Shown here: positions 1 through 64,000 of the stretch, in pieces
Layout of the letters: the number at the start of each line of letters is the position of its first letter
Position numbering within the stretch: position 1 is the first letter of the stretch
Source: Candidatus Borrarchaeum weybense
GTDB taxonomy: Archaea; Asgardarchaeota; Sifarchaeia; Borrarchaeales; Borrarchaeaceae
DNA length: 64,000 nt
Direction of reading: 5' to 3'
Assembly: GCA_019057385.1 (NCBI GenBank)
Contig: JAHQJS010000007.1
Span: 256,001-320,000, forward strand
Translations under genes and position numbers: made by a program
The notes under the pieces: model-generated
Seen by the model: the letters and a program-made list of their open reading frames with translations, nothing else
Database searches by the model: none
What the model was told of the DNA's origin: nothing

Positions 1-415
1 AAGCACCTAGAAGAACGTTTAATAATGCTAGATCGTAAAAAAGCCTTCTAGTTGTTGTAAAAGGAGCTTTTATCGGGATAATCAAGTCTAATGCGAAAAG
101 GCAAAGACCGATTACAAAACTAGCTAAAGGACCTGCTATGGACAGACGCCATTCAAGATTTGGTTTATCAGCAATAGATTCAATTTGAGATGCGCCACCT
201 ATCGGGTAGAGAATGATCTTCTGAACTTCAATATTGTAATGCTTTGCAACCAGAGAATGGCTTAACTCATGTAAAGTCACGAAAACAAACAGAAAGATTA
301 CTAGAATGAAATAATATCGTGAGAACACTAATACTACAAGCAATAATATTATGAAAGTTATATGAAGTTCGATCGGAATTCCGAATACTGAACCAATTTT
401 AAAAGAATACTTCAA
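1..415 (-). CDS. Site-2 protease (M50 family), 3' end runs off the window
   Basis: Manual translation from TTG at 415 gives MKYSFKIGSVFGIPIELHITF...TLHELSH, the typical S2P N-terminus and HExxH motif. Not in the ORF track. Confidence 0.85.
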   Translation of the reverse strand, partial: MKYSFKIGSVFGIPIELHITFIILLLVVLVFSRYYFILVIFLFVFVTLHELSHSLVAKHYNIEVQKIILYPIGGASQIESIADKPNLEWRLSIAGPLASFVIGLCLFALDLIIPIKAPFTTTRRLFYDLALLNVLLGA

Positions 416-527
416 ACACCACACCGCTGTAAATAATTGTTGTTATGATGCAACACCATTTCTTTATTTTTAGGACTTTTTACGCCTCTAATTTCAATTG
501 ATACTGCTTTCAGTCTGGTTTTTTATT

Positions 528-1448
528 CTAGTCAGCCTTAAATGCGCTCCCGAATAATTGCATTTTACCCTTAACAATCTCTTTCATAGCTTCTTTCGCT
601 GGACCTAGAATCTTTCTTGGATCAAATTCTTTTGGTAAAGTAACTAAAATCTCACGAACTGTGGATGTAAAAGCTAGTCTTAGATCCGTATCGATATTTA
701 TTTTCTGTATTCCTAAGGATATAGCTTTTTTGATATCTTCATCGGGGATTCCTTTAGCCTCACTTATTGCTGCTCCGTATTTCACGGCTTTTTCAACTAG
801 TCGTGATGGAACTCCAGATGCTCCATGCAAAACAAGTGGAATTTTGACCATTTTTCTAATTGTCTTGAGTCGTTCAAAATCTAATCTTGGCTTCGCTTTA
901 AATTTATAAGCGCCATGTGAGGTTCCAATCGCAACAGCGAGGATGTCCACACCGGTTCGTTCAACAAACTCCTTAGCGGCACTTGGGTCGGTTAATATTG
1001 CATCCTTTTCTTCAACCGTTGTCTCTTCTATGCCAGCAAGTCTGCCAAGTTCAGCCTCAACTGATATACCTTTTGGTTGAGCTAATTCCACAACATGTTT
1101 TGTCAATGAAATATTCTCTTCAAAATTTAGATGAGAACCATCTATCATAACAGAAGTAAAACCAATATCAATACATTTTGACACCGTTTCTACATCTGGT
1201 CCATGATCTAGATGTAGAGACATTGGTATTGAAGTGGATTTTTCCGCAGTTTTAACTATGGCTGTTAGATATTCTAAACCAGCATATTTGATAGAGGAAG
1301 ACGTTATTGCAATAATGACTGGTGATTTTTCCTCCACAGCGGCTTCAGTGATAGCCAATAAAGATTCTAGATTGCTTATATTGAAATGGCCAACAGCATA
1401 TCCCTTAGCCATAGCCTCAGATAAAATTTCCTTATTTGTGAGAAGCAT
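528..1448 (-). CDS. fba: Class II fructose-1,6-bisphosphate aldolase
   Basis: HLDHG, SVMIDGS, VEAELG, GTSHGAYK, LVLHGASG and KINIDTD motifs. Confidence 0.95.
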   Translation of the reverse strand: MLLTNKEILSEAMAKGYAVGHFNISNLESLLAITEAAVEEKSPVIIAITSSSIKYAGLEYLTAIVKTAEKSTSIPMSLHLDHGPDVETVSKCIDIGFTSVMIDGSHLNFEENISLTKHVVELAQPKGISVEAELGRLAGIEETTVEEKDAILTDPSAAKEFVERTGVDILAVAIGTSHGAYKFKAKPRLDFERLKTIRKMVKIPLVLHGASGVPSRLVEKAVKYGAAISEAKGIPDEDIKKAISLGIQKINIDTDLRLAFTSTVREILVTLPKEFDPRKILGPAKEAMKEIVKGKMQLFGSAFKAD

Positions 1449-1592
1449 ATCTTCTTTCCTTCTAACACATTCTAAAATCTATAGTAGGACAATGCAAATT
1501 AAATCTCTCAAATTAACTCATTTATGTGTAATGACTACAAAGAGACGGTTTTTTCATTATAAACTCCTTACAAGATTTGAATTTTATATTTT

Positions 1593-1616
1593 TGTGACTG
1601 TCGTGTAACAGTAACA
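1593..1616 (-). promoter_or_regulatory. Palindromic operator (site 1), upstream of fba
   Basis: Minus strand reads TGTTACTGTTACACGACAGTCACA, followed by aaaaTATAAAA. Confidence 0.8.
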
Positions 1617-1749
1617 AATCAAAAAATTGTGAAAACCTAAATCAATAAAAATATCTTTGGCATTTGACAATTCAATCCACGAAATCAACGCATACAAAGC
1701 TATATATTCATCAAAGTACACATATGAAAGATCTACCTAAAGTCACTCT

Positions 1750-1773
1750 TGTTACTGTTACATAACAGTCACA
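1750..1773 (+). promoter_or_regulatory. Palindromic operator (site 2), upstream of the H+-ATPase
   Basis: TGTTACTGTTACATAACAGTCACA, followed by cacgTTTAATAA. Confidence 0.85.
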
Positions 1774-1901
1774 CACGTTTAATAATCAAAGCTTCTGCAA
1801 AATACGGATAAGTTAATTATGATACGTAATTAACACAAAATTTCACCTAAATAACAAGAACTTGATCTTTTTACCAGAAAAGAAATAGAGGATTTAATAT
1901 T

Positions 1902-4358
1902 ATGAGCTCAGAGGATGTTATAATTAAAACAGAAGAGGCAAAAAAGAACTCAATAAAAGAATTGTTAAAAAAACTTTCCTCAAGTGAAACGGGTCTTTCT
2001 ACCTTGGAGGCAGAACAACGACTTTCACAATACGGTCCTAACGAAATTCCCGAAAAGAAAGTAAATCCGATTCTCAAATTTTTAAGTTATTTCTGGGGAC
2101 CGATTCCTTGGATGATCGAAGCTGCTATTGTCTTGTCGGCAATCATTCAGCACTGGGAGGATTTCTGGATCATTTTTGCTTTGTTGATGTTAAATGCTGT
2201 AGTTGGATTTTGGCAGGAGCACAAGGCAGATAATGCCATTGAATTATTAAAAAAGAAACTAGCACAGTCAGCGCGCGTGCTTCGTGACGGCAAATACATT
2301 AAAAAATCTGCCAAAGAACTAGTGCCGGGAGATGTGGTGCGTGTTCGCCTGGGAGATATTGTTCCAGCAGACGTTAAACTTATGGATGGCGACTATCTGC
2401 TAACAGATGAATCTGCATTAACTGGAGAATCTATGCCCGTCGAAAAACATACTTCTGATATTGCCTATTCTGGTTCTATTATCCGCCAAGGGGAAATGAC
2501 TGCATTAGTAGCCGTTACTGGTACGAACACATATTTTGGCGAGACTACAAAATTAGTGGAGGAAGCAAAGACCCAGAGTCATTTCCAGAAGGCTGTTATC
2601 AAAATCGGTGATTATCTGATTGCACTTGCTCTTGGACTAGTGATGATCATTTTTGTTGTTTCGCTTTTCCGTCAGCAAAGCATACTGCAAACTCTTCAGT
2701 TTGCATTAGTTCTAACCGTTGCTGGAATACCTGTGGCGCTACCAGCGGTTCTCTCAGTCACACTGGCAATAGGAGCAATATCCCTTGCGAAAAAGGAGGC
2801 TATTGTCAGTAAGCTTGTTGCCATTGAAGAAATAGCAGGCATGGATATCTTATGCTCAGATAAGACAGGTACTATCACTAAAAATGAGATATCCGTTGCC
2901 GAAGTGAAATTTCTCACAGGATTCACAGAGAATGACGTAATTCTTTTTGGAACTTTAGCGTCAAGAGAGGAAAATCAAGATCCTATTGATGACGCAATTA
3001 TTTCCAAAATCAAAACCATGGATGCGATTAATGAGTCTCTTACTGACTACAAGGTGACAGTTTTTAAACCATTTGATCCGGTTGCAAAGCGCACCGAAGC
3101 CGCCATAGAGACTGCTGACGGCAGTCATTTCAAAGTATCGAAAGGGGCACCCCAGGTTATCCTAGCACTCTCGTTATATGAAGAGGCAATATCTAACGAA
3201 GTTAATAAAACTGTCAACGCCTTTGCTGCCAAGGGATATCGCGCACTTGCTGTAGCCAAAACTATAGGCGATCAGGATAATTGGCAATTTGTCGGACTGT
3301 TCGCCCTTTACGATCCACCTCGTGAAGATTCTGCGGAAACCATCAAGATCGCACAAACTATGGGCGTCAACGTCAAAATGATTACTGGAGATCATACCGC
3401 TGTGGCCAAAGAGATCGCCCATCAGGTCAATCTGGGCACCAATATAATGCCGTCTTCATCTTTCTTGAACAAATCTGACAGGGAAGCCACGCGAATTATT
3501 GAAAACGCCGATGGTTTTGCTGAAGTTTTTCCCGAACACAAGTACCATATTGTAGAACTTCTCCAAAACAAAGATCATATTGTTGGCATGACGGGAGATG
3601 GTGTTAATGATGCTCCTGCCCTGAAAAAGGCTGATGCGGGAATTGCTGTTGCTGGCGCTACTGATGCTGCGAAATCAGCTGCAGATATTGTTCTCACTAA
3701 ACCTGGCCTTTCAGTGATCATCGATACTGTAAAAGAAAGCCGCAAGATATTTCAACGAATGAATAATTACTCTATCTACCGCATGACGGAAACGATTCGT
3801 GTGTTATTTTTCATTACTCTAGCCATACTTGTTTTTCGATTTTATCCTATTACTGCTATTATGATAGTCTTATTAGCACTACTAAATGATGCACCAATTA
3901 TGACTATCGCTTATGATAATGTTAAATACTCTGATAAACCAGAGACATGGAATATGCGGACTGTATTAGGCATCGCCACGGTGCTTGGAATTATTGGAGT
4001 TGCAGTTTCTTTTGGAATTCTTTACATTGGACTAGAGATCCTACACCTTAGTCATGAAGTACTCCAGTCTTTTATTTATCTGAAGCTTTCCGTAGCAGGT
4101 CATTTGACAGTGTTTGTGGCTCGAACAAAGGGTCACTTTTGGTCAGTAAAACCAGCAAAACAAGTGGTTCTAGCAGTTTTGCTTACACAATTTATCGCAA
4201 CATTAATCACCGTTTACGGAATTTTGCTTCCTGCAATGGGCTGGGCTTTAGCACTTTTTATATGGGGATATGCGCTTGTGTTTTTTGTTATAACAGACTT
4301 TATAAAAGTCCAAGTATACAAGTTACTGGATCATGGCGAAATAAAATTTACGCGCTAG
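1902..4358 (+). CDS. Plasma-membrane proton-efflux P-type ATPase (type IIIA)
   Basis: FWGPIPWMIE, TGES, CSDKTGT, TGDGVNDAPALKKAD and LLNDAPIMTIAYD motifs. Confidence 0.93.
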   Translation: MSSEDVIIKTEEAKKNSIKELLKKLSSSETGLSTLEAEQRLSQYGPNEIPEKKVNPILKFLSYFWGPIPWMIEAAIVLSAIIQHWEDFWIIFALLMLNAVVGFWQEHKADNAIELLKKKLAQSARVLRDGKYIKKSAKELVPGDVVRVRLGDIVPADVKLMDGDYLLTDESALTGESMPVEKHTSDIAYSGSIIRQGEMTALVAVTGTNTYFGETTKLVEEAKTQSHFQKAVIKIGDYLIALALGLVMIIFVVSLFRQQSILQTLQFALVLTVAGIPVALPAVLSVTLAIGAISLAKKEAIVSKLVAIEEIAGMDILCSDKTGTITKNEISVAEVKFLTGFTENDVILFGTLASREENQDPIDDAIISKIKTMDAINESLTDYKVTVFKPFDPVAKRTEAAIETADGSHFKVSKGAPQVILALSLYEEAISNEVNKTVNAFAAKGYRALAVAKTIGDQDNWQFVGLFALYDPPREDSAETIKIAQTMGVNVKMITGDHTAVAKEIAHQVNLGTNIMPSSSFLNKSDREATRIIENADGFAEVFPEHKYHIVELLQNKDHIVGMTGDGVNDAPALKKADAGIAVAGATDAAKSAADIVLTKPGLSVIIDTVKESRKIFQRMNNYSIYRMTETIRVLFFITLAILVFRFYPITAIMIVLLALLNDAPIMTIAYDNVKYSDKPETWNMRTVLGIATVLGIIGVAVSFGILYIGLEILHLSHEVLQSFIYLKLSVAGHLTVFVARTKGHFWSVKPAKQVVLAVLLTQFIATLITVYGILLPAMGWALALFIWGYALVFFVITDFIKVQVYKLLDHGEIKFTR

Positions 4359-4558
4359 AAAAAACTCAAAATTATTTCGGAAGTTTCTTTTTTCTCCACT
4401 TCCTTGAGGGGGATCAGTAAAATACCAAAGATTAGAGTTTGCAATACCAATTAATGTCATAAAGAGACAATTAAGTTCTTAATAATAATATCGTTATAAG
4501 AAATCCTTTAGTAGTCGATCGAAAGGCAGAACAATTCGCAAATATTCTTCTAGAGATT

Positions 4559-5440
4559 TTAGGGTTCACTAGTAATTTTTATACGTGTTGGTTCTATTTT
4601 GAATGACTTCCAGATTTCTTCAAAATCGTTTTTAAGATGATTAATAAGGCTTTGATTATCAGTCCATAAATCAGGATGGTCCCCTAGATGTCCTTTTCCT
4701 GGTTTGGTTGCTAGTATCATTTGCTTACCATCAATTAGCAGGTATTTACTTAGGAGTCTTTCTGGATTACATGTCTTAAATTCTATTCCTACGTTCTTGG
4801 CCGTTTCCAAAAATTTAGGAATGAACTCATGTGAATCAGTCATTTCTGTAATTATACGAACTTTTACTCCGCTCTCTACTGCTTTTTTCAGTAGATCATG
4901 AAAAGAAGATAAGAATTCGATGATCTTGCTTCTTGAGACGGCCATGTCAATCTCATTTTTCGCAGCATTCAACATTCCGGAAATTTTAGTATATAACACA
5001 GCCTTATCTGGTATTAACGCAAAATGGGCTGCGTCCTCATCAAATTCCTGTTTCTGACTACGTGGCTTAATTACTGTCAAAGCTTCCTGTAAATTATTTT
5101 TTAATTTACGGATTCTTTTTTTTGCTTTTTCTTGTTCTCGATTGATCACGTCTGAAAGAGCAAACTTAATTGGAAGTACTCTAATCGTCATCGGTGTTCC
5201 CATCAATCTTTCTACTAAGCCCATCTCTTCAAGTCTCGGTAAATTTCTATAAACATCCTCTCGACGAACATCTGACAACTTTGAAATAGTATCGACTGAA
5301 GCAGCGCCCAATTTAATTATTGCTTCATAAATCTTTGCTTGGTTATTGGTGAGTCCAAAAGCAGTTAACAGTTCAATAATTTCTTCTTTCTCTGAGAATT
5401 GCTCTCTTGTTATTCTACTTTTGGAATCCATTTTATTCAC
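4559..5440 (-). CDS. TrmB-family transcriptional regulator
   Basis: N-terminal FGLTNNQAKIY...VRREDVYRNL wHTH and a C-terminal PLD-like sensor domain. Confidence 0.88.
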   Translation of the reverse strand: MNKMDSKSRITREQFSEKEEIIELLTAFGLTNNQAKIYEAIIKLGAASVDTISKLSDVRREDVYRNLPRLEEMGLVERLMGTPMTIRVLPIKFALSDVINREQEKAKKRIRKLKNNLQEALTVIKPRSQKQEFDEDAAHFALIPDKAVLYTKISGMLNAAKNEIDMAVSRSKIIEFLSSFHDLLKKAVESGVKVRIITEMTDSHEFIPKFLETAKNVGIEFKTCNPERLLSKYLLIDGKQMILATKPGKGHLGDHPDLWTDNQSLINHLKNDFEEIWKSFKIEPTRIKITSEP

Positions 5441-5555
5441 TAATCCTGTGTTTTAGGTTATTAATCGTTTAAATATAATAAATTATCTTTCCTTTAATAA
5501 TTTCTTTTTAGGCAGACTGTGTTAGTTCAACATCCAGAAATCTTTGTTTTATTCC

Positions 5556-5579
5556 TGTTACTGTTAGTTAACAGTCACA
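5556..5579 (+). promoter_or_regulatory. Palindromic operator (site 3), between the divergent trmB and DUF1116 genes
   Basis: TGTTACTGTTAGTTAACAGTCACA, followed by tagaTATAAG. Confidence 0.85.
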
Positions 5580-5682
5580 TAGATATAAGATTTGATATTC
5601 ATCATTAATATCTTTGAAATGTGAGTGACTTGAAACCCTAGAAAAACAGAAGGTAGATACTATTAAGGAATGGAACACAATT

Positions 5683-6945
5683 TTGAGGCGTATTTCAAGT
5701 CAAAAAAATATTCGAGATGAGATTTACGCGGCTAACTCAAAAGCTCTAGAGATACTAGATAACGGTAAGGCCACGTTAGTGGACTTTGACATGGCAAAAA
5801 AGGTTATACCTAACATGAATGATGACATTATTCTTCATTCAGGTCCGCCGATCGATTACAAAGATATGATTGCACCGATGAAGGTAGCTATACAAGGCGG
5901 CCTTATCTTCGAAGGAAAGACAAAAACTTTGAAAGATGCAGATAAAATCGCATCAAGCGGGGAGATAATGTTTAAACCTTGCCATGAATATGCAAGCGTC
6001 GGGTCCATGGCAGGTATAATAACTCCTTCTATGTATGTCGCAGTCGTGGAGAATTCTGAATATGGAAATAAAGCATTTTGCAATCTTCACGAAGGCCTTG
6101 GAACAAATTTAAGATTTGGAGGATATAATGAAGAAGTGATTGGACAGTTTTACTGGATGTTTGATGTCCTTGGCCCCTCACTGAAGAAGGTGGTTAAGAA
6201 GATGCCGATAGATTTGATTTCCATAATCAGCCAAGGGTTACTGATGGGAGATGAGTTCCACCTAAGATCTAATGCATCAAATATGTTATTCTTGAAGAGC
6301 ATAATAGATTATCTGTGGGATACTGATGATGGCACGGCAATTGTTAAGTTTATTAATGATAACGAACAGTTCTTCCTGAACCTTGCAATGTCTGCAAATA
6401 AAGTGCTGGCAGATGCTGCAGATGGAATAGAATGCAGCACACTTGTGACGAGAATGACGGGAAATGGTACCGACTTTGGCATAGGAGTGAGCGGATTGGA
6501 GGGACAGTGGTTCATCGGTCCTGTAGAAGTGCCTAATGATATGTACTTTAATGGATATAATCAACTAGACGCTGTTGGAGATTTTGGTGATAATTCTATT
6601 ACGGAGACGCTCGGACTTGGTGGTTATGCATTAGAGGCTGCTCCTAACGTGATAAGGCGTATTGGAAAAAATATGAAAGAAGCCGTGCGTATGACCCTTG
6701 ATGGCTATAAGGTGTGTGATGGTGTCAACAGTCAATTCTTTATACCATACCTCAAATTCGAAGGCACCCCTTTGGGCATAAACATCATCAAAGTCAATAA
6801 AACCGGTCTTGTTCCGAAATCAACTATAGAAATCGTCCATAAAAAAGCTGGTATCGGGCAAATAGGCACCGGAATCTCTTGTGCTCCCATTAAAGCCTTT
6901 AGAGACGCATTAAAAGCCTTCGCAATGAAATACGGGATATACTAA
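5683..6945 (+). CDS. DUF1116 (YlbE/YahG/AllG-like) protein
   Basis: ILHSGPP, PCHEYASVGSMAG, MGDEFH, NGTDFGI and GDNSITETLGLGG match this family. Confidence 0.85.
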   Translation: MRRISSQKNIRDEIYAANSKALEILDNGKATLVDFDMAKKVIPNMNDDIILHSGPPIDYKDMIAPMKVAIQGGLIFEGKTKTLKDADKIASSGEIMFKPCHEYASVGSMAGIITPSMYVAVVENSEYGNKAFCNLHEGLGTNLRFGGYNEEVIGQFYWMFDVLGPSLKKVVKKMPIDLISIISQGLLMGDEFHLRSNASNMLFLKSIIDYLWDTDDGTAIVKFINDNEQFFLNLAMSANKVLADAADGIECSTLVTRMTGNGTDFGIGVSGLEGQWFIGPVEVPNDMYFNGYNQLDAVGDFGDNSITETLGLGGYALEAAPNVIRRIGKNMKEAVRMTLDGYKVCDGVNSQFFIPYLKFEGTPLGINIIKVNKTGLVPKSTIEIVHKKAGIGQIGTGISCAPIKAFRDALKAFAMKYGIY

Positions 6946-7069
6946 AAGAATATGAGTGCTGAAATTTACCAAAGATCTCGTTTAAACATTCTTAGGCTTA
7001 TTTAGCTTCTGCTTCTAAATATTACCAATATCGTTTCCTTCCATTTTGTTTTTCATAATTAATCCTCTT

Positions 7070-7093
7070 TGTTACTGTTGTCTAACAGTCACA
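7070..7093 (+). promoter_or_regulatory. Palindromic operator (site 4)
   Basis: TGTTACTGTTGTCTAACAGTCACA, followed by cacgTTTAATAA. Confidence 0.85.
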
Positions 7094-7151
7094 CACGTTT
7101 AATAATTAATTCTAGTTTTCTTTTGTTACGGAAAAAAGATGGATAAAAAAG

Positions 7152-7733
7152 ATGGATAAAATGACAAAAAATCGGAAAAAAATACGGCGAGAGATTACCG
7201 CAGTTGGCATCATATTCTTAAGCTTTGGACTAATCTTGGTAGCAGTGGGAATGCGCCCAACCTTTAAAATTGTTAAAAATACTGAAACACTACTTTACGT
7301 TACAGATTACCCACTTTCAGAGAATTACGTCTATTTTGATACAACATTGAAACCAGGAGATATGGCCTCGGGAACAATTAAAACTTCGAATCCTGTAAAC
7401 TTCTATATCTTCGACAGTGATCAGTATAACAATTGGCAAACGATTTATTCTTACTCTCCAAATGCGCCTTCGATTTTCACAAGAACCCATTCCAACAATA
7501 TCGCATTTAGCGTCCAAATTTCGTATGAGGATACTTATTATTTAGTTGTTCACAACTACTATAGTTATTCAGGCTGCGTGATAAGATCTATGTATGTAGA
7601 GAGGACATATTTTACAAGGATAGAGCATTTTGATTATTCACTATCAATAGCTGGTTTGCTCACGGTGTTGACTGGTCTTATTATTGCTGCAATTGGATTA
7701 TCGACGCGCGTAAAAGTTGAAAACAAAGTTTAA
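7152..7733 (+). CDS. Two-TM membrane protein with an extracellular beta-sandwich (GOLD-like) domain
   Basis: N- and C-terminal hydrophobic helices; PVNFYIFD...TYYLVVHN pattern; similar to 53957-54706. Confidence 0.7.
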   Translation: MDKMTKNRKKIRREITAVGIIFLSFGLILVAVGMRPTFKIVKNTETLLYVTDYPLSENYVYFDTTLKPGDMASGTIKTSNPVNFYIFDSDQYNNWQTIYSYSPNAPSIFTRTHSNNIAFSVQISYEDTYYLVVHNYYSYSGCVIRSMYVERTYFTRIEHFDYSLSIAGLLTVLTGLIIAAIGLSTRVKVENKV

Positions 7734-7774
7734 CATTTTTACACTGGTTATAGTGCCCTCAACAGTTTTATCTG

Positions 7775-7818
7775 ATATTGAAGAGAAACCTCCCTCCGAG
7801 AGGGTGGAGCTGAATTGC
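7775..7818 (+). mobile_element. Orphan IS200/IS605-like left-end hairpin
   Basis: aagagaaacctccctccgagagggtggagctgaattgc parallels the left ends of the other elements (aagaaagcatcaccgc...ggtgatgaattgc). Confidence 0.5.
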
Positions 7819-8049
7819 CATCCGTTTCTCGTGAGGGAAATGTTGTGTTTTCTCCGTAAGACGCCTCCATTCGGTATGAACAAACGGATTTCCGTGTGTT
7901 TCACTTACACACAGGATTATTTAACTAACTTAACGGACTATTGGCAAGTGCAGTATCCAAGGTGGTCGGCTTGGCGTGAAGGCGTACTCAAGGTATTTTG
8001 TTAGATTCAAACATTACTGTCTCCCTAAAGTTAGGACACCACCTTGTAG

Positions 8050-8255
8050 GCGAGCTACCTCGTGCTAAAGCCTCAAGGCTTCCTGTTTCTACGACAGACT
8101 CGATCTCCCTGACGGGGTTACGGAGGTAGTAACTCCACAGGCTTACCATCCCTACGCCCCGTAGGTACTCATAGGCTCTATGAGCAACAGACCATATACA
8201 CCCAACGCAATTCATCACCAGGCTGAAGCGGTGATGCTTTCTTGCTTAGCTACCC
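8050..8255 (-). mobile_element. Non-autonomous IS200/IS605 derivative, family A copy 1
   Basis: Near-identical to 14539-14742; TTAC at the left junction (8256-8259); right end ...gaggtagctcgc; keeps the tnpB 3'/reRNA region. Confidence 0.85.
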
Positions 8256-8315
8256 GTAATCGAACGTTCGTAAATTTGTAAATATTATTAAAATATAAAT
8301 CAGAGCCTTTTTTTC

Positions 8316-8339
8316 TGTGACTGTATTTTAACAGTCACA
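8316..8339 (+). promoter_or_regulatory. Palindromic operator (site 5), upstream of the cydA-like operon
   Basis: TGTGACTGTATTTTAACAGTCACA, followed by aaccTTTTATAG. Confidence 0.85.
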
Positions 8340-8375
8340 AACCTTTTATAGATAGCTTCCTCATACGTAAGCTTC

Positions 8376-10061
8376 ATGTCTACTATTAAATCACTTTTGG
8401 AAATGAAAAAAATCCTGATACTAGTGCTAGCCTTAGCAGTATACATCGTTATTCTAGTCTTTGTTATAGTGCCGTTGCAAGGTGGATTAATTCCTTCTTC
8501 TGTGATAAGAAGTGAAGACTTTCAAAACGCAGATCCTCAATATAGAGAAACACTACCTATACAAACAGTTGACTTAAGCTCTTCAGGACGTTCTATTTTC
8601 ATTGCAGTAGTCATGCTTTCCCATGTTCTTTACGCTAACTTACACCTTGGAGGTTCATGGGTAGCCATCGTTACAGCATCTCTTTATCTCAAAACAAAGG
8701 ATAAACGTTACGAGAACCTCGCAAAATCCCTCACCCTATTCAATGTAATCTTATTTAGCGCTGGTGCTACCTTTGCGATAGCAGGAGTGCTTTTCTTTAT
8801 ATCTTTATATCCAGTATTTGCCGCGCAGTTATTTCATATCTATTGGTGGCCCTTTTTTGTTGAAGCAATAACCTTCGCTTTGGAGATCTTCTTTCTATAT
8901 TCATTTTGGTTTACTTGGGGTAAAATCAACGTCAAATGGCATCAATTTTTAGGCTATGGTTATGCGATTGATGTTTTTATTCAGACATTTCTTATCAATA
9001 TGGTCGCTAGTGGAATGCTGACCCCAGGTGGCGCTTCGATCGTCTATAGCCAAACTGGACTTATGACTATTCCAATAAGCGAGGCGTGGGCATGGTGGCT
9101 CAATCCAACCACTTTACGACTCCAACTTCATCGATTAGCTGCCGCAGTTTCCTATTTTGGCTTTCTAGTGGCAATGTTGGGTACACTCCACTATGGCGAT
9201 CGGAAAGATGAAATCTCGAAAAAACACTGGGACTGGGTTACATCCTATGGGTTAGCGTGGGGCTTGCTCGGATTAGTTTTTCAACCAGCACTGGGACTAA
9301 TCTACATGATGGCCATCAGCGATGCACAGGACTCCGCCTTTCAGATGATCATGCATGGCCCGCGTGCCTGGGAAATGTTACTAATGGTTGCATTGTTTTC
9401 TGCCCTTGTCATTTCATCGCTTATTTACTTTTATGATCGCCGGGAGCGAATACTTACGAAAGTTGAAACACGCACATGGCATACATTATTCAAAATCTGC
9501 TTAATTGCTGCAGTAATATGTGCAATAATTCTTGTTCAACCTGCTTGGCTGGGAGCCACCTTCATTGACGATCCTAACGCTTGGGAGAACCCCTTAGGAA
9601 GCATGGACTTCAAATATCCTACACTATTTACTTTGATCATACTTGGAGTAATTGTTCTGACTATAGATACAGCCATATTGTCCGATCTACATGAAGCTGA
9701 GTGGGGACATCCGTCTAAAACTGCACGAACGGCAGCAATGCTTTCAGGAATATTTGCCTCATGGATTGTAGTAGTAATGGGGTATGTGCGTGAATCCGCT
9801 CGCTCACCGTGGACAATATATAACATAATCCCAGTGCCTCATTCATATCCAGACTATCCAACACCCATTCCTTTGCCGCAAATTTTCGTCGTTTGGGCCG
9901 TTGTTATATTTCTCGCGCTGACAGTCTTTTGGTACACCTCTAAGGTCACAGCGTATCACCCTGAGGAAGCTGAAAAGATAATTCCAAGACTTACAAAGAA
10001 AGAACGGAAGAAAATCGAAGAAAAATTTCCACCACCCCTGGAGGCAGTCGAGGAGACATAA
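8376..10061 (+). CDS. Cytochrome bd oxidase subunit I-like membrane protein
   Basis: Multi-TM protein with SHVLYAN, EAITFALE, LHRLAA and MGYVRESARSPW (a GRQPW-like motif). Confidence 0.8.
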   Translation: MSTIKSLLEMKKILILVLALAVYIVILVFVIVPLQGGLIPSSVIRSEDFQNADPQYRETLPIQTVDLSSSGRSIFIAVVMLSHVLYANLHLGGSWVAIVTASLYLKTKDKRYENLAKSLTLFNVILFSAGATFAIAGVLFFISLYPVFAAQLFHIYWWPFFVEAITFALEIFFLYSFWFTWGKINVKWHQFLGYGYAIDVFIQTFLINMVASGMLTPGGASIVYSQTGLMTIPISEAWAWWLNPTTLRLQLHRLAAAVSYFGFLVAMLGTLHYGDRKDEISKKHWDWVTSYGLAWGLLGLVFQPALGLIYMMAISDAQDSAFQMIMHGPRAWEMLLMVALFSALVISSLIYFYDRRERILTKVETRTWHTLFKICLIAAVICAIILVQPAWLGATFIDDPNAWENPLGSMDFKYPTLFTLIILGVIVLTIDTAILSDLHEAEWGHPSKTARTAAMLSGIFASWIVVVMGYVRESARSPWTIYNIIPVPHSYPDYPTPIPLPQIFVVWAVVIFLALTVFWYTSKVTAYHPEEAEKIIPRLTKKERKKIEEKFPPPLEAVEET

Positions 10062-10747
10062 TGATATCTGATGTAAAAGTGACTGAGGAACAGATCTTTG
10101 TATATCTAGGGACTCAGACATTAAAATTCCCCAGATTGCATTTGCCAGAGGTTTTTTTGCACTGGCAGGCTGAAGCAAGGCTAAAGATGTTTGATATATT
10201 AGAAAATAAGGGCGCGGATGTCATAAAGACGCATCCCGCCCATCTTCCTGTTTTTGCTACACTGGGAACCAGTTCATTTCCAATCAACCTGACTGCTAAA
10301 GGGATAGGTCTCTTGCCGAAGCTAAAATATCTTGAAGAATTTACAACTCTTTTCAAGGACACCCAAGCCAATGCCGATGGGCAGTCATGGCACGATACGC
10401 TTTCACTAAGAGTGGAGGCTGTTAGAACCTTTTATAGTAATCTAGAGAATTTTGACCGCGGGATATTGGGCGGACTGGAGATTTTTGAAGGTCGTACGAC
10501 CCAAAATTTAAAAAACTATCCGCTGGCGTCGATTTTATATATCGGAGAAGCTCCCAAGTTCCCAAGTTACCAGTTCAATGGAGTGGTCGTTTTTGTAGAT
10601 TCTGAAAATCCATATTTTCGCTTTTTAAGAGCTGCTCGTGAATTATTCGCTTTTGATTCGTTTCATATTCCCCAAATTCGTTATCCTTATGGATTTCTCT
10701 TTCATGTGGTAGAAATTCTAGACAAAACTCCGTTTCCGAGGCGATAA
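10061..10747 (+). CDS. Hypothetical protein, possibly a PNPOx-like split-barrel flavin/heme binder
   Basis: Translationally coupled in the operon; LEIFEGRTTQNL...ASILY...SYQFNG pattern. Confidence 0.55.
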   Translation: MISDVKVTEEQIFVYLGTQTLKFPRLHLPEVFLHWQAEARLKMFDILENKGADVIKTHPAHLPVFATLGTSSFPINLTAKGIGLLPKLKYLEEFTTLFKDTQANADGQSWHDTLSLRVEAVRTFYSNLENFDRGILGGLEIFEGRTTQNLKNYPLASILYIGEAPKFPSYQFNGVVVFVDSENPYFRFLRAARELFAFDSFHIPQIRYPYGFLFHVVEILDKTPFPRR

Positions 10748-10748
10748 A

Positions 10749-12176
10749 ATGTATAAGCGTATCCTTGTGGCCCTAGATGGCTCAATATGTTCAAATATTG
10801 CTTTAAAAACAGCGCTAGCACTTGCTGAACGAGGAAATCAAACACATCTCATCGGCTGTCATGTCTACGCCGCTCGCATGCATCGAACTCGCTTTGAGGA
10901 AATGGAGCCTGGGTTGCCAGAGTCTTATCAGGAAGAAGAACGTTTAAATTACCTACGCCATGCTCACGATGATATTATTGGAACAGGGATGAAACTCATC
11001 TCCGATGCATACTTAGCCCCTCTGATCCAGAAAGCCGAAGAAAAAGGATTGACTTACGAAGGCGTAACTCCTGAAGGACGCAACTATGTGGAACTTCTTC
11101 GCGTAATACAAGAGCATAATGCCGATCTTGTTGTGATGGGAGCCTGGGGACATGGACATGTTCCAGAGGGACTCATAGGAAGCTTAACCGAGCGCATCTT
11201 ATTTCTAGCCCCCAATAGTGATATATTAGTAATGAAAAAATCTTTGAATTTCGAAAAGTACCCTATTGTGGTAGGAATTGATGGGAGTGAAAACAGTTAT
11301 GCAGCCATGAAAAAAGCAGTTTCTATCGCTCGTGCATTTGGTTCTAATGTGGAAGCTGTGGCGGTCTATGATCCTTTCTTTCATACAGGGGTCTTTCAGA
11401 CGATCACTGAAGCCTTACCAGATGAAGCAAGGCAACGCTTCAATTTTGCTGCTCAGGAAAGGCTTCATGATGAAATCATAGATCAAGGGCTAGAGAATCT
11501 TTATCGAGAGGGGTTGGAACGAAGTGTCTTAATGGCACAATCAATGGGAATAGAAGTCCACCCAAATGTATTAGCAGGAAAGGTATATTCTCAACTTTAT
11601 CATTACGCTACACTAAGGGGAGCAGGGTTGATAGTGATGGGACGGTGGGGATTGCATCGAGAAAAAGATTCGATTATCGGATCCAATACTTTGAATATTA
11701 CCAGATTGAGCACTACAAATGTGTTGGTGGTGACTCCTCCAACGGAACCATTAGAGGTGCCTAAACTTTCCCAAGAAGCGCAGAATGTCGCATTACCTTG
11801 GACGCCAGAAGCGGAACTTATGATGGAACGCGTTCCAATTTTTGCGCGCGAAATGGCACGTCGAGTAATTGAGGATCAAGCTCGGGAAAGAGATCTTTCA
11901 GAGGTCACTCCTGATATAGTTCAAGAAATTGCTCAACGCTTAGGAATGAAAAAGGGACGACACGACAAAGAAGTGGCTGATGCTCCAGAAGCTCAAATGG
12001 TGAGTTTCCGCAAGATCAAAAGACTTGCTCCCGACTTTCATCGCCATATTCTTCGTAGCAAATTAATAGGACAAACGGTGCGGACAGGTGAGCGTATCTT
12101 GGTCTATGAAGTTCTAGAGACGGATCCGCCGGGTCTGGTTAGGGTTACGGAAAAAACCCGTCTGGAGTTTCGATGA
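10749..12176 (+). CDS. Tandem universal stress protein fused to PCP_red-like and CDC48-N-like domains
   Basis: Two USP domains (ILVALDGS and IVVGIDGS; DLVVMGAWG...GS), then WTPEAELMMERVPIFAREMARR and a C-terminal beta domain. Confidence 0.85.
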   Translation: MYKRILVALDGSICSNIALKTALALAERGNQTHLIGCHVYAARMHRTRFEEMEPGLPESYQEEERLNYLRHAHDDIIGTGMKLISDAYLAPLIQKAEEKGLTYEGVTPEGRNYVELLRVIQEHNADLVVMGAWGHGHVPEGLIGSLTERILFLAPNSDILVMKKSLNFEKYPIVVGIDGSENSYAAMKKAVSIARAFGSNVEAVAVYDPFFHTGVFQTITEALPDEARQRFNFAAQERLHDEIIDQGLENLYREGLERSVLMAQSMGIEVHPNVLAGKVYSQLYHYATLRGAGLIVMGRWGLHREKDSIIGSNTLNITRLSTTNVLVVTPPTEPLEVPKLSQEAQNVALPWTPEAELMMERVPIFAREMARRVIEDQARERDLSEVTPDIVQEIAQRLGMKKGRHDKEVADAPEAQMVSFRKIKRLAPDFHRHILRSKLIGQTVRTGERILVYEVLETDPPGLVRVTEKTRLEFR

Positions 12177-13129
12177 TGGTAGAAACGCAAGCGACCGTGA
12201 TCATAGAAGAAGTATGGAAATATTACGGAAAAATTAAGGCTCTTGAAAATGTTAACTTGAGAATTCAGAAGGGTGAGATCTTCTTTCTGCTGGGACCGAA
12301 TGGTTCTGGGAAGTCTACTTTGCTCAGAATATTGAGCACTATCTTCTCTCCTGATAAGGGTCGATTTTCTCTCTTTGGTCTTGATGGGATAAGAGACCGG
12401 ACAGTCATCCGCAAACAGATAGGAATTCTTTCAGAGCATAGTAGTCACTGGGATAGACTTACTGGTTATGAAAATGCTTGGTTTTTTGCTAGTTATTACA
12501 ATATCCCTCAAAAAATGATAAAAAATCGTTTAAACGATCTTTTTCGTAGGTTTGGGCTATGGGAAAAACGAAATGATGCAGTTGTCACCTATTCTTATGG
12601 AATGCGACGCAAACTATCTATTATAGAGGCTTTTGTTCATCAACCAAAGCTTTTATTGCTTGATGAGCCCTCCATGGGCCTCGATTACGTTTCCAGATTG
12701 AAGTTGTTTGATCTTATGGAACAGGAAGCACTTAAAGGAACAACAATAATTGTAGCCACAAATGATGTAAATGAAGCATCCCAAATGGCTAAAAGGGTTG
12801 CTCTTCTCCGACAAGGAACAGTAGTGATTACAGACGAACCAATGGAATTAGTTAAATCGCTGAAAGCTCTAACTCGGATAACACTTTGGGTAGCTTCCCC
12901 CATTCCTTTAACTTCACTTCAGGCTATTAATGGAGTAGAAGGGGTAGCAGCAAATAAGGAAGCAGAAAATAGCTTTCAAATAGTTTTCCTCGTACGCGAT
13001 GGACGTAAAATCCTGCCACATATTGTAAATGAAGTAGTGAAAGAGAATGGAGCAATTTTAGGTATGGATGTGAATGAGCCGAACCTAGGTGATGTCTTTC
13101 TTAAACTAACCAGAGAGGAGATCCACTAA
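12173..13129 (+). CDS. ABC-2 transporter ATP-binding protein
   Basis: GPNGSGKST, YSYGMRR, LLLLDEP. Confidence 0.93.
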   Translation: MMVETQATVIIEEVWKYYGKIKALENVNLRIQKGEIFFLLGPNGSGKSTLLRILSTIFSPDKGRFSLFGLDGIRDRTVIRKQIGILSEHSSHWDRLTGYENAWFFASYYNIPQKMIKNRLNDLFRRFGLWEKRNDAVVTYSYGMRRKLSIIEAFVHQPKLLLLDEPSMGLDYVSRLKLFDLMEQEALKGTTIIVATNDVNEASQMAKRVALLRQGTVVITDEPMELVKSLKALTRITLWVASPIPLTSLQAINGVEGVAANKEAENSFQIVFLVRDGRKILPHIVNEVVKENGAILGMDVNEPNLGDVFLKLTREEIH

Positions 13130-13824
13130 TGCTCCCAAGTCGTTATTGGCAAAAGGAATTCTTAGAAGAGATAAAAAGTAAAAGAACTCTAACGATGAAA
13201 TTTCTACTGCCACTGCTTCTCCTGAGTCCTCTTGCCATATTTTCGATTCCTTACAATATTAAAGCGGGAGGTTTTACTGCGGCAGTGCTTTTCATAGGAG
13301 TGTTCGGTTCGGCGGTAAAATTAGTACGCCTAAGAGAGAACAGAATGTTAGAACGACTAGCAGTGCTTCCTATACCTTCTGCATATATAGTTTGTGAATA
13401 TATTTTAATCAATTCATTTTTCGACGGTCTTCAACTTCTTGCCCCATTATTAATAATCTATGGACTTGAGCATTCCCAGCCGATTGCCTTATTATGGATT
13501 TTCGCCTGCTATATCGCTGCTCTTTTAACCGCTAATGCTTTAGGTGTATTAGTTACTCTAATATCGGGTACTTCAGGAGAAGTACACCTTTTTGCATTTC
13601 TGACTGTTTTGGTGGTGGGAGGACTTTCAGGTCTATTTATGATACTTTTACCCAGCCCGTTGAGGGAGATTGGATTTATAATGCCTTTCCGGCATTTATT
13701 CGATGCCTTGCTCTATGGATGGGGATTTTCTCTACCTCAAGTTCCATTTCTTGGGCCGCTTATGGGAATAGCGTGGCTAGTTGGAACTTTAACTCTTTCT
13801 TCACGTCTATTCCGCTTTAAATAG
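13129..13824 (+). CDS. ABC-2 transporter permease
   Basis: About six hydrophobic helices; coupled to the ATPase. Confidence 0.85.
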   Translation: MLPSRYWQKEFLEEIKSKRTLTMKFLLPLLLLSPLAIFSIPYNIKAGGFTAAVLFIGVFGSAVKLVRLRENRMLERLAVLPIPSAYIVCEYILINSFFDGLQLLAPLLIIYGLEHSQPIALLWIFACYIAALLTANALGVLVTLISGTSGEVHLFAFLTVLVVGGLSGLFMILLPSPLREIGFIMPFRHLFDALLYGWGFSLPQVPFLGPLMGIAWLVGTLTLSSRLFRFK

Positions 13825-13978
13825 ACTAAAAACGGGATTTACTTGTCAACTAAGTTATAAATCACACAGGATCAACAGTGAAATGGACAGCATAGTATTG
13901 ATGATGATATAAAAATGATGATTTTTATTTTTCAGTCAATATATAAGCGCGTCAATTACTTTTGAGATAGATCTACGT

Positions 13979-14002
13979 TGTTACTGTTAGATAACACACA
14001 CA
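13979..14002 (+). promoter_or_regulatory. Palindromic operator (site 6, degenerate right arm)
   Basis: TGTTACTGTTAGATAACACACACA, followed by cattcaTATAAA. Confidence 0.75.
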
Positions 14003-14063
14003 CATTCATATAAATTGTAAGAATTCTAAATATTAACAAAAAATACAAAGAGAAGGTGAAAAA

Positions 14064-14432
14064 ATGTCTAAATGGAATGAATATGTTGATTACGGCCAGT
14101 GTCCTACATGTGGCATGAAATACAAGCATAAGAAAGAACTTCTAGAAAAGTTTAAAGAACATCATGGTATGCCAGGGTTCATTGAAGTGGTGGAGAAACA
14201 CATGGATGACTATGGTACATGTCCTACATGTCAACTCGAATATAAATCGAAAGAAGAACTGAAAAAACACATAGAAGAGCATCATGGTTTACCAGGTTAC
14301 ATAGACGTAATGGTTAGCAAGCTAGATGAATCTGGCAAATGCCCGACATGCGGACTTGAATACAAGAGCAAAGCGGAACTTGAGAAAACCATAAAACAAC
14401 ATCGTGGTATGCCAGGACCAGGTGCTGTTTAA
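14064..14432 (+). CDS. Small protein of three 40-aa CPTC...H(H/R)G metal-binding repeats
   Basis: Three copies of G-x-CPTC-x3-YK-x-K-x-EL-x6-H(H/R)GxPG; SD AAGGTGA. Confidence 0.85.
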   Translation: MSKWNEYVDYGQCPTCGMKYKHKKELLEKFKEHHGMPGFIEVVEKHMDDYGTCPTCQLEYKSKEELKKHIEEHHGLPGYIDVMVSKLDESGKCPTCGLEYKSKAELEKTIKQHRGMPGPGAV

Positions 14433-14538
14433 AACATTAAGAACCACAGTTGTAACGAAACATAAGTAAAATTAGAAGTGTTCTTGCCACAATATACACT
14501 CCTGGCATCTATCTTTTTCTAGATTACAGTATACTTTG

Positions 14539-14742
14539 GTGATCTACCTCATGCGAAAGCCTCAAGGCTTCCTGCTTCTCCGACAGACTCGATCCCCTTG
14601 CAGATTACGGAGGTCTTATCTCCACAGGCTTACCATCCCTACGCCCCGTAGATACTCATAGGCTCTATGAGCAACACAATATATAACCCCAACGCAATTC
14701 ATCACCACGCTGAAGCGGTGGTACTTTCTTGCTTAGCTACCC
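14539..14742 (-). mobile_element. Non-autonomous IS200/IS605 derivative, family A copy 2
   Basis: TTAC at the left junction (14743-14746), left-end hairpin, right end ...gaggtagaTCAC. Confidence 0.85.
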
Positions 14743-15244
14743 GTAATAGTTAAACTCTAAAAAACAAATAATTAGCCTTGTTTAAGCCTACCGATAGCAA
14801 TTGCCTAAGACTATTTTTTCTTGGGTTTCCCACGTAAAAAAAAATCGTTCTTGATGGTTTACCATTCCAACGTTATTAAACCTGCATTTCAAGCATTGTT
14901 TTCATCCTCTTCCTTACTGATAACTTCGGCGAGTTCGGGGACACGTATTAATTTAATTTATAGCGAGTTCTAATCTTGCCTGATGGACTTCTCTTATTAA
15001 AAGAATTTCCTTATATTTTTATCGATGTTTACATGGACTAAAATGAGTGATTTTCTTAAAAAGTCAACTAGTGTGTTTAAACATAGGTTTTATGAGCATT
15101 TAATCCTCTACAGGATCATCACAATAAACTTCACGCCTTTTCGATATCAACTTATATTTTATATGGAGGTGAAATAGCAAGCTTTATATATTGTTAACTC
15201 TACATTACTATTGATAACTCTACATATTTATGGAGGTAAATAAT

Positions 15245-15463
15245 ATGGAAATTAAAGACTGGGAAAATGACATCAAAGAATTAACAGTCCTTGGTAAAGA
15301 ACTTTTTGGGAAGACACAAGTTCTTATCACAAAAATTGCAAAAGTAATGCAGGAAGATGCAATGAAACGACTAAATGAATTCAAAGATAATTTTGACAAA
15401 ACGATGGGAATCATGCTTAAGCATGGGTACAGAGTTCCTGCTGAAGAAGTTCCTATTACCTAA
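15245..15463 (+). CDS. Small helical hypothetical protein
   Basis: SD GGAGGT before ATG 15245; 72 aa. Confidence 0.7.
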   Translation: MEIKDWENDIKELTVLGKELFGKTQVLITKIAKVMQEDAMKRLNEFKDNFDKTMGIMLKHGYRVPAEEVPIT

Positions 15464-15482
15464 AATAGTTTGTCTGTTGTGG

Positions 15483-16178
15483 TCATTCTTTATTTCTTGA
15501 GGAATTATGTTCTCGTCTTTCCAAAAATTTTTTTATCTTTTTTCTTTCATTATTTATTATTTCTTGCATAGGAATTATATTAGGAGTACGTATTACTTCT
15601 TCAATTTTTTCTTCTAAACCTAAAATTCTCTCTTCAACTACCTCTAATGTTTCCTCTTTGTAGTTTACCAGTATCTGTTTCAGGTTTTCATCTGTTATTG
15701 TATCTGCCAAATCTTCTTTCGAGATATCCCATCTTTTACATAGTTCTTCTATTGCGTAAGATGCTGTACGCCTTACTTCAAACACTTCATCTTGTAAAGC
15801 TACGATAAGTTGATTTAAACCTGCTTTATCAGCGATTTTTCCGAGTGCTTCCGCAGCTCTTCTTCTTATGCTTATCTTTTTGTGTCTTAATGCATTTTTT
15901 ATTACTGGAATGGCTCTTGAGTCACTAATTTCACCAAGCGCTTCGATCACTGTCTTATGAATCCAATTTCTTTCGTTTTCACTTAGTAATTCAATCAGAG
16001 GATAAACCGCTCGTCTATCCTTCAGAATGCCTAAAATTTTAATAACATTTTCTTTAACTCTCCAATTTTCGTGTCGAAGCGCCTTAAGTAAATGATAAAA
16101 TTTTCCATGCTCCTCCAGTATTAGATTCGCAATAAGCCCATTGTACGTTGATTCTTCGAGTAATTCAAAAATTGCTAT
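15483..16178 (-). CDS. HEAT/PBS-lyase repeat protein, probable ATA start
   Basis: The frame stays open 76 codons upstream of the track's start and encodes a further HEAT repeat (ALRHENWRVKENVIKILG); SD GGGGAG lies 7 nt before ATA. Confidence 0.75.
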   Translation of the reverse strand: MAIFELLEESTYNGLIANLILEEHGKFYHLLKALRHENWRVKENVIKILGILKDRRAVYPLIELLSENERNWIHKTVIEALGEISDSRAIPVIKNALRHKKISIRRRAAEALGKIADKAGLNQLIVALQDEVFEVRRTASYAIEELCKRWDISKEDLADTITDENLKQILVNYKEETLEVVEERILGLEEKIEEVIRTPNIIPMQEIINNERKKIKKFLERREHNSSRNKE

Positions 16179-16273
16179 TCTGGGTCTCCCCTAATATTCT
16201 AAAACTTTTAGCTATTCCTCTTGATCCCTATAATTTAACGAGTAAAAGTAAATAAAAAGGTTTTTTGAATTGA

Positions 16274-17365
16274 TCAAAAAGTCGTGTTGAGTTGATCAAA
16301 AAATGTACTGTCTATTTTCCTAACAGCTGCAATTAGAAGTCGGGTCGCACTTTGCAAATCGTTAAGATTTGTGACTTCTGAAGGAGAATGGCCATACCTT
16401 CTAGGGATCAGTAAAGATCCTGTCGAGATGCCTGCTCGTGCTAAATGAATTGTCGAAGCATTAGTCCATGTAAAAGCTGAAACATCAATTTGATATGGTA
16501 TTTGGTTTTCGTTCGCTGCATTCACTAAGAGATCACGCATTACTTTGGGAGTCATAATGCCGGTAAACCCAGTTTTCAAACGATCCATAAATCTAATAGC
16601 AGCTCCTTTTCCAAGTTCAGTGGGTGCTCCTTTTTTTCGCGTAAGAGTGGCATCTGTTGCGTGTGTTGTGTCGAGCATCAAAGCAGCCTGAGGGTTAATT
16701 GCATAGGCTGCAGTTTTTGCCCCTCTTGCCCCTATTTCCTCTTGAGATGATCCAACTGCATAAATGGAGAAATCAAATTGATCTTTTGATAATTCTTTCA
16801 TTGCTTCAATCAAAGCAAAACAGCCGACTCGGTCATCAACTGCTTTTGCACATATATATCCATTCCCAAGATCGCAAAAACATCTATTAAAGGTAATTGG
16901 TGCCCCTACGTCTATTCCTTTTTCTTGTACTTCTTCTCGCGATGATACTCCTACATCTATCCACATTTCCGATGCGGGAATCGTTTTTTGAGCTTCTTCT
17001 TTAGACACTAGATGTGCTGATTTTATGCCTATGACACCACGAACCTTTGTTGTCTCTCCATGGACTTTCACCCATTGGCTAAGAAGTATTCGGTCATCTA
17101 TCCAGCCATGTTTATCAAAGTAAATAAATCCTTCATCGTCGATATAGCGAACCATAAGAGCGATCTCGTCCGTATGGGCATCAATCATTAAGCGGGCGTG
17201 ATCATCTCTCCCCTCCTTCTTAAAGATCACGTTCCCTAACACGTCCACTTCAATTGAGTCGACATAATCCTTTAACTCTTCGATCATGATAACTCTGACT
17301 TCTTCCTCAAAGCCGGGAGGCGCATCAGCGTCCACTAAACGTTTTAAGAGGTCAAGATTTTTCAT
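16274..17365 (-). CDS. M42 family (TET) aminopeptidase
   Basis: PPGFEEEV, DAHTDEI, KAVDDRVG, QEEIGARGA, RYGHSP. Confidence 0.92.
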   Translation of the reverse strand: MKNLDLLKRLVDADAPPGFEEEVRVIMIEELKDYVDSIEVDVLGNVIFKKEGRDDHARLMIDAHTDEIALMVRYIDDEGFIYFDKHGWIDDRILLSQWVKVHGETTKVRGVIGIKSAHLVSKEEAQKTIPASEMWIDVGVSSREEVQEKGIDVGAPITFNRCFCDLGNGYICAKAVDDRVGCFALIEAMKELSKDQFDFSIYAVGSSQEEIGARGAKTAAYAINPQAALMLDTTHATDATLTRKKGAPTELGKGAAIRFMDRLKTGFTGIMTPKVMRDLLVNAANENQIPYQIDVSAFTWTNASTIHLARAGISTGSLLIPRRYGHSPSEVTNLNDLQSATRLLIAAVRKIDSTFFDQLNTTF

Positions 17366-17453
17366 TTTTATTCACTTGTATTGCTTTTCAATGTCATTTA
17401 ATGAAACTATATGAGTGAGTGGCTTACATATAAGTCAAACTGAGGGAATAATT

Positions 17454-17663
17454 ATGACTAATAAACTGTTTAAAATCATTGAACTTGTTGGCTATTCGAC
17501 AACTGGTTGGGAAGATGCGGTTCAAAACGCAGTAACGGAAGCAAAAAAAACTATTCGGAACATCGTTCGTGTTTCATGCGAGGAATTCGATGTCAAGATG
17601 GAAAATGACAATATAGTTGCTTATCGAGCTAGAATAAAGCTTATATTTGAAATTGAACGATAA
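17454..17663 (+). CDS. Dodecin family flavin-binding protein
   Basis: KIIELVGYSTTGWEDAVQNAV...AKKTIRNI; SD GAGGG before ATG 17454. Confidence 0.9.
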   Translation: MTNKLFKIIELVGYSTTGWEDAVQNAVTEAKKTIRNIVRVSCEEFDVKMENDNIVAYRARIKLIFEIER

Positions 17664-17920
17664 CGGCGAAACTAAGCATAGTTGCAGTATTTTATTTTTT
17701 TTTGTACAGTAGATCACCAAACATTTTTTTTAAATCTTCTTGAAAATAACATTTTGATTTATCTCGTGTTTTATGAATGCTTTATCAACCATAATTTCTA
17801 ATTTTACGAAAAAATCTTCAATAAGATTGATAAAATACTTATTTGGCTCGGTGTAAATCTAATAAAGCCTTGATCTAAATAGTCTTTCAGTATTTATGTT
17901 TTAATTAAAGGGTGTATAAA

Positions 17921-18160
17921 ATGTCTGAATTAAAAAAAGATTCCGACAAAAAATTAGAAGAACTAAATAAGGGTCAAGAAGTACTGATCGAGAATCAAAA
18001 AGCCTTATTTGAGGCCATTAAACGAGTTGCAAATGTTATCAATCACATCCAGGATGATTTTGCAGAATTAGCAAGATTAACAGAAAAGTTGATTTCAATA
18101 AAAGAAAAACGAGACTCAATTCGCATTTATGTTGAAGAAATCCCTGAAATGTATGCCTAA
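17921..18160 (+). CDS. Small coiled-coil hypothetical protein
   Basis: SD GGGTG before ATG 17921; heptad pattern. Confidence 0.7.
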   Translation: MSELKKDSDKKLEELNKGQEVLIENQKALFEAIKRVANVINHIQDDFAELARLTEKLISIKEKRDSIRIYVEEIPEMYA

Positions 18161-18455
18161 CATACCACCTTTATTTTACCTTTCATTTTCATTATATAAA
18201 TTGCTAGAAGGTATGATTAAGTAGGAATCTCGAATTTCATAGAGTTAATACGTTGGATAGAATTTTGTCGTATAAAATCTAATTGATTTTTGGATCAATT
18301 AATACTTTCGTTAGTCTCTGCAAACTATGTCTGTCATTTAAATGACTTATTTTCTTTTTAAAGATGATATAGTTTTCTATAATATGTTGTCCTTAAATAA
18401 TATTCTAAATTATTGCTCTTAAGCACGTAAATACAATTATTAGGAGGGCAACTAA

Positions 18456-18485
18456 ATGGATCCGGGCGGAAATTGGCCATGGTAA
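18456..18485 (+). CDS. 9-aa micropeptide MDPGGNWPW (family member 1)
   Basis: AGGAGGG, 7 nt, then ATG GAT CCG GGC GGA AAT TGG CCA TGG TAA; two paralogues in the window. Confidence 0.75.
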   Translation: MDPGGNWPW

Positions 18486-18864
18486 GATCTAGTAGAAGTA
18501 TTTCTTCAAATCTTTTTTCCACAATTTCTTATTTAATTTCATTTCTCTCTCAATTTTTTATTATTCACGACATACGTTTTTTAATGTTGCAGAAGTAGTT
18601 GCTGTTGATTTCATAAAATAAAACTACGAAACCATTGATTTTATTTTAATGAAATGCATAAAACGGACTTCAAGCTATTTTTTCATCAACACCTCCAATA
18701 ATATGAGATAAATCTGAAGCAGTAATTGTTTTAAATATCACAACTTAGTAAGATATCGATTGATCTTCTGAATTATTTAGATTTGATTCATAATTAGGTC
18801 AGATTAGAATAACAAAAGATCATAGTTCTCAGTTTCAAAATAATTTCTCTTTAGGTGGTTTAAG

Positions 18865-20016
18865 ATGAAACCTCCAGCAACTCGAATGAAAGACATAAAT
18901 CCTTCTTTAATTCGAAGATTATTTGATTTAGCACAAGGAATAGAAGGTATTATCAGTTTAGGCATTGGAGAACCAGATTTTGATACACCTGAACATATCA
19001 AAAATGCAGCAAAACAAGCGTTAGATGATAATTTTACACATTATACGCCAGTTCCAGGAACATTAGAACTTCGTGTAGCTATTGCTGATTATCTTAATGA
19101 AGCGTATGGCCTTGATTATAAACCTGAATCTGAGATTGTTCTTACATGTGGAGCGACAGAAGCTCTTCATGATATCATGCTTGCGTACGTGAAAGGTGAT
19201 GAGGTACTTGTTCCCGATCCTGGTTTTTTAGGGTATCCTGAATATGTTAGAATGGCAGAAGGAAAACCCGTCTGGTATCCGTGTCCAGAAAAGAATGGAT
19301 TTCAACCTGATTTAGATACTCTAAACGAACTCGTCACTAAAAAAACAGTGATGATTATCATAAATAGTCCTTGTAACCCAACTGGAGCTGTGTTTGAAAG
19401 AAAAACGCTTGAAGGCATTGCAGAAATCGCAATAGACAATGATCTTCTCATTGTTACTGATGAAGTCTACGAAAAATTTATTTATGAGGGAAAACACATC
19501 CCTATAGCGTCATTAGGTGTAGCAGACCGCACAATACTGGTCAATGGTTTCAGCAAAACATTCTCAATGACGGGATGGAGGCTTGGGTATATTTGCGGCG
19601 ATGCAGAAGTCATAAACGCTGTTAATATAGCGCATATGTTCACAACAGTAACAACGCCGAGTTTTGCTCAAAAAGCAGCATTAACTGCCTTAAAAGGACC
19701 AAAAGAAAGCATAAAGGAAATGAAAGATGAATATAGATGGCGTAGAGATTTTTTTGTAAAGGAATTAAATACAATTGAAAACATCTCCTGTATAATACCA
19801 AACGGAGCCTTTTACGCATTCCCTAACATTTCAGCATTTGGAAAAACATCCGTAGAGTTCTCAGAATATCTAATTGAAAAAGCAAAAGTCGTTACAGTAC
19901 CAGGAAATGCTTTTGGTAGCAATATAGGTGAAGGTCACGTCCGTATGTCGTATGCATGCACAAGAGAAAATTTAAAAGAGGCGCTGAGTCGCATAAAAGA
20001 CGTTTTAAGTATTTAA
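18865..20016 (+). CDS. Class I/II PLP-dependent (aspartate-type) aminotransferase
   Basis: GEPDF, NSPCNPTG, DEVY, FSKTFSMTGWRLG. Confidence 0.93.
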   Translation: MKPPATRMKDINPSLIRRLFDLAQGIEGIISLGIGEPDFDTPEHIKNAAKQALDDNFTHYTPVPGTLELRVAIADYLNEAYGLDYKPESEIVLTCGATEALHDIMLAYVKGDEVLVPDPGFLGYPEYVRMAEGKPVWYPCPEKNGFQPDLDTLNELVTKKTVMIIINSPCNPTGAVFERKTLEGIAEIAIDNDLLIVTDEVYEKFIYEGKHIPIASLGVADRTILVNGFSKTFSMTGWRLGYICGDAEVINAVNIAHMFTTVTTPSFAQKAALTALKGPKESIKEMKDEYRWRRDFFVKELNTIENISCIIPNGAFYAFPNISAFGKTSVEFSEYLIEKAKVVTVPGNAFGSNIGEGHVRMSYACTRENLKEALSRIKDVLSI

Positions 20017-20237
20017 AGCAATAGTAGAGTTTTAAAAGTAGAGTTGTCAATATATGCTGCTCTTAATTCCCTGACTCCAAAAACTGAGTTTCGCTGCCCT
20101 TATACAATCTCGTTTAAATTCTTTTTTTGTTTTGGTCGTTGTATACTTTTCGGTCTCTATAGATTTCTTTCTATAATGATTTTACTTTCATTTATCTCTC
20201 TCTAAACGTTTTAAACATGGACGCGATAGTAAAGTAG

Positions 20238-20543
20238 GTGATAAAAATAGTTTCCAAAAAAATAATCTCGACAATTTCCAAGGATCAAACGGAAAAAGAA
20301 TTTTATCGGCATAGTCGGGATAAAAGTGAGTTACAAATCTCAACAGAAGAGTATTTATATGACCTACTTATACACCATGGTCCTATGACACGTGGGGAAA
20401 TCGTAAAACTCACAAAATTACCTCGTACAACAATATATGATCACTTGATCAAACTTATTCTAAAGGATCGAGTGATACGTTTTAGTAAACTTGGTAAAAA
20501 GCCAGGAAGACCTAAAGTTTATTTTAAGGCCTTAAGGTTTTAA
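20238..20543 (+). CDS. Small winged-helix (TrmB-like HTH) DNA-binding protein
   Basis: GPMTRGEIVKLTKLPRTTIYDHL...GRPKVYF. Confidence 0.8.
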   Translation: MIKIVSKKIISTISKDQTEKEFYRHSRDKSELQISTEEYLYDLLIHHGPMTRGEIVKLTKLPRTTIYDHLIKLILKDRVIRFSKLGKKPGRPKVYFKALRF

Positions 20544-20771
20544 GGCTTAACGCATACTTTTCTTTATTTTTGAGTTATAGAGTCTTTCGTAGTCTATAGC
20601 ATTAAATCTGGACTCTAATCAAGCCTTCTTTTCCAATAAATCCAGAAAATTAATTACTGTTTTCTTAATTTCGGTGAAATAGGTTGCTCAAGGTATTGTC
20701 GATTGCTGTCAAAAAGTGAAAAAGTAAAAAAGGCTGAAAGTTTCTAAGTATGCTCTATAGGTGAAATCTAA

Positions 20772-21929
20772 ATGACTATATCTTCAGATGAACTTTCTAT
20801 TAATGAACAAGAAATCATTAAGTTAGCCCAAGAGTTAGTAAAAATCCCAAGCGAAAATCAACCTGGTAATGAAAAAGCAATCGGAGAATACATAGCTACT
20901 TGGCTAAAAAATAAGGGTCTTCCTGCTCAATTACAAGAAGTTGAAAAAGATCGTTTTAATGTCATAAGTTCGATTAAAGGAGAAGGACCTGCACTACTTT
21001 TATGCGGACATATGGACACGGTTCCAGTCCCAAATCCCGCAGAATGGACATATGATCCTTTTGCAGGGGAAATAAAAGACGGATATCTCTTTGGTCGCGG
21101 TTCATTAGATATGAAAGGAAGTTTAGCTTGCATGCTCACGGCATTTGTTGCTCTTAAGGAAGTCGAAGAAGAACTTTCCTCAGATGTTGTCTTTTTAGCG
21201 ACCGTAGACGAAGAAATTGCAACAAAAGGCGCAAAAAAGGCAATGGAGGCTTCTGATATCAGAAGAGTAAAGCATGGCATTATCGCTGAGCCTACTGACC
21301 TTAACCCTGTAATAGTTCAAAAGGGTCACTGTTGGCTAAAGATAAAAACACGTGGTGTTGCTGCTCATGGTGCAATTCCTGAACGTGGCGTGAATGCAAT
21401 AATGAACATGTATCCTGTTCTTTCACGAATTCAGGAGTTGGATTTCGGCAAGGGTGACCACCCACTCGTTAGTGGAACAACAGTCAATATTGGATTAATA
21501 AACGGAGGCGTCAAAATAAACATGGTGCCAGATTCGTGTGAAACATCTCTTGACTTCAGATTTCCCCCAGGAGTTGCTTCCGAATCTATCCTTGGTAAAA
21601 TAACCACACTTCTAGAAGAACTAAAAGCTGAAGACAAAGAATTAGATGCAAAGATTGAAGTAATTAAGTGTAGTGACCCTGTTGAAGTTGAAAGAGACGC
21701 ACCGATAGTAACGCTATTACTTAAGGCTATGGATAAGGTACTTGGAAGTCATAGTGAACCACTTGGCGTGCCTTATTATACTGATGCATCCGCCTTAAGA
21801 GGCATTCCTATAGTGCTTTTAGGTCCAGGAGAGCCAGGATATGCTCATCAAAAAGATGAAAGAATTAAAATAAGCAGTATGCTGCCTGCTGCAAAGATTT
21901 ATGCGATGCTTCCTTTATTGCAAACCTAA
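20772..21929 (+). CDS. M20 family deacylase (ArgE/DapE-like)
   Basis: GHMDTVP, GRGSLDMKG, DEE, AEPT, AHQKDE. Confidence 0.92.
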   Translation: MTISSDELSINEQEIIKLAQELVKIPSENQPGNEKAIGEYIATWLKNKGLPAQLQEVEKDRFNVISSIKGEGPALLLCGHMDTVPVPNPAEWTYDPFAGEIKDGYLFGRGSLDMKGSLACMLTAFVALKEVEEELSSDVVFLATVDEEIATKGAKKAMEASDIRRVKHGIIAEPTDLNPVIVQKGHCWLKIKTRGVAAHGAIPERGVNAIMNMYPVLSRIQELDFGKGDHPLVSGTTVNIGLINGGVKINMVPDSCETSLDFRFPPGVASESILGKITTLLEELKAEDKELDAKIEVIKCSDPVEVERDAPIVTLLLKAMDKVLGSHSEPLGVPYYTDASALRGIPIVLLGPGEPGYAHQKDERIKISSMLPAAKIYAMLPLLQT

Positions 21930-21935
21930 TTTCAC

Positions 21936-24900
21936 TCACTTTTTTATGTTCACAAAATCTTCTTCTAAAACCTTATCCATCGTATCAACTAAGACATCCG
22001 CATTTTCTTTTGAAAACACAAGAGGAGGTTTAATCTTAATTGTGGAAGGCCATTTTTTAGGGCCATCTACACTTAACAAGATACCATGTTCTTTCATGCG
22101 TTCAACAACATAAGTAGCTTGTTTAGGTGCTGGTTCTAGGGTTTCTCGATTCAATACTAGTTCCACACCAATAAATAATCCCACCCCTCTAACATCTCCA
22201 ATGATACGGTGTTTATCCATGAGTTTTTTCAATCTATCCTTTAAATAATTGCCAACTATTAAGGCGTTTTCTTGCAATTGTTCATTTTTAATAACATCTA
22301 ATACTGCAAGTCCAACAGCACAGGAGACAGGGTTGCCCCCGAAAGTGTTGAACCATTCCATTCCCGTATTGAATGAGTTTACAATTTCAGGTGTGGTGAC
22401 AACAGCAGATAAAGGATGACCATTCCCCATAGGTTTACCCATTGTAACTATATCAGGAACCACGTTTTGAGTTTGAAATCCCCAAAAATGTGTTCCAACT
22501 CGACCAAAACCAACTTGAACTTCGTCTGCTATACAAACTCCACCTGCTTCCCTAATATGTCGGAATGCTTCTTGAAGATAATTGTTAGGAAACACCATTT
22601 GACCAGCACAGCTCATTATAGATTCACAAAGAAACGCAGCAACTCCTTTCCCTTCATTTTGGATTTTTTGGATCGTTTTCTTCACATCTTCTGCATACTT
22701 CTTCCCTGCATCAGCATCCTGCACTTTATATTCTCCACGATATACATCAGGTATGGTTACCTTATGAACATAAGGTGGGGGACCTTCGCCTCCAGGACCA
22801 TCGAATTTGTACGGGCTGATATCAATTAATGAACCTGTGTTTCCATGATATGCATGATCGATAACAATTAAATCGCGTTGTTTAGTATGAGTTCGTGCTA
22901 ATCGCAGGGCGAGCTCATTTGCTTCACTTCCACTATTAACGAAAAAACAAACACTTAATGGTTCTGGTAAGGTCTCACAGATACGTTGAGCATATTTAAT
23001 AAGATTATCATGTAAATAACGAGTATTGGTATTTAGGACAGCTGCTTGCTGTTTTAACGCTTTTACTACAGTTGGATGGCAATGACCGACATGGCAAACA
23101 TTATTTACGCAATCTAGATATGGTCGACCAGACTGATTGTAAAGGTATTGTTTATAGCCTCTAACAATTTTGAGAGGCTTTTTATACGAAATGCTAAGTG
23201 AAGGGGCTATCATTTGCTCCCTAAAATTGAGAATCTCATCTTTAGTCAAAGTTTCTTCTGGAAAAGACTCCTCTGGAATCTTTAGAATCAGATTTGGATC
23301 AGGGCAAATACTTAGCCAAATATCTCTTTGACTTTCGGATATCACGCCAGGAAAGTCTCCTTTTCTCCCTAACATATCTGTTATCACTTGAAAATGTAAA
23401 TGTGGTGGCCATCCTCCATTATGCTCAATAGATCCAACGTGTGCGAGTAGTTCCCCTTTCTTGATAATCATTCCTTTTTCAATATCATTCAACGATTCTG
23501 GGCTCAAATGTCCATATAGAGTAAAAAATTTTAAATTTCCTTCATTTATTTCATGCTCTAAGATAATAGTAGGACCGTAATCAAGAGACCCTTCATTATT
23601 TTGAAAACTATGTATTCTACCCTCCAACGGCGCATATATTGACGAATTAGGTTTCAGAAAGAGATCAACACCAAGGTGGATTGTCCGATAATCAACCCCT
23701 TCATCGCTTTCTGATCTAAATAATTCTTCTGTATAAATATCCCGTGCTTCATTATATTGACCAATGCCAACTTCTGCATTAGAACTCTTCATTTTATTGA
23801 AAAGTAATTCCTTAAGTGCACCTTTGTCCGTAAAATCGAATAAATCACTTAATTCAAGGCTCCCTACACTGAGATCAAATACAATGTGAGGAATGCTAGT
23901 AAAGTTGCTTCCAAGTATTGATCCAAATTCTTTACGATGTAATTTAATCCAGTCAACAATCTCTTTACTTTGAGGACAAGGATTCATTTTACAAGCATAG
24001 CGGAAAACGTAATTAGAAAATCTAGGATGAACGTCTTTAAGTAACTTTAAAGTCTCCCACGCTGGTTTTTCAGAGACTTTGAGGTATTTATTTTCTGGTT
24101 CAATTTTCTGCTGGTATGCTGCGATACTAACACTCATACAGAGTCTTGTACATATCAAATTAAAGAGCAACTCTAATTCAAGTTCATTTAATGGATAGAC
24201 TGAATGATAACCATTAATAACATGTGCTGCTTCTTTGATTGGATTTTTTTTCCCCAAAATAGCATAGGTTGTTGCTACAGCGAGTTCAAATATAGTATGG
24301 CTATAAACCATATCTCCAAAATCTATAATTCCAAATTGGTATTGATTGGGTGATTTTCCTCGATTAACAATCACATTGTAATCATTAAAGTCATTATGTA
24401 TTACACTAGTTCTTAAATTTGATAAATTGGGAAGCACATTTATTTTGTATTCATTAAGGAAATGCTCTACTATCAGGCGCTTTTCTAGATCAGAGATGTG
24501 TTCTTTGTATTTATTTATAATGTTATAAGCAAGTTTTAAATCCCAATAAAGCTTGCGATTGGCTGCTGTATGATTGAATGATTCAAGAAGCTTCGAAGTT
24601 TCACCCACAAAACGACCAAAATCATAAAGTAACTCTTTATTATGAGGATTAACTTTTGCAAAAACCTTTCCAGGAATAAAAGTCACTAATCTTACGAAAT
24701 GAGATGTCTCATCATCCTTTTGATAAACTGCAATTAACTCACTTGATTTCGTAAGTGATACTCGCGGATAATTTCCAGAATCATCAGGACTAGTTAAATG
24801 CAGCATAGCTTTGTTTTGTAAATCAAGTATCTCCTCTTTCTCGAATTTATTAGCAATTTTGAAGACGTATTTTTTATCCTCTTCAGTTACTACAAGAAAA

Positions 24901-25016
24901 TTCTGATCACGTTCACTCGGAAGTTCCTGAATTAATCCTGTTATACCGTATAATTCATTTATCAATTTCAGAACTTCTGAATCGGATAAACTGGGACGTT
25001 TTGGTTTACTTAACAA
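21936..25016 (-). CDS. Fusion of an APH-like kinase, an M23-like domain and a class III aminotransferase/phospho-lyase
   Basis: IHNDFNDYN and IIDFGD (kinase); HLGVD and PHLHFQ (M23); DEVQVGFGR and TMGKPMGNG (class III). Confidence 0.88.
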
Positions 25017-25193
25017 AATAAAACCTCCAACAAGATCGATATAGTGGTCTAAGTTATGTAATAAGTATTATGTAGTGGAGAGGTTAAGTTTGGATTTTGT
25101 CTGGTCTAACTATAGAACAATGCTAAATAGCGAAAAGACTGAAACACTCTGGAATAATTTTTTAGATAAGTTAGAACCAAAAAAAAAGAGGGA

Positions 25194-25856
25194 TTACGGA
25201 TCTTTCCTTTTCTGATAAAGCTTGATATTGTAGGAAACCAGTGTTGCGACAGAAGCAAAAGCGATTAGGATTGTGCCAAGACAGAATCTTCTTCCTGTCC
25301 TTTCAGTTAGATCTGCATTGGTATATATTAAGTGAAAATAAAGTGTATCGGATTCACCAAAAGTATGCTTAAAAAGGATTCCTGTATCGTAGTCCCACCA
25401 GTATTTGTAGACTGTACCATATTCAGTAATTTCAAGATATGCTGCTTTGTAATTGACCCCCTCATACTTGTGAGTCTTTATTGTGACGTCGTCATTCGAT
25501 TGTATTAAAGACACTGGGTAAATAAAAGGCCAAAGTTCAGAAGAATCCATATAGGTTACTTCATCAATGATAGTTTCGGTAGTACCATCATTTTTTTCAC
25601 CAACCCTTGTATGATCAACCTTCAAGTCATCCGCCCGAATCTCAAGAATCTTAAATTCATCGGAAACGCTTGGATAGAGTACCATTGGGGATGGTGGTGA
25701 AGTATCCCAACGAATTTCGTCATTTACTTTAAGATTTCCCCAGTCAGTATCAGCAACAGAATTTGACGCTGTGCTACTTACAAGAACAATTAGGAAAACT
25801 CCGATTATACTTATGAGATATTTTTTCTGCAATATTCTCATAGAAGTCCCCCTCAC
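25194..25856 (-). CDS. Secreted or membrane-anchored hypothetical protein
   Basis: N-terminal signal peptide, WDYDTGIL motif, C-terminal TM with a basic tail. Confidence 0.7.
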   Translation of the reverse strand: MRGTSMRILQKKYLISIIGVFLIVLVSSTASNSVADTDWGNLKVNDEIRWDTSPPSPMVLYPSVSDEFKILEIRADDLKVDHTRVGEKNDGTTETIIDEVTYMDSSELWPFIYPVSLIQSNDDVTIKTHKYEGVNYKAAYLEITEYGTVYKYWWDYDTGILFKHTFGESDTLYFHLIYTNADLTERTGRRFCLGTILIAFASVATLVSYNIKLYQKRKDP

Positions 25857-26049
25857 TGTTTAAAAAAACTCTAATTGGAAATTATATTGATATTATGCCT
25901 TTTTTAATATAAAAATGTACATAGCATCAGTATCAAAATGCTTCAATTAGACATAAAGATTCTAATTCAATGACCTCTAACGGAAGTATCAATAAGGCAG
26001 GATGGTTCACTATTCTTAAATAGAACAATAGGAATAACTTTGGATAAGT

Positions 26050-26862
26050 TTGCCTGAAACACCGAGCGTGATTTGGATGCTAATCATTCTTTCAGGATTG
26101 CCAAGTTCTGGGAAATCAACATTAGTAAATGAAATAGCAAAAATTCTAGAACTCGACCTTTCGATAAAGACCATAATGATTGAATCAGACGGGATTAGAA
26201 ATATGATCCCCTCATATCGAGAACAACGTTTTAACCCAGATCATGAACCTGTTGTAAGAGCAGCAATGTTTGAACTAATTAAGCATTTTCTAGAGCAAGA
26301 TTATATTGTGATTAACGATGACATGAATTACTATAAATCTATGAGACATGATCTAAGGGAAATTGCTTTAGAAATGAACGTTCCTTTTGCAATATTATAT
26401 GTTTCTACTCCAAGAGAAGTAGCATTATCTTGGAATGAAAAACGCGGTCTTCCAATACCTCAAGAAGTTATTGAAGATGCCTTCAACAAATTCGATATTC
26501 CTGGTAAAGATTATGAGTGGGATAGACCATTATTAGCAGTTGATTTAAGTGTTGTCAATCCTAAGACTGCAGCTAAAGAAGCAGTTAATCTTGTTAGAGA
26601 TCTTTTATTAAAACCAAGTATAAGAGAAGCAAAAACTGTTGTAGAGCCATCGGATGAAGAAAAGCAGAAAGAAGCTATCGACCAACTTACCAGAAAAATA
26701 ATATCAGAAACAATAGTTTATAAAAAGAATGAGGAACTTGCAAAAAACTTGAGCGAAGTTCGAAGAGAGTTCGTAAAGAATGCAATAAAAAACAAACTGA
26801 CCTTAGATGAAGTGAATGTAAAATTTAAAGAATTAGTCGATAAGGCTGTACAAAATATTTGA
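26050..26862 (+). CDS. pstK: O-phosphoseryl-tRNA(Sec) kinase (PSTK/Kti12-like)
   Basis: GLPSSGKST, DDMNYYKSMR and YEWDRP; adjacent to selB; the start may be ATG about 27 nt downstream. Confidence 0.85.
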   Translation: MPETPSVIWMLIILSGLPSSGKSTLVNEIAKILELDLSIKTIMIESDGIRNMIPSYREQRFNPDHEPVVRAAMFELIKHFLEQDYIVINDDMNYYKSMRHDLREIALEMNVPFAILYVSTPREVALSWNEKRGLPIPQEVIEDAFNKFDIPGKDYEWDRPLLAVDLSVVNPKTAAKEAVNLVRDLLLKPSIREAKTVVEPSDEEKQKEAIDQLTRKIISETIVYKKNEELAKNLSEVRREFVKNAIKNKLTLDEVNVKFKELVDKAVQNI

Positions 26863-26900
26863 ATGAATAAGCAATCAGATCGGTAAATAGGGCGATTTTC

Positions 26901-28295
26901 TTGAGACTTATACCAGTTCATGTCGGACTTTTTGGACATATTGATCATGGTAAGACTGCCATAGCTCGTATTCTCTCAGAAAAGATTTCCACTGCTGGCT
27001 TGGACAAACATCCACAGGCTCAAGAAAGAGGTATCTCAATAGATTTGGGATTTACAGCTTTTAATCTAGATCCGTATCGAGTGACATTAGTAGATGCACC
27101 AGGACATGCTGATCTAATTCGAAGTGTAGTTGCAGGTGCGAACATTATAGATGCTGCAATGCTTGTAATTGCAGCTGATGAAGGACCAAAACCGCAAACA
27201 GGGGAACATATCCTAATTTTGGACAGTTTTAGTATCTCAAAAGCACTTATTATTATAAACAAAATTGATCTTGTTGAGAAATCACGTGTTAACGCCGTTG
27301 AAAGATCAATTAAGGCTCTTCTAAAAGGAACAATACTAGAGAATTCACCTATAGTTGGTGTTTCTGCTAAAACAGGAGAAGGTACTAAAAGCATTAAAGA
27401 AGCGTTACTCGAACTTCTTAAAAAACCTGTTCGAGAAGTTAAGGGACCATTCAAAATGCCGATTGACCATGCATTTCATATTAAAGGTGCCGGTACAGTT
27501 ATGACCGGAACGGTTCATCGCGGAACAATAAATATTGGTGAAGTAGCTGAAATAATGCCCTTGGAAATTCAAGGAAAAATAAAATCAATTCAGACATTTG
27601 GCGAAAACCTGCAAAGTGCAGTTGCTGGAGATCGAGTTGGGATAGCAATTCCAGGTGTCCAGGCCAGAGTAATTTACCGAGGTTGCTATTTATGTTCACC
27701 GGGTTCTCTGTCATCGACAGATACAATTTTAGCGCGATTAAAAGTTAACAAATTCTTCAAATTCAACCTTTCTCCTCGTATGAATGTCCATTTAACGATT
27801 GGAACACCAACGGTTGCCGGGGTGATTTATCCTTTCCAAAAAGATGACGATTACAATGTAGTATTAGATCAAGTGAGTGCAAATCACGAGTTTTTTGCAT
27901 ACGTCATTCTTAATTCATTAATTGTCTCAGAATCAGGTGATCCTATTCTTATATCTCGACTAGATCTTCCTCCTACTAACTTACGAATTGCAGCTAGTGG
28001 AAAAGTCATTAATGCGAATCCAAGTGATTTTTCATTATATCAGCTTTCAATTAAGGAAGGAAATATTCGTATTCAGTCTCACAAAGAAGAAGTTATTATT
28101 GATAATTTAGCGCGTTCGCAGTTTGGGGCAAAGAATCTCATCGGTAAACAAGTCGAAACCATAACAGGACGATCAGGAAGGATCATATCATCCTTTGGAG
28201 GAAAAGGTGCTGTAATAGCAAAATTTAGTGAAAGACCGAATGAAAGTGCAATTGTGTATCTTAAAAAATATAAAAGGTATAAATTAGGGACATAA
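26901..28295 (+). CDS. selB: Selenocysteine-specific elongation factor, archaeal/eukaryote type
   Basis: GHIDHGKT, ERGISIDLGF, DAPGH and NKID; C-terminal domain IV (RIISSFGGKG) without bacterial wHTH repeats. Confidence 0.92.
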   Translation: MRLIPVHVGLFGHIDHGKTAIARILSEKISTAGLDKHPQAQERGISIDLGFTAFNLDPYRVTLVDAPGHADLIRSVVAGANIIDAAMLVIAADEGPKPQTGEHILILDSFSISKALIIINKIDLVEKSRVNAVERSIKALLKGTILENSPIVGVSAKTGEGTKSIKEALLELLKKPVREVKGPFKMPIDHAFHIKGAGTVMTGTVHRGTINIGEVAEIMPLEIQGKIKSIQTFGENLQSAVAGDRVGIAIPGVQARVIYRGCYLCSPGSLSSTDTILARLKVNKFFKFNLSPRMNVHLTIGTPTVAGVIYPFQKDDDYNVVLDQVSANHEFFAYVILNSLIVSESGDPILISRLDLPPTNLRIAASGKVINANPSDFSLYQLSIKEGNIRIQSHKEEVIIDNLARSQFGAKNLIGKQVETITGRSGRIISSFGGKGAVIAKFSERPNESAIVYLKKYKRYKLGT

Positions 28296-28354
28296 TTTGA
28301 TACTTAAAAAAACAGTGGTGGTCGTCTTATACAAGAAAAAACGCTAATGAATGT

Positions 28355-28384
28355 TTACCATGGAAAAGGTATACCTGGATCCAT
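28355..28384 (-). CDS. 9-aa micropeptide MDPGIPFPW (family member 2)
   Basis: Minus strand: AGGAGG, 8 nt, then ATG GAT CCA GGT ATA CCT TTT CCA TGG TAA. Confidence 0.75.
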   Translation of the reverse strand: MDPGIPFPW

Positions 28385-28590
28385 TAAGTCATCCTCCTAC
28401 ATATTTTAGCATTTTTATTAAACTTGGAGGGTGGTTTCAAGCAAAACTTATTAAGACCACGCAATTTAGAGACAGATATTTGCTTAAAAAAGAAAATCTT
28501 GTTTCTTTAAAACCAACTAATTATAATAGAGACATCAGTGAAAGTATTAACTAACGAAAAACAACGATATGAACAAAGGAGCAATTTATC

Positions 28591-29853
28591 ATGTATATTA
28601 CAATTAAACTTCCTTATGGAGAATCCTTCTTAAAAACTAAAATACCAACTAAGAACTTAGTCTCTATCCTAAGCATGAAATCAATAAAAGGTCTTGTAAA
28701 CGAGAGAGAGGCTATAATAAATTGCCTGAGATCACCAATAGGGGGTTCCTCACTTCACGATTGTGTTAGCAAAAATGATAAAGTAGTGGTCTTAGTTACA
28801 GATAATACGCGACCGTGCCCAGATAACAGGTTACTTCCTCTAATATTGGCTGAATTAGAAGAAAAAGTATCACGTGAAAATATAACGATAATTGTTGCCG
28901 TTGGATTACATCCACCTTTAGATGAACAACAGTTAATTAAAAAACTAGGTAATGATATTATCAAAAGATATAATGTTGTCAATCATGATGTCAATCAATG
29001 TGTCCATATTGGCATGACATCCCGAGATACTCCAGTTGACATCAACAAAACAGTCGTAGAAGCTGATTTTCGAATTAGTACTGGATTTATCGAACCTCAT
29101 TGGTTTGCTGGTTTTTCCGGTGGTCGTAAAAGCATAGCACCCGGTGTGTTTAGTGTCAGATCAGCTTATAAAAACCATAGTTATAAAATGTTAGACCATC
29201 CAAATTCGGTAGCGGGAATTATAAACGGTAATATTGTTCATGAAGATTTAGTGGAGCAGGCGAGGATGGCTAATCTTAATTTCATAGTTAATGTGATTTT
29301 AAACAAGAATAAAGAAATTACGCATATATTCACTGGAGATCCTATCGAGGCTCATGAGAAAGGATGTGAGATCTCTAAAGATATTGTTGAGGTAAAAGTA
29401 GATCACAAGGTAGATATTACTATTACTTCTAATAACGGAGCCCCATTAGACTTGGATTTGTACCAAACTACCAAAGGTATAAATACTGCTTCTAAAATAA
29501 CCCGTGATGGAGGTATTGTGATTATCGCATCCTCTTGCAGCACAGGAAAAGGTCCAGAGGATTTTATCGATTTGCATGCTTCAGTTAATTCTCCTAAGGA
29601 AGTTCTACAGAAAATAAGACGGGAGGAACCTATTGGACTTCAATGGCAAAACCAAATTTTGGCTCGTGATCAATTAAAGCATGATATTTACCTTGTGTCA
29701 AATCTAGAAGACAATATTGTTAAATCTATGATGATGACACCAATCCGTACGATAGAAGAGGGTTTGGAAAAAGCAATCAAGGTTCTAGGAACTGATGCTG
29801 AAATCGCGGTGATCCCAGAAGGACCATTAGTTGTTCCAGCTCTGGAGAATTAA
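28591..29853 (+). CDS. larA: LarA-family nickel-pincer racemase/epimerase
   Basis: DNTRP, GLH, EPHWFAGFSGGRKSI, LYQTTKG, IPEGP. Confidence 0.88.
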   Translation: MYITIKLPYGESFLKTKIPTKNLVSILSMKSIKGLVNEREAIINCLRSPIGGSSLHDCVSKNDKVVVLVTDNTRPCPDNRLLPLILAELEEKVSRENITIIVAVGLHPPLDEQQLIKKLGNDIIKRYNVVNHDVNQCVHIGMTSRDTPVDINKTVVEADFRISTGFIEPHWFAGFSGGRKSIAPGVFSVRSAYKNHSYKMLDHPNSVAGIINGNIVHEDLVEQARMANLNFIVNVILNKNKEITHIFTGDPIEAHEKGCEISKDIVEVKVDHKVDITITSNNGAPLDLDLYQTTKGINTASKITRDGGIVIIASSCSTGKGPEDFIDLHASVNSPKEVLQKIRREEPIGLQWQNQILARDQLKHDIYLVSNLEDNIVKSMMMTPIRTIEEGLEKAIKVLGTDAEIAVIPEGPLVVPALEN

Positions 29854-29973
29854 GATAAGAAGGTTTTCTCATTAGCATATATAAATTCTTATTGATGCAA
29901 TGTTAACTCTTTGCTTTCATTATAGCAGTTTCATAATCTTTTTGAATCAATTTGATAATTTAATTTTGGAGGT

Positions 29974-31638
29974 ATGACACTGGACGACATAATTTCCACA
30001 GATGTTCTTGTAGTAGGCGCGGGAGGAGCAGGTATTCGTGCAGCACTGGAAGCTTCAAAGTATGCAGAAATAGACGTGACTCTGATTGCAAAAACGTTAC
30101 CTGGGAAAAGTGGCTGTACCGTCATGGCTGAAGGTGGTTACAATGCAGCACTATGCAATGTTGATTCGGCGGATAGTATCGAATCCCATTTTCAGGATAC
30201 GGTTTCGGGAGGATCTTACGTAAATAATGAACGACTCGTACGTATTTTGGTAGAAAATGCCCCTGCTCGTATTTTGGAGTTGGAAAATAACGGTGCATTG
30301 TTTTACAGAACTTCTGAGGGTAAAATCGATCAAAGAGCATTTGGTCGTCAAAGTTATAAAAGGACCTGTTACTCTGGTGATCGCACAGGCGGGGAAATTA
30401 TGGTTACCTTAGTGGATCTATTGCGATCAAGTAATGTTCGCTTTATTAGAGGTGCAGCTGTCGATCTCCTATTAGATGGAAATAAAGTAACTGGTGTAGC
30501 GGCTTTCAATCCAGAAGGCGCAAAGTTTTTCTTAATCCGATCTAAAACTGTCATACTGGCGACGGGCGGTGGCTGTCGGATATATAAAGTAACTACAAAC
30601 TCCTTTCAAGGTACTGGAGACGGATATGCTATCGGATACCGTGCTGGTGCTGAATTGATCGGTATGGAGTTTATTCAATTTCATCCGACAGGTATGGTTT
30701 TCCCAGACTCCGCCAAAGGTATTCTAGTGACGGAAGCAGTGCGTGCAGAAGGAGGTATTCTTTTGAACAACTTGGGTGAGCGGTTTATGGAGAAATATGC
30801 CCCCGACAGGATGGAATTAGCAGGAAGAGATGTTGTTGCTCGTGCTATCTATAGAGAAATTCGTGCTGGGCGGCATACACCTCATAATGGAGTTTATCTT
30901 TCTCTTCAAAACTTATCTCCTGATTTCATAGAAGAACGTCTTCCTCAGACTTTAGAACAGTTTAGAGACTTATCAGGGGTTGATATTACTAAGGAACAAA
31001 TGGAAGTTTCGCCGACAGCACATCATGTAATGGGTGGACTTCACATATCTGAAAAGACGGAAACAACTATAAAAGGACTCTTTGCAGCCGGAGAAGTAAC
31101 TGGAGGAATTCATGGAGCAAATAGATTGGGTGGAAACTCTCTTGCAGACCTTCAAGTTTTCGGATACATAGCTGGACATAATGCTGCCCAATATTCACTT
31201 GAATCATCACTGGGCAAAATACCTGATGAACAAATTACTCAAATTCATAAGGTGGTAATCTCCCCCCTGCAATCCAAGCAAGATGGAATGCGCCCTTCTC
31301 AAATCAGACATAACTTAGAGGAATTAATGTGGACAAAAGTTGGTATCCTTAGGAATAAGAAAAACTTAACACAGGCCTTAGAGAATATTCAAAGATTAAA
31401 ATCGATACCCATGAAAATAGTTAACCAAAACACCACATACGCTTATGAACAGCTTGAAGCTTTACAAGTTAGGAACATGCTAATAGTTGCAGAAATAGTA
31501 GTTAAGGCAGCCCTTTTCAGAGAAGAGAGTCGAGGTGCACATTTCCGAGAAGATTTTCCTGAAACACTCCCATCATGGAGGAAAAATATAATAATCTCGA
31601 AGGAAAACATTCATACAGTTCCTGTTGTGGTTTTGTAG
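29974..31638 (+). CDS. tfrA: Fumarate reductase flavoprotein (thiol:fumarate reductase subunit A)
   Basis: GAGGAG, SGCTVMAEGG (no covalent-FAD His), QFHPTG, HGANRLGGNSL, ESRGAH. Confidence 0.88.
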   Translation: MTLDDIISTDVLVVGAGGAGIRAALEASKYAEIDVTLIAKTLPGKSGCTVMAEGGYNAALCNVDSADSIESHFQDTVSGGSYVNNERLVRILVENAPARILELENNGALFYRTSEGKIDQRAFGRQSYKRTCYSGDRTGGEIMVTLVDLLRSSNVRFIRGAAVDLLLDGNKVTGVAAFNPEGAKFFLIRSKTVILATGGGCRIYKVTTNSFQGTGDGYAIGYRAGAELIGMEFIQFHPTGMVFPDSAKGILVTEAVRAEGGILLNNLGERFMEKYAPDRMELAGRDVVARAIYREIRAGRHTPHNGVYLSLQNLSPDFIEERLPQTLEQFRDLSGVDITKEQMEVSPTAHHVMGGLHISEKTETTIKGLFAAGEVTGGIHGANRLGGNSLADLQVFGYIAGHNAAQYSLESSLGKIPDEQITQIHKVVISPLQSKQDGMRPSQIRHNLEELMWTKVGILRNKKNLTQALENIQRLKSIPMKIVNQNTTYAYEQLEALQVRNMLIVAEIVVKAALFREESRGAHFREDFPETLPSWRKNIIISKENIHTVPVVVL

Positions 31639-33180
31639 ATGAAAGAAACAGTTAAATTAAAAATTTGGCGATTTGACCCCCAGAAGGAAACTCATGGTCA
31701 TTGGCAAGATTTTGAAGTTCCATATAACGAAGGGATGAGGGTGCTCGATGCACTGTGGCACATCTATGAAGAGATCGACCCTACCCTTGCGTTTCGGTTT
31801 GGATGTCGCGCTGGGCAGTGCGGCTCATGTGCTATGATAATTAATGGCAAACCAGAACTTTCCTGCAAAACTGAATTATTACCCGACAAGGAATATGCTT
31901 TGGAACCGCTCCCTACCTTTGCAATTACCAAAGATTTGGCTGTTGATTTCACAGAACCTTTCGAGAAAATGAAAGAAATACGTTCAGATTTTGCAAAAGC
32001 GTCTGAAGAAGCACAAACCTTCACTATGGATGAAATAAAGGACTTACTAGAGTATCATAAATGCATAGAATGTTATAATTGCATTGCTGCATGCCCAAGC
32101 GTGGCTGAAAGTTGGAATGAATTTATGGGACCAGCTTATATGCGAAAATATGCCCAAGTTCAGTTTGATCCAAGACGTAATAAAGATGTTTTTGAAAAGG
32201 CCCTTGAAAATGGGCTATTTCGATGTACCACCTGCAAAGCCTGTGTTGAAGCATGCCCCAAAGATATCGATCTAGCTCACAAAGCGATTGAAAAACTGCG
32301 ATCAGTTGTGGTTAAACACGGTCTTGGTCCCTTAGAAGGACAAAAAGAATTCATTGAACGCGTTAGATCGTACGGTAAGGCAGTTACTATTGAAAAGCAA
32401 CCGTTGACAGGAGAGGATGGCCAATTTGGTGAATACGTTGGTGAGGGCGAACCTGTTATCTTTTTTACCGGTTGTATGATGGATTTACGCCTCCAAAAAA
32501 TCGGTAAAGATTTAATAGATGTGTTGAACGAACTTGGCTATCAAGTGATTATTCCAACAGATCAAGTATGTTGTGGTAGCCCAGCCATACGTTCTGGTGA
32601 TTTTGAATTAGGTATTCACCAATTTAAGAAAAATGTGGAAATTTTAGAACGATATGGGGTTAAAGATGTAATTGTAGGTTGTCCTGGTTGCGGAATTACC
32701 TTAAAAGATGACTATTCAAGATGGGCAAAGGAAATTCTTAAACGATCGCTTAAATTTAAAACCTATGATATAAATGAATTTATTTACGAAAAAGTAATGA
32801 AAATGCCCCCTCCAGAAAACCCCCTTGAACTAAAAGTAACTTATCACGACCCATGCCACTTAAATCGAGGTCAGGGGGTAAAACAGGAACCCCGTGATTT
32901 GATTAAATTTACAGGCGCGGAAATAGTGGAAATGAAAGAAGCGGATCGTTGCTGTGGCGCGGGCGGAGGAGTACGTGCTGGCATAAGAGATTTTTCTAGG
33001 TTAATTGCTTCAAGAAAAGCTCAACACATAAAGGAAACGAAAGCTGAAGCTATTGTCACTCCATGCCCATTCTGTATTTTTCAATTGAAAGAATTAGTGA
33101 AAAATGAAGGAATAGACATGGAGGTAGTGCATACTGCTACTTTATTAAATCGTTTGCTTTGTAAATCCAGTAAAAATTAG
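31639..33180 (+). CDS. tfrB: Thiol:fumarate reductase subunit B (SdhB Fe-S plus two CCG domains)
   Basis: CRAGQCGSC, two CxxCxxCxxxCP, VCCGSP, YHDPCHL, CCGAGGG. Confidence 0.88.
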   Translation: MKETVKLKIWRFDPQKETHGHWQDFEVPYNEGMRVLDALWHIYEEIDPTLAFRFGCRAGQCGSCAMIINGKPELSCKTELLPDKEYALEPLPTFAITKDLAVDFTEPFEKMKEIRSDFAKASEEAQTFTMDEIKDLLEYHKCIECYNCIAACPSVAESWNEFMGPAYMRKYAQVQFDPRRNKDVFEKALENGLFRCTTCKACVEACPKDIDLAHKAIEKLRSVVVKHGLGPLEGQKEFIERVRSYGKAVTIEKQPLTGEDGQFGEYVGEGEPVIFFTGCMMDLRLQKIGKDLIDVLNELGYQVIIPTDQVCCGSPAIRSGDFELGIHQFKKNVEILERYGVKDVIVGCPGCGITLKDDYSRWAKEILKRSLKFKTYDINEFIYEKVMKMPPPENPLELKVTYHDPCHLNRGQGVKQEPRDLIKFTGAEIVEMKEADRCCGAGGGVRAGIRDFSRLIASRKAQHIKETKAEAIVTPCPFCIFQLKELVKNEGIDMEVVHTATLLNRLLCKSSKN

Positions 33181-33222
33181 CCAAACATAAAAGATTATAC
33201 TTTTTTGCTAACCCTCTGAAGG

Positions 33223-34587
33223 TCACCATCCTAAGATGCTCGATATAAAAAGGATATACAAAAACACTAGCGTGAAATTGAGAGCACTCAGTATACCTCC
33301 GACTCTCATAAAATCAAGGAAAGAAAACTTGATCTTTTCTCTTTTAAACATGAGGAAAATGAGCACGGAATTTACGCCGCCAAGAGGGCTTAAAATATCT
33401 CCTAAATTCACGGCAAGGATTACAGACCATATAACAGATGCTGGGGTTGTTATTCCTGCTGATGCAACTACCGATGGGATAATGTACAACAACATTAATG
33501 CAATACTGACGCTATCAACAAAAGCCGCAATTACTCCACTAGTCACGATTAATGTAAGCCAAATGAGAATCTTATTCCCTCCCGAAAGCCTTCCTATGGC
33601 TTCCCCTATCAGATTTAACAAACCAACACTCGCAACTCCTCCTACAATTATGAAAACACCAAAGAAAAAGATTATTGTGCTCCAATCTATGCGTTTTATG
33701 ATCTTATCTATGTTAGAATATTCCCCGGTAATAAGGATTAGGGTAATTGAACCTATTAATGCAATCAAGAAGAATGGAATTCCTAAAAATCCTGCAAGAA
33801 TAAATCCTATAATTAGTGCTGCAAAGAAGAGAAAGAATCTTTTTACCAAAGCAGTATTCTTTACCACATCTGCAGCTTCTAGTGCGAGTATAATTTCAAT
33901 TTCACTTTCTGTAATGCATTCCCCGACGCAAACAAACCTATCACGGACTAGATGCTTACCTATAACTAAGTTAATCCCAAAAATTAGTAATGAAAAAGGA
34001 AAAGCAATCAATAGAAATCTATCATATGAAAGATAATATTCTGGTGCGAAAGAGAAGTTTGATGCTATGATAATATTCGTTAGACTGCTAGTTATTGAGG
34101 CACAACTAGCAGCATTCGAAGACACGACTTCAGTTAAAAGGAAAGGCATAGGATCAAGTTTCATATTTTTAACTAAAACCAATGTAATGCCGCCTACGAT
34201 CAAAAAAGCAGATTCATCTCCCAAAAACGCTGATAAAATAAAAACAAGTGCATTTGTATAGAACAAAATCTTCTCCGTGTCCCCTTTCGTAAGTTTTATG
34301 ATCGTTACAGTTAAATAATTAAGTATTCCAGAACTTTTTGAGACTTCTACGATGACTAAAAGAGATAGGATTATAATAATGGCACCCCAATCCACGAGTT
34401 CAGTAAGAACCTCTTTTTCAGTGAAAATTTCAGTTCCAGCAAAGAAATAGATATATGCAACAGTCATGGTGACTGCTGCTCCACCAATAGCAACTAGCGT
34501 TTTGTTTATTTTGTCAGAAGCAATAAGAATATATGCAATGATCATAATTACTGTAAAAGGAATCATAACAAGCAAATATGCCACCAA
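33223..34587 (-). CDS. ArsB/NhaD/SLC13-family ion or carboxylate permease
   Basis: Many TM helices; IDWSTIIFFFGVFIIV; AVNLGD. Confidence 0.8.
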   Translation of the reverse strand: MVAYLLVMIPFTVIMIIAYILIASDKINKTLVAIGGAAVTMTVAYIYFFAGTEIFTEKEVLTELVDWGAIIIILSLLVIVEVSKSSGILNYLTVTIIKLTKGDTEKILFYTNALVFILSAFLGDESAFLIVGGITLVLVKNMKLDPMPFLLTEVVSSNAASCASITSSLTNIIIASNFSFAPEYYLSYDRFLLIAFPFSLLIFGINLVIGKHLVRDRFVCVGECITESEIEIILALEAADVVKNTALVKRFFLFFAALIIGFILAGFLGIPFFLIALIGSITLILITGEYSNIDKIIKRIDWSTIIFFFGVFIIVGGVASVGLLNLIGEAIGRLSGGNKILIWLTLIVTSGVIAAFVDSVSIALMLLYIIPSVVASAGITTPASVIWSVILAVNLGDILSPLGGVNSVLIFLMFKREKIKFSFLDFMRVGGILSALNFTLVFLYILFISSILGW

Positions 34588-34829
34588 TGATTTCTAGTTA
34601 TTTTTATCCAATCAAAATGGATTAGAGAGATAATTTGAACATCTTTAATTCAAAGGGTTTTGTCCCTGACGGATTGGGCAGATAGATATTCATTTCAAAA
34701 TATATTGATTATTTTGCAGAGTTATTATTTCAGTTTATTTTATGAATTCTTATATTCTAAATTGTCTATATTATTTGTTTTAAATAGAATTCAGAATCTC
34801 TTCATTTAGGAAGAGTTGGAGAGAATCGG

Positions 34830-35651
34830 TTGGACGAATTAGTCGAATTAACTAATGCTCTTAAAGACCTTGGCCTCACAGAATACGAGGCAAAAGCTTA
34901 CATAACTCTAGTTAGATTAAACAGTGGTAATGCTAGTGAAATTGCACATGAATCTGATGTTCCACGTCCAAAAATATACGAGACTCTAAGTGAATTGGAA
35001 AAAAAAGATTTAGTTGAGATTCAATACGGAAAACCTCGACGTTATAGACCAACAACCCCAGAAGTAGCAATAGAAAAACTAGCTCAAAGATATCACGATG
35101 CGACAGATCTTGCGATTAAGGAACTTAAGAGTTTGAAAAAAATTGAAACTGGTCGTCCTGAAGAAATTATATGGACTCTTCGGGGAGGAGAACAAATTGT
35201 TAATCGAATACAAGCAATGCTTCCAAGTGCTAAATCTGAAATTATTATGGGTATTCCTATTGAGGATCTTCCTTTATTTATCGAAACAATTTCGGATTTA
35301 TGCTCTCAAGGTATTAGAATAAGACTTACTTTTGGAAAAGATGACCTCCCAAGACTGACTGCACTCCCGTTAGATCCAAATCTAGAAGTAGGAATTATCC
35401 CAATCACACTTCCAGATGAAAATGCTCTGCCGTTTACACATCCTGGTCGCCATATAATACCGCCAGGCTCACGCATTGTCGTAATAGATGAAAATGAGAT
35501 TTTATTTACATTTCCTAGTGTTCAAGAAAGTGAGTTTGGGATATGGGCAAAGAGCCCCGGGCTTGTGTTTATTTTTAAATTCTTTTATGAACAATTTTGG
35601 AATTTTGCTATTCCATTAGAAGAAAGACTTAAAAAAACGGATTTAAGTTAA
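34830..35651 (+). CDS. TrmB-family transcriptional regulator
   Basis: LGLTEYEAKAY...SDVPRPKIYETL...GKPRRY. Confidence 0.92.
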   Translation: MDELVELTNALKDLGLTEYEAKAYITLVRLNSGNASEIAHESDVPRPKIYETLSELEKKDLVEIQYGKPRRYRPTTPEVAIEKLAQRYHDATDLAIKELKSLKKIETGRPEEIIWTLRGGEQIVNRIQAMLPSAKSEIIMGIPIEDLPLFIETISDLCSQGIRIRLTFGKDDLPRLTALPLDPNLEVGIIPITLPDENALPFTHPGRHIIPPGSRIVVIDENEILFTFPSVQESEFGIWAKSPGLVFIFKFFYEQFWNFAIPLEERLKKTDLS

Positions 35652-35766
35652 GGTTTACATACGTAAATATAATAAATTTCTTGGAGAATCGTAAGCTAAT
35701 AATGAAAAAATATTTCTATTTCTCAGTTCTCATTAAATTTATTTCAAGTTAAGGAGATAATTCACG

Positions 35767-36912
35767 ATGAAATTGCATGAGTATGAAGCTAAAAAGATAT
35801 TTGCTGAGTATGGCGTCCCTGTTCCAAACGGCGAAATAGCATCTAATTCTGATGAGGTTAAAGCAATCGCTGATCGTCTAAATAGACCAGTGGTTGTCAA
35901 ATCGCAAATTTTAGTTTCTGGGAGAGGCAAAGCAGGCGGAATTAAAATTGCTGAAAAATCAGAAGACGCAAAAACTGTGAGCCAAAGTATTCTGGGTATG
36001 AATATTAAGGGACTCACAGTCGAAAAAGTTCTGGTGGAAGAGAGGCTCAATATTGCTAAAGAGTTTTATTTGAGCATCATTGTAGATCGCAGTGCACGGA
36101 GCTATGTAACCATTACCGCAAAAGAAGGTGGCGTAGATATTGAGCAATTAGCATTAGAAAAGCCTGATCAAATACTCAAAGTTTACATCCAGCCGTACTT
36201 TGGAATTCGAACTTTTGAAGTAAGAAAACTCGCGCAATTTCTTACATCCTCAAGAGAATTACAGAAAGAGATTATTTCTATAATAAACAAGTTTTTTGAA
36301 GTTGTTACTGCATATGACTGCGAACTTATTGAAAGTAATCCGTTGGTATTGACAAAAGAGGGTAAAATTATCGCCGCAGACGCACGAATGATTATTGACG
36401 ACAATTCTTTGTTTCGACATCCTCAATTACAGGATAAGGCTAAAGAAGAGTTACGTGATCTTACTGAGTTTGAATTAAGAGCTAAGGAATTTGGTTTTAG
36501 TTATGTTGATCTTGATGGCAATATTGGAATCATAGCTAATGGAGCTGGCTTGACAATGGCTTCAATGGACATAATTGATTTTTATGGTGGAAGGCCAGCA
36601 AATTTCCTAGATATTGGTGGTGGTGCTCGTGCTGAAAGAATGCTAGAGGCAACAAAATTACTTTTAGAGAACCCTAGAGTAAAAGGTATCCTTGTAAATA
36701 TACTTGGAGGAATTACACGCGGTGATGAAGTAGCACAGGGAATTGTGGACGCGCTTAAAATCACAGCTGTAAATAAGCCGATTGTAATTCGTCTCGTGGG
36801 AACAAGAGAAAAAGAAGGACAAAAAATTCTGGAAGAAGCAGGTATTGAATATCTTAAATCTATGGAAACGGCAGCTAAAAGAATAGTAGAACTTGTCGGT
36901 AGCGGAGGATAA
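35767..36912 (+). CDS. sucC: Succinyl-CoA ligase (ADP-forming) beta subunit
   Basis: MKLHEYEAK, GRGKAGG, NGAGL, PANFLDIGGGA. Confidence 0.95.
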   Translation: MKLHEYEAKKIFAEYGVPVPNGEIASNSDEVKAIADRLNRPVVVKSQILVSGRGKAGGIKIAEKSEDAKTVSQSILGMNIKGLTVEKVLVEERLNIAKEFYLSIIVDRSARSYVTITAKEGGVDIEQLALEKPDQILKVYIQPYFGIRTFEVRKLAQFLTSSRELQKEIISIINKFFEVVTAYDCELIESNPLVLTKEGKIIAADARMIIDDNSLFRHPQLQDKAKEELRDLTEFELRAKEFGFSYVDLDGNIGIIANGAGLTMASMDIIDFYGGRPANFLDIGGGARAERMLEATKLLLENPRVKGILVNILGGITRGDEVAQGIVDALKITAVNKPIVIRLVGTREKEGQKILEEAGIEYLKSMETAAKRIVELVGSGG

Positions 36913-36915
36913 AAA

Positions 36916-37794
36916 ATGACTATTCTAGTTGATAAAAAAACTAAAATTCTTGTTCAAGGGATAACTGGCCGGGAAGGTCAATTTCATACGAAAGTCATGT
37001 TAGACTATGGTACACAAATTGTTGCCGGAGTGACACCTGGTAAGGGTGGACAAGAATTACATGGAATTCCTGTATATGACTATGTTTCAGAAGCTGTTGA
37101 GGAAACACAAGCGACAGCATCGATACTTTTCATACCTGCAAGGTTTGTTGCGGATGCTGTGTATGAAGCTATTGAATCAAATTTAAATCCGATTGTTATT
37201 ATAACTGAAGGCATTCCAATAAGAGATTCCATTGGATTCGTGAACTATGCGCGAGATAAAAATATCGTGATAATAGGTCCAAATTGCCCGGGAATCATTT
37301 CTCCTGAAGAGTGTAAAGTGGGCGTCATGCCTTCTCATGTATTTCGAAAAGGTCCCGTAGGCATTATTGCACGCTCAGGCACACTTTTTTATGAAATCGC
37401 AGCAACATTGACTGATGCTGATTCTAGGTTGGGACAAAGTACCTGTGTTGGTATAGGCGGCGATCCAATAATTGGGAGTGACTTCATTGAAATAGTTCAA
37501 CGATTTCAAGCAGATCCTGAAACAAAGGCTATGGTAATTATCGGTGAAATCGGAGGAGATGCAGAAGAAAGACTTGCAGATTACGTACAGGATCATAAAG
37601 TGAAACCAACTGTTGCCTTTATAGCAGGCAAGACTGCACCGCCAGGTAAGCGAATGGGACATGCAGGTGCTATTATTTCAATGGGTGTAGGTTCTGCTGA
37701 AGGTAAGATCTATCGCTTAAAAGAAACAGGAATTCAAGTAGCAGATGTTCCCTCTGATGTCGCAAAAATTTTAAAAGATGTATTAAGCTTCTGA
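36916..37794 (+). CDS. sucD: Succinyl-CoA ligase alpha subunit
   Basis: QGITG, GPNCPG, RMGHAGA. Confidence 0.95.
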   Translation: MTILVDKKTKILVQGITGREGQFHTKVMLDYGTQIVAGVTPGKGGQELHGIPVYDYVSEAVEETQATASILFIPARFVADAVYEAIESNLNPIVIITEGIPIRDSIGFVNYARDKNIVIIGPNCPGIISPEECKVGVMPSHVFRKGPVGIIARSGTLFYEIAATLTDADSRLGQSTCVGIGGDPIIGSDFIEIVQRFQADPETKAMVIIGEIGGDAEERLADYVQDHKVKPTVAFIAGKTAPPGKRMGHAGAIISMGVGSAEGKIYRLKETGIQVADVPSDVAKILKDVLSF

Positions 37795-37840
37795 CGAAAT
37801 TGTTATCTAGTACATCTCTTATTATTTATGAATGGGTAAT

Positions 37841-38176
37841 TCAGGTACTAAAAATATCGCTTCCGAGCCGAATTGTTGCTAGTTTTTCTGATATATTGTC
37901 ACAAACACCCATATATTCGCCTATTAGGTTAAAAAGCAGTCTCCGGTCATTCACATTAAAAGGTAAAAGATTTTCGTTCTGACTATAAATGCCACCAAGT
38001 TCACCAAGTAAGAAATGAACAATTTCTATCAATTTCTCGATAATTTGTTCCTCTGCTTGTAGCCAAGTTTTTAGAAGAGCAAATTTTGTTTGTATTCCCA
38101 TCTTTTGTTCCATTTCTTTCTTCTTGATAGTCATCTTAATCATAATCGATTTTTTAGGCATTAATTTAAGCACCAC
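37841..38176 (-). CDS. Small helical hypothetical protein, start uncertain
   Basis: ORF fills the intergenic gap; no recognised motif. Confidence 0.5.
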   Translation of the reverse strand: MVLKLMPKKSIMIKMTIKKKEMEQKMGIQTKFALLKTWLQAEEQIIEKLIEIVHFLLGELGGIYSQNENLLPFNVNDRRLLFNLIGEYMGVCDNISEKLATIRLGSDIFST

Positions 38177-38394
38177 GAAGTCGCTAATACATCCTAAATT
38201 GTATCAATTGGTAATAAGAAGTAAAGAATTCACTGAACAAAAACTGTTTTTTCATTTAAGCGACAGTCTTTACGTTTAAACGTATGTTCAGGTCTAAAAT
38301 TCTGTGGTCTTTTAAATTATTGTTCTAAAAAGACATTATGTAAGTATTTTGTATTTTTAATTTCTTTTAAAAACAAAAAACGGAGTGTGGAAAA

Positions 38395-38424
38395 ATGGAT
38401 CCAGGATGGCCTTGGCCATATTAA
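38395..38424 (+). CDS. 9-aa micropeptide MDPGWPWPY (family member 3)
   Basis: GGAGTG, 7 nt, then ATG GAT CCA GGA TGG CCT TGG CCA TAT TAA. Confidence 0.75.
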   Translation: MDPGWPWPY

Positions 38425-38440
38425 ATTTCAAAAGACACAT

Positions 38441-38971
38441 CTAAGCTTTTTCTTCTTGATCTCTTTTAACAAGTTTTATCAATCTTTTTACTATTGTTTC
38501 GGTGTCAATTCTCTCTAAGAATCTGTTTGTAAGTTCGATTACAGACACTCCATCTTTTTCTTTAAGTTCAATTATGTCATTTTTCACAAGTAAATTTAAA
38601 TGGGACATTATATCTACCTTTTCTCCCCTTTCTTCGCGTAAAAGTTGAGTTGTAAGTTGTTCTTTTCTTATTACATGCAGTACAATGAGTGCTAATGTTG
38701 CACGTACTGATTTAGGTAAAAATGACTTTACTAGTTCTTTTTCCTGAAGCGTTTCAATTTTTGCGTCTGAAATCATCAACATGAATCGTTTCGTTACAGG
38801 GTTATAATGAAGTTTAAGTGGAAAATCTTTGATTCTTTCTTCAAGCTGTGAAAGGAGGAAAAGAGAATACTCGAAATCCTTTATTCTTGTAAGGGATCCA
38901 ATATCTTTAACAGAAACCCCTTCAAATCCTCTTAAAAATAATAAAGTCTCTAGCATTTCAAGATGGCTCAT
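38441..38971 (-). CDS. scpB: ScpB-like (kite) tandem wHTH protein
   Basis: Lies after smc and scpA; LETLLF and ATLALI patterns; divergent. Confidence 0.65.
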   Translation of the reverse strand: MSHLEMLETLLFLRGFEGVSVKDIGSLTRIKDFEYSLFLLSQLEERIKDFPLKLHYNPVTKRFMLMISDAKIETLQEKELVKSFLPKSVRATLALIVLHVIRKEQLTTQLLREERGEKVDIMSHLNLLVKNDIIELKEKDGVSVIELTNRFLERIDTETIVKRLIKLVKRDQEEKA

Positions 38972-38972
38972 T

Positions 38973-39710
38973 TTAAGTCCTCTTATCTCTCTTAGTTATT
39001 TTCTTTGTTTCTAGAAAAATCTCTCCATCTGGAAAATCCTTTTGCCACATTGCTATGGATCCTTCGTGAGCAAGATAAGTGAGTACAGTTAATTTATTTA
39101 GGACTTCGCGCCAGGAAGGATGCTTCGATAATATTTTGCTGAATGGAATCGTTTCTATGGTATACTTATCTAGTTTTTCAAATAGATTCTTTTTATCTTT
39201 TTCAATACTCCTAGGTTCAAAGTCGATTAGATCTAACTCTAGTGTTTTAGCTTTTAAACTTCCACTTCCATACTTTGTTGGATTTCTTTTCATCATTAGA
39301 TCTAGATACGCATCGATAATTTCTTGTTCTTGTATAGGAAGATATAAGCTGCCGATAGGATGTAAGACGCTCAGAATACTTGTGAGTTTGAATTCAATTT
39401 CATCCCTTCTCAATAAGGCCGCAATATCCAGCAAGAAGGAAAGCTCTTTGAGACTCACTTTCTTGCCTAAGAGTTCATTTAATAAGATATCTATTTTGGT
39501 TTCTAAAATTTTTGAGATAGTAGATAATGCACCTATTATCTCATCATCAAGCCTACCTGATCGAATACTCTCACGTAATTTTAAAATGAACTCTGCTAGG
39601 TCTATTTCTTTTGGTTTTTTTCTTCCGGAAGAAATGTCAAAATCTATTTGGGCAATAATACTTGCAATGTCATCGCCTATGCTTTTTTCTATAATATCAG
39701 AATCATCCAT
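38973..39710 (-). CDS. scpA: ScpA-like kleisin
   Basis: PKEIDL near the N-terminus; C-terminal LTYLAHEGSIAMWQKDFPDGEI. Confidence 0.75.
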   Translation of the reverse strand: MDDSDIIEKSIGDDIASIIAQIDFDISSGRKKPKEIDLAEFILKLRESIRSGRLDDEIIGALSTISKILETKIDILLNELLGKKVSLKELSFLLDIAALLRRDEIEFKLTSILSVLHPIGSLYLPIQEQEIIDAYLDLMMKRNPTKYGSGSLKAKTLELDLIDFEPRSIEKDKKNLFEKLDKYTIETIPFSKILSKHPSWREVLNKLTVLTYLAHEGSIAMWQKDFPDGEIFLETKKITKRDKRT

Positions 39711-39721
39711 AAGTATCGCCG

Positions 39722-42700
39722 CTAAACAGACGCCTCTAAGAAACTATAATCGTCAATTTTTCGACAAACTACTTGTGTCACACCTTTTTCTTTCCATAGA
39801 CTGTATACTCTATCTGCATGTGTGCGTAAATACTCATTTCTCGGTGTAATTACGAGATATTGTGCATTCTCAGAATATCCTGCTAGAAGTTTTCCAAGAT
39901 TTTCACTGTGAACGTCGTCGAGATGCATATCTATCTCATCTAATAAATAAAGAGGAGCGGGTTCATAGGCTTGAATTGCTAAAATCAATGCAATGACTGT
40001 CGCTGATTTCTCACCACCGCTTAACTGAATAAGTTTACTTATTTTGCCTGCTCCTACGTCAACTTCGATATTCACACCGCCTGCTAATGGATCTTTTTTA
40101 TTTAGGAGTACAAGTTTTGCCGATCCTCCCCCATGAAGTACCTTGAAAATCTCACCAAAGTGGCGGTTTATTTTTTCAAATGTATTCAAGAATAAGATTT
40201 TCTTTTGATTTTGAATCTCTTCAAGCGATTTAACTATCTCTTTCTTTTCTATTTCTACTTGTTTCTTCTCTTGAAATAGATCTTTGCGTCTTTTGGCTTC
40301 CATATCATATTTCTTAATAGCATTTGGATCTACAGGTCCAAGTTTGCCTATTTCCTTTTCAAGTTGTTCTATATTCTTTAAAACATCCTCAAGAGTCTGA
40401 ATATCATCTTCTGGGACCTGGATATTTAGTTTTCTAATCTCCTCATCAATACGATTTATTTCCTGCTGAGATGAAGAAATATTTATTTGATGCTGATAGA
40501 GTTTTTTGTCTAGCTCATTTCTTTCGTTAACCAATTTTTCTTCAGTTTTTACTTCAGTTTTTATTAGTGTCACTAAATTATTTAACTTGGACTTTAATGC
40601 AAGCCTTTCATCTTCTAAAATGGATATTTCTTCTTCATGTTTCAGTATCTGTTCGTTTATTTCTTTAATTTTGTCTGATAGTTGAGTTTGATCATTTTTT
40701 GCTGCATTAATCTTTTCGCTGTTGTCTTTTATTTGCAACTCCTTCGTTTCTTTCATCATTTCTGTATTTTCTTGCTTATTTTCAAGTTTGGCAATTTCTT
40801 TTTCAGTTGTTAGAATACTACGTTCCGTATTCAGAAGTTCTTTTCTAATGTTCTCAAGAGATTCCTTAAGTTCTTGGAATTGTGTTTTTTTGATTTCCTC
40901 TTCTATAACTTGTGCTGCTTCTTGAATCATTTCAAAGTTATTCTCAGTGTTCTTGAGTTCAATATCCTTTCCATCTTTTTCTTTTTTAATGGTTTCAATT
41001 TCTTTGTCAATAGTTTCGAGTTCTTCATTAAGAAGAGCAACTTCATTTAATATTTGATTTTGAACTTCTGTTAGTGTTGACTTCTTTCCTCTTATTGAAC
41101 CTAGGTTACCCTGTAGTGTACTTTTCTTTTTTTCTAAATCATTAAAAGTCTTTTTCTTAATATTTAGCTTATTTTTAATCTCTTCAAGTTTTGTTTCTGT
41201 TTCTAAAAGTTCTTGCTTTAATTTCTCTAATTTTTCTTTATTATATTTTGTTGTAAGAAACCGCGAGTCCATGTTACCACTGATAATTGCACCATTTAGA
41301 ATTAAGTCTTTGTTTAATGTTATTGCACCAAAATCACTAAAACTTAATGCAGTAGGTAAGTCTTCGATTACTAAGATGTCTCCAAAGACATTTTCTTTTA
41401 AATGCTCGTATCCAGGTTTAAAAGTAACTAAATCTTTTATCTTTTGATAATCTTTTGTTTCTTCTGGAAACGATCGGCCACTTTCATTCCCATTTAAGTT
41501 TCGGAGTGGAAGTAATACCACTCTAGGAATTTTTTCCCTATGCAAAAATTCAATAATTTCAGTGAGATTTTCATCCTCTACTACCAGCGCCTGCAATTTA
41601 TCTGGGCCGATCGCACTCTCAATAATATCTACGAATTGAGTATCAACTTCTTCAATTAATTCTATGAGGGTACCGAGAACTCCCTGTATGTGACCTGAAT
41701 TTCGTGCTTGTAGAACTGCTTCTACCGCCTTATCATATTTGATTTTTCCTTCTTTAATTAATTCCTGTAGTGTATTACGTTCTTCTTTGAGTTCATTGTA
41801 CTTTGTTTGAATTGTTGCGATTTCTACCTGAATATTTTCAACTTCTTGGTTCAAAGGCTCTATTTTTTTACTGATTTGATCTAATTCTTTAGATTCATTA
41901 TCAAATCTCTCTTCAAGTGTAATAATTTCTTGTTTACTCTTTTCTAATTCTATTTTTTTATTATTTAGTGTCTTAAAGGCTTTTTCCTTTTGACGTGTCT
42001 TTTCATCAATTATTTTAGCAAGATTTCCTAGTTCATTGTTCAGGATTTTAATTGAATAATTCAGTGCATCTTTCTTTTTCTTTATCTCTAATTGGTTTTG
42101 AACAAGTGTTTCATTTTCTTTCTTCGCTGTTTCAAACATCTCTTCAAATTCTTTCGTTTTTTCGGTTAAAGAATTAAGTTCCGAGTCTAAATCACTCTTT
42201 TGTGCATTTTTCTTTTCGAAAAGCTTATGTAACTTTTCAATTTCTTGATTAATCGTTTCAATTTCTGAATTTAACTGTTCGTTTTGGGTCTTTATCTGTG
42301 AAATTCTAAGATCAAGAACTTTAGATTCATTTTTTAATCTATTCAGTTCAGATTTAAATCCTTCAATTATTCCTGATGCTTTTGCTTTATTTTTTTCAAT
42401 TCTCCTTTCTTCTGCTTCAAGCGCTTCTTTTTGTGTTTGTAGAATCTGCGTATTTTCTGCATATTTTTCAATTTTCTTAGTTAAGATCTCTTTCTTGTGT
42501 TCTTGTTCTTCTTTTATTTTGTTAAGTTTCTCATGTTCATTCTTATGGTGCTGTCGCATATGCCTAAATCGTAATACTTTGTGCTTTCTTAATCTTTTAT
42601 CTATCTCCTCAAATTCCAATGTTCTGTTCTTTTCTTTTTCTAAGCCTTCAAGAATTCTATAAGAATCTCCTAGATAAAGGTCCAATTGTTGTAATTTGTC

Positions 42701-43258
42701 ATCAATACTAAGAATTCGGGCTTCAATTTCATTTATCTCAGCATCGAATCTTGCCGTACCTGCAATACTTTCAAGCAACTGTCTTCGACTATCCGGATCT
42801 TCTGTAGCACGTTCAACAATTCTCCCCTGCTTGATGATATTATAACCTTCTGCTGTAATTCCTGCTTTTGCAAGGCACTCAAGAATTTCTGTAAGAGATA
42901 TAGCCTCATCATCTAGCTTATAGACACTATAGTGAGATCCCTTCGGCGTCAATCGAATTTGACGTAGTACTGTAATTTCATCTTTGTCTAAAGGGATCCT
43001 TCTGTCACTGTTGTCAAAAGTTATTTTTACTTCGGCAGAATTAGTCAAATATTTTCCAGCACGACGAGTGATTACTTCGAGGACCTTATCGGTTCTTTCG
43101 TCGCGACCACCAAGGACAAATGAAATGCCGTCTAAGATGTTTGATTTCCCAGACCCATTAGCTCCTTGTATCAGGGTAAAGCCTTTTGTGAATCTGATCT
43201 CTCGTGAACCATAAAAGGATTTATAATTCGTAAAGGTCATGCTTTTTAAATAGACCAT
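39722..43258 (-). CDS. smc: Chromosome segregation protein SMC
   Basis: GANGSGKSN, long coiled coils, hinge (GVLGTLIELI), LSGGEKS and LLDEID; ATG 43258 preferred, TTG 43270 possible. Confidence 0.95.
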   Translation of the reverse strand: MVYLKSMTFTNYKSFYGSREIRFTKGFTLIQGANGSGKSNILDGISFVLGGRDERTDKVLEVITRRAGKYLTNSAEVKITFDNSDRRIPLDKDEITVLRQIRLTPKGSHYSVYKLDDEAISLTEILECLAKAGITAEGYNIIKQGRIVERATEDPDSRRQLLESIAGTARFDAEINEIEARILSIDDKLQQLDLYLGDSYRILEGLEKEKNRTLEFEEIDKRLRKHKVLRFRHMRQHHKNEHEKLNKIKEEQEHKKEILTKKIEKYAENTQILQTQKEALEAEERRIEKNKAKASGIIEGFKSELNRLKNESKVLDLRISQIKTQNEQLNSEIETINQEIEKLHKLFEKKNAQKSDLDSELNSLTEKTKEFEEMFETAKKENETLVQNQLEIKKKKDALNYSIKILNNELGNLAKIIDEKTRQKEKAFKTLNNKKIELEKSKQEIITLEERFDNESKELDQISKKIEPLNQEVENIQVEIATIQTKYNELKEERNTLQELIKEGKIKYDKAVEAVLQARNSGHIQGVLGTLIELIEEVDTQFVDIIESAIGPDKLQALVVEDENLTEIIEFLHREKIPRVVLLPLRNLNGNESGRSFPEETKDYQKIKDLVTFKPGYEHLKENVFGDILVIEDLPTALSFSDFGAITLNKDLILNGAIISGNMDSRFLTTKYNKEKLEKLKQELLETETKLEEIKNKLNIKKKTFNDLEKKKSTLQGNLGSIRGKKSTLTEVQNQILNEVALLNEELETIDKEIETIKKEKDGKDIELKNTENNFEMIQEAAQVIEEEIKKTQFQELKESLENIRKELLNTERSILTTEKEIAKLENKQENTEMMKETKELQIKDNSEKINAAKNDQTQLSDKIKEINEQILKHEEEISILEDERLALKSKLNNLVTLIKTEVKTEEKLVNERNELDKKLYQHQINISSSQQEINRIDEEIRKLNIQVPEDDIQTLEDVLKNIEQLEKEIGKLGPVDPNAIKKYDMEAKRRKDLFQEKKQVEIEKKEIVKSLEEIQNQKKILFLNTFEKINRHFGEIFKVLHGGGSAKLVLLNKKDPLAGGVNIEVDVGAGKISKLIQLSGGEKSATVIALILAIQAYEPAPLYLLDEIDMHLDDVHSENLGKLLAGYSENAQYLVITPRNEYLRTHADRVYSLWKEKGVTQVVCRKIDDYSFLEASV

Positions 43259-43271
43259 AATAGACCACAAT

Positions 43272-44504
43272 TCAAGATTTATTATTTACAAACGTGAATT
43301 CATCAGCAACTTTTTCTAATAATTCCCTGTCAAATGCAACAACTCTTCCTTTCTTAGAAAGCTTTGGGAAAAGCATTGTAAAATATTTCTTTGCTAACAC
43401 CTTTTTTACCACATCTTCGTCCATTCCAGTAATATGGGCAATTTCATGTAAAGCGTATGGACGACGATCCTTTTCAAAACGTTCAAAAAATCGTATAACA
43501 AACTCACGGTTATCAGAAAATGCAAGTCTCAAAGCATTATGTATCATTTGACTAGTTGCACTAATCATCCATTTTAAGCGCGTTACTTCAATTTCCAGAG
43601 CTTCCAGTTTCTGAGGAGGTTCAACATTTTCTTCGTTATCATTTTTTTTACATATCTTTGTAGTACTTGTCTGCAAACCGCCATGATTTATGTTTACGAG
43701 TTGTTGATATGACTCCTCAAGATCTTTTTCAATTATTTCCTTCCTATTTTCATAAATTGCCTGATATGCAGCCCCTTGAACAAGTTTTTTAAGATCTTCT
43801 CCAGAAAAGCCGCCTGTTACTTCATCTGACGAATAATTATGAAGAAGATTTTCTAAATCAATTGTGGAGTCAAGCTTCGTTTTTTCAAGATATTTCTTCA
43901 ATAAATTATATCGCACATTTTCGTCTAATTCATCAATAACAATCTGATAATCGAAGAAGTTGAGAAGCCCTTCTTCTTTAATCGGGTAACTAATAACTGC
44001 GACTAAAAGTCTAGGATCGTTTTTGTAAATAACATTAAATTCTTTTATAAATTGGTAAATGATTCTGCGAATACTTTCAATATCATCCATAGTAAATAAG
44101 TCAGTTGGTTCGAAATCCTCTAAAAGTATGATACATGGGCCAATATCTTTTACAACGGTATGAAGTCTATTTAAAATCAGTTTGATGTCGGTTGGGTTAG
44201 GAAATGTAATGAGTAGATCTGCAACATTCATTTCAACAAGAGGTAGTTTTTCCTTTTTTGCTAGTGCTTTTACAAGTGAAGTTTTGCCCATACCAGGTAA
44301 ACCGACAATAAGTGCAGTCCCTCCTGCTTTTATCTCCCATTCCTTTAGTTGTTCTACATTATCTTTGTGAATTGTCTTGATAATGCTTATAAGTTGCTTC
44401 TTTGCTTCTTCAAGACCAATAATTTCATCGATAGCCTCGGTATGTATTTCTTCTTCTGGGAGATATACTCGGAATCCCTCTTTTAATGCTTGGCTTTCTG
44501 TCAG
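43272..44504 (-). CDS. AAA+ ATPase with C-terminal HTH-like extension, probable CTG start
   Basis: The track starts inside Walker A (GLPGMGKT). The frame is open 71 codons further (DEIIGLEEAKKQL) to a CTG with GGGGTG 6 nt upstream. Confidence 0.8.
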   Translation of the reverse strand: MTESQALKEGFRVYLPEEEIHTEAIDEIIGLEEAKKQLISIIKTIHKDNVEQLKEWEIKAGGTALIVGLPGMGKTSLVKALAKKEKLPLVEMNVADLLITFPNPTDIKLILNRLHTVVKDIGPCIILLEDFEPTDLFTMDDIESIRRIIYQFIKEFNVIYKNDPRLLVAVISYPIKEEGLLNFFDYQIVIDELDENVRYNLLKKYLEKTKLDSTIDLENLLHNYSSDEVTGGFSGEDLKKLVQGAAYQAIYENRKEIIEKDLEESYQQLVNINHGGLQTSTTKICKKNDNEENVEPPQKLEALEIEVTRLKWMISATSQMIHNALRLAFSDNREFVIRFFERFEKDRRPYALHEIAHITGMDEDVVKKVLAKKYFTMLFPKLSKKGRVVAFDRELLEKVADEFTFVNNKS

Positions 44505-44933
44505 TTCTTACACCCCATTGAAAGAATTCTTGCTGAACGAGCTCCAATCTATTATCTTCAGAATATATCTGATAGATCCCTACAAACTTTAAAAATCTTC
44601 TATAAAAAAACTATATATCATTTTGAGTCCTTTACATTCCAAAAAAATTCTGACATTAAGTTTAATTTATGTTTAACTGAAATGAACAGTATAGTACATA
44701 AAAAAATAGTCAATTTGTCGCCCTTTCGTTTGGAGAAATTTACATGAAATTGTCATATAAAAGGATTTCAGAACTTGCATACAGCAAAAACTGTACTATT
44801 TTTCTTTGGAAAGGAAGTGTTTTGATGATACGGAGCCTTTAGCGAAAAATATATCTTATTTTTCATCTCATATTGTCTTTGATTGTCTTTGAAAATTCGT
44901 GATGCCGTTTTTTAATGGCAGCAGACGTTTACT

Positions 44934-45398
44934 TCATGTAAGTAAGTCTTCAATGAGCTTTTCTCTAGCAGTTTTTAAAGTAATCCCACTCATACCAACA
45001 ATTTCATCGATTTCAGCATTTAGTTGCTCTAGAAGTGAAATTTCTACTAAATCGCCTTTAATTCCAGCAAATTTTGCAGAGAATTTTTCCCAAATTTGCT
45101 GAGCTAACAACAGTGTTTTGGTTTTCAAAAACTCATAAGGCACGTTTTGATCGTCAACAGTAATTACTACTAAATGATTATTCTCAAATGGAAAAATGAA
45201 TGTCCTATATCCTTGACATTTAAATTCCTCAAGAACCAATCCAAAAGAGCATCTAACAAATTCTGAAATTGCTGAAATAAAGCTACCAAGTAGTTCTGGA
45301 TTAGTTTCCAGTTGCCAATAAGATCGATTGAATACACATATGCCTCCTTCTTGAAGTATTGCAATTACTTGTGTCATATTCTCGCCTCTTATAATCAT
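44934..45398 (-). CDS. Longin-like domain protein (Asgard-type eukaryotic signature protein)
   Basis: GICVFNRSY...PELLGSFISAISEF...LEEF pattern. Confidence 0.65.
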   Translation of the reverse strand: MIIRGENMTQVIAILQEGGICVFNRSYWQLETNPELLGSFISAISEFVRCSFGLVLEEFKCQGYRTFIFPFENNHLVVITVDDQNVPYEFLKTKTLLLAQQIWEKFSAKFAGIKGDLVEISLLEQLNAEIDEIVGMSGITLKTAREKLIEDLLT

Positions 45399-45716
45399 TA
45401 AGTAGTATACTATAATATCTCTAAGATCGTATTCCCCTGATCGAATGAAATCTTCTTATCAAATCTATAGCTTAGATCAATCTCACATTATTCTTGGAGC
45501 TATTATTTAAGAATTTTCTCAGAAAATCTTCCGCGAGAAGATTTAGACTTCACTTAAAGAAACAGGTTATATGTCGACAATTGAGCCTGCTCCTTCTATT
45601 TTAATATTTATACGAATTCATATTGTACTAGATTTTTCTAAAATATAATGTAAAGATTTGGATCACCAAAAGGACTAAATATTTGTTCTTAATAAAACCG
45701 TAAAATAAATTCAAAG

Positions 45717-46409
45717 ATGATGCATATGCAAATTTCAGATGTTAAAATAAAGAAAGATATAGAAATTCAACCAAACGATGCTCTAATTATAATCGATATG
45801 CAAAATGATTTTATGCCTTCTGGAGCCTTACCTGTTGCAGAAGGAGATATTATTATATCTGATGTTAATCAATTAGCTGAAAAATTTCACAATACTGGAA
45901 ATTGTATTGTCCTAACCCAAGATTGGCATCCTACAGGTCATCATTCTTTTGCAAGCGCGCATGAGGGAAAAGAACCTTATGAACCATATTCTACGGAAGG
46001 AATTGGTCCGATCCTTTGGCCTGATCATTGTGTTCAAGGTACTACTGGCGCAGATTTCCATCCTGACTTAGATACTACGTTTTCAAATGCCATTATCCAC
46101 AAAGGAACTAATCCAAAGATTGATAGTTATTCAGCCTTTTTAGAAAATGATAAAAAGACTGAAACAGGTCTTTCAGGATATTTACGTACTTTAGGTGTTA
46201 AGAGGATCTTTGTTTGTGGCTTAGCATTAGACTATTGTGTCTTCTCAAGTGCAATAGATGGAAAAAAACTAGAATTTGAAGTTGTGTTTGTTATTGATCT
46301 TACTAAGCCTGTTGGAGCACCCGAAGGTATTGTTTCAAATGTATTGGAAGAAATGACAAAAGAAGGTATTATATTTACAAACTCAGGAGAAATTCAAAAA
46401 CATCAATAG
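45717..46409 (+). CDS. pncA: Nicotinamidase/pyrazinamidase
   Basis: IDMQNDF, QDWHP, WPDHCVQG, DSYSAF, GLALDYCV. Confidence 0.93.
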   Translation: MMHMQISDVKIKKDIEIQPNDALIIIDMQNDFMPSGALPVAEGDIIISDVNQLAEKFHNTGNCIVLTQDWHPTGHHSFASAHEGKEPYEPYSTEGIGPILWPDHCVQGTTGADFHPDLDTTFSNAIIHKGTNPKIDSYSAFLENDKKTETGLSGYLRTLGVKRIFVCGLALDYCVFSSAIDGKKLEFEVVFVIDLTKPVGAPEGIVSNVLEEMTKEGIIFTNSGEIQKHQ

Positions 46410-46563
46410 ACCACCTTGTAGTTGTTCCATACAAGTTAACTTTCCAATTCTTTTATCTAATTGCTTCTAGTAGCTTAGAGTTGTTCAGAAGATTTTTTGT
46501 ATGAAAAGATTTTTAAAGTTTGTAAGATAGCGATGTTTAATAAAAATGTAGAGGCATCAAATA

Positions 46564-47073
46564 TTGTATCCCTTTGGTCATCTTGGATTTACTCTTGCCT
46601 TTTTCCATTCGTCATCTTCTCTACGCGAAAAAATCAATTCGTATGCCCTAGCTTTTGGGGCTCTTCTTCCTGATATTATTGACAAGAGTTTTGGTCAATT
46701 TGTTTTTCAGCATGGTAGATTCATTGGCCATAGTCTAGTTATTGGTACTACTATATGTTTCCTAGTTGGCATTTTACTGAAATCTTTTGGAAAAGACAAA
46801 CGATTAGCCTCATCACTATATTTTGGTTGGATTGCTCATTTAATTGAAGATACTGGTGGTTTTCTCCCTTGGCTCTATCCGATTATTCAATACGACTTCC
46901 CGTATTCAACATTGGACCCATTTAGGATTTTATCTTCACCTTACGCCCTTACTTGCGAAGTAATGGGTATTATTTTGCTTGGACTTCTTGCCTACAGGTA
47001 TGGTTATATAACTATCATTAAAGAGCATGGTCTTGGTGCTCTTATTCGCGTATTCTTAGACGATTTGAAGTGA
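46564..47073 (+). CDS. Membrane metal-dependent hydrolase (YdjM-like)
   Basis: MYPFGH, GALLPDIIDK, GHSL and HLIED; the stop codon comes from the adjacent IS end. Confidence 0.8.
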   Translation: MYPFGHLGFTLAFFHSSSSLREKINSYALAFGALLPDIIDKSFGQFVFQHGRFIGHSLVIGTTICFLVGILLKSFGKDKRLASSLYFGWIAHLIEDTGGFLPWLYPIIQYDFPYSTLDPFRILSSPYALTCEVMGIILLGLLAYRYGYITIIKEHGLGALIRVFLDDLK

Positions 47074-47384
47074 GCGACCTCGTGCTAAAGCCTCGAGGCT
47101 TCCTGCTTCAACGACAGACTCGATCCCCTGGCGGGTTACGGAGGTCTTATCTCCACAGGCTTAACATCCCTACGCCCCGTAGGTACGGCTAACGATGGTG
47201 AGGCAATCGGAGTATGCACCTTGTTTGCAAGTGTGCGCATTATCCCTCCAATTGTTATTGATACCTTCCTCATACCACCTATATAACGTTAAGGAGACCC
47301 ATCGATGCACGTGATGAAAGTGAATACTCACTCACGCAATTCATCACCACGCTGAAGCTGTGGTGCTTTCTTTCTCAGCTACTA
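47070..47384 (-). mobile_element. Non-autonomous IS200/IS605 derivative, family A copy 3 (internally deleted tnpB)
   Basis: TTAC at the left junction (47385-47388); right end ...ggtcgcTCAC; keeps a TATA, an SD and the mini-ORF MRTLANKVH...VPTGRRDVKPVEIRPP. Confidence 0.85.
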
Positions 47385-47520
47385 GTAAACCATACTGCCC
47401 AAAAGGAAGGAATCTCCTTGAGTATCATTCTTAAACGGAGCTTATTTATAAACGCCTTTTACAATATGTGAGTATTGCTCTAACAAAAGCATAAAATAGG
47501 TATTTGGAGGTGTTCCTAAA

Positions 47521-48174
47521 GTGGTAGAAGTTATTTGGCATGGACATTCATGCTTTGAATTGCGAGGAAATGGTCTAACAATCGTTCATGATCCTTTTGG
47601 GAGTGTTCCGGGAATTGCTGATCCTAAAGCTGAAGCGGACATAATTCTGTGCTCACATTCACATTGGGATCATAATAACGCAGATGCGGTTAAGAAGGAA
47701 GATTCAGAAATTTTGGAAGAATTTGCTGGGACAAAGAATCTAAAAAGACTTGAAATTAGGGGAATTGGGACATTTCATGACGAGAAGAGAAAAGGTTCAC
47801 GAGGAAAAAATAGTGTTTATGTTTATCAATTGGAAAGTGTAACTTTTTGCCATCTAGGCGATTTAGGTCATGACCTGAATGATGAAGAGGTTAGTGCAAT
47901 AGGGCAAGTCGATGTATTATTTATACCAGTGGGTGGGTTTTTCACTATTGGACCTGATGTTGCTACTTCAGTAGTAGTTAAGCTAAATCCAAGAATAAAT
48001 ATTCCAATGCATTATCGAGCTCCCATGATGGGTGGAATGTTTAGCTCTTTAAAGCCTGTAGATGATTTTATTAAAGATAAGGAAAACATTCAACAATTAG
48101 ATGGGCCATCAATTCAAATTACAAAAGATACACTTCCAGAAGTGACTACGCATATTTTACTCAAATTCTGGTAA
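47521..48174 (+). CDS. MBL-fold metallohydrolase
   Basis: WHGHSCF, SHSHWDH, HLGDLG, IPMHY. Confidence 0.9.
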   Translation: MVEVIWHGHSCFELRGNGLTIVHDPFGSVPGIADPKAEADIILCSHSHWDHNNADAVKKEDSEILEEFAGTKNLKRLEIRGIGTFHDEKRKGSRGKNSVYVYQLESVTFCHLGDLGHDLNDEEVSAIGQVDVLFIPVGGFFTIGPDVATSVVVKLNPRINIPMHYRAPMMGGMFSSLKPVDDFIKDKENIQQLDGPSIQITKDTLPEVTTHILLKFW

Positions 48175-48241
48175 CTAATTCAGAGCTCAAACTTTTTCTT
48201 TTTTTAAACAAATCTTGAAGTCTGCGCGTATAGTGCTATTT

Positions 48242-48652
48242 TCATATCTCTTGGAAAACTTTCGCAAGGGATTCACCTCGAACGTGGATCGAAAATTCAT
48301 AAAAGTATCCAAAAGGTGTGACATGCACTTTTATGCCTCGTTTTTCCAGTTTTTCTTTAACAACCTTAAAAACTTCCATTGCGAATTCTGGAGATGATTT
48401 ATTTGATGATAGATGGGCAAATGAATGTAAAACCACTATATTTTTATCAATCTTATTTAGATACCACCTTAAATTTCTAACTGTACGGTTTATTACTTTA
48501 TTCTTTCTGTCCTCATCTTTAGATTCAACGTGAATGAAAAAAACAGCGGTATTTTCTATCTTCTCTTCTTTTTTTATATCATCTACATTTTCTAAAGTTT
48601 TCTTAAAAGTTTTGTACCAGAAATATTCAGTATCGAACATCAGTATCTTCAT
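48242..48652 (-). CDS. Stand-alone archaeal ThrRS editing-domain protein
   Basis: HSFAHLS and TPFGYFYEF motifs. Confidence 0.85.
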   Translation of the reverse strand: MKILMFDTEYFWYKTFKKTLENVDDIKKEEKIENTAVFFIHVESKDEDRKNKVINRTVRNLRWYLNKIDKNIVVLHSFAHLSSNKSSPEFAMEVFKVVKEKLEKRGIKVHVTPFGYFYEFSIHVRGESLAKVFQEI

Positions 48653-48789
48653 ATTAAAACCTCAAAATTGCCTAAACTCAATAATATTTCACGTTCCATT
48701 TCGCTTTTTGAATGAATTAGTTAATAGCCAAAAACATATCAACTTTGACACCAATTATCGGTATAATTTAAAAAAGGAAGGATCAATGT

Positions 48790-49983
48790 ATGGATTCAGC
48801 TAAACTTCAAAGATATTGTGGTATATCTCGAAACATAGAAGAATCTTTTATTAATATTCACCCGATTCAGAGAGGTGGCGTATTAACTGCTGAAGCCAAG
48901 AAAGTTCTATTGGATTTCGGTGATGGCTATTCAATGTGTGATTTCTGTTTCGAAGCACGAATTGTTACTGTTAAGAAACCACCTGTTGTAGATTTTATAC
49001 AGGATCTAGCAAAATTTCTAGATGTTGATGAAGTGCGACCAACTGCAGGAGCAAGACATGCAAAAAGAGCTGTGATGGAGGCTATAACCGAACCTGGAGA
49101 CACAATAGTCCTTGATAGTTTGGCACATTATACCACTTATATTACAGCAGAAGCGGCAAAACTGAATGTTAAAGAGGTTCCTCATAGTGGATATCCTGAT
49201 TTTCTGCTAAATGTAGAAGATTATGCAGCAAAAATTGAAGAAGTTGAGGATTCAACGGGTAAACTCCCTGCCCTTGTAGTTTTAACGCATGTAGATTATA
49301 ATTATGGCAACCTAAGTGATGTTAAAAGTGTTGCTGAGATCTCACACAAATATGGAGTCCCCTTCTTACTAAATGGAGCATATACTGTCGGCATTATGCC
49401 TGTCTCAGGTCGCAATTTAGGTGTAGACTTTCTTGTAGCTAGCGGTCACAAATCGATGAGCGCTTCAGCTCCAATTGGGTTGCTTGGAACGACATCAGAA
49501 TGGGCAGAAAAGATCTTCGAGAGATCGAAAATAAAAGGAGACTGGAGTGGAAGGACTTTTGGGGCAAAAGAAATTCATATTTTGGGTTGTCCGCCTGTCT
49601 TTGGACCACCTTTAGCAACTTTGATGGCAAGTTTTCCAAAAGTTGTTGAACGCGTTAAGCATTGGGACAAGGAAGTTGAAAAAGCCCGTTACTTTTCAGA
49701 AAGCATACAAAAAATTGATGGAATTAAACAACTTGGAATTAAACCAAAGGAGCATACTTTAGTCCATTTTGAGAGCCCAAGTTTTCATGATGTTGCTCAA
49801 CATCATAAAAGGAAAGGATTCTTCATTTATGACGCACTTAAAAAAAGAAAAATAATGGGAGTCCATCCAGGGCTTTCAAAAAGCTTCAAAGTCAATACTT
49901 TCAATCTTTCATGGGACCAAATTAAGTATGTGGTCGAAACCTTTCAGGAAATTGCGGAACAAAATGGTATCACAGTTCAATAA
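48790..49983 (+). CDS. pscS: Sep-tRNA:Cys-tRNA synthase (SepCysS)
   Basis: INIHPIQRGG, DGYSMCDFC, SGHKSM, LGC. Confidence 0.93.
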   Translation: MDSAKLQRYCGISRNIEESFINIHPIQRGGVLTAEAKKVLLDFGDGYSMCDFCFEARIVTVKKPPVVDFIQDLAKFLDVDEVRPTAGARHAKRAVMEAITEPGDTIVLDSLAHYTTYITAEAAKLNVKEVPHSGYPDFLLNVEDYAAKIEEVEDSTGKLPALVVLTHVDYNYGNLSDVKSVAEISHKYGVPFLLNGAYTVGIMPVSGRNLGVDFLVASGHKSMSASAPIGLLGTTSEWAEKIFERSKIKGDWSGRTFGAKEIHILGCPPVFGPPLATLMASFPKVVERVKHWDKEVEKARYFSESIQKIDGIKQLGIKPKEHTLVHFESPSFHDVAQHHKRKGFFIYDALKKRKIMGVHPGLSKSFKVNTFNLSWDQIKYVVETFQEIAEQNGITVQ

Positions 49984-50079
49984 TAGGCTATTCTGAGAAT
50001 AAAACTTATGTGGGAGAAAATCTCCTTCCAGCATACAGATGAGTTCCCTTTGTTATTGCCGCAAGTAAAGGACTTTTAT

Positions 50080-51458
50080 AATATCTCCGCAAGAAGACCC
50101 ACCCAACGTGTTGGGGGGATGAAGTGCGTGTTGTGACTGGTTTCACTTTCACGGTAGTGTCCCCCAGTTTAAATAGCTGTTTGCGGATACTAACTATCGT
50201 TAGTGATATGAAGCTCAGGGGAACAGAGGAAGACCTGTGATGAAACGCACGTACAAATTTCGCCTGTATCCCACCGCACTGCAACAGGCGACCTTAAGGC
50301 AATGGCTGACTACCTGTCGCCTGTTGTATAATAACGCGCTTGCCGAACGAAAAGAGACCTGGCACAGGCAGCAACAGTCAGTCAGTTATTATGAGCAAGC
50401 CAGCCACTTGAAAGCGGCAAAACAGACCGATCAGTTGTTGCAGGAGATGCATTCGCAGGTACTACAAGACGTGCTTAGAAGACTGGATAAGACCTTTAAG
50501 AATTTTTTTCGGCGAATTAAAAAGGGGGAACACGCTGGCTACCCACGCTTTAAAGGGAAATACCGGTATGATTCCTTCACCTACCCACAAAGTGGGTTCG
50601 CCCTCGATTACCACAACAAGAAACTTCGGCTCTCGAAAATTGGAGATATCACGATTAAATTACACCGTCCTATCCCTTCTGAAGGCGTGATCAAGACCTG
50701 TACCATTACACGCGATATTGACCACTGGTATGCCTGTTTTGCAGTAGCACTTCCTGATCCTGCTCCTGGAACTCAGCAAAGAGCCATAAAGAGCGCGATA
50801 GGTGTGGATGTGGGGCTTAAGAGTTTACTGACGTTAAATAATGGAGAAACAATAGCTAACCCACGCTGGTTCAGAAAATCGGAGAAGAAATTAGCCAAAG
50901 AACAGCGAAGGAAAGATAGGAAGCAGAAAGGGTCACATAATCGTCATAAACAGAACAGGAAGGTGGCACAGGTGCACCGGAAGATCCGCAACCAACGGAA
51001 TGACTTTCATCACAAGCTCAGTCGGAAACTGGTCGATGCCTATGACCTCATCGTCTATGAGAATCTTACCATTACCAACATGGTGAAAAACCATCATCTC
51101 GCCAAGTCGATTAGTGACGCCGGCTGGGGGCAACTCATGTGTTTTACCGAGTACAAAGCGGAGGAAGCTGGTACTGTAGTAGAATATGTGAGTGCCTATA
51201 ATACCACACAACTGTGTAGCCAGTGCGGGAAGCTGGTGCCGAAAACCCTGGCAACACGAATCCACAGTTGCCCTTACTGTGGACTGGTGTTAGCGAGAGA
51301 TCATAATTCAGCCATCACGGTGTTACACCGATCAACCCACTATATAGAAGCACGCTCATCATCATCAGGGCAGGAACTGCCCGTAGAGCCTGGTTGACAT
51401 GTCCCGCTGGGGAATGGATGATTCAGGAAGCCACCCTACTTGTTGGGTGGTAGTTCAC
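50080..51458 (+). mobile_element. IS200/IS605 (IS1341-type, tnpB only) element
   Basis: Left-end hairpin after TTAT; right end caggaagccacccta...gggtggtagtTCAC; higher GC than flanks; no tnpA. Confidence 0.88.
50237..51397 (+). CDS. tnpB: TnpB RNA-guided endonuclease
   Basis: YKFRLYPT; RuvC residues in GVDVG, VYENL and RDHNSA; CSQC/CPYC zinc ribbon. Confidence 0.95.
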   Translation: MMKRTYKFRLYPTALQQATLRQWLTTCRLLYNNALAERKETWHRQQQSVSYYEQASHLKAAKQTDQLLQEMHSQVLQDVLRRLDKTFKNFFRRIKKGEHAGYPRFKGKYRYDSFTYPQSGFALDYHNKKLRLSKIGDITIKLHRPIPSEGVIKTCTITRDIDHWYACFAVALPDPAPGTQQRAIKSAIGVDVGLKSLLTLNNGETIANPRWFRKSEKKLAKEQRRKDRKQKGSHNRHKQNRKVAQVHRKIRNQRNDFHHKLSRKLVDAYDLIVYENLTITNMVKNHHLAKSISDAGWGQLMCFTEYKAEEAGTVVEYVSAYNTTQLCSQCGKLVPKTLATRIHSCPYCGLVLARDHNSAITVLHRSTHYIEARSSSSGQELPVEPG

Positions 51459-51535
51459 ATCCGTCGTACTATGTGCTTTTCGAAAACTTATTATATTCAA
51501 ACTTTTTATCATGTTACAAATCGTAAGGAGGAAAA

Positions 51536-51795
51536 ATGAAAATGCGAGAAGAAGTTGAAAAAGCGATAAATGAATTACGAGGACCTTTGCGTAATGATGG
51601 AGGAGATGTTGAACTAGTTGATGTTCAGGGAAGTAAGGTGTTAGTCCGTCTAATGGGTGCATGTGCTGGCTGTCCTTTTAGTCAGGATGTTTATTAAACT
51701 TAAGCATCCCTAAAAAGATGACAGTCAAGAACTATATTGAAGCAGAGTTAAAAAAGAGAGTGCCCGGGGTCAGTGAAGTCGTCCCCGTTGCTTAA
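51536..51795 (+). CDS. nifU: NifU/NfuA C-terminal domain Fe-S carrier, split gene join(51536..51683,51716..51795)
   Basis: Spliced 75-aa product MKMREEVEKAINELRGPLRNDGGDVELVDVQGSKVLVRLMGACAGCPFSQMTVKNYIEAELKKRVPGVSEVVPVA; SD AAGGAGG. Confidence 0.9.
51684..51715 (+). other. 32-nt bulge-helix-bulge (BHB) intron in an mRNA
   Basis: Central helix UUAG/CUAA, 3-nt bulges UCA and AAA, inner stem GGAUGUUUA/UAAGCAUCC, outer stem GGCUGUC/GACAGUC; canonical cuts restore the frame. Confidence 0.85.
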
Positions 51796-51913
51796 AATAT
51801 TTCACATTAGGTTTCAGCAAATATTCTAATGTAGATCTTATTTGTTTTGCATTAAATCATTTGTTGAAATATCTTATCTCATTTAAAGAATGGGTTATTT
51901 TTTCTATTTCATT

Positions 51914-53800
51914 TTAGCATCTTTCCCATGCTGTAATATGGGCATCAATATAGGCTTTTATTAGATGTGACCAGTCACTTTTTTTGGCAAGTTCCCTTGC
52001 ATTTTGCTTCAATTTTTCGAGTTCCTCTTGAGATAACTGAGAAATATCATATAACATCTTCCATAAATCATCAACTATTTCTTGATTTGATCTATTGTGT
52101 CGCCTAAGAATCTTGATGCCTAGGTTTTTTTGTTCTCTATTAGATTGAATTCCAAGCAAGCTGTATCCATAGCCTGTTAAGTCGGTAGTAACAGCAATAA
52201 CGCACCTACTTGCTGCCTCTAGCGGCGTATAACCAAATGGTTCATATATCGAGGGATAAATACCCACATCTGTTGCTGAAATTGCATCAAAATAATCCAA
52301 ATTTAGAAAACCATCTTTTCTAGAAAGATATATTGGCATAAAAATAACTTTAACTCTATCCCTTTCCTCATTTCTAAGGTTCACGGCATTCGCTGCAGTG
52401 ATTATTGCGTCATTTGGAACTAGCATGTTATGTGTGCAAATTGGGAGTGAACCAATTCTTCCCGTTATTTGCTCTTTTGCATTTTCAAAATCATTAATTG
52501 TTTGTGTAAAATCATCTGCGAAAAAGTCTTTGAGATTCTTACTGAAGACCCCCTCTAATGTACCATTATAAAGTCCATGAATTACTTCATCTTCTATTTT
52601 AAATAAAAAAGGAGCTATTTTATCAGCTACCATCGAGTAATGACTCACAGCTTTTTCAATGTCTTCTCTTGGATTAAGAACAGCCGCTGGCACCCAAATA
52701 AAAGCAAATACATTTCTATCTGATTCCTTACTTTTTAAGAACTCATTTAAGTTAGACAATGATTGAATGAAAATGTCTATCCCTTTATTACTAAATTCAT
52801 ATCGACCAGAAAGATGGACAATAAGCGAATTTTCAGTTTTTACATTATACCAAGGCGCGAAAAATGCTTCTATAAACCGTATAATTTTAGGTCGCGTTCT
52901 CATTCGTCGTCTTCTGCAATCTTCACCTTTTAAAAAGGTCGAGAAATCTAAACCATTTGGAGTAATCATCATTTGATCTACTCCGTGAATGTATCGAATT
53001 TCTTTTGCTGTAATTTCACTTACTGTTGTAAGTACATCAGCTTCTCGGCAACAGACTTGTTCCATCAGATGCTTGCCTTCGAGTTTGAATTGAAATGCTT
53101 GCCCTTGATCCGCCATCATTGCTTTGTCTTGCCCAAGTCCTTCATCAATTTCCTTAATCAGATCATGACCGGCTTCTGCCTTTTTTCTTCCTAGCATAGT
53201 TGCATGAGTAGTGAAAATTTTACCGATCTTTGTACCTTGTAACTTAAGGTAAAGAAGTCCTGCGCCCGCTAACCATTCGTGAAAATGTGCGACAACCCTC
53301 TTAGAAGCAAACTGAGGTGCAGTAAGTACCCCCTCTATAAGCATTCCTGTGGCCCAAGACCATGCAATTGGCTCATCGTAATCGAATCCCATCATTAGTG
53401 AGTCTATTTTGTATTTCTCCCAGAATAACCCCTTTATATCGTCAACCTGCCTCACTGTCTGCCCATCTGGCTTTATAACCATTCGATTCATAAAATCTCT
53501 TGAATCTATTAAAAATACGAAACTTTCATCTCCAGCTACCCATCTGCCAAAATATACTTTTATCCCTGCATCTCCTAACTTGCGAAATAACCATTCAAAT
53601 TCTCTAGGAGGTGTCATGTCAATAAAATCTTCACTTACATGAGCAGGGTTATAAAAACCAATGCCATAATAGTTTTCTGAACCATATACTAATTTCATAT
53701 ACTTTGCTTTACTTGCAATAACTTGGTAAATTCCACCTACCTTATTTGCAATTTCGAATGACACTTCGAAACAAGAATCGGGGGCGTTATCTCTCTCCAT
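51914..53800 (-). CDS. GT3-family glycogen synthase
   Basis: FEVSFEIANKVGGIY, HFHEWL, TTHATMLGR, GRYEFSNKG, YEPFGYTPLE. Confidence 0.9.
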   Translation of the reverse strand: MERDNAPDSCFEVSFEIANKVGGIYQVIASKAKYMKLVYGSENYYGIGFYNPAHVSEDFIDMTPPREFEWLFRKLGDAGIKVYFGRWVAGDESFVFLIDSRDFMNRMVIKPDGQTVRQVDDIKGLFWEKYKIDSLMMGFDYDEPIAWSWATGMLIEGVLTAPQFASKRVVAHFHEWLAGAGLLYLKLQGTKIGKIFTTHATMLGRKKAEAGHDLIKEIDEGLGQDKAMMADQGQAFQFKLEGKHLMEQVCCREADVLTTVSEITAKEIRYIHGVDQMMITPNGLDFSTFLKGEDCRRRRMRTRPKIIRFIEAFFAPWYNVKTENSLIVHLSGRYEFSNKGIDIFIQSLSNLNEFLKSKESDRNVFAFIWVPAAVLNPREDIEKAVSHYSMVADKIAPFLFKIEDEVIHGLYNGTLEGVFSKNLKDFFADDFTQTINDFENAKEQITGRIGSLPICTHNMLVPNDAIITAANAVNLRNEERDRVKVIFMPIYLSRKDGFLNLDYFDAISATDVGIYPSIYEPFGYTPLEAASRCVIAVTTDLTGYGYSLLGIQSNREQKNLGIKILRRHNRSNQEIVDDLWKMLYDISQLSQEELEKLKQNARELAKKSDWSHLIKAYIDAHITAWERC

Positions 53801-53956
53801 TTGTCTTTTCGCCTCTCTTTGTATTGCCTAGAAAAAATATTTAAAAAACATTGTATACAAATGGTGTCCAAGAGCCATTCTTTAAACTTATCGATTATGA
53901 AAAAAACTGGCACAATTTCGAAAAAAAATCTACAAAGAATAAAAGAAGGGAAACGA

Positions 53957-54706
53957 GTGAAGAAACCACTTTTTGTTATTGGTGTTGTTGTCTTAACTGT
54001 CGGGATATTATTAGCTGCTTTTGGCACACGACAAGTCCCTTATACAGATTATGAAACCTATTCGGCGCAAAATTCTACGGTAATAGTAAATGAAGCTAGT
54101 AAAATTTCAAATAATGACTATTATGCATACTATAGGGATTTTGATGCAGGAGAACAATTAAAAATAGAATTTAGTGCTGTGAGCGACCTTTCAATTTGGG
54201 TTGAAAACGAAGACGAATACTATAAATTTACAAGCTCTCAGTCGCATTCTGGTATTTGGGCTGCACTTGATGTTACTAGCGCTGAAGCAACTGTTACCAT
54301 CCCCAATGATGACTATTACTATGTCGTGATCTTAAATGAGAATACTCATTCTGTGGAATACGATCTAAAGGTTACTGAATATTGGACATCTCTTGAAACT
54401 AGAGAGATAATTCGTTATAGGCCTGATTACACATTAAATTTCGTTGGCGTTGCCATTGTCTTTGCTGGAGTAATTTTGACTGTAGTAGGAGCAGTTACTA
54501 AACCTTCAGATTTAGAAGACTATGAAGATGATGAGGAACTCTCAACTCTGCAACCTACGCCAATTATAACAACAGCTGATACTGATGGTGAAACTGAGTT
54601 ACTAGAAGTAATGGAAAAAGTGCCATCTGAAATAATTTGTCCAAACTGTGCCTCAGAAATCGACGCGGAGACTACTTTCTGTCCTTATTGCGGATCAAAA
54701 CTATAA
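53957..54706 (+). CDS. Membrane protein with a GOLD-like domain and a C-terminal double zinc ribbon
   Basis: Probable GTG start at 53957; two TM helices; CPNC...FCPYCG. Confidence 0.75.
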   Translation: MKKPLFVIGVVVLTVGILLAAFGTRQVPYTDYETYSAQNSTVIVNEASKISNNDYYAYYRDFDAGEQLKIEFSAVSDLSIWVENEDEYYKFTSSQSHSGIWAALDVTSAEATVTIPNDDYYYVVILNENTHSVEYDLKVTEYWTSLETREIIRYRPDYTLNFVGVAIVFAGVILTVVGAVTKPSDLEDYEDDEELSTLQPTPIITTADTDGETELLEVMEKVPSEIICPNCASEIDAETTFCPYCGSKL

Positions 54707-54737
54707 TTTCTCTTTTTCGTTTTTTCAACAACTATAT

Positions 54738-55304
54738 TTAAGTTGAAATTCGACTCATAAATTCATTTTTGATCTTTTTTGGATGCCAAGGAATGTTTTC
54801 GAAAGGAGGATCACCTGGTTGTACTTTTACATGTAATATCTGTAAACCATTTCCTTTCAAAAGCCAATTCAATTTTTCCTGAATAACTGTTTTATTATCA
54901 TTACTCTGAATAGATACAGTAGTTTCTACACCTATACCACGTATCATAGTTTCATAATTGATAACAGAAGAAACGGTTGGTTGCCCGCCTGTTGTTGCAT
55001 ACAGTTCATTATCAATTATCAAGATTTTTAGGTTTGAAGGCTTTAAACTGGAGACAGTTGACATAGATCCGAGGCCCATCAAGAAATTGCCATCGCCTGT
55101 AATAACAATAACCTTTCTATCAGGCTGCGAAATTGCTAAACCCAAACCTACTGCCATCGGTAGCCCCATACTTCCTCTGAGATAAACCTGTGGCCTAGGT
55201 AAACAATGAAATACTTGTCTACTAATATTTCCATTTGAACCTACTATCAGTTCATTACCTTGAAGAAAAGTTCCTAATAATTCGATTATCTCGTGTCCCT
55301 TCAT
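54738..55304 (-). CDS. comE: Sulfopyruvate/phosphonopyruvate decarboxylase beta subunit
   Basis: GSMGL, TPP motif GDGNFLM...NELY, TGGQPT; ATGA overlap with comD. Confidence 0.8.
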   Translation of the reverse strand: MKGHEIIELLGTFLQGNELIVGSNGNISRQVFHCLPRPQVYLRGSMGLPMAVGLGLAISQPDRKVIVITGDGNFLMGLGSMSTVSSLKPSNLKILIIDNELYATTGGQPTVSSVINYETMIRGIGVETTVSIQSNDNKTVIQEKLNWLLKGNGLQILHVKVQPGDPPFENIPWHPKKIKNEFMSRIST

Positions 55305-55801
55305 TTTTTGCTTAGCACCCCCTTCGTTACGAGTAGGCAAACCGGTCTCATTGTAACATTCATTTTATTTATTGCATTTTCAAGTGTACTTTGCCAATTT
55401 TCTTCCTTTAATTCCCAATAAGGGACACGATATGCTCTTAAAGCATCTTCAGTAACTTCTCCCATAATTGAGTGCTCTGGAAAGTCCTTATCAGGTTCTA
55501 ATCCTCTCCAACTAACAAGTAAGAGAATAGGGATTTCATAAAGTTGTGCGAGAGAAGTTAATGCATCTCCAATAACCGCAAATCCTGAGTTCTGCATTAT
55601 TACCATGCCTTTTTTTCCACCAAAATGGGCACCGCAAATTACGCCAATTGCTTCGTCTTCACGTGTTGCAGGTACGTATCTGATCTCTTTGCCAACTTCA
55701 AAAGCTGTAAGCAAGTCTTTAAAATAAGAACATGGAACACCTGAAGCAATGCTAAACCCTTGCTGCTTAAGTGTATTCAAGAACTCATCTAGGGCAATCA
55801 T
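55301..55801 (-). CDS. comD: Sulfopyruvate/phosphonopyruvate decarboxylase alpha subunit
   Basis: GVPCS, TREDEAIG, MQNSG, SWRG, EH. Confidence 0.8.
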   Translation of the reverse strand: MIALDEFLNTLKQQGFSIASGVPCSYFKDLLTAFEVGKEIRYVPATREDEAIGVICGAHFGGKKGMVIMQNSGFAVIGDALTSLAQLYEIPILLLVSWRGLEPDKDFPEHSIMGEVTEDALRAYRVPYWELKEENWQSTLENAINKMNVTMRPVCLLVTKGVLSKK

Positions 55802-55979
55802 ATTCTCACAGAGATCTTTTTTATTTTTAAATGTAATGGTTCTTTGTCAAAACGTGTGGACTTTATATATTATTTTAAATTGTTGCTTCTACCCCCCAAG
55901 AAACTCGCACTTTAGTATAAGAGATGTGTTTGACTTTTTGCCCGCCCATCCCGGGCGGGTTCTCCTTCGGTGAGATATT

Positions 55980-56276
55980 ATGACTGAAATCATGCCATTG
56001 CCCAGTGCCGAAATGGTTCAAAAAGACTTGAAAAAACTATATATGAAATTGGCTCATCTAAAAATGGAAAAAATAAAATTTGAAAAAACAATCGAAGATA
56101 TCCTTCATGCATTCGACACAAGAGAAGCCTTGAGATGGGGAAAAGCCAAAAAAATTGAACAAATAGAGCGCTTAAACAGATATATTCTTCAATATAACCA
56201 AGTAAGAAAACATCTTATAGAAATAAATAGAAAGATGCGGGTGTTAGAAGAACAAGAATCAACTAATCCACTATAA
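55980..56276 (+). CDS. Small coiled-coil hypothetical protein
   Basis: SD GGTGA; 98-aa helical ORF. Confidence 0.65.
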   Translation: MTEIMPLPSAEMVQKDLKKLYMKLAHLKMEKIKFEKTIEDILHAFDTREALRWGKAKKIEQIERLNRYILQYNQVRKHLIEINRKMRVLEEQESTNPL

Positions 56277-56611
56277 AGAGTAAAAATTATTTATATAAGT
56301 CTTTTATTCTCTTATAGGGTTTTATTTACGAGAAACAGCATTTTATTGGTTTACAATATACTAAAATGATACAATAGCCATTTATTGTGTCATCCGTTAA
56401 TTAAAAGTTCTGTCGGGTAGGGAAGAAAAGTATTTAATTCTTCTTATCTTTATCCTCGCCATTTCAATTAATAATGGAATTATAAGTAGATAGTTTGATA
56501 ACTGCTCACCAATTAGTGATTTATGCAAAGTCAAATAGCGAGAGGTATTTTACGAAAACTTTCGCAACTATTATATATCCAGAAGCACATATCAATGAGG
56601 CATAAATCCTA

Positions 56612-57475
56612 GTGGGGGTTCAAATGAAACGGATTTCTCAGCCTGAGGATCGAAATTTAGTGTTATACTATATAATTACAATCGCCTTTACTTGGTTTTT
56701 TTGGATATCTGAAATCTTGGCTATGCAGGGACGACTGGGCTCTTCCATTTTTACCGACTTTCTCTTGAGCCCGAACAATCCTGCTGCATGGGGACCGCTT
56801 ATTGCGGCGGTGGTGCTCACTTATTGGAACGCAAGAAAAGAAGGAGTAATCAAACTCTTGAAACGAGGGATCGATTTTCGCTTCCCTAAAGTATGGTGGA
56901 TCCCCACTATCTTGTTCTGGCCTGCTATCATGGGAGGAGGTCTTCTAGTGGCATTTCTTGCAGGAGAGCAGATACCTACGTTGTTCTGGGTAGCTAATCC
57001 TTTATTAATTGTTTCTTCCTTTGTTCTGATCCTCCTATTTCAGGGACCACTACAAGAAGAATTTGGCTGGAGAGGCTATGCACTCGATCGACTTCAAGCC
57101 CGGTTTAATGCCCTTATATCCAGTATCATTTTAGGATTGATGTGGGTGATTTGGCATATCCCTTATATGTTCTGGTTAAGTGATGAGATCATTTATGAAA
57201 TCTTTTGGGGTTTCCTGCTTTCAAATATCTTGATAACCATTGTATTCACTTGGTTGTTTAATAATACGGGTGGGAGCGTTCTAGTTACACTCATTAATCA
57301 TGCCATGTTCATTTTAGCCGTTATCATGTTTCCAGCCCTGGAAACCGCAGCAGGTAGTCTCTTTTACTTGGTTGTCCTTATCGCATCCATTATTGCAATA
57401 GTATTAATTTGGGGTCCTAAACAACTAATGCGTGAAGCCAAAGAGCAGGAACTTAGTACTAAAGTGGAAAATTGA
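56612..57475 (+). CDS. CPBP/CAAX intramembrane glutamic endopeptidase (Abi family)
   Basis: EEFGWRG, WVIWHIP, NNTGGSV...NH. Confidence 0.92.
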   Translation: MGVQMKRISQPEDRNLVLYYIITIAFTWFFWISEILAMQGRLGSSIFTDFLLSPNNPAAWGPLIAAVVLTYWNARKEGVIKLLKRGIDFRFPKVWWIPTILFWPAIMGGGLLVAFLAGEQIPTLFWVANPLLIVSSFVLILLFQGPLQEEFGWRGYALDRLQARFNALISSIILGLMWVIWHIPYMFWLSDEIIYEIFWGFLLSNILITIVFTWLFNNTGGSVLVTLINHAMFILAVIMFPALETAAGSLFYLVVLIASIIAIVLIWGPKQLMREAKEQELSTKVEN

Positions 57476-57598
57476 GTCCAAATTAAACTCCCACCTTTCG
57501 GAAGGGATCTTCTCGTAGATAAAAGGTAGACTTAAATCGCCTTCGATAGTTATAACTAGAATGACTGAGTTCTTTTAAATTGATAAAGGCGAAGAATT

Positions 57599-60079
57599 TT
57601 GAAACAGATTTTTAAGGACAAGACAGAAGAAGAAATCCATCAATTCATTAGAGACTTTGTTAGGACCGTTTCAACGTATCCCGATTCTGATAATAGTGCA
57701 AAAAATCTTTCTGATGTTTTTTTAAAGATATATGGGTTCTCCATTGGAGATCCACACATAATTAAGGATGCCCTATTTGCTCAGGCTGGACTAGCACTCC
57801 TTTTAAGCAGTATCTACTACGAGAGCATTCGATATGAGTATAATATAGAAGGACTTCTCACTATTATGAGAGATGTTGGAGGAAGAGCAGCAATTGAACA
57901 AGCTATAGAATTGATTTTGAATAAAAAAGCTGAACCTATTTTTACTATAACCAAAGCAATACTTAGAGCAGTTCCTTCAATTGAAGAACTGTTCAATGAT
58001 TTAATAAAATTAGCCGTGAAACTTTCATCAAAAAGATATTTATTCAGAAGAGATTTTGCAGGAAAAATTTACCATGATATTGTAGGAGATTGGGCGATTA
58101 AAAAGGGATTGGCTGTATTTTTTACTCAGGTTCCATCCGCTTATCTTCTTCTAAGCCTTATAAATCCAAATCCAGTAGAGGAAGAAGGAAAATTAAAACT
58201 TCCTAGAATATGTGATTTTGCATGTGGAAGTGGTACACTTCTAACAGCAGCGTATAATGTTACTAGATCTAAATATGATTCATATTTATTGAAAACTCAT
58301 ACTAGTAAAACGCCAAAAGAGATTAATGAAGAGTTTCACAAAGCATTCATTAAAAATTGTTATGCTTTCGATGTTTTAAAGTATGCTACCCAGATAGCAC
58401 GTCTTACACTAGCATTACACTGTCCTGAAATTCCATTAGAAGATTTTAAATCCTATACGATACCTTTAGGTATTAGGAAAGAATCAGGTAGAGAAATAGT
58501 ATCTTTAGGATCACTAGAGTTTGCTAGATCATCTCCTAGGCTTGAGAAGAATATAATTAAAAAGTGTGAGATGCAAGAGGAAAAAGAACATGTCTACATC
58601 GAGCCTTTCGACCTAGTAGTTATGAATCCTCCTTTTACTGGTACAAGTGAGAGAAAAAGAAAAGGACGAAAAGTCGAAGGTCTATTCGGTTTTATGACTG
58701 ATAAAAAAATCCTAGAAAAAATCAAGAAAGATTATCAGTATTTAAGCCGGGAAGAAATAAAGAGAGTTCTGGAGACCAACGCACTAAAATTTTTGGAAGT
58801 ACATCCTCTGGAAAGACTGCTAGCCGATAGATCCTCACCTTATAGAAAGATTTGGCCTGCAGGAGAGCCTCTTCCATTCCTTTATCTCGCTCACAAATAC
58901 ACTAAAGTCAATGGCACAATCGGATTCGTACTTCCTAAGAGCTTTCTTTCGGGTATTACCTGGTTTCTGGCGAGAACTTTGTTAGCCTCAGACTATCATG
59001 TAGAAACAATCGTTGTAAGTTATGACCCAGAAATGGGATACAATTTTTCAGAGTCAACAGACCTTAGCGAGTGTCTTTTGATAGCTACCAAGAAAAATGA
59101 GCATATAGACGAGGAAAAAACTAAATTTGTCATGCTGCTGAGCAAACCAGAAACCGATATAGTAGCAACATCTCTTACCAAAAAAATCTTTCAAGGAAAA
59201 TCCTATGTGGAAATTGATGGTGCTTCTGCTTTTGTTATAAATATTGGAAGAGAAGAACTTATAGATAATTTAGATAATTGGGGAAGATTTGTATCCCTAC
59301 CAAACCTGAAAATCTTGAAGATATTAAACCAATTACTGAAAGGGGAGATTAGAGTCGGTGAAACAGTAAGAAAGTTCCCTATAACCAAGTTAGATGAACT
59401 AATTTCAACGATCGGAATAAATCGTTGTGAACTCGGGAACAATTTCAACAAAGTAGGCAATAAGGTTTCTGGTGCCTTAAGAATTTTACTCGGAGGAGGA
59501 GAAGAGAATAGAAAAAAGATGAGCCTATCACCAAACCAATATGCACTCCCAACTAAGAGAGGAGAAAGGATATTTCAACAAAAAGCAGGGCATTTATTAG
59601 TACCCGATAGAATCCGGTGGGATACAACTCACGTAATTTCACTACTTTCCAAGGAAAAAACTTTAGGAAATATGTTTTTTGCGATAAATCTCAAGAATGA
59701 GAACCCCAATAAACTAAAAGCTCTTTGTTTATGGCTTAATACAACTTGGGGTATTCTGACAGTTCTTTCAAATAGACAAGAGACAGAAGGAGCTTGGACA
59801 AGTTTGGTGATGGGACATTGGAGGACACTTTCAGTCTTGAACGTGGATGAAATATCCAAAGAATGCTTGGAAAAACTGGCACAGGTTTTCGATAGTTTTA
59901 AGAAAATCGAATTAGGCAGAATACCACATCAGTACAATGTTGAAAACGAGTCGTATAAAATAAGGCTGGATTTGGATACAACCGTCCTTGAGACATTAGG
60001 AATTGAAGTAAGAGAAGAAGATCTTACATCTCTCTATCAAGAAATTTATTCTTCTTTTGAGCAGTGGATAGGACTTTGA
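57599..60079 (+). CDS. N6-adenine DNA methyltransferase with target-recognition domain (type IIG-like)
   Basis: FFT, DFACGSGTLL (motif I), VMNPPF (motif IV). Confidence 0.88.
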   Translation: MKQIFKDKTEEEIHQFIRDFVRTVSTYPDSDNSAKNLSDVFLKIYGFSIGDPHIIKDALFAQAGLALLLSSIYYESIRYEYNIEGLLTIMRDVGGRAAIEQAIELILNKKAEPIFTITKAILRAVPSIEELFNDLIKLAVKLSSKRYLFRRDFAGKIYHDIVGDWAIKKGLAVFFTQVPSAYLLLSLINPNPVEEEGKLKLPRICDFACGSGTLLTAAYNVTRSKYDSYLLKTHTSKTPKEINEEFHKAFIKNCYAFDVLKYATQIARLTLALHCPEIPLEDFKSYTIPLGIRKESGREIVSLGSLEFARSSPRLEKNIIKKCEMQEEKEHVYIEPFDLVVMNPPFTGTSERKRKGRKVEGLFGFMTDKKILEKIKKDYQYLSREEIKRVLETNALKFLEVHPLERLLADRSSPYRKIWPAGEPLPFLYLAHKYTKVNGTIGFVLPKSFLSGITWFLARTLLASDYHVETIVVSYDPEMGYNFSESTDLSECLLIATKKNEHIDEEKTKFVMLLSKPETDIVATSLTKKIFQGKSYVEIDGASAFVINIGREELIDNLDNWGRFVSLPNLKILKILNQLLKGEIRVGETVRKFPITKLDELISTIGINRCELGNNFNKVGNKVSGALRILLGGGEENRKKMSLSPNQYALPTKRGERIFQQKAGHLLVPDRIRWDTTHVISLLSKEKTLGNMFFAINLKNENPNKLKALCLWLNTTWGILTVLSNRQETEGAWTSLVMGHWRTLSVLNVDEISKECLEKLAQVFDSFKKIELGRIPHQYNVENESYKIRLDLDTTVLETLGIEVREEDLTSLYQEIYSSFEQWIGL

Positions 60080-60124
60080 CTGCCCGTCAAAGGTAAAAAT
60101 CCTCTCACAATATCATGAGGTTAG

Positions 60125-60328
60125 TTAGAACTGAGATGCGAATATTATAGCGATCACTATAAGTAAAATCCCCATGGCAATTAATAATAATGCTCCAATT
60201 AGTGTATCGGGTATTATCCAATAACGAATTCCAACTAATGATAAGACACCAAGCACAATCTCTATGATCCCGCCAATTATTACAATTAACCAGATCCAGT
60301 AAAAGATGTTAATTGACCGATTTTCCAT
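60125..60328 (-). CDS. Small two-TM membrane protein
   Basis: SD GGAGGG; two hydrophobic helices. Confidence 0.65.
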   Translation of the reverse strand: MENRSINIFYWIWLIVIIGGIIEIVLGVLSLVGIRYWIIPDTLIGALLLIAMGILLIVIAIIFASQF

Positions 60329-60387
60329 TAGTAAATATCCCTCCTTTTTGTTACATCCGTCATTTTCATTTGTTCCTGAGTATTTAA

Positions 60388-60834
60388 CTTTGTCGGCGGG
60401 AAGTCTCCTTCCGAAAGGGAGAGGATGAAAGCCGATGGCTTTTTATAGTTTTTTGGAAACTTATAGATGGTACCGCGAGTGTACCCGTAATGCCCGACTG
60501 GGTGGAGGCATATCCTCCTGTAAGCGACCAGTCAGCAAGTGACAGGGCTAAACGTGAGGAAGCCCGTGCATGAGGTCTTATCCGGCGAGGCAAGATATTC
60601 CCCTTATTGTGTGCAGCTGGCTAACCTGTCGAACAGACAGACAGGTAACAGATCAATAGCCTTCTGCAGGCAGCTAATCAAGGGGCAGGATAAGGGTGAG
60701 CAGCGTGTGCAACCTGGCAAGTTTCCGTAAGCCCATACCTGTAGTGATAGTGGCGAAGCGTCGCCTCCCGTGAGGGAGCGAGAACTACAATGGAAAGCTG
60801 GAAGCCCCATCCTAAAGGGTGGGGAGGATGTCAC
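60388..60834 (+). mobile_element. ORF-less IS200/IS605-type element carrying a large structured RNA
   Basis: Left end cggcgggaagtctccttccgaaagggagaggatgaaagccg; right end gaagccccatcctaaagggtggggaggatgTCAC; GC-rich interior of nested stems. Confidence 0.75.
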
Positions 60835-60969
60835 TGGTTTTCTATTTCAGTATCTAATAACTTTTATAAGAATAAAAAAAGTGAGTTTTTATTAAATATC
60901 GGAAAACCAATCACCAAAATTAAGAGTTTTGGAGATGTCTTTTGAGCATCAGGATAGGAGTGTGTTAGA

Positions 60970-61746
60970 TTGGAATACACAGAAATTTTAATTGAATATG
61001 AAGAGCAAGTAGCAAAAATCGTATTAAATCGCCCTGAGAAATTTAATGCATTATCCTTGAAGCTTCTTGAAGAGTTGGTTGATGCATTACAACACATATC
61101 AACAAATAAAGAGATCCGGGTTGTTGTGATAAAAGGTGCTGGACCCTGTTTTAGCACAGGGCACGATCTTTCGGAGATGGTTGGTAAGGAAATTACCCAG
61201 TATAAGAGGATTTTTGAAACGTGCGGTAAAATGATGAAATGGTTACAAAAAATCCCGCAACCAACTATTGCTCAAGTCCATGGATATGCCATGGCAGCCG
61301 GATGTCAATTTGTCGCGGCCTGTGATCTCGCAGTTGCTGAAGATGGAGCTAAATTTAGCACCCCAGGTGTAAAAATTGGCTTGTTTTGCACTACCCCAGG
61401 GGTTCCATTGGGACGAAACATTGGTAGAAAACGTGCTTTGGAGATGCTGTTTACAGGACGTTTTATCACTGCCCAAGAAGCTTTTGAATTTGGTCTAATA
61501 AACCGAATAACCTCGAAAAACAAACTTGAAGCCATTACTCAAGAATTGATTGACCCCATACTCCAGTCAAGTCCTCTAACCGTTCATTTGGGAAAGCAAG
61601 CATTTTATAATCAGATGAATATGACAGAAGAACAAGCATATGCCTATGCGATCAATACGATCGCATTAAATCTCGCTACACACGATGCCCAAGAGGGGAT
61701 TTCAGCATTTCTTGAAAAAAGAACACCTAAATGGAAGGGATTTTAG
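60970..61746 (+). CDS. Enoyl-CoA hydratase/isomerase family protein
   Basis: LNRPEKFNAL, FSTGHDL, AAGCQFVAACDL, EGISAFLEKRTPKW. Confidence 0.93.
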   Translation: MEYTEILIEYEEQVAKIVLNRPEKFNALSLKLLEELVDALQHISTNKEIRVVVIKGAGPCFSTGHDLSEMVGKEITQYKRIFETCGKMMKWLQKIPQPTIAQVHGYAMAAGCQFVAACDLAVAEDGAKFSTPGVKIGLFCTTPGVPLGRNIGRKRALEMLFTGRFITAQEAFEFGLINRITSKNKLEAITQELIDPILQSSPLTVHLGKQAFYNQMNMTEEQAYAYAINTIALNLATHDAQEGISAFLEKRTPKWKGF

Positions 61747-61885
61747 CAAATTCCGAGCGAAATCGGGTTTGTACACTCCACAGGATGAATGCAGACACCG
61801 TTCAGAGTGATTCCTTACTGCAAAATTGCTTAGATGCTGATCATTCGACCGAATGGAAGCAGTAATCAGGTCTGAGAGAGATGAG

Positions 61886-62121
61886 ATGAAAAAAAATCAA
61901 CTCCGTTCTTATATTTGGGATTAGTAATAATGCAAGCCGTTCATAGCATTGAAGAATACCTTTCTGGTTTTCCTGAGTTCTTTAGAGATATGACCCGTCT
62001 TATCCATAACGAGCTAGGGGTTTTTTCAATAATACACATGACTGAACAAACATTTGTCATAGTGAACATCATTCTGATTGTTTTCCTTCTGGTTATTTAC
62101 AAATCCAATAAAAAACATTAA
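61886..62121 (+). pseudogene. HXXEE-domain membrane protein, frameshifted and truncated
   Basis: HSIEEY motif; the upstream ATG is out of frame across an A8 run, and the ORF ends early for this family. Confidence 0.6.
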
Positions 62122-62270
62122 TCGATCGTCCTTCCATGATGTATACATTCCTAATGCTCTCTTTTAAAAGATTTTTACACCAAATATCCATTTTTGGATC
62201 AATCATGAAGTTGAATTTATGGAAAAATTAGTTATGAAAATGTTTGATATAGTTGTGCAAAACTGGTTCT

Positions 62271-62756
62271 CTAAAATATTTTTGGTATAAATCTCTGTGG
62301 TACTCGTCGCATATATTCTTCGTATTCTTTTCCAAATTTTTCCTTCAGAATTTCTTCCTCTTTAATTGCCGTCAATACAGTAAATATGCTAAAAATAACT
62401 ACTGGGACTAAGAGCCATACAATTCCCCAAGCAAATGCGAAACCGAAAAATATCAAGATCAAACCAAAGTAGCCAGGATGTCTTATCTTCGAATATATAC
62501 CCTTAGTTATAAGTTCTTCAATCTTTTCTGATTGTTGATGCATTTGTTTGTGAATTTTATGAGAGTATTCGTGGATTATCACTCCTATTATCAGCACAAT
62601 TGCTCCCAATATATTTGTAATGGGATAAAATGGTATAGTTAAGAGATGAAATATGGTGCCTATAATACCTATCACGATCAGTATTGGCCATTCGATTAAA
62701 ACTCGTATAGTTGGTTTTACTAAAAGATACTTATCTATAAGACTATTTTCTCTCAT
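62271..62756 (-). CDS. Isoprenylcysteine carboxyl methyltransferase/PEMT family protein
   Basis: LITKGIYSKIRHPGY, EEEIL...FGKEYEEYMRRVPQRFIP. Confidence 0.9.
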   Translation of the reverse strand: MRENSLIDKYLLVKPTIRVLIEWPILIVIGIIGTIFHLLTIPFYPITNILGAIVLIIGVIIHEYSHKIHKQMHQQSEKIEELITKGIYSKIRHPGYFGLILIFFGFAFAWGIVWLLVPVVIFSIFTVLTAIKEEEILKEKFGKEYEEYMRRVPQRFIPKIF

Positions 62757-63033
62757 ATCAATTCACTCTATTCTCTTATGGACACTGTGTAATCTCTGGC
62801 AATATAGTAAAAGGATATACTAATATAAAAATAGTTGCATTAATCCTAAAAAAGAAATTCATCTTGAATTTCATGAAAGTCCCTTTAGATTGCTATTTCT
62901 AGATGCAGTAGAAACTATTACAAAAATTTAAATTCTATCTTGGTATTACTTAATCATGTTTAGGTTTCTATCAAATGATCTACTAAATTTTCTGTTGATT
63001 TTAGAAACTTAGATTTTTTTTCATAGGTTTTTT

Positions 63034-63789
63034 CTAATAACTATAATCTAATGATATTACTTTTCTCTCTTTTTGAATATGGAAAAAAGTATGACAATTA
63101 AAACACATGCATTGAAGCATATCTGACTTGTAAAGATGTTGAAACCGTTCATTACTCATAACTAACAAACCTTTATCATGCGTACCTGTATTGTTTTTAT
63201 GATGTCCGCAAAGATAATTGTAATCACGTTCTCCACAAATAGCACATTTCCTTCCAAGCAAAAATAGCCTATGAATGTAGCGTTTAATTTTATATTTATG
63301 ATCTCTTGCCGATTTGGTATAAATTGGCTTATTTAATCTTTCCGAAATAGTACCCCACTCGTAAATTCGCCCATGGTTCATACAAAATACCATATAATTA
63401 TTGTTTTTAAGATTTTTTTGAAAAAGATGTTCTGCTACCAACTCTACATGGCTTAAATTTGTTTGATAACTACCTTTAGTGTAGTATTTACTTGTACTAT
63501 ATTCGCCATGTAAACGTCCATTTACGTGTCTTACAGATAAAATAAGAGGATTTGATATATTACAACCATCATACATGCATTTCAAAGGAAGTTCATATTT
63601 CGAACAAATTTCATACACACGATCTCGTTTTCGTTTTAGTTGATTCTTGAAATTCTGTTTTATTAGTCGCTCTTTATTTTTTTGGTAATATCGCTTATTT
63701 GGTATTTTGCTATAACATTTTCTGCAAAGACCTTTAGCAATATGTTTCTTAAATTCTCCACAATTAGGACAGATGATCATTCTTTGCAT
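63034..63789 (-). CDS. Cys/His-rich protein with two HNH-like modules
   Basis: CPNC..HIAKGLCRKC; CMYDGC..LSVRHVN..FCMNH; CAICG..LCGHH..CMCFNCH. Confidence 0.65.
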   Translation of the reverse strand: MQRMIICPNCGEFKKHIAKGLCRKCYSKIPNKRYYQKNKERLIKQNFKNQLKRKRDRVYEICSKYELPLKCMYDGCNISNPLILSVRHVNGRLHGEYSTSKYYTKGSYQTNLSHVELVAEHLFQKNLKNNNYMVFCMNHGRIYEWGTISERLNKPIYTKSARDHKYKIKRYIHRLFLLGRKCAICGERDYNYLCGHHKNNTGTHDKGLLVMSNERFQHLYKSDMLQCMCFNCHTFFHIQKERKVISLDYSY

Positions 63790-64000
63790 TTCTCATCATG
63801 CTCATAAATTCAAGTGAAACGCAAATAACGAAAAACAGGAAATTTTACTTTCGAAATCAGTCTCGTGACCTTTTTATCTATATTAACAACTATTACATAT
63901 ACTCAGACGGGGCATAGTACAAGAGAAAAAACTTTTTGTTGCATTAAAATCATCAAAAAACGCTCGACACGACAGAGATTTGTTTATCTATGCTCTTAGG

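Follow-up and report, generated by a model that had tools for sequence, protein, structure and literature searches.

Three ORFs of 30 nt, each encoding a nonapeptide and ending in TAA, lie in the 64-kb window analysed here (the whole stretch of DNA, from the Asgard sediment MAG of Candidatus Borrarchaeum weybense), and their coordinates and strands are confirmed as given in a first-pass annotation of the sequence (Table 1). An SD site, AGGAGG or GGAG, is found 8–9 nt before the ATG of each ORF. A BRE/TATA-like motif was located 70–91 nt upstream of each start by Gibbs alignment of 19 upstream regions, in agreement with the earlier suggestion that every copy has its own TATA. Genes adjacent to the three copies in the window show no relation to each other, as had also been noted. 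Copy 2 is flanked by a divergent larA-like gene and a convergent aSelB gene, and the stop codon of copy 3 is 16 nt from that of the convergent scpB. Because the T-run of copy 3 is inside the 3' end of scpB, the transcripts of these two genes probably overlap.

Table 1 Features of the three nonapeptide genes in the window
Feature	Position	Strand	Remarks
Copy 1, MDPGGNWPW	18456..18485	+	ATG start, TAA stop
SD of copy 1, AGGAGGG	18442..18448	+	8 nt ahead of ATG
BRE/TATA-like motif of copy 1, GTTGTCC TTAAATAA	18386..18400	+	70 nt ahead of start; Gibbs alignment
Upstream motifs of copy 1	18299..18363	+	(i) TTAATACTTTCGTTAGTCTCTG 18299-18320; (ii) ATTTTCTTTTTAAAG 18349-18363; candidate regulator sites
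T-run of copy 1	18513..18518	+	28 nt past stop; inferred to be a likely archaeal terminator
Copy 2, MDPGIPFPW	28355..28384	-	TAA stop
SD of copy 2, AGGAGG	28393..28398	-	
BRE/TATA-like motif of copy 2, GTGGTC TTAATAAG	28447..28460	-	76 nt ahead of start; Gibbs alignment
Upstream motifs of copy 2	28483..28550	-	(i) TTAATACTTTCACTGATGTCTC 28550-28529; (ii) 28498-28483
T-run of copy 2	28335..28341	-	14 nt past stop
Copy 3, MDPGWPWPY	38395..38424	+	TAA stop
SD of copy 3, GGAG	38382..38385	+	
BRE/TATA-like motif of copy 3, GTGGTC TTTTAAAT	38304..38317	+	91 nt ahead of start; Gibbs alignment
T-run of copy 3	38447..38451	+	within 3' end of convergent scpB ORF

Distribution of the nonapeptide genes

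Comparison with shuffled sequence had been proposed as a check on this family. A degenerate 30-nt pattern matches the window exactly three times and yields no match in 100 shuffles that preserve dinucleotides, and ATGGATCCNGG by itself has three matches in the window against 0.04 expected. Genome-wide, we observed eight intact nine-codon copies, one of which sits 1.4 kb beyond the end of the window, and one decayed copy from which SD, start and frame are all gone. The family is also present in all four sequenced congeneric genomes (2–7 copies per genome), and the peptide consensus is M-[D/G]-P-[G/A]-x-x-[W/F/L]-[P/L]-[W/F/Y/M]. The further copies, here and in the congeners, keep frame, length and SD, which supports the original proposal of a multigene peptide family under selection. 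Micro-ORFs with an aromatic-Pro-aromatic end, or Trp-rich with an SD, were not found outside the family.

The genes are dispersed over approximately ten locus types, at syntenic positions that are stable between species. A mobile-element reading was rejected on the basis of this synteny. The pattern search of the sister-family genome yielded chance-level matches only and no family members, and in 395 other Asgard genomes four pattern matches were obtained versus six control matches, which is chance level; viral contigs searched with the degenerate pattern gave no matches. As far as searched (400 genomes of the phylum, together with the genus genomes), the family is limited to one genus of Asgard archaea. 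No described family was found to match, as the first-pass annotation had stated, and a full-text literature search on Asgard micropeptides and small ORFs returned nothing on a nonapeptide family.

Evidence for translation and selection on the peptide

All copies (about 27) are nine codons long, and an SD site is present in every one. In an alignment of 19 copies, ATG, GTG and TTG, never CTG, are used as starts and TAA, TAG and TGA as stops, with TAA predominant; the SD alone is conserved among the flanking columns, and the stop context varies. At the Pro3, Gly4 and Pro8 codons, the entropy is 0–0.3 bits for bases 1 and 2 and 1.4–1.6 bits for base 3, where all four letters occur. Invariant first and second bases combined with a free third base in Pro and Gly codons constitute a coding signature. 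The synonymous variation first described for the three window copies holds across the larger set.

A fixed MDPG tag followed by a variable tail had been proposed, and this division is contradicted by the alignment. Position 2 is D or G and differs even between orthologs, position 4 is A once, and the aromatic-Pro-aromatic C-terminus is conserved as strongly as the head, with W, F, Y, L and M tolerated at positions 7 and 9; it is positions 5–6 that vary. Syntenic orthologs retain head and tail and are altered in the middle (IPF/NHW, WP/PS, GN/GG), as in congener G004, where the counterparts of copies 2 and 3 are VDPGNHWPW and MGPGPSWPY. There is no conserved Cys, Ser or Thr. With nine residues and three Pro/Gly turns, the peptides also lack the hydrophobic helix of about 18 or more residues expected of a membrane micro-protein or type I toxin.

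At the RNA level, the ORF regions have no Rfam match at the gathering threshold and no conserved fold (fold z-scores −3.8 to +1.3, mostly near 0). Pairing between the 5' end and the SD is seen in some copies only. The comparative pattern indicates that this is, with high probability, a translated peptide gene family under selection, and the sequence features suggest that the nonapeptide genes are real as separate units of transcription and translation.

Promoters and transcription unit

The BRE/TATA motif GYGGNCYTTAWATAT is found at many other promoters of the genome and therefore represents the organism's general promoter form, not a mark of the family. Two additional upstream motifs per gene are family-typical, and paralogs and congeners also carry motif (i), at about −163; regex searches for the regulon of these motifs were too loose to define one. 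T-runs are located downstream of most copies. We infer the transcription start of the copies from the BRE/TATA-like motif, and the complete unit would span ~300 nt, comprising the two upstream motifs, the BRE/TATA, a 5' UTR estimated at 35–70 nt, a strong SD, nine codons and the T-run.

Genomic neighbourhoods

The first-pass annotation had found no modifying enzyme adjacent to the peptide genes. This is correct within the window, but elsewhere copies flank a gene pair for a TPR/metallopeptidase-like protein and one subtype heads an operon with MFS transporters. Pfam and NCBIfam scans of the neighbours at all locus types detected no RRNPPA (HTH+TPR) receptor, and no radical SAM, YcaO, lanthipeptide, cyclase or other tailoring enzyme adjoins a copy at the ~10 locus types, leaving RiPP precursors as the weakest of the three functions initially considered. 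The sole radical SAM gene near any copy encodes an Elp3-type tRNA enzyme. All-against-all BLAST of flanking ORFs revealed orthologous synteny only, with the exception of the large TPR/HExxH protein (tblastn). At five or more of the ~10 locus types, the next gene is convergent and there is no downstream gene on the same strand, and hence no classical cis target. Several copies end 16–60 nt from a convergent gene, and one copy with two Trp codons is 28–31 nt from the convergent trpS stop in two species.

In the operon headed by the MGPG subtype, the nonapeptide gene is followed by genes for a 76-aa protein and MFS transporters, and a gene for an Lrp/AsnC-type regulator, which would control the operon, is positioned divergently alongside. 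The operon is kept in five of five genomes, at two paralogous loci. The next cistron starts 48 nt downstream, and MGPG codons 2–4 can pair with its SD (5 bp, invariant and without covariation in the subtype alignment). The gene order of this operon would be compatible with export of the nonapeptide.

The linked TPR/HExxH protein

The large protein (~1300 aa) is lineage-specific and cytoplasmic, and consists of a 33-helix TPR solenoid, a beta-sandwich and an HExxH gluzincin-like domain. Exactly two paralogs, 59% identical, are present in the genome; a family member lies 431 nt upstream of one in divergent orientation and 104 nt downstream of the other in convergent orientation. The linkage at both paralogs is also observed in G001, G003, G004 and three further MAG/metagenome lineages. 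Both paralogs are flanked by a nonapeptide gene in at least five genomes, and in every genome that could be checked. A third form of the protein (1335 aa) has no adjoining family member.

Pfam, NCBIfam and PDB-sequence searches gave no match for the large protein, no HTH or other DNA-binding domain was detected in it, and an ESM Atlas feature search provided a 0.79 lead only. The model of the N-terminal 845 aa (pLDDT 84) resembles the eukaryotic TPR scaffolds Ski3, Ctr9 and APC/C subunits. All of 16 homologs share H-E-x-x-H together with the Glu residues at +15, +17 and +53. The C-terminal domain aligns to M1, M3, M32, M61 and thermolysin chains with Z of 6–9 (VIA-align; model mean pLDDT 66), and in a Foldseek search with the C-terminal model the beta-sandwich alone was matched. 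The protein could be a receptor, or a processing or degrading peptidase. It is the best candidate for a partner of the nonapeptides; that it is in fact the partner we consider rather improbable.

Discussion

The observations are perhaps best explained by leaderless, proline-guarded nonapeptides that act in trans as free peptides, a reading to which we give somewhat less than an even chance. The nonapeptide would be released unprocessed and would serve as a small ligand or substrate in trans. X-Pro and Pro-X bonds are resistant to general exopeptidases, and Pro3 and the penultimate Pro would shield both peptide ends. The aromatic-Pro-aromatic-COOH would be the recognised end, with positions 5–6 conferring paralog identity; short peptide C-termini are bound by TPR domains in Hop, PEX5 and RRNPP receptors. 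The more specific proposal of an Asgard peptide regulatory or signalling system, in which the nonapeptides are read or turned over by the TPR-metallopeptidase and one subtype is exported via MFS, is possible although on the unlikely side.

Leaderless signal peptides of 8–10 aa are documented in Firmicutes (PMC10518010). In the LCP/SIP-RopB system (PMC10518010, PMC6565748), ORFs of 8–10 codons encode the mature peptide itself, free of signal and pro-sequences, as the uniformly nine-codon genes would here; they have their own promoter and in Firmicutes are often divergent from the partner gene, and RopB has a TPR-type peptide-binding domain, comparable to the TPR of the candidate partner. The LCP/SIP signal is turned over by the peptidase PepO (PMC10071013), which the HExxH domain would parallel if it is a peptidase. 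Unlike LCP/RopB, however, the family is archaeal and without an RRNPPA receptor, its candidate partner is a TPR/beta-sandwich/HExxH protein of 1300 aa with no DNA-binding domain, the peptides contain much D, G and P and two aromatics and are not strongly hydrophobic, and the eight copies per genome are dispersed, most without an adjoining partner. Phr/Rap, PapR/PlcR and other RRNPP systems share multi-copy short peptides, conserved frames, variable 'code' residues and TPR readers, whereas their peptides are cut from secreted precursors of 40–50 aa, are always encoded beside the receptor gene and occur in bacteria and phages only. Bradykinin (RPPGFSPFR) is cut from a large animal precursor, has ends guarded by prolines and is turned over by HExxH oligopeptidases; in analogy, not homology, it also has nine residues, Pro-Gly on the N-terminal side and Pro beside an aromatic near the C-terminus.

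Several points weigh against free peptides. Six of the eight copies have no adjoining candidate partner, and the large-protein linkage could have been left over from a single duplication, despite the difference between the two arrangements. A motif and middling Z-scores obtained with a model of mean pLDDT 66 form the basis of the peptidase assignment. The D/G swap at position 2 would result in differing mature N-termini if Met is removed, and its alternation between orthologs is easier to reconcile with a role of the nascent chain than with a fixed free ligand.

Such a role is central to the main competing explanation, which we regard as fairly unlikely: the genes would be translation-sensing mini-ORFs whose function resides in the act of translation and not in the released peptide. 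The ribosome would pause at M-D/G-P-G and again at aromatic-Pro-aromatic-stop, depending on aIF5A/polyamine status or the supply of aromatic aminoacyl-tRNA, and the pause would cause transcript read-through into antisense of the convergent gene or, in the MGPG operon, exposure of the next SD. As an alternative to free peptides, the copies might thus be free-standing aIF5A/polyamine-sensing mini-ORFs, by analogy an equivalent in archaea of the PPW and MAGDIS sensors of eukaryotes. Short sensor peptides with an end close to a Pro or a stop include TnaC, the MAGDIS uORF of AdoMetDC and the PPW-ending uCC of antizyme inhibitor, and like them the nonapeptide genes are very short ORFs with conserved C-terminal residues beside the stop. 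Also common to both are Pro, Trp and Asp/Gly motifs of the classes that slow peptide-bond formation or termination (PMC5499558); D-P-G, G-P-G and a Pro near the stop are residue kinds that slow ribosomes, and translation of D followed by P/G and of PG/GP dipeptides depends on eIF5A in yeast, as does termination itself (PMC5499558). The fixed length fits a ruler within the ribosome, conservation clusters at residues 1–4 and 7–9, and the position-2 alternation would be of small import for a nascent chain. The spacing and SD pairing in the MGPG operon, the two-Trp copy near trpS and the copies ending close to convergent genes point in the same direction. However, TnaC, MAGDIS and PPW are cis uORFs or leaders, whereas most nonapeptide copies stand by themselves facing a convergent gene, and at least five of the ~10 locus types lack a same-strand downstream gene. 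Moreover, T-runs soon after the stop are suggestive of transcript termination at that point, the range of residues allowed at positions 7 and 9 argues against a single-amino-acid sensor, the stop context is unconserved apart from the predominance of TAA, a conserved alternative RNA structure is absent, and eight copies with their own promoters are poorly explained as local regulators.

It is very unlikely that the nonapeptides are minimal RiPP or cofactor precursors, with an enzyme from another locus modifying them in trans (for example at the C-terminal aromatics, or by cyclisation). Modifications at aromatic C-termini occur in some known systems, and several copies that share their ends and differ in the middle, an HExxH protein that could be a maturation protease and MFS exporters downstream of one subtype would all be in keeping with this, but a tailoring enzyme adjoins none of the locus types, nine residues offer no space for a leader, and the conserved Cys, Ser or Thr are missing. 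A small-RNA core, DNA site or mobile-repeat remnant with an incidental ORF is less credible still. In its favour, every copy stands out as GC-rich from AT-rich surroundings and has a promoter and a terminator-like T-run of its own, and a few copies allow pairing of the 5' end with the SD/start region. Against it, three-base periodicity is strict, starts and stops interchange with the frame kept, Rfam matches, stable or covarying folds and terminal repeats are absent, and the loci are syntenic rather than mobile and unmatched in viral contigs.

Comparative sequence by itself thus makes a strong case for nine-codon genes kept by selection on the peptide. To our knowledge, genes of this length escape every gene caller, and we know of no peptide-ligand system and no arrest-peptide sensor this small in archaea. 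Either free peptides acting in trans or sensing mini-ORFs, if true, would be the first such system in archaea, and the smallest of the conserved gene families that we know of there. The family is small enough for direct testing, and its pattern provides a concrete search template for hidden families in other genomes. Asgard archaea are the closest relatives of eukaryotes, and linkage to a eukaryote-style TPR scaffold would raise the prospect of small-peptide regulation near the origin of eukaryotes.

Census of the nine-codon genes

The host genome (4.18 Mb in 8 contigs, 37% GC) encodes two eukaryote-type actins (Pfam Actin, 455 bits each), which places it among the Asgard archaea, as do its archaeal SelB and PSTK genes, and the window stretch is present in DNA runs from sediment, marsh and soil metagenomes. 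The first-pass annotation described three nine-codon ORFs in the window as members of a multigene peptide system. Their positions, strands, TAA stops and SD sequences are confirmed, with AGGAGG or GGAG located 8–9 nt 5' of each ATG. A degenerate frame pattern matches these three copies alone in the window and gives no match in 100 shuffles, and the core ATGGATCCNGG is found three times against 0.04 expected.

As a multigene reading predicts, further copies exist: the genome holds eight intact ones, and the four congeneric genomes hold 3, 2, 3 and 7. A ninth copy in the host genome has decayed, retaining its upstream motifs and TATA; the SD and start codon are gone and the ORF remnant contains indels. 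Three more peptides, VDPGGSWPW, MDPGGSWPF and MDPATGWPW, come from metagenomic contigs of this lineage. In the genome collection used, the host family comprises one genus with five species, and the host class one further family. No copies were found in the single sister-family genome (80% complete), and 395 other genomes of the phylum gave four pattern matches versus six for a reversed control, at least one of the four having an in-frame stop. The family's range is narrow only in the sense that it was not found in the genomes searched.

Locations of family members and associated features (G000, Candidatus Borrarchaeum weybense genome; C, its contigs, the window being C7:256001-320000; G002, a congeneric genome; L, extracted genomic or metagenomic stretches)
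Feature	Location	Strand	Remarks
Copy 1, MDPGGNWPW	window 18456-18485	+	TAA stop
Copy 2, MDPGIPFPW	window 28355-28384	-	TAA stop
Copy 3, MDPGWPWPY	window 38395-38424	+	TAA stop
LDPGIPFPW	G000 C3:67870	-	TTG start
MDPGGNWPW	G000 C5:54116	+	TAG stop
VDPGRPWLW	G000 C5:143552	+	GTG start, TGA stop
MGPGGPWPM	G000 C6:861928	-	
MDPGGCWPF	G000:C7:321404-321433	-	1.4 kb past window end (= window 65404-65433); weaker SD AGGAAG
Decayed copy	G000:C7:228540-228566	-	
Large-protein paralogs	L001:6461-10348; L002:6131-10042		G000 C3 and C5
VDPGRPWLW/trpS loci	L003:6001-7105 (= G000:C5:143552-144656); L061		L061 from G002
76-aa protein	L050:7721-7951	-	orthologs in L020, L023, L062-L064
95-nt skip	window 18510-18606		just 3' of copy 1
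PSTK and archaeal SelB	window 26050-28295	+	
GTGGACTTTATATATT/gcccgcccatcccgggcggg stretch	window about 55856-55970	+	
AGGATAAGGGTGAGCAGCGTGTGCA	window 60687-60711	+	25 nt, intergenic
Actins	G000:C4:895388-896497; C5:134969-136078		

Selection on the peptide

Selection on the peptide, which the first-pass annotation had suggested from synonymous variation and conservative aromatic swaps, is borne out by an alignment of 19 copies. The ORF is nine codons long in every copy; start codons begin with A, G or T but never C, and all three types of stop codon are found. The codons for Pro3, Gly4 and Pro8 are fixed in their first two bases, except for one CTA at codon 8, and the third base takes all four letters (entropy 1.4–1.6 bits). 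Positions 7 and 9 alternate among TGG, TTY, TAY, CTT and ATG, which encode aromatic or large hydrophobic residues. In the flanks, the SD is the sole conserved part. Syntenic orthologs vary in the same frame, from MDPGIPFPW to VDPGNHWPW at the larA/aSelB locus, from MDPGWPWPY to MGPGPSWPY at scpB, and from MDPGGNWPW to MDPGGGFPW and LDPGGGWPW at the large-protein locus.

Judged from these codon patterns and orthologs, selection therefore acts on the nine-residue frame, keeping a [D/G]-P-[G/A] head and an aromatic-P-aromatic tail and leaving the middle free. Of the fixed MDPG tag and variable tail originally proposed, the conserved head stands in this broader form, but the tail is conserved as well and the variation lies in the middle. 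At the level of sequence, this shows that the nine-codon ORFs constitute a peptide gene family.

Organization of the unit

Gibbs alignment of the upstream regions identified a GYGGNC-YTTAWATAT motif 60–108 nt 5' of the start, most commonly at 75 nt. This motif is also found at many other genome sites and so represents the BRE/TATA form general to this organism; the predicted promoters of the mini-genes are accordingly ordinary and strong-looking, in agreement with the earlier assignment of a TATA to each copy. Textbook TATA-to-start spacing would give a 5' UTR of roughly 35–70 nt. Two family-typical motifs are located further upstream, TTAATAsTTTCACTGAkGTCTC at about -163 and ATTTTCTTTTTAAAG at about -125. 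Both are shared by paralogs and congeners, the intervening DNA being different, and they are candidate sites for a common regulator. T-runs are seen 15–60 nt 3' of the stop in most copies. In one contig from a related population (run X7), 95 nt immediately after copy 1 are missing, indicating an indel polymorphism in that region.

Two further intergenic features of the window were observed. AGGATAAGGGTGAGCAGCGTGTGCA recurs with near-identical flanks at seven or more genomic sites (one each in C3, C5 and C8, two each in C4 and C7) and looks like a dispersed repeat or mobile-element end. A very strong BRE/TATA match, GTGGACTTTATATATT, is followed about 90 nt later by the GC-rich, hairpin-like gcccgcccatcccgggcggg; this stretch may be an unannotated small RNA, and Rfam at gathering threshold returned nothing for it.

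Genomic neighbourhood

Every paralog is matched by an ortholog at the syntenic position in other species, and the family is therefore not mobile and is older than the split of these species. The neighbours, which include larA and aSelB, scpB, an aminotransferase, comB and trpS, and small unknown ORFs, mostly bear no relation to each other, as first described. Of about ten locus types, at least five have a convergent gene next downstream, at times as close as 16–60 nt. In two species VDPGRPWLW, with its two Trp codons, is convergent to the tryptophan-tRNA ligase gene, 28–31 nt from its stop. PSTK (a KTI12-like kinase) and archaeal SelB are adjacent in the window, which indicates selenocysteine machinery in this organism.

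The first-pass annotation had reported no modifying enzyme next to the three copies. No tailoring enzyme was found at the loci, but two linkages were. In the first, members of the MGPG subtype are always the first ORF of a unit that continues with a 76-aa protein and one or more MFS transporters, with a 535-aa tandem Lrp/AsnC-type regulator encoded divergently; this arrangement is kept in five of five genomes, at two paralogous loci. The 76-aa protein is conserved and belongs to no known family.

The second linkage, to a protein of ~1300 aa, involves the sole recurrent neighbour of the family. Two paralogs of this protein, and no more, are encoded in the genome (59% identical); 431 nt upstream of one lies a divergent member of the family, and 104 nt downstream of the other a convergent one. 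Both arrangements are also found in two congeneric genomes (G001 and G004) and in the MAG GCA_048940565.1 (at L058 and L059), and the convergent one in a third congener (G003) and in metagenome lineages L053-55 and L060. With 8 genes in 4.18 Mb, a mini-gene would lie 500 nt or less from a given gene end with a probability of ~0.002, although the paralogs may have co-duplicated with the peptide gene. A third form of the protein (1335 aa), on a metagenome contig, has no adjoining family member.

The large protein gave no match in Pfam, NCBIfam or PDB-sequence searches, and its homologs (59–100% identical) are all from the host lineage. In the predicted structure, the N-terminal 845 aa form 33 helices (mean pLDDT 84) that match long eukaryotic TPR scaffolds, among them Ski3, Ctr9, IFT-A, APC/C subunits and separase (Foldseek E as low as 3e-8). 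Residues 840–1295, modelled more weakly (mean pLDDT 66), comprise a beta-sandwich and, after it, a helical domain with an invariant HEKFGHGF and conserved Glu residues. In alignments of this helical domain to M1, M3, M32, M61 and thermolysin-type peptidases, Z ranges from 6 to 9; since such values are common, its reading as a gluzincin-like peptidase is provisional, based on fold and motif. By eye, no signal-peptide-like N-terminus was seen.

Possible function

No description of a comparable family, in Asgard archaea or in archaea more widely, turned up in the literature search. Among known systems it comes closest to the leaderless communication peptides of Firmicutes, which have 8–10 codons, no leader, their own promoter and an adjoining TPR receptor (PMC10518010). 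The Asgard family shares the size, the absence of a leader and the promoter, but lacks two defining features, an RRNPPA receptor and hydrophobic composition, and is archaeal, multi-copy and mostly unlinked. We class it as ultra-small leaderless peptide genes, though a more remote kind is a real possibility.

We tentatively propose, at somewhat less than an even chance, that each nonapeptide is synthesized directly in its final form and works in trans. Bonds of the X-Pro and Pro-X type are resistant to exopeptidases, and prolines at position 3 and the penultimate position would fit such resistance. TPR and similar domains read peptide C-termini, and the aromatic-Pro-aromatic-COOH end would suit recognition by them, the free middle residues giving each paralog its identity.

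The main alternative, that the signal is the act of translating the ORF, is rather unlikely, yet would account for a length of exactly nine codons, conservation of both ends and a D/G switch at position 2 that would alter a mature free peptide but not a nascent chain. The composition also fits: yeast requires eIF5A at D followed by P/G, at PG/GP pairs and for termination as such (PMC5499558). Short arrest peptides have a similar residue content but a different placement. Such a signal would best suit the MGPG subtype, and perhaps the Trp-rich copy facing trpS in two species; it fits poorly with the many copies that lack a target on their own strand and carry a T-run beyond the stop codon. Modification of the peptides as RiPP precursors is improbable given the lack of any tailoring enzyme at the loci. 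A non-coding role for the conserved 30 nt is hardly credible, being contradicted by the codon pattern; Rfam contained no family matching the mini-genes, their minimum-free-energy folds were no more stable than those of shuffles, and no covariation was seen.

If the nonapeptides do act in trans, the MFS operon could provide one subtype with an exit route from the cell. The large TPR/HExxH protein, of a kind that binds or cuts short peptides, would be a candidate partner; quite apart from the peptides, it is noteworthy as a eukaryote-like TPR solenoid in an Asgard genome.

What the first reader, a model, noticed from the sequence alone, without database searches (positions are those of the whole stretch)
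51536..51795. tRNA-type (BHB) intron inside an mRNA: frame-switching 32-nt intron in a nifU gene
Seen: the NifU frame breaks four codons after CAGC (the unspliced product ends SQDVY*) and resumes out of frame as MTVKNYIE. The junction folds as GGCUGUCCUU-UUAG-[UC^A]-GGAUGUUUA-(7-nt loop)-UAAGCAUCC-CUAA-[AA^A]-GAUGACAGUC, a 4-bp helix with two 3-nt bulges. Cutting after the second bulge nucleotide on each side removes 51684-51715 and yields CAGCPFSQMTVK, matching the NifU consensus. Known: the archaeal splicing endonuclease EndA cuts BHB motifs at these positions and RtcB ligates the ends; mRNA substrates are rare, with crenarchaeal cbf5 the classic case. Inference: this probable Asgard archaeon splices an Fe-S carrier mRNA with the tRNA machinery, possibly as a regulated on/off switch analogous to HAC1/XBP1 splicing. 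More such genes may be hidden as apparent pseudogenes.
Basis: partly seen in the sequence, partly recalled or inferred. Interest (0 to 1): 0.93.

Follow-up and report, generated by a model that had tools for sequence, protein, structure and literature searches.

The report
tRNA-type intron inside Asgard nifU gene
The only NifU-type iron-sulfur carrier gene of this Asgard archaeon is interrupted by a 32-base insert with the exact shape cut by the archaeal tRNA-splicing enzyme; it is very probably a recently gained messenger-RNA intron, one of several in this genome, though splicing has not been seen at RNA level.

Summary
Observation confirmed. A 75-codon NifU-like gene (PF01106; 51536-51795, +) is broken by 32 nt (51684-51715). 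With its exon flanks the insert forms a strict hBHBh' motif: 4-bp helix UUAG/CUAA, bulges UC^A and AA^A, 9-bp intron stem, 9/10-bp exon-exon stem. Cutting after the second bulge base gives CPFSQMTVK, the junction in every intronless orthologue. All 82 orthologues examined are uninterrupted, including a 72/75-identical allele. A fold this good at fixed boundaries is expected about 1e-7 times. The insert is no assembly artefact: contigs from two other data sets carry it unchanged.

The genome encodes alpha and beta EndA subunits and RtcB. cbf5, rfcS, rrp41 and secY carry similar 30-35-nt inserts. The first three are kept across the genus with structure-preserving changes, so mRNA splicing by this machinery is very likely active.

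Not shown: spliced RNA (no RNA runs). The proposed HAC1/XBP1-like switch has no support; presence/absence polymorphism among near-identical strains argues for a recent, probably neutral gain.

In the papers I could search, coding-sequence BHB introns are described only for crenarchaeal cbf5. This scan has flagged other Asgard mRNA BHB introns on other DNA. Verdict: new member of a known kind; interest 0.68.

The parts
51536..51683 (+). Exon 1 of the NifU-like gene (codons 1-49 plus the first base of Gln50). GGAGG lies at 51527-51531, four bases upstream of the ATG.
   Evidence: ORF and translation. PF01106 profile 1-45, E 6e-16. The start ATG aligns with the start of the congeners' genes.
51684..51715 (+). 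32-nt BHB intron. It holds the in-frame stop TAA at 51695-51697 and shifts the frame by +2.
   Evidence: Exactly these 32 nt are missing in the same-genus genomes G002 and G004. They are missing in all 82 orthologues examined. They are identical in an ENA contig and present without gaps in a contig of run X5. The sequence is single-copy in the genome.
51716..51795 (+). Exon 2 (last two bases of Gln50, codons 51-75, stop TAA 51793-51795).
   Evidence: PF01106 profile 46-67. The protein is identical to exon 2 of the G004 orthologue. The exon-2 SNPs seen in other strains (51762, 51774, 51783) are all third-position and synonymous in this frame. I read no Shine-Dalgarno motif before ATG 51718.
51668..51677 (+). 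Outer helix h, 5' strand (exon 1, GGCUGUCCUU).
   Evidence: Pairs with 51717-51726 in 9 of 10 positions. Pair probabilities are 0.98-1.0 for the distal 7 bp.
51678..51681 (+). Central helix H, 5' strand (UUAG, exon 1).
   Evidence: 4/4 pairs with CUAA at 51710-51713.
51682..51684 (+). 5' bulge UC^A. Predicted cut between 51683 and 51684.
   Evidence: Geometry. It is unpaired in both the MFE and the centroid fold.
51685..51709 (+). Intron hairpin h': 9-bp stem (51685-51693 / 51701-51709) with a 7-nt loop (51694-51700).
   Evidence: 9/9 pairs. Pair probabilities are at least 0.98.
51710..51713 (+). Central helix H, 3' strand (CUAA, intron).
51714..51716 (+). 3' bulge AA^A. Predicted cut between 51715 and 51716.
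   Evidence: cbf5 and rfcS in this genome also have A as the third base of both bulges, and I read the same in the rrp41 sequence.
51717..51726 (+). Outer helix h, 3' strand (exon 2, GAUGACAGUC).
   Evidence: The distal 7-bp part of this helix also forms (7/7) in the three intronless same-genus orthologues, but in none of the other 65 orthologues tested.
51470..51535 (+). Conserved upstream region with an A/T-rich TATA-like box (about 51487-51498) and the ribosome-binding site. It remains intact downstream of the IS insertion.
   Evidence: Conserved with the congeners and with the IS-free ENA strain. Promoter function is inferred only.

Best explanation
The 32 nt at 51684-51715 are an archaeal bulge-helix-bulge intron in the pre-mRNA of this Asgard archaeon's single NifU/Nfu-type Fe-S carrier gene.

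Inferred mechanism: the transcript folds so that exon 1 and exon 2 pair (outer helix). The last four exon-1 bases before the bulge pair with the 3' end of the intron (4-bp helix). The rest of the intron forms a hairpin.

The heteromeric (alpha-beta)2 splicing endonuclease EndA cuts after the second base of each 3-nt bulge (51683|51684 and 51715|51716). RtcB joins the exons into a 228-nt ORF (75 aa, ...CAGCPFSQMTVK...) and probably circularises the 32-nt intron. Unspliced RNA would give only a truncated 53-aa product.

The intron is a young, lineage-specific gain, or a gain followed by precise loss in close kin. It sits at a site where the exon-exon helix already existed. It is one of several mRNA introns of this type in the genome.

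Shown here: structure, exact boundaries, exact restoration of the orthologous protein, presence in independent assemblies, presence of the enzymes, and comparable introns in other genes conserved across the genus. Inferred: cleavage, ligation, circularisation and timing of the gain.
For: 1. Strict hBHBh' geometry: H 4/4, h 9/10, h' 9/9, both bulges 3 nt. Fold z = -4.5.
2. The canonical cut rule removes exactly the 32 nt absent from congeners. It yields CPFSQMTVK, the junction in G002, G004, L026 and the 72/75-identical allele P0003.
3. The two halves hit PF01106 at profile 1-45 and 46-67.
4. Chance expectation at fixed boundaries is about 1e-7. Among all ORF-restoring BHB candidates in the 4.18-Mb genome this site ranks first and cbf5 second.
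5. It is not an artefact. A run-X5 contig from another study covers 51492-51833 with 4 SNPs and no gap. ENA contig L110 carries the intron 32/32 identical and lacks the upstream IS.
6. The exons are otherwise intact, and the exon-2 SNPs are synonymous in the spliced frame.
7. The machinery is present. One EndA paralogue matches the catalytic half of fused EndA models. The other matches the N-terminal half and the beta-subunit models. RtcB is intact.
8. The same genome has 30-35-nt inserts splitting cbf5, rfcS (Walker A), rrp41 and secY at conserved motifs.
9. The cbf5, rfcS and rrp41 inserts are conserved in up to four congeners with structure-preserving changes, for example G-C to A-U in the rfcS intron stem. 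The rrp41 insert is precisely absent in another genus.
10. DKCLD (cbf5) and PF01106 are single-copy in the genome.
Against: 1. There is no RNA evidence of any kind.
2. The intron is invariant in the three alleles seen and absent everywhere else, so covariation cannot be tested for this intron.
3. A near-identical intronless allele exists, and only 12 of 61 Asgard genomes searched have this gene. The gene may therefore be dispensable and a dead copy tolerated.
4. The canonical BHB register is 2.5 kcal/mol above the MFE because of U/A-run slippage.
5. BHB-like folds of equal score occur by chance inside uninterrupted coding sequence, for example window 36506-36538.
6. A structure-plus-ORF scan shows no genome-wide excess over a mirror-geometry control. 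Structure alone is therefore weak evidence; the exact boundary match is what carries the argument.
Confidence: 0.8

Rival explanations
1. Unspliced insertion, making the gene a young pseudogene. A 32-nt hairpin-forming sequence landed in nifU and inactivated a dispensable gene. Its BHB likeness reflects its origin (for example a stray intron-like sequence) but it is not removed efficiently.
For: The insert occurs only in near-identical strains. An intronless allele exists within the same 90% protein cluster. The gene is missing from most Asgard genomes searched. An IS element has also landed 78 nt upstream in G000. The age is too short for decay to be visible.
Against: A random insertion has about a 1e-7 chance of forming this BHB at its own boundaries. 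An insert with that geometry is, by the known substrate rule, a substrate of the EndA that this cell must use for cbf5, rfcS, rrp41 and secY. This is the only PF01106 gene in the genome. The allele persists in at least three assemblies with SNPs around it and none in it.
Confidence: 0.12
2. Regulated on/off switch. Splicing would be conditional, as for HAC1/XBP1, so that NifU is made only under certain conditions.
For: Nothing direct. The unspliced RNA would give a truncated protein, so the extent of splicing would set the protein level.
Against: The intron is absent from all 82 orthologues examined and from a 96%-identical allele, so it is not a conserved regulatory feature. The geometry is that of constitutive tRNA-type substrates. 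Sister introns sit in housekeeping genes that need constant expression. I searched for no Ire1-like sensor nuclease.
Confidence: 0.05
3. Assembly or sequencing artefact, or translational bypass or frameshift instead of RNA splicing.
For: The window comes from a metagenome-assembled genome. Frame changes can also be handled at the ribosome in rare cases.
Against: The same 32 nt stand in contigs from two other data sets. For bypassing there are no matched take-off and landing codons (CAG versus AAG), and the stop lies four codons after the break. A +2 shift across 32 nt with an in-frame stop is not a known frameshift signal (my reading).
Confidence: 0.02

Closest known systems
cbf5 pre-mRNA BHB intron of Crenarchaeota (Watanabe 2002; Yoshinari 2006; Yokobori 2009, PMC2738675)
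   Same: A short BHB intron inside a protein-coding sequence. It depends on a hetero-oligomeric EndA, and lineage-specific presence and absence is documented. This genome's own cbf5 also carries a strict BHB intron.
   Different: The host gene is a small Fe-S carrier rather than an RNA-modification enzyme. The phylum is Asgard rather than Crenarchaeota. The intron is much younger (strain or species level) and is one of several mRNA introns in the same genome. Splicing has not been shown experimentally here.
BHB intron in the 5' UTR of Haloferax volcanii HVO_1309 mRNA (PMC7714728)
   Same: An mRNA substrate of the tRNA splicing endonuclease.
   Different: That intron lies in the untranslated leader and does not interrupt a reading frame. 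It was verified in vivo and in vitro.
[quoted passage not shown]
   Same: Same phylum, same BHB motif and same inferred EndA dependence. Introns were gained repeatedly, sit where the exon context lets the motif form, and have no identifiable donor copy. The nifU intron likewise has no second copy in the genome.
   Different: Those reports treat tRNA genes only. I found 0 occurrences of 'mRNA' in the preprint's main text, and no mention of protein-coding-gene introns in the passages retrieved from the 2024 paper.
HAC1/XBP1 unconventional cytoplasmic splicing (Ire1 plus RtcB or Trl1)
   Same: A non-spliceosomal, protein-catalysed mRNA intron whose removal changes the reading frame. RtcB-type ligation applies in metazoa.
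   Different: The nuclease (Ire1) and the substrate (two 7-nt loops, not BHB) are different, and that system is stress-regulated. No regulation is evident here.

Membership tests
Archaeal BHB intron (EndA/RtcB-spliced) | [quoted passage not shown] | tested here: met
   UUAG/CUAA 4/4, with bulges UCA (51682-51684) and AAA (51714-51716).
Archaeal BHB intron (EndA/RtcB-spliced) | Flanking helices h (exon-exon) and h' (intron), the strict hBHBh' form | tested here: met
   h 9/10 and h' 9/9. Pair probabilities are 0.98-1.0 except for the two h pairs next to the bulge.
Archaeal BHB intron (EndA/RtcB-spliced) | Cuts after the second bulge base restore the functional sequence | tested here: met
   The product junction CPFSQMTVK equals the intronless orthologues. 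The Pfam profile is contiguous at 45/46.
Archaeal BHB intron (EndA/RtcB-spliced) | Host encodes the splicing endonuclease and an RtcB ligase | tested here: met
   Two EndA paralogues are present, alpha-like and beta-like. RtcB is a 485-aa ORF.
Archaeal BHB intron (EndA/RtcB-spliced) | Spliced RNA and/or excised (circular) intron observed | not testable with these tools
   No RNA run could be laid, so nothing can be said about RNA.
Archaeal BHB intron (EndA/RtcB-spliced) | Structure maintained by compensatory change in homologous introns | tested here: inconclusive
   The nifU intron is identical in L110 and shows no listed difference in the X5 contig, and it is absent elsewhere. The sister introns in cbf5 and rfcS do show structure-preserving changes across the genus.
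NifU/Nfu-type Fe-S cluster carrier domain (PF01106) | Profile match above the curated cut-off and a CxxC motif | tested here: met
   Exon 1 alone scores 58.8 bits against a cut-off of 27. The CAGC motif is present. The orthologue L003 matches the C-terminal domain of NifU and NfuA in NCBIfam.
HAC1/XBP1-type regulated unconventional splicing | Twin stem-loops with 7-nt loops cut by an Ire1-type sensor nuclease | tested here: not met
   The splice sites lie in 3-nt bulges of a BHB, not in 7-nt loops.
HAC1/XBP1-type regulated unconventional splicing | Condition-dependent splicing | not testable with these tools
   No RNA data are available.

The most novel reading that the evidence does not exclude
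BHB introns are currently being gained, and perhaps precisely lost, in protein-coding genes of this Asgard lineage. The nifU locus catches one event at population level. Intron-bearing and intronless alleles differ by about 1-4% around the site. The intron has no donor copy in the genome. It sits exactly where a 7-bp exon-exon helix pre-existed in the genus. If this is right, the locus is a natural experiment on how endonuclease-type introns arrive in mRNAs in the closest prokaryotic relatives of eukaryotes. An intronless allele (P0003) that shares a derived residue (Asp5) with two intron-bearing alleles hints at precise loss, which would itself require spliced RNA.
Probability: 0.4. Interest if true: 0.85.

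Novelty: new member of a known kind. Interest (0 to 1): 0.68.

Why it matters
Protein-coding genes interrupted by tRNA-type introns have been treated as a curiosity. A 2020 paper states that the only such intron reported beyond tRNA and rRNA is in crenarchaeal cbf5 mRNA, and it adds one 5'-UTR case of its own (PMC7714728).

This Asgard genome carries such introns in at least five genes. Four of them (cbf5, rfcS, rrp41, secY) are housekeeping genes. mRNA splicing by the tRNA machinery therefore appears to be routine in this lineage.

The practical consequence is for annotation. Gene callers report these genes as truncated or as pseudogenes; nifU is on record as a 51- or 53-aa protein. Asgard proteomes and completeness or metabolic inferences are distorted accordingly.

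The conceptual consequence concerns intron origin. The nifU intron is young and polymorphic, so it gives a concrete handle on how these introns originate. A 2026 preprint on Asgard tRNA introns calls this the central open problem.

Tried and rejected
1. RNA evidence: no RNA holder was listed for the 2-kb or the 331-nt query, so expression and splicing could not be examined.
2. Other copies of the intron: blastn-short found only chance matches of 16 nt or less in the genome. No intron family or donor was found.
3. Genome-wide count of mRNA introns: three structure scans with ORF-restoration and codon-usage filters gave the same numbers as a mirror-geometry control. No total can be given. The scans also missed the relaxed rfcS, rrp41 and secY motifs.
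4. Conserved intron in relatives: 11 genome loci and 71 metagenome loci are all uninterrupted. No covariation test is possible for this intron.
5. Exact look-up of the predicted spliced protein: not in the 15-billion-protein collection. P0004 (51 aa) has no contig on record. The contig of the intronless allele P0003 could not be fetched, so I cannot tell whether it is DNA or RNA derived.
6. Rfam: nothing near the gathering score in 51350-51900. ARAGORN found no tRNA in the window.
7. nifS-nifU operon idea: the upstream gene is SepCysS, not a cysteine desulfurase.
8. Another high-scoring BHB-like fold in the window (36506-36538) is ordinary in-frame coding sequence of a succinyl-CoA-synthetase-like gene, not an intron.
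9. Translational bypass or frameshift, and assembly artefact: considered and rejected (see rivals).

Full report
**The observation**

The + strand at 51536-51795 holds two short ORFs. The first is 51536-51697 (53 aa, ending CAGCPFSQDVY*). The second is 51718-51795 (25 aa, MTVKNYIE...), 182 nt downstream and so in another frame. Pfam NifU (PF01106) matches the first at profile positions 1-45 (58.8 bits, cut-off 27) and the second at positions 46-67. The two pieces are abutting halves of one domain.

The RNA from 51660 to 51735 folds at -23.2 kcal/mol, with z = -4.5 against dinucleotide shuffles.
- outer helix 51668-51677/51717-51726, 9 of 10 pairs;
- central helix UUAG/CUAA, 4 of 4;
- 3-nt bulges UC^A and AA^A on opposite strands, each on the 3' side of its helix strand (my recollection of the anticodon-intron pairing in pre-tRNA is that this is the natural handedness);
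- intron hairpin of 9 bp with a 7-nt loop.

The canonical register is 2.5 kcal/mol above the minimum-energy fold because the U4/A5 run can slip. Its central pairs have ensemble probability 0.48-0.72.

**Is it more than chance?**

I scanned both strands of the 4.18-Mb genome for this geometry at intron lengths of 12-120 nt. Folds scoring at least as well as nifU occur 19 times in 9.1e8 position-by-length combinations. A mirror geometry that EndA should not cut gives 27. Such folds do arise by chance, and one sits in ordinary coding sequence in this very window (36506-36538).

The nifU boundaries are not free, however. Alignment with two same-genus genomes shows exactly these 32 nt as a clean indel. 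The chance that an arbitrary 32-nt insert forms such a BHB at its own ends is therefore about 1e-7. Among all BHB candidates whose removal rejoins two well-coding ORFs, nifU ranks first in the genome and cbf5 second.

**What the relatives show**

Same-genus genomes G002 and G004 have uninterrupted 75-codon genes reading ...CAGCPFSQMTVKN..., the junction predicted by cutting after the second base of each bulge. G002's record is titled 'Promethearchaeota archaeon', so the Asgard assignment holds. Nine further Asgard genomes and 71 metagenome loci are likewise uninterrupted. The intron is therefore confined to the window's own species-level lineage.

It is not an artefact:
- A contig of run X5 (another study, 2015) covers 51492-51833 with four SNPs and no gap. 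Run X6 contains intronless relatives.
- ENA contig L110 carries the intron 32/32 identical. It has three SNPs in the coding region: one conservative replacement in exon 1, one synonymous in exon 1 and one synonymous in exon 2. It lacks the IS element found upstream in the window.

In the same 90% protein cluster there is an intronless 75-aa allele, 72/75 identical to the predicted spliced product, next to the same glycogen synthase gene. Presence and absence is thus polymorphic among very close strains.

That intronless allele shares Asp5 with two intron-bearing alleles. Asp5 is derived, because the congeners have Glu. This hints at precise loss rather than a single late gain, but one residue is thin evidence.

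**A pre-formed site**

The distal 7 bp of the exon-exon helix (GGYUGUC/GACRGUY, codons Gly-Cys-Pro against Met-Thr-Val) form 7/7 in the three intronless same-genus orthologues. None of the other 65 orthologues reaches 7/7; most have 4-5 of 7. The intron therefore sits where half of the motif already existed. A 2026 preprint reports the same for Asgard tRNA introns (bioRxiv 10.64898/2026.10.13.758758). As in that study, I found no donor: the 32 nt are single-copy.

**The machinery and the sister introns**

The genome encodes two EndA paralogues. One has the Tyr/His/Lys positions, as I read the motifs, and aligns to the catalytic half of fused EndA models. The other aligns to the N-terminal half and to beta-subunit models. 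This fits the broad-specificity (alpha-beta)2 enzyme described for Asgard and TACK archaea (PMC5829648). An intact RtcB is also present.

Other genes in this genome are split in the same way:
- cbf5 carries a strict 35-nt BHB between GHGGTL and DPGV. Its halves hit DKCLD and TruB_N/TruB_C/PUA.
- rfcS is split inside Walker A (GPPGT|GKT) by 30 nt with two in-frame stops.
- rrp41 is split at RNase_PH profile position 63/64 by 31 nt.
- secY is split between DPF and FWMR by 30 nt with an in-frame TAG.

These rest. The secY reading rests on my recall of the SecY/Sec61alpha motif.

The cbf5, rfcS and rrp41 inserts are present in up to four same-genus genomes at 79-96% DNA identity. Helix H and the bulges are conserved. 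The hairpins change in structure-preserving ways, for example AGGTC...ACCT to AGATC...ATCT in rfcS. The rrp41 insert is precisely absent in another genus of the class.

DKCLD is single-copy. These are housekeeping genes, so the cell must remove such inserts from mRNA. The nifU insert is a better EndA substrate by motif than most of them. cbf5 and rfcS share A as the third base of both bulges with nifU, and I read the same in the rrp41 sequence.

**Mechanism and rivals**

The best explanation (about 0.8) is a genuine EndA/RtcB-spliced pre-mRNA intron of recent origin.

The main rival (about 0.12) is that the insert is not, or only poorly, removed, and that nifU is a young pseudogene. This is possible for three reasons. 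The gene is absent from most Asgard genomes searched (12 of 61 have it). An intronless allele circulates. No RNA data exist. Against it stand the boundary statistics, the intact exons, the synonymous exon-2 SNP, and the fact that this is the only PF01106 gene.

The intron is not conserved, the geometry is that of constitutive substrates, and the sister introns lie in housekeeping genes.

Artefact and ribosomal bypass are rejected (no matched take-off and landing codons).

**Comparison with what is known**

In the library I could search, BHB introns in mRNA are described for cbf5 of Crenarchaeota, with lineage-specific loss (PMC2738675). One 5'-UTR case is described in Haloferax. That 2020 paper states that, besides its own case, only the cbf5 example had been reported (PMC7714728).

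Asgard papers describe very intron-rich tRNA genes. In the passages I retrieved from PMC11291895 I found no mention of protein-coding-gene introns, and the term 'mRNA' does not occur in the main text of the 2026 preprint.

Earlier notes of this scan report similar mRNA introns in other Asgard genomes and in other windows of this genome. I treated these as leads. I re-derived rfcS, rrp41, cbf5 and secY myself.

I file the nifU intron as a new member of a known kind, the coding-sequence BHB intron. Its particular value is that it is young and polymorphic.

**Surroundings**

Upstream lies SepCysS (48790-49983). Next comes a 1378-bp TnpB-only IS200/IS605 element (50081-51458) that is absent from the ENA strain. 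Its right end is highly repeated in all four metagenomes. The IS stops 78 nt before the nifU start and leaves the conserved A/T-rich box and GGAGG intact. Downstream, and convergent, is a glycogen synthase of family PF05693.

Noticed in passing
window 50081-51458: A TnpB-only IS200/IS605 element (ORF 50237-51397 with the OrfB_IS605, Cas12f1-like TNB and HTH domains) is inserted cleanly between SepCysS and nifU, 78 nt before the nifU start. It is absent from the otherwise 98%-identical ENA contig L110 and from the congeners. Its right end (about 51370-51458) has 10-100 times the depth of the flanks in four metagenomes, so it is a multi-copy element.
   Followed up: partly
G000:C5:277852-277886 (-) = L022:1852-1886: cbf5 carries a strict 35-nt BHB intron (H CUCU/AGAG, bulges AG^A and UA^A, 10-bp intron stem) between GHGGTL and DPGV. 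It is conserved in three congeners with indels and changes in the hairpin. This is the classic crenarchaeal host gene, here in an Asgard archaeon. I did not compare the position with the crenarchaeal intron site.
   Followed up: partly
G000:C3:113733-113762 (-) and C3:140668-140698 (+): rfcS is split inside Walker A (GPPGT|GKT) by a 30-nt relaxed BHB with two in-frame stops. rrp41 is split at RNase_PH profile position 63/64 by a 31-nt BHB. Both are conserved in all four congeners, with a G-C to A-U compensatory change in the rfcS intron stem. The rrp41 intron is precisely absent in genome G005 (another genus of the same class).
   Followed up: yes
G000:C5:281845-281874 (-): secY has a 30-nt insert with an in-frame TAG between DPF and FWMR of the conserved Sec61alpha/SecY motif. 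The flanks CCAGA...UCUGG can pair. BHB geometry was not scored here, and the boundaries are ambiguous by a few bases.
   Followed up: partly
window 36506-36538: A fold with perfect BHB geometry (h 9, H 4/4, h' about 9) lies inside a succinyl-CoA-synthetase-beta-like ORF. The 33 nt are ordinary in-frame coding sequence (..YVDLDGNIGIIANGAG..), so this is a chance look-alike. It is a useful caution, and it raises the question of how EndA avoids such sites.
   Followed up: yes
L002, L003, L026 (intronless same-genus nifU): The 7-bp exon-exon helix used by the nifU BHB forms 7/7 in these three intronless genes despite three substitutions, all to G-U pairs. None of the other 65 orthologues reaches 7/7. 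This is either a pre-adapted insertion site or a relic of an ancestral intron.
   Followed up: partly
protein P0003 (JGI sample 3300042731, 1197-nt contig): This intronless nifU allele is 72/75 identical to the predicted spliced product and shares the derived Asp5 with intron-bearing alleles. The DNA was not retrievable, so I cannot tell whether the contig is genomic (precise loss or polymorphism) or RNA derived.
   Followed up: no
G000:C7:143743-143811 and contig C1: ARAGORN calls a tRNA-Pyl(CUA) on C7. Contig C1 (39% GC) has a compact intron-free tRNA array (Glu-Ala-Gly-Met-Tyr-Pro) and a second RtcB-like gene, unlike the intron-rich tRNA genes on C4 and C5. C1 may be a contaminant or a mobile element (the genome's contamination estimate is 7%).
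   Followed up: no
window 48790-49983 and 51914-53800: The neighbours are SepCysS (Sep-tRNA:Cys-tRNA synthase, 584 bits) upstream and a 628-aa glycogen synthase of family PF05693 (316 bits) convergent downstream.
   Followed up: partly
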